Assembly: GCA_017499595.2 (NCBI GenBank)
Contig: CM039009.1
Coordinates: 310,001 to 374,000 of the forward strand
Origin: Psilocybe cubensis
Taxonomy: Eukaryota
DNA length: 64,000 bases
Direction of reading: 5' to 3'
Shown here one piece after another: positions 1 to 64,000 of the stretch. The translations under genes were made by a program, and so were the position numbers. The notes beneath the pieces are model-generated. The model was not told where the DNA came from. It searched no databases and saw nothing but the letters and a program-made list of their open reading frames with translations. The first letter of the stretch is position 1; every line of letters starts with the position of its first letter.

Positions 1-7
1 CACAGAA

Positions 8-1642
8 ATGGGTGCACTGCAGCTGGCTCTAGGTGAAGGGAAACAGAACTCAACGTTCCTCCCTCTAAACATTCTACGCTCATGCTCACAAGTATGTCGT
101 CAATGGAGACAACTAGCTTGCGGATCCTCGACATTGTGGGGACGAGTCATCCAAGTAGACTTGTTGACGCAGAGGGAGGCTTATTGGAGGGATTGTGTGA
201 TGCGGAGAACGGGAGATGCACCATTGTGCATATCGGGAGTCATCGATGGTAGAGTGGAGGCTTGTCGTTTGTTTCTCCACGACCTTTTGCGGCGTCAATG
301 GTGGAGAATCCGCGTGTTTGACGTGCAGATCAGCCATCATTCAAAATTCGACGGCGACACGTGGAGGGTGCTACAAAGACCTTCTCCTATGCTCCAAGTT
401 TTCAAAGTCGTTCCTCGATGCTGGGACGATTATATATTCCTGGCATTGGAGGAGACTACAGGACGTCTGTTTGCGGATTCTGCGCCTTCTTTGAAAGAGT
501 TTGCGTTCCCGGAGGCACCAGAGCTGTACATCTCCCTTCAAGCACCATGGATGAAGCATGTGTCGACACTTGTGCTTTTTGGAGGATTTCTTTCTTCGGA
601 TATGATCGATGCATTGGAAGACATGGGTGATCATTTGGAATATCTAGAATTAAAGGATGGATTCATGAAGCCTCTCGTACAACCAAGACAACGTGTATCC
701 CTCCCGCATCTTCGAAGATTGTCGGTCACCAACAGACTTCAGATATGTGTATTCCTCCTTCACTACCTCATCCCCGCGCCTGGGTGCTCTCTTTTTCTTT
801 CGACACATAGGAACACACATATATACCGCAATATCTCGCCCAAGGATATATCCGATATCAACACACAAATTTGGCGATACGCCGATAACTTCTTGTCTGT
901 GCACGATGCGTTTGTCGATACTCTCCGGCTTGCATATAACTCTAGGTCTTTCTCCTTCACATTGAGCCACGGTCATGCTCCCATTGCCACCGGTTCCTTC
1001 ATATCTCCAGGACGCCGTGAAAGCCCTGAATTCAGTGTCAATATTGTTGCAGGATTTAGGTTGCCCAAACAAACGTCGCGTATCTTCTTAGATGCCATTA
1101 AGCTGTCTCCACGGACAACCATTGTAACGTTTGATTTTACTCCCAGCAAAGTGGACCCTATGGACGAAGAAAATCTACGACCCACGATGGTAATCCCTTA
1201 TCTTTCTTCAATGACTACCCTTGCAACATCCGAATACGGGTTCGAATTACTTCTTCTGGAAGAAAGGAATGCATGCCATTTACCCTGTTTCATAGAGGAT
1301 ATCTTCCCTTCACTGCATACATTCACGCTCAAATATAACGGTCCGCTGGAGAATCGCCCGACTTTCGAAATTTGCATCCTTTCTTTTCTCAAGGCACGGA
1401 TTATAACCGGTAGGCCTCTACCGACCCTCGATGTATCAGATTTTGCATTAGAAAAGTTGTGGATTCGTTCTCGTGGGCGTGAAATCAAGAATTGGAAGTA
1501 TCTGGAGGATATACCCGGGCTGAAGGTAATACTCCATAGTAGGCGTTCCATCTATGGGGTTGTAGCTAACTTTAGAAATGACGGAGAATGGGAGGAATTT
1601 TATGTTTGCGGCTCAGGGGAACCGAACAGACTTGTATCATAG
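8..1642 (+). CDS. F-box-like/LRR-like protein (Agaricomycete expanded family), possibly 5'-truncated at the window edge
   Basis: 544-aa ORF. N-terminal LRSCSQVCRQWRQLACGSSTLWGRVI matches the end of an F-box-like motif, followed by Leu-rich segments (LPHLRRLSV, FPSLHTFTL). Confidence 0.75.
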   Translation: MGALQLALGEGKQNSTFLPLNILRSCSQVCRQWRQLACGSSTLWGRVIQVDLLTQREAYWRDCVMRRTGDAPLCISGVIDGRVEACRLFLHDLLRRQWWRIRVFDVQISHHSKFDGDTWRVLQRPSPMLQVFKVVPRCWDDYIFLALEETTGRLFADSAPSLKEFAFPEAPELYISLQAPWMKHVSTLVLFGGFLSSDMIDALEDMGDHLEYLELKDGFMKPLVQPRQRVSLPHLRRLSVTNRLQICVFLLHYLIPAPGCSLFLSTHRNTHIYRNISPKDISDINTQIWRYADNFLSVHDAFVDTLRLAYNSRSFSFTLSHGHAPIATGSFISPGRRESPEFSVNIVAGFRLPKQTSRIFLDAIKLSPRTTIVTFDFTPSKVDPMDEENLRPTMVIPYLSSMTTLATSEYGFELLLLEERNACHLPCFIEDIFPSLHTFTLKYNGPLENRPTFEICILSFLKARIITGRPLPTLDVSDFALEKLWIRSRGREIKNWKYLEDIPGLKVILHSRRSIYGVVANFRNDGEWEEFYVCGSGEPNRLVS

Positions 1643-3177
1643 TGGTCTCTACAGGGTCAAGGTCGTTTTTTGATAATGCCAAATATTGCCATTGCCAATT
1701 TCATGAAGGATATGCATTACATCTAAGACTGATAACTCGCTATTTTCCCAAAACTTCATATGACTTTATGACAGGTGTTATAGTTGTCAAGGATATCAAA
1801 GGGAAGTCTGGATAAACTAGGAAACGTGGTTGCTTGGACCGCATTGACAATTACCAAGTCATAGCATTGACGAACAATAGACGCCCACTGATCACGTGGC
1901 TTGTAGAGTTCTTGAAGAAGTAGGTGTATATTAGTGGTGCAGATTAGCCCGGATAGTCGCCTAATTGTTTCGCAATCACCATTTCGAGTCGCATTGTGGG
2001 GCGCCACAAGTTGGGACTACCCAAAATGGCAGAAATAGAGCATTGTGAGCCTCTCTTTTTGTCTCCATTTTTTGCACATTTCCCGTTTGGGACACCCACT
2101 CCTATGAGCGAAAAACCCGCACGATTGCCACCGATTTTGTTTGACCCAATGTTCCGAGAGATTCCTAATTTGTGCTTTGTGTATAGCCAATGGCGTGAGG
2201 ACCCATCTTTAAGTCTACAGGATTTTGCCGGCACAGGAGTCGACTATTCAGTATCTCGGGAATGTGGACGTTGCGGCTATGCGTGAACAGATATCGCCTA
2301 CATTCTCAGTGCATATGAGTGAAACCACCTCTTCCGAAGATAGGAAGATATATCAAAATATCATAATTGGGTGGGGGGAATATGCATCCTTAAATGTTGC
2401 CGAATCGACTCATTATTGGAATCATTGAATTCATGAGCTTCAAGTATATTGATTTTGCAGTGACAGGCTCATTTAGACGTAACGTATCCTTGAAACGTTC
2501 AATTGTATACTAGTAATAATACCTCTATTATTAAGTTCAAATGCATGTATGCATGGTATACACAGGGATACATTGTCACATAACTGTATATGGCGGAAAC
2601 GAAAGCCAGTGCATCCGATTTTCAAGCATTTTGTGCCATGCCGTAAACATGGTCAGTGTGTAGAATCTGCTTCGCCGGATTAAAATGGAATCCTAGGAGA
2701 TACGTATACCAATTTAACGATACGGCTTCACTCTGCCGACCGTTAAGTCGATGATTTTTCAATAAACCTTGCAGAGATGTCCAAACTAGCTTTGTAGTCC
2801 TCTTCACTTTATATTTAGGGAACTGTTTGTACGCCATTGGTTACTTCCAAGCCACTTTCATGATTCTGAACAGCAATGCCACTACAGCTGTTTTTCTGCA
2901 GCGAACAGTACATCGACGCCATGTCCTTCGACTTTCTAATTGATGTAGACCACGGAGTAAAAATTTTCGAATTGGTAAGTGCCGAAGCTGCCGCTCCGCT
3001 TGAAATAGAAGGCATAGGAAATTTGTAGGATCTTTGTTGACCGTGACATTGGTATAACTCAGAGAAAGAAAAATTCAAATGATCTATTGATGCAATCACA
3101 CATAGTTCACAGGAGCACGCGCATGTTGAACAGCCATATAAGGCCATACAATCCACAAAGCCTTACTCATCTCTTCT

Positions 3178-4635
3178 TTGTGGCAAACCATTACCTTGCC
3201 TACTATCAGACAGACAGGCTTCGGCCCTTGTCCTATGCCAGCAGTCATCGGCGAAGTCATGACTGAAATACCAGTGATCGGCCCTCCAGCCACACTGGCC
3301 ATCAAACCCAACCCTTCTCCCATCTCTCTCATTCCTGTCGAGATTCTTGTAAAGATATTTCGCATCGTAGCGGACACCTACGACTTCGACTGCATCAATT
3401 CGGTGCGGTGGCCGAACTATCGGCCAAGGAGGCACCCGATTCTCGACGTCGTGCGCCGCGTCTGCGTCCGCTGGTTTCACATAGCAGGCTCCGACTCTAC
3501 ATTGTGGACGACTTTATTTCTAGAGCCGACTCTACTGGTATCTGATCCTGGTCGTGTCCTGGCTGGCCAGTCTCTCCGGGCGAAACGGGAGGATAAATGC
3601 ACTGCGTACTCCGGCGACACTCGACCGCTTTCTGTGATAATCAACCCTCACCTGTACTGCTGGAGCAAGGACCAGCCGTTCGTAGCTCTGTCGTTCGTGT
3701 GCTTTTGCGCGGAGATGGCGGTGCAGATCAACCGGTGCATCCAACCCCAACTCAGCTCGCGCATCGGGAGTCTTGCGCTACGGTTCACCCAACGTGATCT
3801 TTTTAAACACTTTGAAAATACAGTGCTTTCCGCTGCTGGCGCCGCGATGCTCGTTAACCTGCACACGCTGTCTATCGTCATCGAGGGTACCGGAGCAAAC
3901 AGGGTCTCTGTTAATATCCACTTGAATGCCATGTTCGCGGAGCTCAACAGCCTTCGACACCTTCACCTGGTTTCACACTACGGCGGATTCGAGGTATCTG
4001 ACACACTAGGTCTACGCCTTCAGACGTTCAAACTCGAGAGAAACGAAATACAATGCTCTGAGGTTATAGCTATTCTAAAATTTATGGAATTTACACAGGC
4101 CATATGTCTAGAAGGACTAAGGCCCACGTATAAAGCCCCCAGGGCCAGTGAGCTGCGCAGAGAACGAATGTCCCGGCCGTGCCTGGAGAAGCTGGTTTTG
4201 AAGGGATGCCACCTCCAAGCAAAGGCGCTGGAATGCTTCTCGCTGCCAAATCTCCGGGTCCTCGAGGTCGAAAACGCGTCTTTGAACCTGTTATATGACA
4301 GGCTCGTTCCGCTGATCGAGCGCTCTGGATGCACACTCACGCATTTGAAGGTGTTCCACTACCAGGAGACACGCGATTGTGACCGGTTACCCGAGATTCT
4401 CCTCGACCGACATATCCGATTTATTGCCAATGTTATCGTTCGATACAAGTTTTATAGGAAAGCGGAGAGGCGAGCGGAACTTCGACGACGCGGTGTTGTA
4501 CGAGACTACTTTGCGGGATTGGATCAGGATCACATGCGACGCGTCGTTTCACCTACTTTTAGCCATGAACTTCGCCGTAGTCTCGATCCTCGCCTCAAGG
4601 ATAATTATATTTTATGGGGAGAGTATGACTCCTAG
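3178..4635 (+). CDS. F-box-like/LRR-like protein
   Basis: 485-aa ORF with PISLIPVEILVKIF...VRRVCVRWFHIAGSDSTLWT F-box signature and LPNLRVLEV/GCTLTHL repeats. The true start is probably ATG 3235 or 3259. Confidence 0.75.
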   Translation: MWQTITLPTIRQTGFGPCPMPAVIGEVMTEIPVIGPPATLAIKPNPSPISLIPVEILVKIFRIVADTYDFDCINSVRWPNYRPRRHPILDVVRRVCVRWFHIAGSDSTLWTTLFLEPTLLVSDPGRVLAGQSLRAKREDKCTAYSGDTRPLSVIINPHLYCWSKDQPFVALSFVCFCAEMAVQINRCIQPQLSSRIGSLALRFTQRDLFKHFENTVLSAAGAAMLVNLHTLSIVIEGTGANRVSVNIHLNAMFAELNSLRHLHLVSHYGGFEVSDTLGLRLQTFKLERNEIQCSEVIAILKFMEFTQAICLEGLRPTYKAPRASELRRERMSRPCLEKLVLKGCHLQAKALECFSLPNLRVLEVENASLNLLYDRLVPLIERSGCTLTHLKVFHYQETRDCDRLPEILLDRHIRFIANVIVRYKFYRKAERRAELRRRGVVRDYFAGLDQDHMRRVVSPTFSHELRRSLDPRLKDNYILWGEYDS

Positions 4636-5609
4636 TAACTGTATACCACGCATTCCATAGACACAGAGACACACACACAGCATTTTTTTATATCTAGCAT
4701 TCTATATCATCATAGTATCACGGTGTATCCACCAATTTGTATAATACTCACGCATCGCTGTCTATTACAATGTACCTCTATATATCAACAATATCTACCT
4801 GATTCTCCACTGCATCTGACATTGCTAGACATATTTAAACATCATGACTTGATGACACACGTGGCTGGTGGATTTATGTATGTACAAACAGCGCTCGACG
4901 TGCATATGAAATGTATGGGTGCCATAATTTGCTCCCCGAACGAGAAGTTGAGGATACAAACATCAGTTACATAGCAAAGTTCGAAGTTCAAGGATCATGA
5001 AATATTCCACCATCTTTGAGAGAAGCCATAACCGTGTTTTATTCTGTTCTCTGCTTTGCAACTTAACCATGCACAAAAAACCCCGTCTCAAGTTCAGATG
5101 TGGACCGCCAGCTTGTTGAAGCGGATGGGGATATCACTGATCAATCAACCAATCAGTCTGTCAATCAGTCAATCATTCGTAACTTACTTGGAGTCCCTTG
5201 CCAAGCGCCTGCCTCCATGGAGTTGACATTGTGGACCCACAGTGAGGAAGAACTGGAAGGAGTAGGTCCACATTCCGTTGAGGGTATCAGCTTGAATTTT
5301 TTCCATTATAATCCGATGAATGACATAGGACACTGAGCCATGCTCCTTTTTACACCAGATTTTTTGCTCCACCTGATGATCAATGTGAAGACAGATTGGC
5401 AAATTGTAATTTGGAACCAGGCGCCCGGAAAACGAGACGCCACAAACACATATATACACAAGTACAAACAAAACAACATCGGACGGCGCTAAAATACCAC
5501 CAACCATAAAACATTTGGAAGTGGACCTATATTATAAAACAAAACACAGACAACAATCGGAAACAGAAAAATGAAAGTAAAAGGTAGGAAGACATACAAG
5601 CAACGGAAA

Positions 5610-7804
5610 TTAGCACAAAAATGAACCCCCAGCAGCTTTCTCAAGGCCTTTAAACATCTTCTCCACCGCCTCGCGCTTCTTCTTTCTAGACTTCTCAGCA
5701 CCCCGTGCCCCTCCTCCCTCTTCCTCGGAATCGGTATCCTCCCCGGTGCCCACATCGGCATCATCGGCATTCGCAGAAACCATAAATTCCGCTACAAACC
5801 GCGCCACCTGTTCTTCCCCAATCTCCGCCAACGCTCTTGCTCCCCACCGCCATACATATTGCACCTCCCCCGCTCCCGCATCCTGACCGCCTCTAACTCT
5901 CTTTGCCCCTCTGCCTGCGCCCGCGCCCCCCTTCTTAGATGCACCGCCAGCACCCTCTGCGCCAACAATGGCGCGATGCAAATACCCTTGTTTTAACATC
6001 AGCGTGAGGAAATCATCCAGGGACAGTCCAAGTGTGGGTGAGGTTGATGTTGTGGTGAGTGGGATTGGATGAGCGGTGGCTGAGGATGGGATACGCAGCA
6101 TGCGCATATATGCCCGGAGTTTCGCTGTAGATGAACAAAAGAGGGATGGAGGGAGTCAATAAGAGGATGAGAGCGAGGAAAGATAGGAAAAAGGGCATAT
6201 ATCCAGCCACCCGTTGAAGAAGACAGAGAGGACATTCAACGCGCATATATTGAGGCACTCAGACGCGGCATTTCGAGGAATGCAAAAATGCGCAACATAT
6301 CCAGCCTCCAGGGTATGTATACATACAAGGTGTATCCTTGCTGACGATGGCAATACCAACGCGCATATACCAGGTAGTTACCAGATATATCTTGCCCATT
6401 AGGGAAGAAATGCATGTGAGGAACACATCTTGGAAAGGCCACGAACGCGCATATATGCATTCCATCAGGGAGGAAGAGATGTGCACGGAGAATGAAACGC
6501 GCAACAAATGCGCATATAACCAGTAAACAGGAATACTCACAGTCATCTAGAACACGTGCATGCGCAAGCACCAGCGCAAGAATGACGTGCAGCACCCCGA
6601 GAGCACCTAGCTGGTCTGCACGGCTCCATGAAATGATGCTCCCGTAGTTTTTCGGTGCTCGCGACTGCGCCTCGTTATCGTGGCCATGTCCGTTGGGGTA
6701 CCCATCTGCACCTTCACCGCCATCGTCCTCGTCCTCAGATGAAGATTGCACGGTGTTCCGCATGCGCCTACGCTGATTCTTTTGCTGGCTGGGCCTCGCC
6801 CGCTGTGCCTGAGAACCACCACCTGACCCCGAGGCCCGACGTGCGTTCCCTTCCTCCTCGTCTTCTTCTCCGTCCTCGTCGTCATCTCCGTTGTTCTGGC
6901 GCCTCCGCCCATGCACAGGGAATATCGCTTGCATGTCGCGCACCTCTCCCTCGTAAAGCTCCCCGTCTGTCTGAGCCGCGTGTTCGATGAGAATGGCAGG
7001 CAGCACCGAGCGCAGGATGTAACTTTTCGTTGTCAACGCTGGAGCTGTGCTTTCATTGAGTCTTTTGCTGCTTAAAGTTGGTCAAGAAACACACACCTTT
7101 CTTCTTGAGCCCAGCCTGCGTCTCGCCTTTCTTTTTTCCCTTCCCCTTGCCCTCTTTTTCCTTCTCTTTTCCTTTACCCCCTTCATTATCCACATCCACA
7201 CCATCACCCCGCTCCATCGCCTCAACCCCCGCTCTTGTCGCAAGCTCCACCAACTCCATTCCGAATGTATCACGCAGCTTCTTTTGCGCGAGGGCAAAAA
7301 CGGAGGCAAAGGCGCGGGGTGTCCCGCCGAGGACTATTGGTTGATTAAAAATGTAATTGTTGTGGGTGAGGACAGGTATGCACCTTTTTTACTGATTTCC
7401 TCCCTCCTGAGTGGGGCGCGCTTGTACTCCGTGAACAGTGCGAGACGGACAAGCGCGTGCGCTTTGCGTGCGAGTTCCTGTTAGTACATGATGTCGGTAA
7501 GCAGTAAGATTGGGTGTTTGAGTTGAGAGAGAAAAGGACGTACAGAATTGTCGTCCGGCTCGTCTACATCCATCGGACCTCCATCTCCTCCCTCCCCTCC
7601 CTCATCGCCGTCTCCATCATCATCTCCCTCGTCATCATCGTCATCTTTTTCATACATATCGTCGTCCTCTTCTTCTTGCTGCGGCTGTGCTCTTCTTCCT
7701 GGGCGTTGCGATTGTGAAGGCTGTGAAGCGCGCGGGGCGCGGGATGCGCGGTAGCGCGAGGGACCTGCGCGTGCTTGAGACTGAGATGGTGTGGATCGTC
7801 CCAT
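5610..7804 (-). CDS. NSE3: MAGE-domain Smc5/6 complex subunit Nse3 (multi-exon)
   Basis: Spliced segments give LVRLALFTEYKRAPLRREEISKK, AQKKLRDTFGMELVEL, KSYILRS, LGVLHVILALVL, LMLKQGYL and WRWGARALAEIGE, all typical MAGE winged-helix motifs. ATG at 7804; GT-AG introns. Confidence 0.85.
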
Positions 7805-8191
7805 TTTAAAATGTGGTGGCGGAGGATTAAGGTTATTTTCTCGAGTTGAAAGCACGAATGAACAAAAGCGAAATCGTCGGTGTCAGACAGGAGAGCACGG
7901 AGGGTTTGGTCTAGAAGGTGAGTGTGAAGGGGAAGAAGAGATAGTCTGGGTGTTTTGCTGCAAGGTCTTCCGTATCCGTATCCGTATCTGTATCGGTGAA
8001 GAGATGGATGAAAGGGATCGACAAACTAACTTTGCAGTTCAAGATGAAAGGAAGAAATGTCACGCCGAAACTGTGACAGCACGGTTCATTGGCGTGACAA
8101 CACGCGTTTTTTGGAGCTGCCTTTTTTGGCATTTTGGCGTTTTATAGGTTCAGGCGGCGCTTGAATCGTGCACAACTCGTGCACCATGGTC

Positions 8192-8786
8192 TAGTGTTGC
8201 CGCCAGAGTGCAGTGCAGTGACAGTGAAGCCATTTTTGGGCGACTGTGACACGCTTCACAGTGATCACAGTCCCTGTGAAGTGCTGTGAAGTGATTGTGA
8301 CGTCATTCACTGTCTCGACCTCACAAAATGGTCGACGAAAGGTTGGCGCTTTGGAAGTCATTTTGTCTATGTGTATTTGCTCAGTCAGTGTACTAATAGT
8401 CCAATACACTTCAATGTAGCAATTTGTTTGACTTTTCGCAACAAATCCAGCGAAAACCAAGCAGAAATGTGTGTCGACAACAAGATCAAAAGAGCTGGAC
8501 CACGTGCGCTGTTGAATATTTTATTGCAATCTTATCTAGATAGATAAAGGCCATGTGCAATAAATACCCTCCATATATAGTAGGTATCCCGAACATTCTC
8601 ATGTATTCGACAAAAATACATGTAATACTTCCATATTTAGTCTAGATTATCCGAAACTGCAATTTACGGCACACTTTGCAGAGTACTTCACTGCGACTTT
8701 GTTGCGCTGTGAAGTGTGTCGGAGAATGAAAAAACAGAGTGCAGTCACAGTCACTGCAGAGTGACTGCACTCTGGCGGCAACACTA
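8192..8786. mobile_element. Non-autonomous hAT-type MITE (595 bp)
   Basis: Perfect 23-bp TIR tagtgttgccgccagagtgcagt (8192-8214 / 8764-8786) and 8-bp TSD ccatggtc (8184-8191, 8787-8794). Subterminal cagtg/cactg repeats; no credible ORF. Confidence 0.9.
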
Positions 8787-8901
8787 CCATGGTCCAGCCT
8801 TTTCTTAATCTCGGCTCCAGATCTTCGGGAGCGATCAGCGGAGAATGAAATCGGAGTCAAAATTTCTGAGAAAAACCGCTGCCAGGATCCGCTCTCGAAG
8901 A

Positions 8902-9526
8902 TCTGGTGCATTTGCATCAGAAAAGATGCGGACTTGTCACTATTTTGTCACGCCGCCCTCAGGTGTCTCTGCTGACGTGTTGTTGAAGTCAACTAGTGTG
9001 CTGAGTTACGTATGTTGCTCAACAGGCTGATCTCCATACTTTGTCAAGACAGTGTATTATCTCAGAGACCTTGCACAGGAGGGTTATTTGGAGGGTTCTT
9101 TTGTGGCAAATTATCATGTACTCTACTCAGACACTCATTTTCTCTGCAATGTAGTTGGCCTTACAATGATAAAGTCAATGTAACCCACTTTAATTAAGGT
9201 GTCGTGTACCTCGAATCAAATTTCTAATTTTCTTAGGATGTTAAATGTCACTCGTCGCGAGTATCGCGAGTGGGTTTCTTCTAAACTTGGTGGCAGTTCA
9301 TCGCTAACAAATGCATTTTTGGACTCACAGACGTGTCCTTATGCTAATAAGCATGAAAGTGTATTTTTTATACATACGGATTGCATACTGAGTTAGTTGA
9401 AAAGGAAATTATCTCGAAACGGCTTACCTTGACTGGACACTATTGTAGAAGCAATGAAGAGCAATGGTGTGACTGATGTGACTGATGAGGCAGTCCGCAT
9501 CTTTTCTCTGATGCAAATGCACCAGA
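8902..9526. repeat. Degenerate inverted repeat pair, probable old MITE
   Basis: tctggtgcatttgcatcagaaaagatgcggact (8902-8934) versus its reverse complement with a 2-bp indel at 9492-9526. No TSD found. Confidence 0.55.
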
Positions 9527-11318
9527 CGTTGTAGAGCACATCTCCCCGATCAAACTTTACCTGTTTTTTGCCTCCGACTTTAAACTCAGACTATTGGTGC
9601 CGGGCATCGCAAGTGGGCCTCTCGAAGTGAGATCGTGCTCGAAAACGGCTGGGAACGAGACTAGTCTTTTCTGACCGATAAGCCTAGGCTCGTGCCCAGC
9701 CATTTCTGACTCAGCCATTTCAAGCTCCGCTCGGTTTCGTCAGAAACAGCTGGGCGTAACAAAGCACTTCTTGTCGAGTCACACAATGTCACAAAAGACT
9801 TGGTCAAAATCCATGGATTTCAGAGGGACCGAGGTATGTCATTCGATAACATTTTACTCCACAACGCTCAATCCGACTCGAAATCGCCCTCGTCACTGCT
9901 AATCGACTCATCTGTGTCTACTTCCTCATCTTCGGCATCTATCTCATCCATATCAAAAGCAACATCATCTTCTGTCAACCGAGGTAAAGTGGTATAATCA
10001 CTTTCATCTATGTCTTCCAAGTTGGAGCTGAATATTGCATTTAGATCCGGGTCTTCGATTGTATCAGGTTTGGTTTTGACATCTTGGTCGGCCGGTGGAG
10101 TATCTGAATGAGCTATCTGTTCAAGGAGCTGCAATTTCTTGAAAGACAGGTTGTATTCGGCAAGCGGGTTTTTTTCTCCTGCGGTAAGGTTGTGCAGTCC
10201 TGTGGCTCGCGGGAACGTCAACATCACAAGGTCACGCTCTTGTCAACGAGCCACAACAGCCATCTGTCACTTCACAAATAGCAATTCCCAGTCCAGCCAC
10301 TTCTCTCGTGTACTCGAGTCCCATTTACCATTACCCAGCTTTGCTTTCTACACCACAGCATCCTTCTACATCTAGGCTACTATCCCAACTATTACTATCC
10401 TCAGTCTCTCATAACACCACAAAGAGGATACTATGACCCATATCACCACACATCTCAACCACCACCACCACCTCCTCCTCCTCCTCCTCCTCCTCCTCCC
10501 CCTCCCCCTAGTACATAGTCCTTTTGTCAAAAAAAAATGTATTTTATAGCCTATATATCTGAATAGATTGTGACGAGTACATTCTGAAAATACATACTTG
10601 AAAAATACTTTTTTTTGGCACTGTGGCCACTTTGAGGGAGGCGGGGATGTGTGAGAATTGCGAATTTTCGCGAATTTCGCAGAAAGTCGGATCGACTGGG
10701 TCACAGGTCCAATGTGGACCGTGGCCTTAGGCCATCGTTACTGTAAAATCCCATGGTGGCCCATGTATGGACTTTGTGTAAACCTCCAATGGACTAGATA
10801 TGTTCTTCACAGCCAAAACTCAGCCTGAACTCGGAATAATTTTAGTATTGAGACTTATTGAACATTATGGAACTAAGTGATGGTTTTTATCATATAGAGT
10901 ATGTATTTCTAATAAATTAGCTGGAAGACAAGAAGGTAATAGCAGAGATCTTCATATAATGTCCATTACTACTCTCAAATTCGTGTCAGATTTAGGTCAG
11001 ATTGAAGAGTAAGAAAATAAGGGCAGAATACAGAGATAATTTATTTTTAAAAAATCGGGGAAGCTGTTGAATAATTCGACTCATCTAGATACTCATCTGT
11101 GGTGCAAGTTGAACGGCAACGACGCCGGATGGGTGAAGGTAACACCTTGCCTTGGACCTCTGGGAAAATCTGACCAATTTTCCCAGACCCACGTGCGGTC
11201 TAAGTTCAGGTCCAGGTCCAGGTCCATTTGGCCCTCCCTCCCAGTCGATCCGACGGTCTCGAATTTCGCTAAGTCCCAGTCACAAACTGTCACCTCGACA
11301 AGATCGTCCAAGTTCTGC

Positions 11319-11464
11319 CCAGACCTTCTGAGGTGACCTTGATTTTCGCAGTCCGATCCTTGTCCGCGCGATCCGGTTGTGTTCCGGTTGATGTTTGGTC
11401 GTACAAACATTGACCCGAGGTATCGGATCGGGACCAGAAAATCAGGTCACCTCAGAAGGTCTGG
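11319..11464. repeat. Short inverted-repeat element (~146 bp)
   Basis: ccagaccttctgaggtgaccttgattttc (11319-11347) versus gaaaatcaggtcacctcagaaggtctgg (11437-11464), one indel. Confidence 0.65.
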
Positions 11465-11949
11465 CTTGCGAGACTACGATAAGCCCTATCTCAGGCGCTT
11501 ATCCACCTCGATAAAACCGCTTCTCCAGATATGGTTGCTCTTGTTGAGGATGTTCTTCATTGTATCATCCAATTCTGTCCAACATCAACCATTGATGAGC
11601 ACGGCGCCGCTATGCTCACGGAAACGCGTGCACGCTAATGCAATTTCTGTTATTTTCCTTTTATTTACAGATGTTTTTCCTTCATAGAATATTCTAGCAC
11701 TGATCTCAGGGACTAAACTCCTATTCCAAGACTCCGTAGTACTTAAGAACTACGTACACAATTAATAAAAAACTTTTGGATTCCCCTCTCGGATACGATA
11801 TACGTCTCGCTCTCGCGCGCGCCCTCGCGTCGTCACGTCTTCTGCGGTGATTCGAAGCTAGCGTGGCCGCTTCGTCTTGTTTCGCTATTGTTTGGCTAGA
11901 AGCCGTGTGGAGCACGCTCGCTCACACACGCGTTCTGCGAGTCTTGTAG

Positions 11950-13510
11950 GTGTTGTTGGATTGTTTCCCACGCCCTCAGGAGCTCGTTGAGCGTATCACC
12001 ATTTCCGTGGTGTCCCGTGTTTCTTTATCTCTACGTAAATTTGCGCTGCCATACCTACTGCGAACTGTATGTTTGGATGAAAGCCCCAAGCAAATCGTTG
12101 GCTTCTTGAGCTTCGTAATCGAAAACCAATCTGAACTCGGCGCGGATACATTGGGTCCTGGCGGGTACGTATTTGAACTTGAACTTCACGAGGCATTTGC
12201 ATTCAATACACATATCTTGAATGAGTCTGGGGACTGGGTCGTGGCAGAAGAGGAGCCATACCCCATAGCGACTTGGGCGCCCATGCTCAGTCGTGCTCTG
12301 AAGCTTATGCACAACCTTCGATCATTCGCCGTGAAAGGAAACACGGACGAAATCTGCGCCCATGCACCTAACTTTGGCCAGGCTGTATCAAGTTTATACA
12401 AACTCACCTCGTTGACGCTATGGGGAGTATGGACAGAAACGTCCCGCTCTTTTGGTCGTGCAGTGTTTTCTTCGACGACTTTCAGCTTCCTTCGTTACTT
12501 GGAACTCGTTGGTGAAGATGAGGATGATGACGAGGTAGATAGTATTGTGCATGTCGATCGTGGGATGGGCCAATTTTTATCAAAAATCAATGGGGCCAGC
12601 TTGACAGACCTTACCCTCGGCACACTTGACTTGATTGCTTATTTCGAAAATACTCCAGTTGTTTTCCCCTTCATTCGAAGCCTCACAATCGACAACTGCA
12701 GAACATCCTTAAAATCCCTTTCAGCCGCATTTCCCTCGATACAGACGCTCAACCTTGGTTTCTCCCTGTTTTTGCATCGATACTATCACTCGGATCCGCC
12801 GGCAAACATATCACTTTCCAATCTAGTGTCCATCGGAGGGCGATATAAGGATATCTTGGTTATCCTTAAATGCAATGCCTTCCGAGAACGCGTGCGTCGC
12901 GTGATTGTGTCGTTCACTTGGGATGGTCATGACGATGATGATGCCCTCCCATTCGCATTACCAAGACTTGCGCCGCAGCTCAAAAGTATCCATTTCAAGC
13001 AAAGCAAGGTACAACCTCTGGAATGGTGGACTGAATTTGGACAACATTTCTTCCACCTAGGATATCTTCAAATTACAATATACTCCAGCTCGGACGAGGA
13101 CTGGGATTTTATTGTGAGTGATTTTTTTAAAAGTGTCCAGCTTTGAACTTTAATGGATTAAACAACAGTGTAATAATATTCCAATTGCCATATCCTCAAT
13201 TCCGTTAGCCTACCTCTCCATAACCGTCCAGGAATATGCGAGTATAACCACCAACCCAGCATTCTCGGAAGAGTCCGTCGCACTTGCGTTTTCGAATGGC
13301 ATAACCTCGTTAAAATACGTTGAGGTTTTCAAACAAAATTTGACTGATCAGTCGGACAACTCACTGGCCGAGCAGAGATTCTGGTGGGAAATCGTTCGTA
13401 GGAGTAACTCGGCTGGTTTTGAGATGAAGCGACTGAGCTACGTGGAAGGGACTCGTCTACGAGACTATTATGATATGCAAGCTGCTTTTGCTTCCACTGA
13501 AATGTATTAG
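11950..13510 (+). CDS. F-box-like/LRR-like protein, paralog of 42838-44414; 5' end unclear
   Basis: 398-aa ORF plus a terminal exon after a GT-AG intron (~13114-13168) ending EGTRLRDYYDMQAAFASTEMY*. Shares WAPML..AL.LM.NLRSF.VKGNTD and LTSLTLWGV with 43080-44414. No ATG at the ORF start. Confidence 0.7.
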
Positions 13511-13667
13511 GGGTCGCATGGTATAAACCTTTATGCTTAAATTCGATATTTTTTCAGGAGCCACATAAGTGACGATGGTACGGTGAACTACATGTGCGAT
13601 ACCTGATATTATGATCCTCAAGTTCTAAACGTACATCTTGCATGTGTTAGGCCACAGAAACTCGGAT

Positions 13668-14814
13668 TCAAAATTGTTCTACAGTCTTCGTGACCCTGAT
13701 CTCCCCAATGTTGCATGTCGACGTACTCTGTGATGCCATGTTCATAGAAAGTGCTAATTGATGCAATTTCTTCCGATCAAGAACTTCTTTGATCTCCTTG
13801 TACAGGGTTCCGCGATACACCTTACACGCCATAATGCTGGTGATAGCAACGCTCGAGTCGAACATAATAAATCTTGCGCCCGGCGTCCCACCTGAGAGAA
13901 AAAAGATGAAGGCTACGAGTTGAACGATGACTGAGATTCTACGGTCATGGAATGGCAACAAATCAATCGGCGTCACCTTCTCTAAATGTTTAAGTTTAAA
14001 TTTACTCACAAATAGAAAGCCTGTCCTTCACCCAGCAGTCCTTTCCCAAATATTGGCACGAACATCCCCATCAGAAGCTCCTTCATACCATGCTCCATAC
14101 TTAGGTCCATCCTCACGTCCACGACGAGTCTCCCCGAGATAAACATGTACGCCAGGCATAAGTACAGCATCGGACCCAGCATCGCTGCTGCTACATATGG
14201 CTCAATCCTCTGATTGATAAGTAGATTGCATGCTGTTACTGGTGATCCGGGGGCTACGAGCGAGGTCCCATAAATTATGGTCGTCGATCCGGCAACCACT
14301 AGCGCCCACAACAGCCCGAATAACCAACCGGTATATCTGTCGTACTGGAATGCGCAGAGAATGCGGAGAAAGACGAGAAGGTGCGTGAAGGCTGTAGCTA
14401 CGACAAACAAGATTGCTTGTACAGTTTGTATCTGGCCACAAGCTGTTGCAGGCTGTGGGATTATCTGAAAGATAGCATCGGTCATAAGGTAGGACAGGAC
14501 GGACAATCTATTATTTGACATATCACTTTTGTGATAATTTCGAGTCAGAGAAGAACAAACCTAGCCAGAAAGTAGGCGAATCTCTTCATTCCCACTCTCT
14601 GCAGTAGCTTGGAGCTAAAGAGATAATTATCTCCCCTAATCTCGCTCAACATGTCCCAAATCACTACCTAGACTTTGAACATCACCACCGAGGCATCTAT
14701 GATATGCAATTAAGGCAGACTCACCGCCAAAGCACCGACAGCAAAAAAAGGTGTAAAATTGACATTAATTGCCTCACCCGCCCCCGTAGACGAGGCTTGC
14801 AATGAAGGGGGCAT
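13668..14814 (-). CDS. Multi-pass membrane protein, DUF6533-like (multi-exon)
   Basis: Exons encode FFAVGAL..VVIWDMLSEI..D, LLVFLRILCAF, LWALVVAGS and SVAITSIMACKVYR. Same architecture as 58453-59944. Confidence 0.65.
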
Positions 14815-16364
14815 GGTCTTACCCAGGGGTATGGATGAAAACTTTGATGTACGGAATGCTCATCTTATATAATGTCTGTTCTGATCCCGGGCATCACTCC
14901 TCCCACGCTTGCCTTTCAATCCCTCGATCCCTTGTCGCCAACAGCAGTTCATAGAACAAGCATGCTATGCTTCATCAGGCTTCACGGTATTTGAAGCTTG
15001 CGTTTCGCAGCACTTCCGCTGCGTGCTATTTATAACTTTATCTCAGTCGAGAACGGGAGAAGACTACGTTGTGACACTGGTTTCAACATTATTCCTAGTT
15101 AAAGAATCAGTGCGTCAAATTATTAATGGCAGAATGAAAGGATACAGTTTCTCTATGCCAGCCTTCCGTCTTGAAACGTTGTTATCAGAATCAGATTCAC
15201 GAGATACTGCCATTACTTACCAATAGAGTAGGATTGCCAGACGGCTATATAAAGAGATCCAAGTTCCTCAGCCACGTTGCAGCACTCGGCAGATGAGCTG
15301 ATGATCAGGATCGTGATTTGGATGGGCAGAACAAGTTGGGCTTATTTGGGCACTATAACAGATAGAAATGAAAAGACGCTGACCTTCCCTGATACAGTCA
15401 TATTTTGGACTGAAACTATTGGCTCAAAGTGCACCAAAAGTACAGATGCAGACAGACGGAACCGGAAGATGTCAAAATTGGCGGGACAGTCACCGTGCCA
15501 ATGTAGACAAAAATTAGTCCAAGAAGCCCCATGAACGGGCACATCCCGTGGGGGTAGAGACAATACCTAGACATTGCCCTCACAGAAACACGAAAGAGAA
15601 TGGGTGAGACCTTTGATACCATACACCTTATCATGGTATTGAACATGAATAAAATTGCATCCTGGAGGGAGTATGAGTAAACTGGGTCAGAACTGGAAGA
15701 TGGTGGATGCTTTCTAACAACCTATCGAAGTTCAAGCATACCAAGAACAGCTCAGTGAATGGCATGGTCATTGGTTATCGATTTGGGAACCTCAACGATG
15801 GATGTCCAGAAAAGCACTTCTACATCATTCGAGACTGCTGTGAGATGAATCACTAGCCCAAAAAGGTAATTTTGTAGAAACGCGAGAAGGAACCTGAATG
15901 AAGATATTCAGATTGGGCCTCACTGTTTTGGAGAATCGAAGGACCCAACTATGGTGATCTTCCGAATCAGATCACCGTTACTGTGGAGATCATGATTTCA
16001 TGAATGAACGCCTTGAAGCATAACACGGGAATCCGTTAGAGCCGACACATCTCCTGGCAACAAAACAACGTGGAAATAATATAATTGTAATAAATATGGC
16101 ACAAGAGCAAAAATTATCAAAAACATACTTCTACAGAACATGTCCGTTACAGGGATACGAGGATAACTGGCAGAAATAATTCAGAAAGGAGAGGATGGGT
16201 GAAAAAGAGAGGGATTGGCCAGCCAACCGATAAAGGCGCCGCTGGCATGTCGTGTACATCTCACGCAAATTTTTTTGTTTCATGAGCGCGGAATAAGAAA
16301 GGTTGAGCAGCACAAACGAAAGAGAGAGCAGCGTCGGACAACTGAAACAAGAGTTCATACGTTC

Positions 16365-17004
16365 CTACTTCTTGCCAAACAGGCTTTTCTTTTTCTTCTT
16401 TTCCTCATTACTTGCTGAGCTTTTGAGGCTGGCAGAAGAGTCTGTGCGATTTATTTGTGGAGGTGATGTAGCAGATGAAGTAGTAGACGAGTCGGCCCTG
16501 CGGAAAGAGGATGCACCCATGGCCTTTACGATACCACTGCAGTCGTTGCATGTAAGGAAGGTGTAAACAACACGTCAGGAAAAGAAGACGCACCGCTGTG
16601 TCGCATCAACATAGTCCTCCCTCCCAAATCGCTTCGAAGTCTTCACAGAGACACCCGTACTCGACACGTCTAGCCCCTTTGACTTCAATCTGCATCCAGA
16701 CCGCGACGAGTTAGTGTCCGCTCTAGAGAAACATATTGACGCCACTCACGAAGCTTGCGTCGATGATAATCCTTCATTGATAGACTTGACCACGTAGAGT
16801 ATCCCGTATATCACGCCTCCGAATACTGTGATTGTCTAGCATTGTGGGAGAAGTAAGCAGTGGGTTTGGGCTGATGGTATGAACGGAAGCGGGAGCGCAC
16901 CGCGATGAGAGAAAAAAAGTCTACCCTATTAAAAGCTCACGTCAGAGTCGTATCCCCAGCAAAAGTTCGTGCCCAATCACAGAATCCACATACCAACTAG
17001 CCAT
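16365..17004 (-). CDS. Small hypothetical membrane-anchored protein (multi-exon)
   Basis: MASW start then a GTATGT intron. Later exons give TVFGGVIYGILYVVKSI, LKSKGLDVSSTGVSVKTSKRFGREDYVDATQR and GIVKAMGASSF...KKKKSLFGKK*. Confidence 0.6.
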
Positions 17005-17728
17005 AGTTTGAACTATGAATAAGGTTCCAAATTGAAAAGTTGTGGTTGGTCGTACCGTAGCCTGTATGTTTCGGATGGATCGAATAGAAAACGAAAGGAG
17101 GGGTCGAGTTGTCGTGAAGGTTCGATAATAAGATATTACAATGGGAAAGAGGTCCAAAGATTTGCTGATGTTGATGGGCGCGGTCCAAGCTTAAGCGGGC
17201 GGTGTCGTGGATGTAGGCTTGTAGACCGTGGGAATATGTGGCTATGGCTGTGCGCCACCAGTAAAAAGGCGGTGGTATGTTGGAGTTTTCTTCCCCTGCC
17301 CCACCTAGCTTCGGTATTAGTACTCTCGAAATGGCTTGACACGACAAGAGAATAAAAAAGGTAGAAAGGCAGTGTCCTGCTGCCTCTGCATCAGGTTCCT
17401 TTCACCTCTGGTGCTTTTCACGTGAGTCTGGTATTTCTTTTTAAGAAACGGACACGGTTAGGTTAGGTTAGGACGGTGACAACCAGACCCCTGGAGCACT
17501 GATAAACTGGTCCAACGGGTACATATATTGAGCTCTGATATTTAGCACTTCAATAATTTACAACTTGAATAAATTAAAATCTATTCTACTTGTCGCTCTC
17601 GACAATGACTCTTTTGTGGACCTCGATATGTAAACGAGAGATTTGATTTTGGTGCGCTAGTTGCTTTATTTGATCCAAAGAAGCCTGATCTTCTACCACC
17701 TTGTCGATGTGGAAATCAAGGTGAACTC

Positions 17729-18366
17729 TTACATTGTACGGCTGCCAAGTGTTTCCGCAATGTGGCGCAGGTCAAGGTCCTTCGTGCGTCCTTTGTAAAA
17801 AAACACCGACAAGTTTCTGAGAATGCAGGTCTGTCGACTGTCTAGCTTCAGCCTCTTCAGCGTAGCGTTGGAAATGAATGCGTTTGATGAACTTGATCCA
17901 CGGTGCGTCAATCGAAACTCCTCCAAACAATGTCCGCCTATTTTAAGCAAATCCATCAAATCCCCCTCGTTCACATCAAAACACGACAATTTCAGCACTC
18001 TGAGCTTTTGTGCTCTATGGGCTATGAACGCGCCGATGCTGGACATATGGGGACCACTTCCGATTCCAACCCCTAGTGTCAAGTCGAGTGTGTCGAGCGC
18101 TGGGCAGCACATATGGTTTAACAACCATCGGCAGTTTCCAGGGGATCCCAGGTAGGCAGTAAAAGAAGAAAGACGAGTCAAGGTGACTGGGACGTGAACA
18201 AAGGCTGATGCATAAACGCCTGGCTCCTCTGAATTGGTATACACAATTCCTTCCACTTCCGTAAACGTAAACATCTTGACAAATTCCAAGATAGTCTGTT
18301 CGTGTATGGTAGCCTTTCGATATGGCGCTGAGTGACTATGACTATTGACGACAATTACCCGGCCTG
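17729..18366 (-). pseudogene. 3' part of the F-box/LRR gene split by the transposon nest
   Basis: LRR-like segments (CPALDTLDL, LRVLKLS, LEEFRL). Reads in frame with 41275-41808 once the four insertions are removed. Confidence 0.85.
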
Positions 18367-19464
18367 TATGGCTGTCCGTTTGCACATTTAATACCAATCA
18401 TTAATCTTTTTGTCCCATACATATAAAGGACATTTTTACACAATGCGGATTATATATATTGGTGTCCCGATCATAGAGAACTAGCTTCCGAAGATAGAGG
18501 AAATCATCCCAATCATTGTATTTACAGGACCTTCAGCTTTAATGAAAGGTACGGACATATATGCATCTATCCCCTACATAGGAAATCTTATACCATACTT
18601 TGAAACCACCTCCCCATATATCTAACATTTTTTCCGAAGATATAGAGTCGTTGAGATGACCATCTTGCGTGCCGTCACTGCCGAATCCGTGTGGGAATTA
18701 TGTTGGTACCCCGCTTTGGGGTGGATAGCTACTCGTGGAGCAGCTAGGCGAGTGTTTTAAGTTCACAATATGGATTTAAAATTTCACGATTGACAAAAAA
18801 AACACCAAACCTGTGCGTATAGCTGACACTGAATAGATTGACTACCTATAACCTCATTTTCAGGTGTATTTAACCTTAACCAAGCTTAACACATCCGCTA
18901 CTAGCTGTCATCACAGCGCTTGGCTCAGAAAAAACACGAAATAATGCTGTATTCAGCTTACATTGTAGCATTCACAATCGGTTAGTATTTGAAACTTTGT
19001 CAGTGCTTACTCTGCCAGTGTCAAGGTGAAAAAACAGCAATGTGCTGTGATTTGTTTGGCTGATTGCCGATATTTGTCGAATTCGCACGAAGGCAAGCTT
19101 GCCTCGGCATAAAAAAATGCCGAAAATCGCCTGTATATCTTCGGGACGACGACAGGTAAAATCTAAAATTGCCGGAACCAGTAGATATATGTGGGGGAGC
19201 AAAAAATGTATGAAAGGGTATGAGTTTTCTATGTAAGGGATTCTAATATATATATGTGGGCTCCAAAACTATATGTATGGTACTCAAAGTTGTACCTAAG
19301 GTTACAATATACAAATGTGTGGATATGGGATCTTTATGATTGGAAGCAATTTTTCTATCTTCGGACACCATAAGATATACTTATCGGAAGACTTAGTCCA
19401 AGACTTCTAAGTATGGGACATAAAGATTAATGATTGGTATTAAATGTGCAAACGAACAGCCATA
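18367..19464. mobile_element. Non-autonomous TIR element 1, IS3EU-like (1098 bp)
   Basis: ~54-bp near-perfect TIR starting tatggctgtccgtttgcacatttaatacca. 6-bp TSD ggcctg (18361-18366, 19465-19470). TAY..RTA ends with a 6-bp TSD are the described hallmark of IS3EU. Confidence 0.85.
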
Positions 19465-19500
19465 GGCCTGTGGTCTGAATTTGGTGCAACCTTGGTGCAG

Positions 19501-20406
19501 TATGGCTGTCCGTTTGCACATTTAATACCAAAGTATAAACTTCTTTCCCCATACATATAAATCACAATTTTTCTTGAACCCAACTACATACCTTGGTGTC
19601 CCGGTTATAGAGAGATAATTTCCGAGCATAGAGGAAATTATCCCGGTCATTGTATTTGCATGCCCTTCAGTTTGAATGGGAGCTGCACACATAAGGGTAT
19701 GCTATCCATACATAAAAAAACTCAGTACCATAGTTTGTGACCCTCTCCGCATGTACCTCAACTTTTGTCCGAAGATATAGAATGCAATTTTCTGTCTGCA
19801 ACCTCAACTTAGGCCTTTTTAAGCCTTAGCACGGTGACTGGGCTGGTCAAAGCACTCGTCTCAAACTATGAAGACAACCTACTTCTGTAATCAGCCTACA
19901 CAGGAATATATTTACTGATTAATTGGATAAATGTGCATCTTTTTAATGTTCAATCAGCGTGTGTCGATAGGCATACAGGCAATGAACTGTAATTTGTGTC
20001 CACATTTGCCAAGATTTGCCGATTCTCACGATGTCTAGGCATGCACGGCATAGACAGAATGCCGAAAAATGACTATATATCTTCGGGATGAAGAAAGGTA
20101 AGAACAATCATACGGGGAACCTTCAGATATAAGTAAGGCAACAAAATATGTATAAAAGGGAGTGTTTTCTCTATGTAAGGGATTGTAATTTGTATATGTG
20201 GGCACCAAAACTATATGTATGGCACTCAAAGTTGCATCTGAGGATGCAACCTATGAATATATGGATACTGGATTTATATGTTCGGAAACCATCTCTCTAT
20301 ATCCAGGACATCAGAGTGTGTATATGGAATTGTGTAGAATTGAGACTTCTATGTATGGAACAAAAAGTTTATTGATTGGTATTAAATGTGCAAACGGACA
20401 GCCATA
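19501..20406. mobile_element. Non-autonomous TIR element 2, IS3EU-like (906 bp), related to element 1
   Basis: Same 30-bp terminal sequence as element 1. 6-bp TSD gtgcag (19495-19500, 20407-20412). Subterminal regions are diverged homologs of those in element 1, in the same orientation. Confidence 0.85.
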
Positions 20407-20816
20407 GTGCAGAGATGGAAACCCTCAGTTGACCATACTGGTTTATGGCTGCCCAAGTGGGGAAATATTCCCCGTAAATATAATTTGCTTATTTTTGAGA
20501 AGTCCGTCAAGAATAAAAAAAATTGTGCGCGGAAACATTTTTTTGGTGCGCAGATTGCTTTCTGGGGTAGTTTGAAGATTCTGTGAACACAATTTGCTGT
20601 GCGGAAACATATGTCAGACATATATTACAAGCCCGAGTACATTATTTCTACCCCAAATTATACTTCATGTGTAAATTACCTGCACGTAAATACATTTTGT
20701 GCGCTGAACAAACCTTGTAATGCGCGGAAAACATTGTTAATTCTCACCCAAAGTGGCCAGCCGCAATTGCCGTGATTATGTAAATTGATCCATTATGGCA
20801 CTTTGGCACTCTCTCA

Positions 20817-21482
20817 CACTGCGGGCGCCGACCGCTGTAAGTTGAACATACAGCAGTAAACTTACATGTCTTATGTAAGTTTAGGTGTATGTTCAACTTA
20901 CAGCACATGTGTCAGGAAAACAAACATTTAACAAAGACATATTGTGTTTGGTGGCTGTATGCCGACCAAACACAATTACTGTAAGTAGCCTGTAAATAGA
21001 ATAAACACCTAAATTACACAAATTATCTTTGTCCGGTGTTAGTACAACATACACATTTTCTGTAAGTTGTACAAACAGCACTTACTGTAAGTAAAAATTA
21101 CACACAAAGAAAACAATTTGTGTATGTTAGACTTACACAAGTTTTTCAATTCATTTAATGGTGTAAGTATAACATCCAGAAATTGTTTTCTTTGTGTGTA
21201 ATTTTTACTTACAGTAAGTGCTGTTTGTACAACTTACAGAAAATGTGTATGTTGTACTAACACCGGACAAAGACAATTTGTGTAATTTAGGTGTTTATTC
21301 TATTTACAGGCCACTTACAGTAATTGTGTTTGGTCGGCATACAGCCACCAAATACAATATGTCTTTGTTAAATGTTTGTTTTCTCAACACATGTGCTGTA
21401 AGTTGAACATACACCTAAACTTACATAAGACATGTAAGTTTACTGCTGTATGTTCAACTTACAGTGGTCGGCGCCTGCAGTG
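20817..21482. mobile_element. CAC..GTG (CACTA/CMC-type) foldback MITE, 666 bp
   Basis: Ends cactgcgggcgcc / ggcgcctgcagtg. Near-identical ~300-bp inverted arms around a ~60-bp spacer. 4-bp TSD ctca (20813-20816, 21483-21486), confirmed against the uninterrupted opposite TIR of element 3. Confidence 0.85.
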
Positions 21483-22592
21483 CTCATGGAGTTAAAGCTC
21501 CGACTGAAGGCATAACTTAGAGTTGGAATTTCAATACAAGGGTCGTTTTCCTGTACAGCTATTTATGAAGTACTATTGGTCAGTAATTACACTTTTATTC
21601 ATTAATCACTGTCTTATCATGACTTTATAATCTTATTTATACATGCTTAGCTTCACAGACGTGCAATATACAGGCAAAGATGTCTGATTGATCTTTTTCC
21701 CACAATATATGCAGTTTTCATATAGTCCCAGGGCTGTCGGAGATGGTGCACAAGCTGTATCACCAATGGGGAGCTTGTAAAAGCACCAGATGGGTGTCAT
21801 CATATAACACTTAACCCAAAACTTGTTGGTACCTTACCCTACAGAATGGTAATAGCAAGACACTTGTTGCGCAGGACAGTCGGAGCTTTAACTCCATGAG
21901 AGTGTGCCAAAGTGCCATAATGGATCTATGGTGAGTCTAGTCCTGGCGTAGTGGAAGTCACACGCGAAGTTTGGGTGCAAAAATGTAATATTTTTGTCGC
22001 CACATCTCTTTTGCGTGGGGACACCCAGACTGACACGTGAAGTCTCGGCAAGGGTGTGTGCCCAGGCTCAAGCCGGAACAGGTGAGTGTATATACAAAGT
22101 AAACTGAGTAAAAAACGAGAATGAAAAAAACAAGACACAAGCAAAGAAAGAACAAAAAAGAAATGGGAAGTGGTAAGGGTGGGGAAGCAAAAAACAAGCT
22201 CTAGGCAGAGCCTAACGAGCTGTGTGAGTAAGAAGAGAGATATAAAACGAAGTCTAATGAACCTAACGAGCTGTGTGAGTAAGAAGAGAGATGTGAAGAC
22301 ATGAAGAGAAAACGAGATCTATATACAAGCTGGAGAACAAAGGCCTTTGAAAAGCTGCGAGGCGAAATCTAATCTGATCAACGTGCCACACGCAACGCAA
22401 GAGATCCTTCCCTCTCATAGACCCGGATCAAATGAGTTTGATCTCCTCATCTATGGTGAGTCCAGTCCTAGTGTAGTGGAAGTCACACGTGAAGTTTGGG
22501 TGCAAAAATGTAATATTTTTGTTGCCACATCTCTTTCGCGTGGGGACAGCCAGACCGACACGTGAAGTCTCGGCAAGGGTGTGTGCCCAGGC

Positions 22593-23726
22593 TCAAGCCA
22601 CCGGGATAGCCCAGGGGAGAGCCAGCGGATCGGGAACTGGAGAAGGCACAAGGGCCAAATGGAGACAAAAAGAAAGATGGAGTGTGCGGTCTGGAGGGGT
22701 GTCGATGTACAGTTTGTAACAGTCGCTGCGCCAGCGGCCCAAAAGTTGAATCTCAAAATCCGAGTATCCTGCGCAGGCGGCGGAAGTAGCAGCGCCGCAC
22801 CGAAAGCTATGACCCGAATACTTGGACTCATTGACCCCAACAGCAGCCAGGCGGTTTTTAAGGGTGGAAATGAAAACCTGCCGTGACAATAGTGTGCCAG
22901 AAGCATCCGCAAAGAGTGGGGCTGTGGGTGCACGTGGGTCTGCAAGGAATAGTGCTCTAAGAGCTGTCATAGGACACGTAAGAGAGCCGCTAGGCGCCCG
23001 TGCAATGAGTATCGTAACACCAGAACGGAAGGGGTTAGTCTTGGATGCAGGGAGAGTAAGACAGAGGTGGGTAGGGTTATTGATGGAAGGGACAAACTCG
23101 ACGGAGGATCGGGAGAGATGAGTAACAGGGTTGAATTTGGTATTATTTGGGACTGTAAACTCTCCGCAACGCAAGAAACCCGCCCATGTAAGTTTAATAG
23201 CAGCGTCAAAGTTCAAATTGTCGAGGAAGGCAAGGTTTCCAGCAGCAGAGGAGAGTCGCTGAAGAATGCTGAGGGTGATAGGGAGCTTGGGGACACGATG
23301 GTCGCCGTAGACCATTTTGATTCCACGAAAGACGTGCTGTGTAGTGGGCGAAGTAATGCATTTGGGGGAGAGTCCAGCGTCAACATGCAAGGAACGAACA
23401 CCGGACAAGTAGGATTTAATTATTGTATACTTGAGCCCTCTATCTGCAAGGGAGGCCATCCATTCGGCGATGGCAATGGGATTGGCGGGGAGGAATACAC
23501 CGGGCTTTGCTTGGTATTTTGGGTTGAGGGTGACAAAGTCAAGATAACTTTTTTGGGCTGATGAATAGGTTTTGCGAGTGCTGGCAGCGAGGCCGTGCCA
23601 GAGGTAGAACGCGGCTCTACGAGAGAACTCAGAGTGCGCTTTATACCAGTGATCTGGGACTTCATTGATGAGGAGCTTCTTTCGAGTGTCGGCCGCAGAA
23701 GGAAGAGACGGCTGTACTGAAAACAA
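22593..23726 (-). CDS. Tyrosine recombinase of the Ngaro-type element (mutated)
   Basis: Motifs YLSGVRSLH, GFLRCGE, SKTNPF, YSGHSFRCGAAT and IQLLGRWRSDCYKLY. Overlaps the RT/RH ORF at 23420-23726. Confidence 0.9.
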   Translation of the reverse strand: MFSVQPSLPSAADTRKKLLINEVPDHWYKAHSEFSRRAAFYLWHGLAASTRKTYSSAQKSYLDFVTLNPKYQAKPGVFLPANPIAIAEWMASLADRGLKYTIIKSYLSGVRSLHVDAGLSPKCITSPTTQHVFRGIKMVYGDHRVPKLPITLSILQRLSSAAGNLAFLDNLNFDAAIKLTWAGFLRCGEFTVPNNTKFNPVTHLSRSSVEFVPSINNPTHLCLTLPASKTNPFRSGVTILIARAPSGSLTCPMTALRALFLADPRAPTAPLFADASGTLLSRQVFISTLKNRLAAVGVNESKYSGHSFRCGAATSAACAGYSDFEIQLLGRWRSDCYKLYIDTPPDRTLHLSFCLHLALVPSPVPDPLALPWAIPVA

Positions 23727-25528
23727 GAAGCAGCGTCAGCAATAGCATTGGCACTGGTCAGAATCCAGACACAAGAAAAAGAGAAATTTAAGTGTGCCGC
23801 CAACATGAAAATCATCCGCACGGTGGACATAGCGGGAATTGACCGCCCAGTTCCCAAAGAAAGCCATTCCACAATAGCCTCATTGTCGACGTGAAAAATG
23901 ACATGACAACCAAACCAGAGGTCGCCCCAACGGAGGATTGCGTGAAGCACTGCTAAAGCCTCCTTAAATTGAATATCGCGCCCGCGGAAATGACGAGGAC
24001 AGCGAGCAGAAAACCAAAGGTCCTCAAAATGCCCCCCCATACCCTTAGTCCCACTGGCGTCTGTGTAAATAGACACACTAGGGTGGGGCGGTTGCAGAAT
24101 GTGTATGCCGTTCCAAGGCATGCAAAAAACAGTCCACCAGTGCAGGTTGGCTCGCACCCCTCGTGACACATGGCGTTGCTGAAATGGTGAAGAGAATTTC
24201 ATAGAGAAATCGATAATGCGGCGAATAAATGTGCGCGAATAAGGAATGACTTGCGAAGCAAATTGCAGGAATCCTACCAACTCCTGAACTTCCCGAAGTG
24301 TAGCAAGAGTCTTTGTACTCCAAGAGCAAAGTAAGTCGCGGAGAAAGGCAAGTTTGACGGGTGGAAGGCAGGCTTCCATGAGCAATGAGTTGAGTTCAAT
24401 CCCAAGAAATTCAATCAATGTAGACAGCCACATGGTTTTTGCGTCCTGAAACTCCAAGCCAAGACAGCAACCGAGGCCCATGACCCACTCCACCGCCTGA
24501 AGGCATAGCGACCTAGGCATAGAGCTACCAAAATTAAGAAAAAAGTTGTCCAAGTAATGACACAATTGAGCAGGTATATGGCGCTGGATAATCCAGTGTA
24601 GTGCCTCTGCAAAAAGATTGAAAATGTAGGGCGCAGAGCGCAAGCCAAAAGTGAGCACCGTGCAATAGTAGAAAAGACCCTTCCAAGAAAAACCCAAGTG
24701 ATGCCAGTTGGCAGGGCGGATGGGTACATGGCGGAAAGCATCTTTCAAGTCTAATTTTGCCATAAAAGAGCCTGGACCAGAGCGTGTAAGATCTTCCACT
24801 GCGCGCTCAAACATGTCGTAATGGATATGTGCCTCAGAGTCCGCAATGCCGTCATTGATTGAAGATCCCGATGGATAAGACAAGTGATTGATTAATCGGC
24901 GCTTACCAGGGTTGTGTTTCTTGGAGACGGCGCCTAACGGAGAGCAGAAAAAGTCCAGCAGTGGAGGTGTCGGGAACGGGCCGTGAACTTGAGCATTATC
25001 CACCAGCTTAGCAACCGCAGCGTCCATGAAAGCTGAGTCTTCAAATGCGGAGCACAAGTTAGAGCATGAGTGCTCCATGTTGGGCCCGACAAATCCAATA
25101 TCTGCGCCATGCTCAACGATGTTAAGAAGTGACAAGACAAAGGTGCGGTCAGGATAATCATGGAGGAAAAAAGACTAGGATTGCAGCACAAGCGGGGTTG
25201 ACACTCTTGAATGAGAAAAAGAATTATCATAGGAAGACAGTAAATTACAACGTGGATCTGTATTAGGGCGAATAGGTGGGAGGCATGAAGCCGGTGGGAA
25301 AGAATTATGATGAGGAATACAAGAATAAAATTCAGATGAAGTGAAATTGACAGAAGCAGGGGAAAGAAGAGAGCTGGGGTGAGATGATGGTGTTGAATCA
25401 ACAGAATTAAACTTTGAAATAGAAGGAAGATTGGTTTGAGGATGGACTACAGAATGGGAAAGAAGAGGAATAGAAGTAGAGCAAGCCTCCGAATAAAGAT
25501 TAAAAGCAAAGGAAGAAGAAACAGACAA
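23420..25528 (-). pseudogene. Reverse transcriptase/RNase H of the Ngaro-type element
   Basis: KLDLKDAFRH, LTFGLRSAP, YLDN (degenerate YxDD), IYTDASG and HVDN motifs. In-frame stop at 25175-25177 in the N-terminal part. Confidence 0.9.
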
Positions 25529-25552
25529 AGATTGGCTCGCCCCACCGAGTGC

Positions 25553-26722
25553 CTACCCGCTACGTGTGCAATCGGTCTTACCATGATCATCTGCGCCACA
25601 AGATTGGTACTTGTGAAGACGTCCAGCTGGGCAGGGGAGAGTTTTGCAGGTACCAGGATTGAAATTGAAACAGGTTTGCTGCGCCACCGGGGTCTTTGTA
25701 GAGAACAAAGATGATGAACCCAAGGTGCCTGAAGTGCTCGAACGACCTTTAGGCGCCGCCGCTACAGCAGTGCCACGGGCGTGAGGTGTGAGGCAAATGG
25801 CTTGCAGAGCAGCGTTGGATACCATCCACCCAGAGAAATCACCATGTGACATTTCCTTGGATCTGCGCAAAAAGAAACGCTGATGATATGCAAGGACGGC
25901 ATGCCAGTGATATGTTCTACTGAACGTGGTGATTTGTGCACAGTAGTACGCAAAGGCGGAAATTACTTCCCTGGTCGCCAACGCAGACCCGGATGACGCA
26001 GCGTACTGGCCCAAGATATTGAAGTAAACAAAGAGGGGTTCGAGCAAGGACTGCAGCGTAGGATAATCCTTAGCTGTGCCCAAACGGGGCTTCACAGTGA
26101 TGTTGTCGTTTTCAAGTACAATGGAAGACTGCGCATCGTGGACCTTCTTGTGTGCAGACAAGTCCAATTTGTTCAAGTTGAGAGGGTGGAACATGAACTG
26201 GACAATTTCCAGGATGGTGGCACGAGGAACATTGGGGAAAAGATCAAGAAGAGACTCACTGGTAGCAGAGCTCGACGCCGCATTGCTGATGAAAGGCGGG
26301 ATTTGCACCGATGCAGCAACAGGAGCCACAGGCGGGGGTGGAGGGGGCGTTGGAACCTTGACACGAGGCGAGCCAATCAGACCGCGATTGAGCAAAATCT
26401 CAAACTGCTCGTTGGTGAGTATAATCCCCCCTAGGCCTATGCCTGAAGAGGATGGAACACCTTCCCCAGAGTTCAATCTAGACATGCTAGAGCTCAATGA
26501 TGAAAGGGAAGAAGGGGATGATGGTGTAGGAGATGAAAGGGAGACGCTCAGGAGGGCGGTTACAAGACTTGTTTCGTCGTCCATTGACTGAACGGAGGGA
26601 GAAGAGGGGACCGAGTCGGTGTCGCTCTCAGAAGATGAGGACTGAACAGCGAGTGCACCGGTGAGGAAACGGCCGCGAGCGTCTTGAAGACGAGCCGGAA
26701 TGGCTAAAGGAGCAAAAAACAA
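25553..26722 (-). CDS. Gag-like ORF1 of the Ngaro-type element
   Basis: 389-aa ORF with YHWHAVLAYH and a C-terminal CFNFN..C...C...H....C....H....C zinc-finger-like region, typical of DIRS-group ORF1. Confidence 0.75.
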   Translation of the reverse strand: MFFAPLAIPARLQDARGRFLTGALAVQSSSSESDTDSVPSSPSVQSMDDETSLVTALLSVSLSSPTPSSPSSLSSLSSSMSRLNSGEGVPSSSGIGLGGIILTNEQFEILLNRGLIGSPRVKVPTPPPPPPVAPVAASVQIPPFISNAASSSATSESLLDLFPNVPRATILEIVQFMFHPLNLNKLDLSAHKKVHDAQSSIVLENDNITVKPRLGTAKDYPTLQSLLEPLFVYFNILGQYAASSGSALATREVISAFAYYCAQITTFSRTYHWHAVLAYHQRFFLRRSKEMSHGDFSGWMVSNAALQAICLTPHARGTAVAAAPKGRSSTSGTLGSSSLFSTKTPVAQQTCFNFNPGTCKTLPCPAGRLHKYQSCGADDHGKTDCTRSG

Positions 26723-27599
26723 GCTCTAGGCAGAGCCTAACGAGCTGTGTAAGTAAAAAGAGAGATGTAAAACAAAGTCTAACGAACCTAACAAGCTGTG
26801 TGAGTAAGAAGAGAGATGTGAAGACATGAAGAGAAAACGAGATCTATATACGAGCTGGAGAACAAAGGCCTTTGAAAAGCTGCGAGGCAAAATCTAATCT
26901 GATCAACGCGCCGCACGCAACGCGAGAGATTGTTCCATCTCATAGACCCGGATCAAACAAGTTTGATCTCCTCATCAATTTACATAATCACGGCAATTGC
27001 GGCTGGCCACTTTGGGCAAGAATTAACAATGTTTTCCGCCCATTACAAGGTTTGTTCAGCGCACAAAATGTATTTACGCGCAGGTAATTTACACATGAAG
27101 TATAATTTGGGGCAGAAATAATGTACTCGGGCTTGTAAATTATGTCTCAAATATGTTTCCGCGCAGCAAATTGTGTTCACAGAATCTTCAAACTACCCCA
27201 GAAAGCAATCTGCACACCAAACAAATGTTTCCATGCACAACTTTTTTTTATTCTTGACGGACTTCTCAATACTAAGCAAATTATATTTACGGGGAATATT
27301 TCCCCACTTGGGCAGCCATACTGGTTGGCTGCACGGAGTGTTAAGCTGCAAAGTTCGGGAAATTTGCCCAAATTCAGGACCTTTCAGGTAGGCATGCTAC
27401 AATGTTGAATAAGAAATGGATTAGTGGAGCTTACATTGTACTGCATAATGAGGCTTCAATAAATTCATCGAATCATCGAACGCCGAAATTCCCGCAAAGT
27501 CAACTCACAATGTGCCACACTACGTGGGCTCATTGAATACCGGTGTATCTGCACAGTAGGCCAATTTCGGATATGCATCACAGAAAATTGGTATGCGGA

Positions 27600-28060
27600 T
27601 GTGGTTGGGACGTTGAAATGGGTCGGAATCTTCGAATCGGGGTCGGGATAGTGGATATGGTCGGGACGTTGAAATGGGGTCGGAATGAATGGAATGCGGG
27701 GCGTCAGGTTGTTGGAATGCGGGGTTGGGATGAATGGGTTGTCGGCCTATTGGAATTGGGTTGGGATGCTGGAATGCGGGGCGTCGGGTTGTTGGAATTG
27801 GGTCGGTATGTTGGAATGCGGGGCGTCGGGTTGTTGGAATGCGGGGTTGGGATGAATGGGTGTTGGCCTATTGGTATGGGTCGGGATGTTGGAATGCGGG
27901 TCGGGATGTTGGAATGCGGGTCGGGATTGATGCCAGCATCGAAATATTTGAATAGGAGTCGGGGTATTGAAATGGGGTCGGAATGTTGGGTTGGGATGAA
28001 CGGGTTGTCAGGATGTGTTGGCATAAATGGGGTCAGAACTTTGCAACCAGAGGTGGGATA
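27600..28060. repeat. G-rich degenerate minisatellite (ggaatgcgggg / gttggaattggg / gtcgggatg units) in the left subterminal region of the KDZ element
   Basis: Repeated ggaatgcgggg and gggtcggga motifs. The overlapping ORFs are low-complexity artefacts. Confidence 0.8.
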
Positions 28061-28387
28061 TTAAAATACTACTATACTAAATGCCGTCGACGGCTTTTGG
28101 ATTTCAGTTTACCATCTCAAAAGTAGTAGGATCAATGCTATCACACTAGTACATGAGAAAGGAGAAAGCATACAAATGTTATTCAAAAAGTACACAAGCT
28201 GTATTCAAAATATAGAACACATGTATGTACAGATTAGTCAAAAAGATCCAGCTCCAAGTTGCCCGCAAAGTGCTCCGACGTGAATTGTGGTTGAGCAGAA
28301 TCCTCGTCAACGTCCATTGAATAGTCCGATTCTGCAAATGAGTTACTAATAGTCAGAAACTTTTTGAATATGATTTAAGCTAGAATA

Positions 28388-29711
28388 CTACATACCTTCC
28401 GCAGAATCAAAGAAAAGGTTGGCAGCTTCATTGGCTAGGTCCGACGAGGTTGAGCAACTTGACTCATCGTTGGTATCTTGAAGCTCATCAGCAAAGAGCT
28501 CTAATGCCTGATTAATGGCATCCGAGTTAGTTTCGCTGATGTTGGAATTGTTGTCGGTATGCTCTTGAACATTCCCCGACGCCCCAGCCTGTTGGTCTTC
28601 TTCAGCGTCAAAGAGTTTGATCGCAGCCTTGACCATGTTTTTAAGGTTTTCTGTAGAGTTATCGGTACTGAGATTTTCTGCAGAGTTATCGGTACTGCAT
28701 TCGCTGACATTGAAGTCCGCCATCTCTCCGCCACTAGAATCTAAACCTTCTGTCCCCGTTTTGAAGTACCTGGGAAGATCAAGATTGTTAGATGGAGGTG
28801 CCTTGATATCTTTGCGGGACGAAATGGAGTTTGTCGGAAGGGATAAAGTGCGCATTTTTGAATCACTGAGTTCAGATCTTTCGCCCAAGTCTCCGCCATC
28901 TCGAAGACTCTTTACATATCCCGAATGAACTGTTTTTGTGGCGACACCAAGAGTACGAACCTGCAAAACTATGAGACATCACGTCAAATCCACTTCAAAA
29001 ACAATAGCATACCTGCTTGACAGTGAGTTGTGCACCCCAAGTCCACTTGGATGAAGGTGTGTTTGGGGTCGGTTCGGGCTTCGACGGCAATAATTGGGAA
29101 GCTTCGTAGAGCTTGAAAAATCCCGCAGCGCGGCGTGCGATACGGTCAACGCTGTGGCTTGACTGACCCGCGTTGGCCATCAACATGGTTTTAAACCCTT
29201 GTAGCTGGTGAAGTACGTCGTCGGCAAGAAAAGAAAGTCGGGAACATGAGTCGCATGTTGCAGAATTGGCGTTGTTGAGAAGCATGAGAATCGGTTTGAT
29301 TTGAGTCGGAATAACGTTGGAAGGCACCAACGATGTTGGCTGCGATGCCTTGGCCAGATCTTCACGTTCTTTGTCCAGGCATTGCTTCAACTCACCCTCA
29401 TGATACTTCATGATGTCGGGAAGATTGCTTCCATTTAAAATGTCGTTGTCGTCAGAAGGCGGAGTGTTTTTCAACCACCACGCACACATGTACGAGTTGA
29501 CACGTCTGTCGAGGGCAGTACAAGGTGCTCCCGCTGCCAATAAATCAATCATACTTGGGTCGATATCCAGCGGGAGCAATTCTGTTCTAGCAACAGCCAA
29601 TGTATCGCACAGAGAGCGCAGAAGGAGTGGCATTTCGATAACCTGAGATCCTGCGTAGGCGGCACCGATACACGCTAAGACAACATCCTGGTCGGAGTGC
29701 GTGATTTTCAT
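28388..29711 (-). CDS. Hypothetical cargo gene of the KDZ element (multi-exon)
   Basis: ORFs 28995-29711 (ATG start) and 28388-28966 are joined by a GTATG...CAG intron. No recognisable domain. Confidence 0.5.
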
Positions 29712-29799
29712 GTGATAAGTCCGACGATCATGTGATAGAAAAAACTTACTAATTCAATCTGCAGAGTCTCCTGCATCCACTTTTTTTGACGCGCAGTAG

Positions 29800-32700
29800 G
29801 AGCCTTAACAATGTGTTCCAGAATCTCTCGGAATCAAGATGTTGCAAATATAGCAGTTTTTGGATCTATCTGCCCTTCTTCGACCGACGCGCATAATTGT
29901 GGTCAAAAGGATTGAACACAGTGATGACTTTGATGGCTTTGGGGTCTCCTGTACTCATGATGGATGTGGATATGATGGATGTAGATAAGAAAGATGGGTT
30001 TGGATAAGAAAAATGTGTATTTGAAATTACATTGGTTTGTAGAGGGAATTTATCCGCCTAAATAAGTAATCTCCAGCCACCGCCAAGCTATACCAAGCAT
30101 CTGATTTGCAATATGCATATGCTCTCCTACCCGCACTAAGTGTCGGCTCCGACATTGTATATGTTTTCCACTTTTTACTCTGATGTATAAAAAATGCAAC
30201 CGTCTATTGCATTTTGTATCGTACCAGTATTGCCTCTTCTAGCCACCTGTGATATAACGCTCGTGCCCTCAACCAATGTACTCTTTTAACTGTATAGTCG
30301 GGTAGTCGGGTCGGAAATTTATAAGTGCCCGTGATATATCATTAAAATAACTCACATTCAAGCACAGTGGCAGGATCTGCTTCCCCCGATAATGTGTTTG
30401 GGTCGGCATCAGGAGTAGCTGTTGGATCAAGTGCCCACCGCGGTCCGAATCTTTGGTGTACAGAATACCAAATCCATGACAAACGGAATTTGGTTGATCC
30501 CAGCAAATTTGGATTAAGAATTGCAGTACTTGATTTAATGTCTTCTTTTGTTAAAATGCGCAACTCCTGAAGAATTTCATCATTGGCCCCCAACTTGACA
30601 ATACGAGTTCGGCAGTGTGAGTATGCCTGCGCATGCATTGAAATTTGGTCTTTTAACTCTTTTACCGCCGTTTGACCTCGTGTGCGTACCCCTTTGCGTG
30701 GACCCTTTCGGACAACTTCTTTGAACTGGAAAGACCGCTCTGCTATTAGTTCTCGGATCTGGTTAAGGTGACTTCTAGCTTTTGATATTCTGGCTTCAAG
30801 TTCATCTGATGCATAAATTTTGCTTGCAGCACCATTTGATGGTAAGCAGATTGGCTGTAGATCAATATCCTTGTTTACTGTCGGACCCGACCCAGGAGCT
30901 AGAACATCTTCTTCGTCTTCCCAGTCAATTAAAATCTGGTCAGATATGTCAATGTCTTGTCTCCCGGTAGCAACAACACCCGCTTTGGCCTGAAGTTTAT
31001 TGAGTTGAACCATCAATGTTTTGAGGGAGTCTCGTAGCTTTTGAAGCTTAACACGGTCGGTGAGACCATCATGATTGACAAGCCGACGTGCACGCATCCG
31101 TATGTCCAATCTAAAATATTAAAACTTGCATTAGAATAGTTTCACTTAAGATAACTATACATACTGTTTCTCTTCAATCACTAAAGCAAACTGGATCCAT
31201 GATTGTACTGGAGTCAGTGGTGTAGAAGGACAGGCACAGTCACTAGTATTGACTGTTGGAGCGGATCCAGGCCGCTTAGCGGTATAAATGTCCATTAGCT
31301 TTGGGTCTTCCAATCGATTTTTTTCTACATGTTCAATCTGCTATGTCCATAATTTGATGGCTTCAGGATCAGCAGAGTTGGTAAGATTAGAAAAACATAT
31401 CCGATATTTGTCTCTTGTTTCTTCAGCTTCTAGATACCGTTGGCAAAGATACTTGGTTATTCCAAGAGCCTTTTTGTGGTTGGAATCGCATGCATGATCA
31501 TCAAGTATTTCTGCTCAATGAGCTAATGTTGCCGTACGAGCTGCAGGGGATATAGCATTCAAGTCGGCCCACAATGATTCAAGAATCTCTCCGCAGACGC
31601 AGGCGGCACCAGGAATAAATGTTGGAGCATATCAGAAAAAGCACTCATCCTTGTGAGCATGGACATGGAACATACCAATTGCTCTGTCAATTTTGAGTCC
31701 ATTGGGGAGATGGTCCTTAATTCGCTTGAGTAGCCAGATGATATACTAGCAGACAATATCATATATAACCATAGTGCCTTGGTCGGGATGGACACCAGTT
31801 GATGCAAGTGCAGCTAAAAATGCAAAGTCTACATTTTTCTGCTGCTCATCTTTAAAAAGATCAACTAGTGCATTTGGAGCATAGCACCCATGTTGGGCAC
31901 ATGCAATGCCGACAATTCCTGTGACATCGCAAGATGACTTGGACAATAATGAATTTTGAATTGCACGAAATGTATTCTCGCATGGAGCACCCTAGTATTA
32001 GTTAGTTATACTGATTGTCATAGTAGAAAAATGGTTAAACAGACTGTCAATGCCTCAATAGCAGATTTAAGAAATGCATGATACTCTGCGCGGTCGGGTA
32101 TCATGCCACTACCTTCTGAAAGCCAGACATCTCGAGATGGCTTTTCTGAGCAAATATGATCAGCCTTGAAGTTTCCATCAGCCACAAATATCCATTTGTA
32201 AACTCAACGATTTGGGTCTTCTCTCCAATTGTCGGGTAAATTGACTCCAGGTTGTGGGCATGCGGGACAAAAAATTCCAAGGTCTCCTGTTCCAAAAGAC
32301 AGCACAGCCCTCTCATTATGCCCTGCAAACCCCGACCATTTGAGTTTTTTCATCCACCTCCATAGTCGCGACATTCTTCGGAACTCATTGTATAGGTCCA
32401 CAACACTTGAAGGAAACATTGGATTTGTCACTCGTCGGATAAGAGAGTAGAACTGATATGCCGATGCCTTGAGTTCCAGATTGGATAAACAAAAATAGTC
32501 CAGAAGCTGGGCGGAGAAAACTGTACGAATGCGGTGAAAACTTGTTGGCAATAACCGACTTGCAATGAGATCCAGAGGAAGATTGTTGGCTCCATGGCAT
32601 ACACAATAAACCATGGCTAGGTGGTGGACACCATTAGTATGAATTGCCCGAATATAGGCATTATTGAGTCCGTCAGTCTTTGGAGTCCCTGTCGGAATGC

Positions 32701-33728
32701 CTTTGTTTGCCGACTGTGGTCGGAGATATTGAGGCATGTCCCGTACATCTGCCTCTGCTTCGCTTACTTCTTCTTCATCATTACAGTCTTGAATATTGTC
32801 TAATGAATGAGGATCTTCTCGGCACCTGTTTAGGTATGCCTCAAACTCTTCATCTGTAGGGCCATTTGGATCCAAATTCTCTGGGTCTTCCTCAAGATTT
32901 TCCATCTGAATATCAATACCGTTTGTGTATTCTGTTGACTGCTCAATGGGCGCTTGTTTCCATTTCAATTGTTGTAGTTGATTTTGTTCCTCCTCGTCCT
33001 TGGTTTCTTCAATATTTTCAAGATAATTAATCTGGAAGTTCAATGAAGAACATATAGAATCTCCTATATGATGGAGTATAAGGATATAGGTACCAGTCTC
33101 CCATAGCTGAGCCGGCCGGAAGTGTGTGCCTGTCCAACATTCTACTTTGTGCAAAGGATTGACGCGGTGAGTATGCCGCATACACTTTCTGCAAATAAGG
33201 GATGGTAAGCTACAATCCTTGCACCGCCATACCGCAATCAAATTGCTATCACAACTAGAGCAAATAGGAGGTTCAGAATCCTCAGAAATATTGGGTGCTT
33301 CTTGGCTCAGTAATGCCCCTAGTAAATCGTCTACACGCAAAACAAATTCGTTAATATAGTCTCGCTGTGTCTATCCACATCATGCTGGTGAGATTACTTT
33401 GTAAAATAATAAAATATGTTCATACCTTCCAAATTTTTGGCACTACATTTTCATCATGGTGAGTTGAAGGTAGACTGTTTTCATCCTCACTAAATCCAGC
33501 ATCCTCGTTGAATGTACCATGCTCCTGTTCTTCTAAACCTATTGGCTTCTTCTTATGAGGTCAATTTGTGGCACTCAAAGAAACCTTCACTAGCTCTGAA
33601 ACCACCTTTCCTGCTCGCGTGGTTCTGGTTTGATTCTTGTATGTAACAGCATCTGCTGCATTAGCATCATTTTTGTGTAGTGCCTTCTTCCTGGATTTCC
33701 TGTTACTTGATGTTCGTTGAGATGGCAT
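29800..33728 (-). pseudogene. CxC2-domain KDZ (Kyakuja-Dileera-Zisupton) transposase, inactivated
   Basis: CxC2-like C..C..RCKDC..C..C..H..PLH..WTG and HTNGVH..YCVC motifs. KDZ core: CPACPQPG, FVADGNFK, GIACAQHGC, YDIVC, FHVHAH, GEILESLW. Several in-frame stops; 3' end approximate. Confidence 0.88.
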
Positions 33729-34039
33729 AATAGAAACAAGAGGAGAAATGATCCCTATCTTGGTTAGACATTGCTATATCTTAGGGTGGCTTATTCCAAC
33801 TGCATAGTTTATCCTTACCTAATATGCATATTCTCTACTTGTGGGCTGGTATAAAGGGAGCAGGGTTCTTGACGGTATTTTTTACCATTCATTCTTCCCC
33901 CACATTTATTGGTTTTAGGGCAAATCTGATTGTTGCAACCCAAGCCTGAACATATTCACAAGGTTAGTCTGTTTTTGTGCTATTTGACTATGTGAAGAAC
34001 TTACTGCATGAATATTTTACATATTCTATTTGATATAGC

Positions 34040-36413
34040 ATGGCCAGTACTGAAAATCCTGTACTCGAAGACATTTTTCAAACCCATGATAGATTAGTAA
34101 GGGTGTACGATCGTCAAGAGCGTGAAATAATTGAAAAATACAAAGATAATTACACCAAAGCTACAACTAATCTTGATCGTAAGCAGGTGGTTTGTGAAAT
34201 ACTACCTGCTCTTTTCAATCACTGGAGTAAAAGTAGGACTGTAAGCCATAGTAGAGATTTTATGCAGGAGGAGGCAAAGGTACGTGCATTGGCTGTGGTT
34301 GGAATAATTTACTTTTATTGAGACAAGTGTTGGGCCCGACCATACAACAGGTATAATAACAATCTTGGTTATAGCTTAGTCGGAACTAATATTGTATATT
34401 ATAGAAACTACTGGCTTGGATTCGAAATAATTGGAGAGGAGAGCGACTTACGAAGGCGGCTACAATGGGCAAAAAATTGAAGTGTACAACTGTACTCTGG
34501 TATAATAGAAGAGAGGAGGTCTACAAGGAAATTGCCAGTATTCTAGGAATAGAATCAGCAGGAGTCGGGACACCAGGCATTTTTGAAAACCGCATGAAAG
34601 CAATGAGTAACATTATTTCCCGAATGTCCGACCGTGAAAAAAGACAGCTTGATGTGGAAGCATCAAATTATGCATCGGTGGTTTATTCCGATGAGGACAA
34701 GCGCAAGTAAGTGTTTAATTGAAATACAAGATCAATCTACTACTTAATTCTTGTTTAGAAAAGCAAAGAAGTATGCTTTTAAGAAGCTAGATGAGGCAGC
34801 AAATCAACAATGGGCAGAAATGGGATTAATGAGTATCACATTTGTTTGTCAAATTAATGAATCTGGCCAACTATTAGTCCAAGTGTGCGTTTTCAATTAC
34901 AAGTCCACTTTCTAGTTGCTCATTTTATGATTCCGACCATCTCCGACTGATGTAATATCCGACTCCGACTGATTGAATAACTCCGACAAACTTTATGACT
35001 CCGACACTCTCTGACTTGTATAGTCATGATCAAGTAGCCAGCATTATTGGAGTTTGCTCAACTTTATTTGAAGAGCAAAAGCCAGATGAAGTCACACAAA
35101 TGAAGCGGTTGATCAGTACTTATGTCCGTGGATTATTAAATGCTAAAGAAAGAGCAACATCTGGAACGCAAATAATGGCAAAATTGGACTTATTTATACT
35201 TGATCAAGATGCCGATGGATTCCCAATCTTACCTCAAGACTTTGATGTCTCCAAGGTCAATAGAAAAGATTTAGAGTCTCTGCTCCGCCTTTATCTTGGT
35301 CAAAACTATAGTAAGCATAAGACTTTTGAGTTCAATTGGTGTGCTAAATTTGTAATAGAACTTGCAACATACGGTCGCACTTTGCAAACTCCTTACAAGG
35401 CTATTGAACTTAATCAATCCAAATTTATCTCTCCTGAGTACTTACCGCCCCGCTTCAAGCTAAAGCGGCCCCGATTTCTTGATCTTGAAGACTTGCGCAA
35501 GTTATTTACACATCTCCGATCACGTCAAGAAACATTTCCTCTCAGTCAAGTATTTCGCTTTCGCAAAGTTAAAAAGGGGAGAAAAGGAGATGACCTGGAA
35601 GATACATGGTATCCTGATGAGACTCGCAACATTGATGCAGAAAGGAACAAATGTCGGCCTCCACCACCAAAAAAACCTAAAAAATCCAAGACAGCTCCGA
35701 TGCGGATCGAGGAGATGGAGGGTGCATCGAGTTTGATCACATTTGATTCCACTCAGGAAGCTATGCCAACTGGGACTGCAACACCACCTGGTAATACAAT
35801 TTTAGATTCCATGATTGACCCAGCTTTACGGAGTGAATCCACTGCCAGTCATAATGTTCTTCCGGATCCAAAGGCTACTACTAGTATACAAATTCCTTCT
35901 GCTGAAAATTCTCAACCCCAACCCCAACCCCGACCTCGTAAACCACCTACCACCCCGGCTGAGATTGCACAGCATCAACAAAACCTTCAAGATTTGGATA
36001 ATGCATGGCGGATTTCCAATGAGCTTCTTGGATTGCAGTTGCCAACTTCAATTGAACCTGCTCCTGCGCACGCACCTGCATCCGCACCCGCACCCGCACC
36101 CGCACCACCTGCACCCACACCCGCACATGCACACACACACATACACACACCTGCACATGCACCCGCATACGCACCCGCACATGCACACACACCCGCACAC
36201 GCACCACCCGCACCTGCACACACACCCGCACACGCACCACCCGCACCTGCACCTGCACCCGCACATGCACATGCACATGCACATGCACATGCACCCACAT
36301 CCACATCCACATCCACACCCATACCCACACCCGCCCCTCTGGCAAATAGAAGAAAAAGAAAGGAAGTAGAGGAAACATTGATTATTGAGGGTAAAAGGAC
36401 CCGCCGCCCTTGA
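34040..36413 (+). CDS. KDZ-element accessory protein (multi-exon) with a Pro/Ala/His-rich tail and basic NLS-like end
   Basis: ORFs 34040-34321, 34465-34710 and 34995-36413 are linked by GT-AG introns. Transcribed divergently from the transposase; ends NRRKRK...GKRTRRP. Confidence 0.6.
36055..36336 (+). repeat. Coding hexamer microsatellite (GCACCC/GCACAT/ACATCC)n
   Basis: Encodes an (AP)/(AH)/(TS)n tract. Confidence 0.85.
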
Positions 36414-36598
36414 GAGAGAACTAGTTAGTTTTTTGCTATATCAATTAGAGTACTTCTTTTCAAGTAGAAGTTTAGTTATAATAACTTTCATATTTCACAC
36501 TTCAAAAACTCTTGCAAATCCTCAATATTATACAAGAACAAAAAACATAATATATTGAGAGAAAAAAAAATATTTTTAAGAAAAACAAAAACCCCGCC

Positions 36599-39415
36599 CT
36601 ACAAGGCATTGGCATCTACAGAGGGTGGCGGGGGCGACAACGGAAGTGCTGGTGGTGTGGTGGGTGGCTGAGGGGGAGTAAAATCAACCGGGGGATTGAG
36701 AGAAGAAGCACCTTTAGCACCATCGACATTTTCCACATTTTCCGTTCCGACGGCCTGAACTCCGTGATCCGCAGCAGGATTGGCGTTGTTGTCAGTGGTG
36801 TGATCGGCAGTGAGATCTATGACGGCATGATTGGTGTTGTGGTCAGAAGCGGGATCGACGTTGTTGTCGGACGCGGGATTGGTGTTCTTGTCGGAAGCGG
36901 AATTGGCGTCATCGTCGGAGTCGGAATTGGTGTGATTGTCGGAAACGGGGTCAATAGCAGAATCGGGATGGTAGTTTGCAGAGGTGCCTGCCTTGTCATC
37001 TGAAGACAAGTCCATCGGAATTGAACCATCCGTCGGACCATCCTCAGCGGCACTCTCCATGTCTTCCACAAACTCCTCAGAAAGATACGCACCATCACTA
37101 TTCATCTGATGCATCTGTATCTCGTCAATGCGGCCTTCAAGAAAGAGAAGGGTATCGTTGGTCCTATCAAGGGAGTCGGAAAGATGCTTGACCTCTGCCT
37201 TCATCTTTCTCATCCCAGCCTCCCACTTTGCTCCAAACGCCGACTGACAATCGACTGCGGCATTTCGATGTCTGCTAACTCGCTCGCATAGGTTGTCGTA
37301 ACTGCGCTTGAGTGAGGTATATGATGCTTTCAAATTGTAAAGCTCCTCCTGAAGATCTTCATTAGTTGTTCTCAGAATGGCCAAGTCGACCTGAGTTGTG
37401 CAACCCATGATTTCCAACTCATTAATCCGCTTTGCAAAGTCGGCAATAGTTGGAATGTCGGTGATGTCAGAGTCTTGCAATTGATGTGGAGGAGTAGCCC
37501 TCTGAACTGTTGTTGAGGGTGCAGGAGTAGGTGTGGATTTTGAAGGGGTGGGTTTTGAAGGAGCAATATTTGATGGACCGGCTTTCAAAGAAGCGGGCTT
37601 TGCAGGAGCGGGGGTTTCAGAGCCAGAGCTAATCTCAAGATAATCAACTTCAAAAATATGAATTTCAATGTACAGATGAGATAAAACTTAATTGAACACA
37701 CCCGATTCCGACGGTTTGGTTGTTTTCTGTATCTCAGTACCAGATTTTTCCTCCTCTGAGGCGTCATCAGTGTCTACCACATCTGCAATAAATGAATAAA
37801 AATGAATATTCAAGAATAGAACAATTAGATAGCACATACATTGTTGAGACTTCACCTGTTTTTTGGGTGGCATGGCCTCCTCGTTGGAGTGAGTAACAGG
37901 TTCCGACTGCTTGCCCTTTGGTCCCCGTTTTGATGCTTTTGCCGCAGAAGCCTTGTTAGCCCAACGACTTTTGGAAACCAACGTACCTCCCCATGTGCAA
38001 CCCTTCTTGTGCTTGCTGCAAAAGGTACAAGCACGTTTTCCTGTGTTGGTGATAATCTCCTGGCACTCCTTGTTGTTATTTTTGAGGCATCGATTGCACT
38101 TTGTGGCTGGAGCCGTCGGAGTTGCTGCCTTGACCGACCTTTTGCGCTTTACCCCTGTCTCCACCCCCGACTCCTCGTTCTCCGATGACTCCTCGTATTT
38201 GGAGCCCGATTTTGGTGGTTGAGGAGGACCTTCTTTAAGCATTCTTTGCAGCTTCAACGCCCTAAACTTGTTTTCAGGGCTATCGGGGCGGTCAAAGTGT
38301 GCCATTGCAACCTCGTGAGCAAATAAACCAACTGACTTTGTTGGAAAGCTTTCCTTTGATGCCTGTTCTTTCGGGACCCGGGGTTTTGACTTTTGATTTG
38401 GTTTGTTGGCATGCGAAGGAGCATGGCGGGATGAAGATTCGGGATTGGGATGGACGGGATGGGACGACGAAGTGGAACGGTTGGAAGTAGCCAGTTCTAG
38501 TAAATATAGAAGTTTTTTAAGAATATTATATACACAACAACAAAGGTACATACCTGCAAGAGCTCTTGAAGCATGGTTTGGCTTCAAGAGCACATTAGAC
38601 AGTGCTACTGAGTCAAAGAAGACCACCACTAAGTTAATACAAATTTAATTTTCAATAATGAGAACAACACTCACAGACTGTAGCCTCAGAGGGCGTCAAC
38701 TTAATCGCAGCAGCTTGGGTGGACACAGTTCCAGCAACAGTACTATTGGTGGGATTGAGGGCCTTTCGATCCCGACCAGAACTGGACTCCGTGGGTCCCC
38801 AATGTGCAACAACGGCAGGTGGGTACTTGCGCCCTAGAGACGAAGTCGACTCAATGTCTGACACCTGACTTGCAGGTGCCTTGCGAGTTGGGGCCGACTG
38901 CGACATGTCGGAAGTACAAGTCGGGGCCGACTGCACAGGAGCACGAGTCGGGGCCGACTGCAAAACATCGGGAGCACGATGGGGCAATCCATTCGACGTT
39001 GGGGTCGGAGTTGCCTCAACGGCATTGGAAGCAATCGAGGTGGAGGTTGCCATTGCACTGGCAACCTCCAATTTTGCCAGCGCATCGCGATGCTTGGGGA
39101 CAAAGGTGGTGTCGTCAAAGTCGCCCGCGGCGTTGGATTTCTTGTAATCCACAACAACCAACCACAGAAACTGTCTGAATTCCTTAAAAATCTCAGGATG
39201 TGTCTGGGCCTTTTTGACACGTAAGACCTCCCTCTGCACCAGGAATTTAGTAATGTATTGCATGAAAAAAAAAAATTCAACGGGCGCACCATGACCTCGT
39301 TCAACTTCCTCATCATCTTTTTTACCTCCCCCCTCTTCACTGCATCCTTGATATCGGCGTCGAGTTGTGCGAGAGCGGCACGAAGAGATTTGGCGGTGCT
39401 GATTTTGAAGGCCAT
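36599..39415 (-). CDS. KDZ-element cargo protein with Zn2Cys6-like cluster and coiled coil (multi-exon)
   Basis: Co-oriented ORFs 38834-39415, 38652-39446, 37688-38629 and 36599-37588 with splice sites between them. Contains CNRC-x7-C-x11-CTFC-x6-C and a heptad region (LRTTNEDLQEELYNLKASY...). Confidence 0.6.
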
Positions 39416-39692
39416 TTCGTATGTATATGCGAGCTTGAAGATGCAAGCTTGTAGCGAGCTGGTAGTAGTGGTGGTAGTGGGAAAAAGGAAAGGTAAGAAA
39501 TGGACAGTGAACCCCCTGTGCTCGATATCGGCTACCTACACAATCACATGATCGTTGAAATTAAATTGGTGGCACGCGTGTCGGATTGATCGCGTAGATG
39601 GATAGCAAAGCTTGGTATTCTTGTCCGACAAATATAAATAGGCTTAAGAATCCGGTGAGTTGCCCATTTGCTATCCTCAAATTTTCCCCAGA

Positions 39693-40262
39693 TATGAGTG
39701 TCCAGAATTCATCACCAAACATTCCGGAAGGCTACGTTGCTATTGATGGCCCGGACAACATCAAGTATGTTGTCCCCCGCTTCATGATCTCCTCATTGGA
39801 GAATGATTTGGCAGCCTTGGGTGCTAAAAAGGATGCCAATGTTGTTACTGCCGACCTGACTCGAGTAAGTCCAATCTAAATATGACTGATTCATGATTAA
39901 CATCCTATTCTAGAAGAATAATTCTAAACAATCGGACGCGTATGTCACCTTGTCAGGTATTTTGCGAGTGCCCCCCGAAAATGTGAGTCGATTCTAGTCA
40001 TGTATACTCTGGGAACTAAAATGGGCTTTAGTCTTTGACCGATAATGAGATGCTCACACTTCATGCCGAGGTGTGTGCTTTGCAGAAGAGTCTTGGCATT
40101 TTGTATCAGGATGCCGCGCATTGGCTCTATATGGCGGAGGTTGCAAAATTGAAGGTGGCGGACGGGGATAGGAGATATCATGCATACATGGATCGATGCA
40201 TGACCAAAACTCTCATCAAGTTGGAAGAAAGGCATACCTTTCGTGAAGATCTTAGAAAGTAA
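39693..40262 (+). CDS. Small hypothetical cargo gene of the KDZ element (multi-exon)
   Basis: MSVQNSSPNIPEGYVAIDGPDNIKYVVPRF..., then GTAAG/GTATG introns, then TLHAEVCALQKSLGILYQDAAHWLYMAEVAKLK. Confidence 0.5.
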
Positions 40263-40471
40263 TGGGCTAGTTTACTGTAGCAATTTTTGATATGAATAAA
40301 TTTTATGTGTCCGACCTAATGTGCACATTAATTGAGTGTATGACCACATTCACACTTGTACCCACACTCGCACTTGCACCCAAACCCAAACTCGCACCCA
40401 CACCCGCACCCATACCCACTCGCACTCGCACCCGCACCCGCACCCACACCCACACCCGAACTCGCACCCGC

Positions 40472-40868
40472 TGTTAGAATCACTCAATCAGGTGATGACG
40501 GAAAAGATACAGTCAGGACTGGAATTGAACCAGTGACTCCCGGCTATATATGCCAATGCTCTACCACTGAGCTACATGACCCATGGGTAGATAGAGAGTT
40601 ATATGTCAACACACCCCCTGAACTCGATATCTAGCCTGTAGTGACTAAGAAGTCCAGACTCCCATAGGGTTTCCGCCCTTGCATGCCCGGTTAGAGGCAA
40701 ATGCAAGCCAACAGGTTTGCTGCTACCATGTTAGAATCACTCAATCAGGTGATGACGGAAAAGATACGGTCAGGACTGGAATTGAACCAGTGACTCCCGG
40801 CTATATATGCCAATGCTCTACCACTGAGCTACATGACCCATGGGTAGATAGAGAGTTATATGTCAACA
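40472..40868 (-). mobile_element. TRIM with tRNA-derived LTRs (Helenus-like), 397 bp
   Basis: Two 140-bp TG..CA LTRs (40472-40611, 40729-40868; 1 mismatch) and a 5-bp TSD cccgc. On the minus strand, PBS tggtagcag follows the 5' LTR and purine tract agggggtg precedes the 3' LTR. Confidence 0.92.
40511..40582 (-). ncRNA. tRNA-like Pol III unit inside the TRIM LTR (second copy at 40768-40839)
   Basis: A box tagctcagtggtagagc, D stem gctc/gagc, T arm actgg-ttcaatt-ccagt. The anticodon loop is degenerate (atatata), so this is not a canonical tRNA. Confidence 0.8.
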
Positions 40869-41274
40869 CCCGCACCCACACCCAAACCCGAACTCGCACC
40901 CGCACTCGCACCCGCACCCAAACCCGAACTCGCACCCACACCCCACCCGCACCCACTCGGACTTGCACCCGCTCGCACTTGCACCCGCATCTGCACTAAC
41001 ACCCACACCAAGTCAAACTTCTGCTCCTCCGACACTGTGCAAATTCCACTAAGTTGAACATTTATTGATACACCCGACCCGCCCATGTGACGGGTACTAG
41101 ACCTCTCCATATTCAAGAATTGCGCAAAGTATAGTACAATGTAAACTACTGTGTATAGTTATGTGATATTCAGTGTATGAATGAATTTATTGAATCCATA
41201 TTATACGATACATTATACCAGTCCACTGTACCATGTTATACAGTACTATGTAGTGTTAGTATGTGGACCTTTGC

Positions 41275-41808
41275 GCTGCAGTTGTGGGCGAGGACAGGGG
41301 AGAAATGAATGTCAAGCTTCTGCCAACGCGCACTGTACTTTTGGATAAAGTCGCATATTGCAATGTGTTCCAGAGACTCTTCAGGCTCGCTTGAAGCCAC
41401 CAGTGAGTCTCTCTCCTTGATTTTCAAGGTGAGAGGTAGGTTTACTGCTCTTTTCACCCAATTCTCCAAGAATTCGATGTGCCGTGTCTTCTCTGTGTCG
41501 GACTTGGATACGGATATGTAGACTGTTGTCCAAAATTGGGAGTTGTTGAGTATAATTTCACGCCAATTCCTACAAACGAGTGCAAGATCCAGCAGTGTGT
41601 GTAGTTCTGCGAATATCGGGGGAAACGGATCCTCGAGGGATATACTATTCTCCAAAGCCAGGAGAAATATATTAATCCAAATTTCAGTAGGAATGGTCCT
41701 CACTAGCTTGATGCTTTTAGCGGAAGGCGTCATATACGGAAGACGGCCGCCGCAACCTGAAGGTACAGAGGTTTTCCTCTGCTTGGGCCCACCCAGTTTC
41801 GCTGTCAT
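41275..41808 (-). pseudogene. 5' part (F-box domain) of the gene split by the transposon nest
   Basis: IPTEIWINIFLLA...LALVCRNWREIILNNSQFWT F-box motif plus WVKRAVNLPLTL. Continues in frame at 27344. Confidence 0.85.
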
Positions 41809-42837
41809 AGGAATGAACGATGATGAGGGGATGACAGTTCCGGAATAGAGAGTAAGATCGCCTTTATGTACTTGTTTCTAAGTTCACGATGTCAAATGTC
41901 TCCACAAGTCCCGTCATACCAGCCGAAAACAATGAGTCATTCCGCCCTAGTAGCGGGGTGAATGTTTATAGTTTAAATTTCGCAGATCCTTACAAGGTAC
42001 AACTGATTCTATGGGCGCATCAATCAAAAAAAGTACTTCCCTGTGCTCCAAGGCGCTCAAAATAAGTCTTCCATTATGCTAGTGACTCAATGATGTGAAC
42101 GTCTGTGATAGTATATTTAGGCGCCCATAACGGCCCACAAAGTTCGGTGCGCATACAGACGTTTTGCAGCCTCTCTAGACTTGCATCACGGTGATCGTAT
42201 ATAGCTGTCAGACACCCTGCTTAGTCCATAACATATGCCCCAAGCCCAGGGCTGGAGGGTTTGTATGCATGAGTCATACAAAAAGCATCATTTGATCCAC
42301 AGCTACCACAGAGTTTGCCCGCTGTCAATGTGTGAAAAATGCAGCCCATGGAGTAATTTGTAACACTTCTCTCAGTCTGAACACAGCAGTGACACTCAAA
42401 CCGGTAAATTAAAAGAACGAATTAAGAAACGATATGTTTCTTAATGACGGACAGCATATATACAGCAAAAACGGTACAGTGTAGTAAAGCTTTAAGCTTA
42501 CACAAGTACTAGTTTAAGTTTTTATCTCACTGCCTTGTTTTTCTTTTTTTTGGCGACAGTCGCTGATATCTATGACCCCAACAGCAATGGCAACTCTCCC
42601 GCCGGCTAGGCGTAAATGTTATAAGAGCATACCAGTACCACCTGTGATATACATTTGACGGCACATAGCTTTTTTGTGACTGCACATATGGTTATTCTGA
42701 ATTTCAATCTCGTGTGTATTAAATTCAATGCACTGTACGCATTCCGATAGGGGGGACCGCACAAGAATCGCATTAAACCTGTGGGGAAGGTAAGGGCCTT
42801 TTTGATATAACCAAACACCCCAATGACCGACTACATA

Positions 42838-44414
42838 CTATTGGCCAAGCTTGAAGGTCCAATCGTAGTAATCACGTAACCTATTACCCTCTTCCCAGTC
42901 TAACTGCTCTACGGAAACATTGGAGTTGTCCCCTCGAACGATTGTCCACCATGTTGTCTGGGAAACATTCGGACCACCCATCGCGCTGAGATTGTGCCTA
43001 AGGACGTCCATGTACTGTAATGCAGGTATCTCCTTTGAGAAGGAGAGAGCCAACGACTCTTCTGCGTATGCCGGGTCCGTCATAGTCGCCTCGTATTCCT
43101 CAATAACGATTGAAAGGTAACGTATTGGGATCGACGAAATTGCCGCCGGGATCTCGTAACACTGTTAGAAAAATACAGGTTACCAAATGGGTTATCATCA
43201 TAAAAATCAAAAAGGGCGCTCACAATCAGCCTCCAGTCATCGTATGAGCTGGAGTGTATAACGATGCTCAGATAAGTTAAGGAGGAAAGGTGTTCGGAAA
43301 GCCCTTTCCACCAAGATATGGGTTTCTCTTCATTTATCATGAAGTGAAAGCTTTGGAGCTGCAGTGCCATACTGGGTACTGCGAATGGGAAGGTGTCAAC
43401 CTCATCGCGACTGCTCCAAGGATACGATATTACCACCCGGCGCATGCTTTCCGGATATCTGTTGCATCTCAAAACTTCGTAGACGTCCTTGTACCACCCT
43501 TGAATCGACGCCAAATTGGGGAACGCAACTGGGTCTCTCGGAACTCCACTGGAGTATACGTGAATGAACTCGGCATAATCTAAACAAAGAGTTTGTAGCA
43601 TAGGAAATGCACACGCCAGAGATTCCACAGTGGTCGAACAATTGCCAATTGTGAGTTTGGTCACCAAAGGAAACGCAACTCCAGAACAGCCGCTCGAACG
43701 ATCGTGATTAATGTTGTGATTCGCCAGGAAACCCATGAGATTAAGAGCGACAAGACACAGTTCCTTTAGAGTATGGCTGTGTTTGGCTAACAACTTACCT
43801 ATTCCATCGTCCTCGGAGACAGTTGTGAGCTCTTCGCTATACTCATACGATCCTGCAATTTTCAACTCGCGGAGGGAACTACCGGTAGTCTCCACATTAC
43901 CCGTTAGGTCGCAGAAGGAAAGGGATGTTTGAGACCCTACTCCCCACAAAGTGAGAGATGTAAGTGAGGAGAGGCTTCCCAGAATGTGGCCAAAACTTGG
44001 GGAGTGCGTAACAATGTCGTCTGTGTTTCCTTTCACAGTGAAAGATCGAAGATTAGGCATAAGCATAAGGGCCTGCGTCAGCATGGGAGCCCATGACGAT
44101 AGTCGGTATATCTCGTTCGTTGTAAGTAAATACACGCCATCGTGAAGCACGCGCCTTTTAAAAGCAGGTGACTCCACGAATTCCAGCTCGAATACATGTT
44201 TACCCGGATCCATGAACGACTCTGGTCCATTGTCGAGTATAAAGTTCAAGAATCCGACAACTTGCATGGGGCTTCTGTCCAGGCATACCGAGTGCAGCAA
44301 ATGAGGCAATGCAAGCCTACGAAGCGAGTAGGAGACTCGGGAAATGATGGAGATTGTGTAAATTGGACAGCACTGGATGATGGTATCCAGAACGTCTTCG
44401 ACTAGGACTTCCAT
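42838..44414 (-). CDS. F-box-like/LRR-like protein, paralog of 11950-13510
   Basis: 444-aa ORF plus a terminal exon ending EEGNRLRDYYDWTFKLGQ*. Terminal intron at the same position as in the paralog. Confidence 0.75.
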
Positions 44415-45899
44415 ATCTGGTAATGGTGTACGAAATTCTGTAAGTCAGTGCAATTTATAATGGGTGTTGTTCACGCTCAAATAACTTACTGAGGTATGCT
44501 TCACAGGTCGTCGTAGTGGGAGGGTCGAAAGGACTGCCGAACCCGATTCCACTTACAATCATCGTTTAAAAGAAAATTTGAATCCAGTTCCCACGTGTCA
44601 TGAATCTTGGAGAGATATCAGGTAGTAAGTGAAGAAAGAGAGGAGCCTACGGGCACCTTCAACACCTCGGCGTCGGGCCCGAAGCCTGAACTCTGAAGAT
44701 TGAAAAGGCGAAGGAATTGACATGCAATTGGTGGGTATTTTGAGAGGTGCTAATCACTGCCACTCGGCCGCATATGAGCATTCATCTAATCGTAGTAAGG
44801 TCAGTTTAAGTTACGCGGAGATAACAAACTGTAGTCTGATACCCATCCGTTTGACATCCTACAGCGCGCAATCCCATCCCGCTCATCAAGAACATCGACG
44901 CTTTTAGTACGAGTTGGCTCGCTAGTCAGTCGGGTCACCCGTCTTAGGATTACACATCGTCACGGTTGTGGTCATGTTCAAACTTCAAGTTGCGTTTGGC
45001 ATTTGGACTTCGAAAAGGTGATTAGTCAGCTGGGTATATTTTTTTGCGGCAATTTTGACTCCGATTTTGTACTCCGCCGGAGTTCTCCTGATCATCTTGA
45101 TTCTTGAGGACGTTCATTTAATCTACAGTTTTGTGCGACGCTGAAATCCTTCTAGGCATCACAAAAATTTCAATTTAATAAGATGCGTTTTTACTTCTAT
45201 ATAATTTCGTGTTACAAAAGTCTACAGGGTGCAACTGAGCAGCCAACAATAGAGCAATCAGTTCAAAGTTCCGAGCCTAGAGGTAACACTGCGGACGATG
45301 ACCACTGAAGTGAACAAACAACAACCATGGCCCACAGTGTAATTACCCATGAGCGTAGAGTATTCTCCCTGATAGTATGGCAATCATGGGTAGAAAATCA
45401 TGTATATTTACGCTACAAATTATTGGAGTGGTATTCAACAGCTTTCTAAAAATTTGCTCCGGATTCGGTGTCCAACTGCTTTTACACTGTCAACGTTCGT
45501 AAACGGTACAGTGACATTATATCCACAGTGTAAGCAACTCATGTAGTCGAGGGTTGGGTCCTAAATTAAGCCAAAAACGCGCAACCAAGAAATTGCCGAT
45601 GACGCCGATCGGCGCTCGTCAATAAAATGCTTATCGTAAACGATGTCTAAATTAACAGTGCAAATTGGTCTGCCGCTACACCTCGTCAGCTGAAGCCGTG
45701 ATACTCCAAGTCAAAATGTGAGAGCTCAATTATCAATCATACCGTTGTATAAGCTCACGAAGCACAGATACCATAATCATGACCTTTTATTTGGAGAAAA
45801 ATCAGTATAAAAAGCGCCAGGAGCGATTCTCAGAATCGACCACCAAAACACCACATCCTGCTAGCTTGAATCTACTGCTCAATCTACTATCTTTCACTC

Positions 45900-47400
45900 A
45901 TGTCTTTTTTTACACCAATCCCTGAACCAGAATCCAGGCTCGCCCACTACCGTCTCTTGTCTCCCAAAGCCGGCGTCCATGTCTCTCCATCCAACTCGGC
46001 GCTATGAGCATTGGAGAGTCCACATGGCAAGGATATATGGGAGCCATGAACAAAGAGTCCAGCATGAAGCTGCTTGATGCTTACTACGACGCTGGAGGAA
46101 ACTTCATTGACACCGCTAATCTCTAGTTCGTAGCTCCCGCTGTTTATCCAGGCAGAGCTAACCACGACGCGTGTTTTTTTAGTCAGGATGGCACTTCCGA
46201 AGAAATAATTGGGGAATGGGCTGAAAAGCGTGGAATCCGGGATCGTCTTTTCATAGCCACGAAGGTACAATATAAAACTGGCGAGCACACTGATGGCTCA
46301 CAAAAGGGACTCCTCTTTCTTTTTAGTATGCCCACAACTTTCACTTGATGAAGAGGGAGGAGCCGCATAGAATCCTTTTCGCGGGCGGAAACGCCAAGTC
46401 GCTTCATACCTCAATAAAGGGTTCCCTCGAGAGACTTCGAACCGACTATATTGACCTTCTGTATGTCCACTGGTGGGACTACGACACTAGCGTTGAAGAA
46501 GTCATGCAGTCACTCCACACGCTCATCCTCCAACGCAAAGTTCTCTACCTCGTAAGTGACCCCAAATAATGGTGTATGCACCGCAGAACTCATAGTTCCA
46601 TAACAGGGAATATCTGATGCGCCGGCGTGGGTTGTCTCTATGGCGAATCAGTACGCCAAAGACCATGCACTTACGCCGTTCTCAGTCTATCAAGGAGCAT
46701 GGAACGTATTGGACCGCTCTTTCGAGCGCGAAATCATACCCATGGCCAGAGCACAAGGTAGGGACTGCCAAAATGCTTGATAAACAAATCTCGCTGACAA
46801 TGATGGATACATAGGTATGGCTCTTGCCCCATGGAATGTCCTATGCGGGGGTAGAATTCGGTCTGACGCAGAAGAGGAGAGACGGGCAGCAACCAACGAG
46901 AACGGACGGGGTGGTGCTGCTTGGCGACGTACTGAAAAAGAGACGCTGATGAGCCAAGTTTTGGAAAAAGTAGCCGCTGAAGTCGGGGCCAAACATATCA
47001 CTTCTGGTGCGTCTCGCTGCATAGAAACTAGGGCGCAAAAGATGACATGTACCATGAACAGTGGCAATTGCATACGTGATGCAGAAGACAACACACGTGT
47101 TCCCAATCATCGGAGGTCGTAAAGTGGAGCACTTACTTCAGAATATCGAGGCCCTTGATATTTCACTCTCGGACGAGCACATTTCTTGGATAGAAAATGT
47201 TGTCCAGTTCGACCCAGGTTTTCCAACGAATCTAATTGTAAGTCATTGTCGTGATATGGACCGTGGATACGCTGAACAGATCATGCCAGGGAAACGGAGT
47301 AACATACAATGGATTATGGTTGTCGAGTGGAAAGCTGGATAAAATTCGAATAGAGCCAATCCGTCCAAAGCCAAGAAGTACTGGAAACGAAAAAGTATGA
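45900..47400 (+). CDS. Aryl-alcohol dehydrogenase-like aldo/keto reductase (multi-exon; apparent 1-nt frameshift near 45989)
   Basis: [67 protein letters not shown] and [12 protein letters not shown] motifs. Confidence 0.88.
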
Positions 47401-47749
47401 AAAATTCAGCCAGTGCCACAAGGCAACCGAATTACGACTAGCGTGTGCTAGCGCGACAGCAGAGAAGAGAATGGACAACTGTATCCTGGACATTGGGTGG
47501 ATATTGGATGTAATTGAAGCAGTGCAGAGAGTCTTACGAGTTCGATTGAATATACAAATGCTATTTGGCGCTATTAGGATTCGGTGGACCCAGGCCAAAA
47601 AAAAAGTCTGGACGTTATCCAAAAATGGAAGGGATCAAGACAAGCAAATAAAGCCAAAGAACGCGTCGAATAAATATTTAAATTAGATCACTCAGACTTT
47701 TTTCACGGATCCTTTTTCACCCCCTTTTTTCGTCCTTCAAAGCTTCAAA

Positions 47750-64000: not shown

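Follow-up and report, generated by a model that had tools for sequence, protein, structure and literature searches.

Three IS3EU-type elements side by side in one fungal reading frame: polymorphic insertions and a possible attraction to resident copies

Background

How do three different transposable elements come to lie next to one another within 61 bp of a single reading frame? The locus raises this question for IS3EU, a little-studied superfamily whose families are reported to have TA..TA termini and usually a 6-bp target-site duplication (TSD) (PMC10045372); fungal families are further described with terminal inverted repeats (TIRs) longer than 30 bp and ends of the form TAYGG..CCRTA (PMC12730594). 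If resident ends do attract new copies, eukaryotic IS3EU would be linked mechanistically to its bacterial IS3/IS30 relatives, and such attraction would explain the local building of arrays and offer a simple genome-wide signature.

Three elements with exact target-site duplications

The window, the 64-kb stretch of DNA analysed here, holds side by side three elements with TATGG..CCATA termini, each flanked by a perfect 6-bp TSD (Table 1). All six element ends read TATGG or CCATA. A script that paired every TAYGG with every CCRTA (95 x 105 candidate ends), accepting only those pairs whose TIRs agreed at 14 or more of 20 positions and whose flanking 6-bp TSD was exact, returned exactly these three elements and nothing else from the whole 64 kb. 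An 11-nt end motif, with at most one mismatch allowed, occurs nine times in the window against 1.74 expected, a count that none of 100 shuffles reached, and six of the nine occurrences are the ends of the three elements. The remaining ones, at 3128, 17243 and 22544, each carry one mismatch and have no TSD-bearing partner, and are treated as chance matches or relics.

With the elements removed, the three TSDs begin at offsets 94, 124 and 155 of the rebuilt empty site, giving intervals of 30 and 31 bp, and all three fall inside 61 bp of one reading frame. The initial annotation had described three neighbours flanked by GGCCTG, GTGCAG and CTGGTT, with gaps of 36 and 37 bp and TSD offsets of 30 and 31 bp; the TSD copies proved exact at all three elements, and the rebuilt site returned the same distances. 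Its range, which ran to 20460, had to be extended: element 3 really ends at 27320, with its right end and second TSD copy at 27310-27326, and just its first 17 bases had fallen in that range.

Once each element is excised along with one copy of its TSD, the minus strand reads as one uninterrupted frame of 251 codons, and the 36-bp spacer keeps the phase of the sequence on either side of it. Misplaced boundaries would hardly be expected to give such a result. The frame matched no Pfam family, and had no homologue among proteins of 371-2000 aa. We also considered whether it might be an F-box-like paralogue of genes in the window, and rejected this: a tblastn search of the rebuilt empty locus with the frames of four such paralogues found no match at E 1e-3.

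Table 1. Window positions of the arrayed elements, their target-site duplications, the interrupted host frame and the insertions nested in element 3
Feature	Position	Strand	Remarks
Host frame, downstream part	17732-18366	-	joins the two spacers and 27327-27383
Element 1 left TSD copy, GGCCTG	18361-18366	.	empty-site joint 18360->19465 skips 1104 bases (1098 + 6)
Element 1, putative non-autonomous IS3EU-type	18367-19464	+	1098 bp; ends TATGGCTGTCC..GAACAGCCATA
Element 1 right TSD copy, GGCCTG	19465-19470		
Host spacer, 36 bp	19465-19500	.	element 1 right TSD, 24 host bases, element 2 left TSD
Element 2 left TSD copy, GTGCAG	19495-19500		
Element 2, putative non-autonomous IS3EU-type	19501-20406	+	906 bp
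Element 2 right TSD copy, GTGCAG	20407-20412		
Host spacer, 37 bp	20407-20443	.	element 2 right TSD, 25 host bases, element 3 left TSD
Element 3 left TSD copy, CTGGTT	20438-20443		
Element 3, putative foldback-type IS3EU-like, with nested cargo	20444-27320	.	6877 bp
Nested element in element 3	20784-21929	.	bounded by 33-nt inverted repeats
Nested retroelement in element 3, about 5 kb	21924-26979	-	split direct repeats; reverse transcriptase frame 23420-25174
Element 3 right TSD copy, CTGGTT	27321-27326	.	
Host frame, upstream part	27327-27383	-	

Relationship to IS3EU

Comparison with the published signature (PMC10045372, PMC12730594) shows a 6-bp TSD in 3 of 3 elements, TA..TA termini in the fungal form TAYGG..CCRTA at all six ends, and a TIR longer than about 30 bp in each element. 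Element 1 has 60-nt terminal arms that are 93% complementary; the TIR of element 2 consists of 31 identical nucleotides followed by partial identity; and element 3 has 79 nt at 97% within 346-nt arms (20444-20789 and 26974-27320, 95-97% complementary). Three of the four defining features of IS3EU are thus present, the fourth being the transposase: no DDE/rve-type or other transposase catalytic domain is found in the 32 window frames of at least 150 aa. The array departs from IS3EU and GingerRoot elements in this respect and in its side-by-side clustering, which is not described in the parts of that literature covered here. By their ends, TSD length and TIR length the elements nonetheless fit the IS3EU type, and the assignment made in the initial annotation agrees with the published signature. 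The sole transposon-associated match among the window frames is the CxC2 cluster of KDZ transposons, which lies downstream; with DUF6535 and CxC2/KDZ, the gene content of the window looks agaricomycete-like.

Elements 1 and 2 share their orientation and their first 31 nt, are 70% identical overall, and contain only short frames; an Rfam scan of 16000-29000, which includes both, detected no RNA family at gathering score. Metagenome scans with a 22-nt element-3 end and a 22-nt element-1/2 end (with one Y) recovered 0 loci each, and a search of a protein collection with an 80-codon frame running across the element 3 end, the spacer and the element 2 end yielded no candidate junction.

Separate, recent and polymorphic insertions

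We compared four public sequencing runs, X1, X6, X10 and X12 (the last as raw reads from a related strain), over 17300-20810. In X1 one contig is identical to the window flank over 6401 nt, with 0 differences, and stops 3 nt into element 1. X6 and X10 each contain a single contig, at unique depth, from which 1104 bases are missing at element 1 and 912 at element 2, in both cases the element length plus 6, and in X12 the empty-site joints are found in 16 reads for element 1 and 15 reads for element 2. The joint for element 2, 19494->20407, skips 912 = 906 + 6 in X6, X10 and X12, so that exact empty sites for elements 1 and 2 are present in 3 of the 3 other runs. The unique-depth contigs of X6 and X10 (2253 and 2168 nt) extend more than 1100 nt past 20443; judged from this extension, and not from a joint, element 3 is very probably absent from these two runs as well. 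Half-frequency SNPs in the X12 flank indicate two haplotypes in that run. No allele with just one or two of the three elements was seen in any of the four runs.

The three elements are separate insertions and not a tandem duplication. Their own TSDs differ, the frame is restored on excision, and empty alleles exist for elements 1 and 2; together these mark the insertions as independent, recent and polymorphic, and bear out the independence that had been claimed from the sequence at the outset. We rejected a product of tandem duplication or recombination since both TSDs and spacers differ, the spacers are consecutive parts of one frame, and elements 1 and 2 are no more than 70% identical. The locus is a clean, dated case of three polymorphic insertions disrupting one frame, and can serve to mark recent activity of IS3EU in this fungus.

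Clustering here and at other loci

Read depth in X12 is about 34 on the flank and about 300-800 inside the elements (at 90% likeness), a ratio that implies tens of copies per family. By chance, a 45-Mb genome with 30-1000 copies should contain between 2e-8 and 9e-4 triples within 61 bp, and this expectation stays at or below 0.09 even if 1000 copies are confined to one tenth of the genome. With an expectation this small at tens of copies, the clustering exceeds chance. Scanning many windows will of course bring rare configurations to the surface, but given these expectations and copy numbers a pure coincidence of three random insertions is barely credible.

Junctions between copies at other loci were collected from the 151-nt reads of X12; these loci are unmapped, and their numbers are estimates from read counts. 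In 15 reads an element-2-type end is followed by 1 base and an element-2-type start; in another 15, two element-3-type ends are abutted; and in 10, an element-1-type end abuts an element-3-type end, the shorter side of this last junction stopping at 35 nt, where an abundant sister family diverges. Eight reads join an intact end to a position 7 nt inside another end, 3 + 2 reads place two ends 19 bp apart, and three nested junctions, with 3, 3 and 13 reads, lead from an end into another element's interior. In X6, one contig joins an element-2-type end to an element-3-type start. The X12 junctions suggest that IS3EU ends lie within or beside other IS3EU elements more often than expected, and at distances that vary; where two ends of one family abut, the junction could come from a tandem dimer or a circle and need not reflect target choice. 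Among the 12 of 14 entries with letters between ends and the 15 of 38 joints listed for X12, none has 30-37 bp between ends at another locus, although 151-nt reads could span 36 bp.

Explanations for the array

We tentatively favour serial integration of three non-autonomous IS3EU-type elements drawn by resident IS3EU copies at variable distance, a reading that falls somewhat short of being probable. In the lineage of this assembly, three different elements would have entered the same reading frame in succession, all within 61 bp and each through the usual staggered 6-bp cut. The IS3EU transposase, assumed to recognise the shared TATGGCTG-type ends, would be drawn to DNA that already holds such an end, and after the first landing the later elements would integrate within a few helical turns of the resident one. 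The distance would vary, being inside an end, abutting it or tens of bp away, with no fixed ruler, and the equality of 30 and 31 bp would be a coincidence or a loose steric or helical-phase preference. That the enzyme recognises the ends is assumed, there being neither a transposase nor an autonomous element in the window. Clusters and nesting also arise where insertions are tolerated or chromatin is open, and this counts against attraction. A pseudo-end in the target that could have seeded the first insertion was searched for with the first 14 nt of either end type and rejected: the best matches in the 261-bp empty site are 9/14 and 8/14, which 1313 and 1979 of 2000 shuffles reach. A 30-bp periodic repeat in the target is not visible by eye.

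The serious rival, second to attraction in our ranking, is a hotspot intrinsic to the site, where three independent insertions would have been favoured, for example, by accessible chromatin, by frequent recombination or breakage, or by GC-rich DNA that bends easily. The TSDs are indeed GC-rich (4/6, 4/6 and 3/6 G+C), which recalls the related GingerRoot elements with their reported preference for GC-rich targets (PMC6839031); Styx, an element related to IS3EU, is reported to make new insertions close to recombination breakpoints (PMC10853768); and some 300 bp from the site, at 27620-27927, there is a G-rich 20-bp minisatellite. Yet the window haplotype carries three insertions at a site that X6, X10 and X12 have empty for elements 1 and 2, although those genomes hold all three element types, and a site empty in three runs and triply occupied here fits a lineage-specific burst or contagion better than a constant hotspot. 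Such a hotspot would also leave unexplained the junctions exactly at, or 7 nt inside, element ends elsewhere, and no sequence motif shared by the three sites is apparent by eye. We consider it rather unlikely. A fuller form of attraction, about which we are equally doubtful, is that a eukaryotic IS3EU transposase seeks out resident ends belonging to several IS3EU families, in the manner of IS30 and IS911. Arrays would then grow by contagion from the first insertion; abutted junctions, which might be active IR-IR junctions (copy-out-paste-in), would arise alongside ordinary integrations at a distance of a few helical turns, and 30/31 bp would be the outer position preferred by the complex.

The near-equal spacing itself would be accounted for by a true molecular ruler: a transposase complex seated on a resident end would direct each further integration to a position some 30 bp off, a distance of three helical turns, and a phased array would result. 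At 10.5 bp per turn the intervals of 30 and 31 bp amount to 2.86 and 2.95 turns, and elements 1 and 2 are head to tail. In a cluster 40-100 bp wide, the chance that two intervals agree to within 1 bp is 0.03-0.08; in about 5% of random pairs, both intervals would lie no more than 1 bp from a multiple of 10.5. The TSDs reported for the related IS481EU and IS1202 groups, of about 4-6, 15 and 25 bp, step by roughly one helical turn (PMC10045372). Target phosphates separated by one or two turns are thus within reach of enzymes of this clade, and a loose helical preference is conceivable. Against a ruler, there are just two intervals, and these were singled out after being seen; the other-locus junctions listed for X12 are at 0, 1 or 19 bp or inside an end, with 30-37 bp in none of those listed; and neither end-proximal targeting nor a fixed spacing of this kind is mentioned in a non-exhaustive selection of the IS3EU, GingerRoot and Styx literature. 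We hold the ruler to be improbable. The initial annotation had proposed that a resident end guides integration at a fixed distance of about 30 bp; the X12 junctions listed suggest clustering near resident ends and, as far as they go, speak against a single fixed distance.

Still less probable is one concerted event, in which several donors held in one higher-order transposase assembly integrated together on the same helix face. The spacing near whole helical turns would agree with it, as would the lack of an intermediate allele, the site being either fully occupied, as in the window and, so far as the left junction shows, in X1, or free of elements 1 and 2; with four runs only, however, missing intermediates mean little. 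Moreover, of the three only element 3 has other insertions nested in it, two in number, which would fit a different age unless it moved together with its cargo. We know of no precedent for concerted multi-element integration.

Comparison with known targeting systems

Helical-turn or nucleosome-phased integration is seen with retroviral integrases and with Ty1 upstream of Pol III genes. The whole-turn spacing of the array and the relationship of its presumed transposase clade to integrases are reminiscent of these systems; the two intervals here are too few to establish a phase. In P element homing and local transposition, and in the linked transposition of Ac/Ds, new copies land preferentially in or near existing ones, as they may do here. 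Those cases involve one family moving from a linked donor, whereas the array combines three families, and no linked donor for local hopping is visible within the 64-kb window, which has no other element of these types; one may lie beyond its ends.

A precedent for attraction comes from bacteria, in which insertion beside their own inverted repeats is documented for IS30 and for IS911 of the IS3 family (PMC9333248). As reported there, these elements integrate next to a resident inverted repeat and make joined ends; the X12 junctions of 0-1 bp, from unmapped loci, resemble such IR-IR junctions, and the right end of element 1 faces the left end of element 2, the sole orientation reported for IS30. 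The window array differs in that a direct join to the IR tip, with no separate TSD on that side, is not seen in it: its elements all have full 6-bp TSDs of their own, and gaps of 36 and 37 bp separate them. The full TSDs and these spacers point to ordinary integrations, and not to single-strand transfers at an IR tip. A further difference is the eukaryotic host.

Cargo of element 3

The first of the two insertions nested in element 3 contains a 666-bp near-perfect palindrome (20817-21482) with arms of 322 nt at 97%. The second has long frames, including one with an RVT_1 match (E 1.6e-10), and two pairs of direct repeats, 22186-22454 with 26711-26979 (94%) and 21924-22074 with 22449-22599 (95%), a layout that we take to resemble that of DIRS/Ngaro elements.

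Element ends in a related strain

Examination of the raw reads of a related strain (X12) revealed that most copies of the type of element 3, a non-autonomous IS3EU-type transposon, match the copy in the window over the first 35 nt only (20444-20478), past which they share another sequence (395 reads, agreement 0.94). The same divergence after 35 nt of this end is also seen in one contig of another run (X10). It follows that a more abundant sister family has the same end as element 3, and this family is possibly the autonomous one.

The X12 reads also contain end-to-end joints of IS3EU-type ends, in which either no base or a single base separates the two. Each such joint is supported by 8-15 reads against a flank depth of about 34, i.e. 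roughly single-locus counts. These joints could represent dimers in tandem, insertions into the tip of an element, or circle junctions of the kind formed by bacterial IS3/IS30 elements.

Nested and neighboring features

Element 3 itself contains two nested elements. The retroelement looks young. Its split direct repeats are 94% (269 nt) and 95% (151 nt) identical, and its long open frames span 380, 584 and 390 codons; the 584-codon frame in the middle matches RVT_1. Its layout resembles that of DIRS/Ngaro-type elements. The second nested element encloses a 666-bp palindrome (20817-21482) with 322-nt arms that are 97% complementary.

Within 20431-20443, the five host bases directly preceding the target-site duplication of element 3 are CCATA, identical to an IS3EU right end; this is probably due to chance, because a broader search of the insertion target for sequence resembling an element end was negative. 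About 300 bp from the cluster of insertions formed by elements 1-3 lies a G-rich minisatellite, also scored at 42- and 122-bp periods; this repeat could be the sign of a site that is fragile or prone to recombination. In the ensuing run of long frames, one frame (32204-33370) carries the CxC2 cysteine cluster, which is associated with KDZ transposases; hence, another DNA transposon is probably present just downstream of the cluster. The F-box-like, TPR_10, CHAT and DUF6535 frames elsewhere in the window give a gene content that looks agaricomycete-like, judging from the distributions of these families.

Features of the window and joints in X12 reads
Feature	Position	Strand	Remarks
X12 end-to-end joints	20406->19501; 20444<->20444; 18367<->20444; 18374<->19501		X12 reads
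Second nested element	20784-21929		in element 3; 33-nt inverted repeats at its bounds
Nested retroelement	21924-26979	minus	in element 3; split direct repeats, long open frames
G-rich minisatellite	27620-27927		20-bp unit, about 15 copies
Run of long frames	28388-33370	minus	
F-box-like frames (several), TPR_10 + CHAT frame pair, DUF6535 frame	2-4635, 41236-44444, 52085-57302

Follow-up and report, generated by a model that had tools for sequence, protein, structure and literature searches.

The bacterial insertion sequences IS911 and IS30 are able to target their own inverted repeats, and among retroelements the repeat layout A1-ORFs-B1-A2-B2 is diagnostic of DIRS-order elements. As for eukaryotic DNA transposons, the IS3EU superfamily is characterized, in the portion of PMC12730594 devoted to it (section 3.1.3), by 6-bp target-site duplications (TSDs), terminal inverted repeats (TIRs) of more than 30 bp and TAYGG..CCRTA ends, and, in PMC10045372, by TA..TA termini and TSDs that are mostly 6 bp. 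Kyakuja, of the KDZ group in Agaricomycotina, has a 7-bp TSD and lacks TIRs, its termini being CA..TG (PMC12730594, section 3.2.1). On the host side, PMC10282164 describes F-box families as expanded and fast-evolving in Agaricomycetes.

In the 64-kb window considered here (the term denotes the whole stretch of DNA that was analysed), a gene of F-box and putative leucine-rich-repeat (LRR) type, with an intronless ORF on the minus strand, is split by four insertions designated A, B, C and D. We hold with high confidence that the locus is a null allele, young and specific to this strain or haplotype, of a fast-evolving and presumably dispensable F-box/LRR gene, which has taken four independent insertions in codons 181-221 of its 430-codon ORF. 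The features, in the order in which the minus strand reads them, are as follows.

41266..41808, minus strand: host piece 1, which opens with the start ATG at 41808 and covers codons 1-181; the copy of D's 7-bp duplication that is kept as host sequence (41266-41272) lies within it
27385..41265, minus strand: insertion D, 13,881 bp, a Kyakuja-like (KDZ) DNA transposon
27378-27384 and 41266-41272: D's 7-bp duplication, GACCTTT
32204-33370, minus strand: CxC2 (PF18803) in D, E=3.7e-16, 59.7 bits against a cut-off of 27
31746-31991, minus strand: KDZ (PF18758) in D, E=1.1e-13, 51.9 bits against a cut-off of 26.6
27321..27377, minus strand: host piece 2, 57 nt, codons 182-200, reading ..AKVLNLGKFPELCSLTLRAANQ
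20444..27320, strand not assigned: insertion C, 6,877 bp, non-autonomous IS3EU-type, 347-nt TIRs (95%)
20438-20443 and 27321-27326: C's 6-bp duplication, CTGGTT
21924..26973, minus strand: retroelement of the DIRS/Ngaro kind nested inside C, 5,050 bp
20817-21482: foldback in C, 666 nt
20407..20437, minus strand: host piece 3, 31 nt
19501..20406, plus strand: insertion B, 906 bp, non-autonomous IS3EU-type, TIRs of about 130 nt (78%)
19495-19500 and 20407-20412: B's 6-bp duplication, GTGCAG
19465..19494, minus strand: host piece 4, 30 nt
18367..19464, plus strand: insertion A, 1,098 bp, non-autonomous IS3EU-type, 60-nt TIRs (93%)
18361-18366 and 19465-19470: A's 6-bp duplication, GGCCTG
17729..18360, minus strand: host piece 5, C-terminal 209 aa and stop, a repeated strand-helix (LRR-like) region

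Insertions A, B and C begin TATGGCTG and end CAGCCATA, such that all six ends read TATGGCTG, and these TATGG..CCATA termini, together with perfect 6-bp duplications around each element and inverted repeats whose length ranges from 60 to 347 nt, are features shared with IS3EU. They differ in holding no transposase. Neither A nor B holds an ORF of at least 100 aa; the nine ORFs scanned in C, all of which lie within the nested retroelement, gave no transposase family, and C outside that retroelement has no ORF of at least 100 aa. Judged by structure alone, and without an IS3-like DDE transposase, A, B and C are thus classed as non-autonomous members of the IS3EU superfamily. C is an unusual member: its TIRs are 347 nt long, and it holds both a foldback and a nested retroelement. 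The available parts of the two IS3EU descriptions (PMC12730594, PMC10045372) offer no parallel to three copies lying 30-31 bp apart.

The retroelement within C carries a reverse transcriptase (RVT_1 at 23420-25174, minus strand, E=1.6e-10) with 977 relatives at E<=0.001 among 8000 candidates scored, the best at 69% identity. A Phage_integrase match at 22593-23735 on the minus strand is weak and far below threshold (E=0.26), and no rve integrase was found in the retroelement ORFs scanned. The element has split direct repeats, in which 26711-26979 equals 22186-22454 and 22449-22599 equals 21924-22074, and its borders have only ATC in common, with no target duplication. It is the reverse transcriptase ORF, the faint tyrosine-recombinase signal and the split repeats that lead us to place it, as a probable member, in the DIRS/Ngaro kind. 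With DIRS-order (Ngaro/PAT-like) elements it shares a reverse transcriptase ORF followed by a weak-recombinase ORF, the split direct repeats and no more than 3 nt common at the borders; some of its relatives are likewise annotated as recombinase fusions, the name 'Integrase/recombinase xerD' appearing on 6 of the 120 reverse transcriptase relatives listed. It differs from them in that its recombinase match falls so far short of threshold. C-family copies without the retroelement exist, as evidenced by a joint from 21923 to 26974 (3 ambiguous letters) in X10, one of four sequencing runs from other strains.

Insertion D ends in CAGGTAGG...GTATGTG, that is, in CA..TG, and repeat comparisons revealed neither an inverted repeat linking its ends nor a long terminal repeat. 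Because these features occur together with a 7-bp duplication and a KDZ relic, we consider D to be Kyakuja-like and probably not of the Zisupton or Dileera type, an assignment drawn from its ends, since the transposase fragment is short (81 aa, profile positions 52-126 of 217). The KDZ transposase domain and the CxC2 cysteine cluster are further points of agreement with Kyakuja. D differs in that its transposase is reduced to fragments and in that a scan of 39 ORFs within it returned no TET/JBP domain; approximately 3 kb of additional minus-strand ORFs (36599-39560) gave no family match.

A preliminary description of the locus had proposed that five minus-strand pieces join into an ORF with no internal stop, and our recomputation of that join does return 1251 nt encoding 416 aa and a stop. 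Its junctions at A, B and C were placed exactly, in agreement with the 6-bp direct repeats that flank each element and with the empty sites of other strains. Its fourth junction, which removed 27345-41274, was wrong: the true insertion D is 27385-41265, and the ORF must be corrected from 416 to 430 codons (1293 nt, 430 aa and stop). The minus-strand frame upstream of 27344 continues ..KVLNLGKFPELC|SLTLRAANQ, and the continuation on the KVLNLGKFPELC side fits an xPxLxxLxL motif found at that place in 11 of 11 aligned homologues, which were picked from 150 listed proteins for giving a single HSP across the junctions. Colinear alignment with homologues, which the preliminary description had put forward as a check, is obtained across the junctions only with D corrected; the earlier join leaves a gap of approximately 14-16 residues at that point against all 11. 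In blastp against the library protein P0003 (548 aa), the correction raises the score from 268 to 291 bits and removes a 14-aa gap, and the 430-aa product then aligns in a single HSP (40% identity, E=1e-97) that crosses all four junctions and spans residue 10 to its C-terminal end. The hexamer GCTGCA, considered as a target duplication of D, was rejected; it is a direct repeat inside the host gene with copies 42 nt apart, and for this reason the earlier join stayed in frame even as it dropped 14 genuine codons and retained only 27321-27344 of host piece 2.

The product of the corrected ORF resembles FBXL-type F-box proteins such as SKP2, FBXL17 and TIR1. Host piece 1 encodes an F-box-like domain above the Pfam cut-off (PF12937, E=1.6e-07, 31.4 bits against 24.3) and has 518 library relatives at E<=0.001, of which the best, P0003 (8.6e-22), is 40% identical. 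At the other end, a 222-aa C-terminal ORF has no Pfam match, and no LRR family exceeds threshold by sequence. The AlphaFold2 model of the C-terminal region (pLDDT 73, pTM 0.77) predicts alternating strands and helices, and the nearest solved folds to that prediction are F-box LRR proteins: Foldseek ranks SKP2, FBXL17 and TIR1 highest, at TM-scores of 0.4-0.56, and six of the top ten rows are of this kind, although the matches are weak (best E-value 3.9e-3, none at E<=0.001). The protein thus shares with the FBXL type an N-terminal F-box-like domain and predicted C-terminal strand-helix repeats. It differs in its sub-threshold LRR signal, and binding of Skp1 or of a substrate is putative.

All four elements are multi-copy, and in other strains the read depth over them is many times the single-copy depth, such that one may ask whether repeat copies were mis-stitched into this locus during assembly. 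We consider this most improbable. Mis-stitching does not produce four perfect target duplications (of 6, 6, 6 and 7 bp, here accompanied by class-typical termini), nor does it explain why host segments of 30, 31 and 57 nt carry on a single frame and can be aligned with homologues.

The contigs and reads of four other-strain runs (X5, X7, X9 and X10) were compared with the window up to position 28500. Alleles lacking the insertions, which the preliminary description had proposed to look for, are present in these strains at the exact bases for A, B and C. The A-empty joint (18360 to 19465, skipping 1104) occurs in three of the four runs (X5, X7 and X10); the joints empty of B (19494 to 20407, skipping 912) and of C (20435 to 27319, skipping 6883) occur in all four, the latter being equivalent to 20437 to 27321, as 8 letters fit either side. 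In each case the length skipped is that of the element plus 6, and host piece 3 is bridged on both sides in all four runs. In X9 the A-empty joint is missing, perhaps because A is older and shared, or else because a contig breaks there. In X5 and X7, the three joints stand at one depth each, 86.7 and 11, which is the depth of the contig that also holds the flank (16500-18360 in X5, 17308-18360 in X7), and among the raw reads of X10 the joints for A, B and C are supported by 16, 15 and 12 reads, respectively. The X5 host contig extends 1196 nt past 18360, and the depth across 27728-28128 in this run is only 20.2 against 86.7, from which it follows that the host contig does not run on into D; the depth in X7 likewise leaves no room for it. 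We infer from these two runs that D, too, is absent in other strains.

The empty alleles belong to diverged haplotypes. The X5 contig differs from the window by approximately 1.6%, with 30 mismatched letters and 4 gaps over 1861 nt, and in the last 632 bp there are at least 7 differences between the window and the empty alleles, which argues that the latter are other alleles and not products of excision. The seven differences listed comprise four non-synonymous, two synonymous and one stop/Gln change, and do not point to purifying selection one way or the other. The last of these is the stop codon: where the window has TAA at 17729-17731, each of the four runs has CAA, and the ORF of the other strains would therefore extend 12 codons further if the sequence downstream in the window is followed. 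As such, the window allele may already be decaying, its stop being a C-to-T difference from CAA.

The preliminary description had also set clean host pieces against decayed inserts, and the second half of that contrast is borne out in part, in that the KDZ domain survives as a fragment and the ORFs of the retroelement are in shifted frames. It had been speculated that the split gene is still used, being rebuilt by precise excision of the four elements or by gene conversion from an empty allele, with selection keeping the pieces intact. It is true that the pieces are without internal stop or frameshift and that the species does have empty alleles. However, random substitution simulated at 0.5-1.6% left the ORF open in 52-81% of simulations, so in a young allele a clean ORF is expected by chance and no mechanism of restoration is needed; the empty alleles are separate haplotypes that differ even at the stop codon; four precise excisions would be required; and the listed differences carry no mark of selection. 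Furthermore, PMC2909936 describes bacterial IS3-family transposition as a circle copy-out that leaves the donor in place, and if IS3EU elements were to move in like manner, A, B and C would never excise, though the term 'copy-out' does not occur in the IS3EU paper (PMC10045372). Restoration is therefore unsupported, and we regard it as very unlikely. The difference between decayed inserts and clean host is itself expected, because a non-autonomous copy that moves brings along the damage it had already accumulated.

The young null allele instead took shape through four transposition events, each with its own target-site duplication, into a 430-codon intronless ORF of an agaricomycete-type fungus. 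Two of these brought in A and B, non-autonomous IS3EU elements that are diverged; a third brought in C, a long-TIR IS3EU element bearing a nested, probable tyrosine-recombinase retroelement, and another the Kyakuja/KDZ element D of 13.9 kb. The gene would have stayed uninterrupted in other strains of the species, and the pieces seen here would be clean because the time elapsed has been too short for decay.

The four sites had been put within about 90 bp; the measured span is 125 bp of empty site, and the local insertion hotspot proposed on that basis stands, with four independent insertions, each bearing its own duplication, from at least two unrelated superfamilies. This makes the locus an ordinary insertion polymorphism, though one whose hotspot is unusually tight. 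For the three IS3EU elements, the duplications begin at empty-site positions 1, 31 and 62, in steps of 30 and 31 bp, and D lies 51 bp from C. No further copy of any of the four elements occurs elsewhere in the window. With the gene dead, later neutral insertions had 1.3 kb of its own sequence or, depending on their order, as much as 22.8 kb of inserted DNA in which to land. The repeated independent hits in a tiny target, with element ends close together, recall known insertion hotspots and nests and the behaviour of IS911 and IS30; here, in distinction to those, two unrelated eukaryotic superfamilies share the same 125 bp, and the insertions sit in host DNA between elements (each at most 57 bp from its neighbour) rather than within them. 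It is probably not by chance that the insertions cluster: either this spot or the flanks of resident elements would be preferred as targets on a fine scale.

One form that such a preference might take is that an IS3EU transposase, bound to one end of an IS3EU copy already in place, steers the next insertion into the flank of that copy, giving a stepwise pile-up. The 30- and 31-bp spacing of the duplications is in keeping with this, as is the common orientation of A and B, which are yet only approximately 75% identical and hence derive from different source copies. IS3EU ends also abut elsewhere: X10 contains a joint from 20406 to 19501 with a single 'C' between the ends (15 reads), and X5 and X7 each have one contig joining 20407 to 20444, at depths of 83.6 and 8.2 (locus contigs, 86.7 and 11). 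A parallel with bacterial IS911 and IS30 may be drawn as well. Against this, D belongs to an unrelated superfamily and still landed 51 bp from C, and a transposase-specific mechanism cannot, for that reason, account for the whole cluster; no neighbour recurs beside other copies of the C family (at 20444, the loose-end consensus agreement is 0.5-0.65); and the pattern is known from one locus. We thus consider it doubtful that in this fungus IS3EU elements, which are relatives of bacterial IS3, prefer resident IS3EU ends, either some 30 bp outside them, as at this locus, or abutted one base apart, as in X10 and X5/X7. If this were true, the IS3EU family would build local arrays and repeatedly strike the same gene, and would provide a eukaryotic counterpart of IS911 and IS30 insertion beside their own inverted repeats.

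We conclude that the F-box-like gene split over 17729-41808 on the minus strand is a young null allele produced by serial transposon hits while an intact allele persists in the species, and that this structure is real and well-bounded. As the preliminary description had claimed, its five minus-strand pieces join into 1251 nt encoding 416 aa and a stop with zero internal stops, and three of its four insertions (A, B and C) are exactly as it described them. The fourth, D, had been given a misplaced junction and is entered here as corrected.

Insertions in the host gene (window positions)
A: 18367-19464, flanks GGCCTG
B: 19501-20406, flanks GTGCAG
C: 20444-27320, flanks CTGGTT
Retroelement nested in C: 21924-26973, minus strand, 5,050 bp
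D: 27385-41265, 13,881 bp, 7-bp flanking repeat GACCTTT

The D junction was judged against 11 of the 150 homologous proteins listed, the criterion being a single BLAST alignment spanning the junctions. In all 11, some 14-16 residues ending in the motif xPxLxxLxL lie opposite a gap in the 416-aa product, and that gap coincides exactly with the D junction. The minus-strand frame continued past 27344 reads ..KVLNLGKFPELC/SLTLRAANQ, which is the missing motif; at the same position P0003 (548 aa), the best library homologue of the N-terminal piece, has ..ILPLGDFPELQSLTLRAA.. The true D insertion starts with CA and ends with TG, without an inverted repeat. The GCTGCA that had been mistaken for a duplication is the host gene's own direct repeat, and because its copies lie 42 nt apart the wrong join lost 14 codons yet kept the frame. 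An early model of D, with a 6-bp or 3-bp duplication and a GCAAAG inverted repeat, was displaced by the frame and homologue evidence. The corrected ORF comprises 1293 nt (430 aa and a stop). Its product scores 291 bits against P0003 (E=1e-97, 40% identity, a single alignment across all four junctions), where the 416-aa product had scored 268, and the motif region is aligned in 11/11 homologues. Colinearity thus holds across all four junctions for the 430-aa product, whereas the 416-aa join fails at D. The error was revealed solely by alignment to homologues and carries a warning of method, in that a short host direct repeat can mimic a target duplication and a wrong in-frame join still leaves an open frame.

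A, B and C have common termini, six of six ends being TATGGCTG.../...CAGCCATA. In section 3.1.3 of PMC12730594, IS3EU elements are given 6-bp duplications, inverted repeats of >30 bp and ends TAYGG..CCRTA, and a passage of PMC10045372 gives them TA..TA termini and duplications of usually 6 bp; on structure, A, B and C fit this superfamily, the published termini being compared from text alone. The three are non-autonomous, as none of them encodes a transposase. A and B stand in the same orientation and are ~75% identical over 282 and 433 nt, and are therefore copies from different sources, not the outcome of local duplication; C has in common with them only the first 9-11 nt, and its inverted repeats measure 347 nt (95%). 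No further copies of A, B, C or D were found within the 64-kb window. Two end-like 11-mers, at 3128-3138 (minus strand) and 17243-17253 (plus strand), are without a partner end, and a TATGGGCGC..GCGCCCATA pair at 42010-42129 is without matching 6-bp flanks; these were taken as chance. C also holds a foldback at 20817-21482, a perfect-hairpin of 322 nt (97% complementary, with 22 nt separating the arms), which is polymorphic among copies of the family, a joint from 20809 to 21481 being present in X5, X9 and X10 (X5, X7 and X9 denote contigs, and X10 raw reads, from sequencing runs of other strains).

The retroelement inside C has a reverse transcriptase ORF (RVT_1, E=1.6e-10), followed by an ORF with a faint tyrosine-recombinase match (E=0.26), as well as split direct repeats and borders without a real duplication. 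Among 8000 candidates scored, 977 relatives of the reverse transcriptase reach E<=0.001; most belong to Agaricomycetes, and the name 'Integrase/recombinase xerD' is given to 6 of the 120 listed. Reads of X10 join 21923 to 26974, and the C family therefore includes copies that lack the retroelement.

A fragment of a KDZ transposase (PF18758, E=1.1e-13) is encoded in D, as is a CxC2 cluster (E=3.7e-16). Section 3.2.1 of PMC12730594 describes Kyakuja elements as having 7-bp duplications and CA..TG termini and as lacking inverted repeats, and the ends of D agree with this description on each point. A Pfam scan of 30 further D ORFs gave no match in 29; in the protein atlas, 30342-31118 had a weak KDZ lead (0.86) and 37688-38644 no usable one. 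Three consecutive minus-strand ORFs at 36599-39560, whose frames are shifted (362, 318 and 302 aa), match no Pfam family. Also observed were two C-rich repeat blocks of 12-nt period (CACCCGCACCC-like) at 36031-36344 and 40335-41022, and tandem G-rich repeats at 27588-27927, close to the left end. The unmatched ORFs and repeat blocks of D may be Kyakuja cargo and subterminal repeats, or may belong to a further nested element.

The host N-terminal piece is complete in four runs (possibly from the source), and 27-35% of its words occur in five further runs, which indicates diverged strains. Positions 16500-28500 of the window, a stretch that leaves the right end of D outside, were compared with the contigs of X5, X7 and X9 and the raw reads of X10. 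The empty-site alleles that the preliminary description had proposed to look for, i.e. the gene without the insertion, are present in other strains at the predicted bases for A in 3/4 runs, for B in 4/4 and for C in 4/4.

Empty-site joints in other strains
18360 to 19465 (A): skips 1104 nt; depth 86.7 in X5, 11 in X7, none in X9; 16 reads in X10
19494 to 20407 (B): skips 912 nt; depth 86.7 in X5, 11 in X7, 39.2 in X9; 15 reads in X10
20435 to 27319 (C, 8 ambiguous letters): skips 6883 nt; depth 86.7 in X5, 11 in X7, 39.2 in X9; 12 reads in X10

No A-empty joint was found in X9, though B and C are empty there, and X9 has a 290-nt contig identical to the interior of A (18706-18995). It may be that A is present in X9 and is the oldest of the four insertions, or the missing joint may reflect no more than a break in the X9 contig. 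In X5, the host contig (depth 86.7) extends 1196 nt past 18360, while the depth over 27728-28128 is only 20.2; given this difference the host contig is not continued into D. This points indirectly to the absence of D from X5, and X7 shows the same pattern. In X10, an alternative base occurs in about half of the reads at 17862 (9/16, 12/23), 18026 and 18191, and the gene is therefore carried as two haplotypes, as in a dikaryon.

The clean frame of the host pieces had suggested in the preliminary description that the split gene might be rebuilt by excision or by conversion from an empty allele. This idea is unsupported. Over 1861 nt, 30 letters and 4 gaps (~1.6%) separate the X5 contig from the window sequence, and in simulations of the 1293-nt ORF (5000 trials) random substitution at 0.5-1.6% leaves the frame open in 81-52% of cases, the figure at 5% substitution still being 13%. 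Among the best supported differences, which are those listed, at least 7 lie within 17729-18360: 4 non-synonymous, 2 synonymous and 1 at the stop codon. The latter (17729-17731) is TAA in the window and CAA (Gln) in X5, X7, X9 and X10, and CAA would lengthen the ORF by 12 codons if the frame continued into the window's own downstream sequence. Non-autonomous and defective copies bring their damage along when they move, which makes the inserts seem older than the host pieces. Nothing in the data calls for either selection on the pieces or a repair mechanism.

The other reading offered earlier, a local insertion hotspot, holds: the event is of an ordinary kind, the hotspot unusually tight. All four insertions fall inside 125 bp (duplications at 1-6, 31-36, 62-67 and 119-125 in empty-site coordinates, within codons 181-221), and the surrounding 41 kb of host sequence contains no other member of their families. 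Such a cluster is not chance; by our own rough estimate, which assumes that each later hit could have fallen at any point of a dead 1.3-kb gene, the probability that three later hits each lie within ~60 bp of a previous hit is (120/1300)^3, or <1e-3. A target resembling the IS3EU end was rejected, there being zero matches with <=2 mismatches to either 11-nt end in the 239-nt zone surrounding the sites; host-only sequence (41.2 kb) has 15 and 11 such matches to the two ends. For a 159-nt stretch of the empty site the folding energy is -25.6 kcal/mol, whereas 200 mononucleotide shuffles give -17.6 +/- 3.1 (z=-2.6), and by this single post-hoc test, which is too weak to build upon, the predicted DNA structure of the target is only mildly unusual. 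The preference of a single transposase cannot explain the whole cluster, since D belongs to a different superfamily.

The IS3EU sites at the locus are spaced 30 and 31 bp apart. Abutted IS3EU ends occur elsewhere in other strains. In X10, a joint from 20406 to 19501 (15 reads) brings a B-family right end, a single 'C' and a B-family left end together. In X5 and X7, the joint is from 20407 to 20444, where a right end of the A/B family is followed by one base and then by a left end of the C family; each run has one such contig, with depths (83.6 in X5, 8.2 in X7) close to those of the locus contigs (86.7 and 11). Ends one base apart could represent tandem dimers or adjacent insertions, and are reminiscent of the junctions in circles or dimers of bacterial IS3-type elements. 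Together with the 30/31-bp spacing, these abutted ends hint at a mutual attraction between IS3EU ends. Bacterial IS3-family elements can target their own ends. Their circles or tandem dimers with abutted ends are treated in passages of PMC2909936 and in the abstracts of PMC3299598 and PMC9333248. At listing level, no paper was found on IS3EU target preference or on IS3EU in mushrooms. Should the tight spacing be due to genuine targeting, the locus would indicate a candidate property of IS3EU transposases.

With respect to the gene itself, the N-terminal piece contains an F-box-like domain exceeding the Pfam cut-off and has 518 relatives at E<=0.001 in an exhaustive search of a representative library, the best at 40% identity and none above it; word-index protein searches for longer relatives of the N-terminal and C-terminal pieces gave none at E<=0.001. 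The C-terminal 209 aa were modelled from a 9-sequence alignment (pLDDT 73, pTM 0.77) as strands alternating with helices, and the nearest solved folds by Foldseek are the LRR parts of SKP2, FBXL17 and TIR1 (E=3.9e-3 and weaker, with zero rows at E<=0.001). The gene's surroundings are rich in lineage-expanded families; neighbourhood ORFs also include TPR-repeat (777 aa), DUF6535, WD40-fragment and MAGE-homology ORFs.

ORFs around the gene
3142-4635, plus strand, second intronless F-box-like ORF, 497 aa
5610-6155, minus strand, MAGE-homology ORF
43080-44444, minus strand, LRR-like ORF, 454 aa
52085-54418, plus strand, TPR-repeat ORF, 777 aa
55602-57302, plus strand, DUF6535 ORF
60867-61454, minus strand, WD40 fragment

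The locus provides well-bounded examples of poorly documented classes, namely non-autonomous IS3EU elements, a Kyakuja-like element whose two ends are defined, and a putative tyrosine-recombinase retroelement carried inside a DNA transposon. F-box families are strongly expanded and fast-evolving in mushroom-forming fungi, as reported in passages of PMC10282164, and the gene is a natural example of transposon-made presence/absence variation within them, one strain's allele having been destroyed stepwise while an intact allele still segregates.
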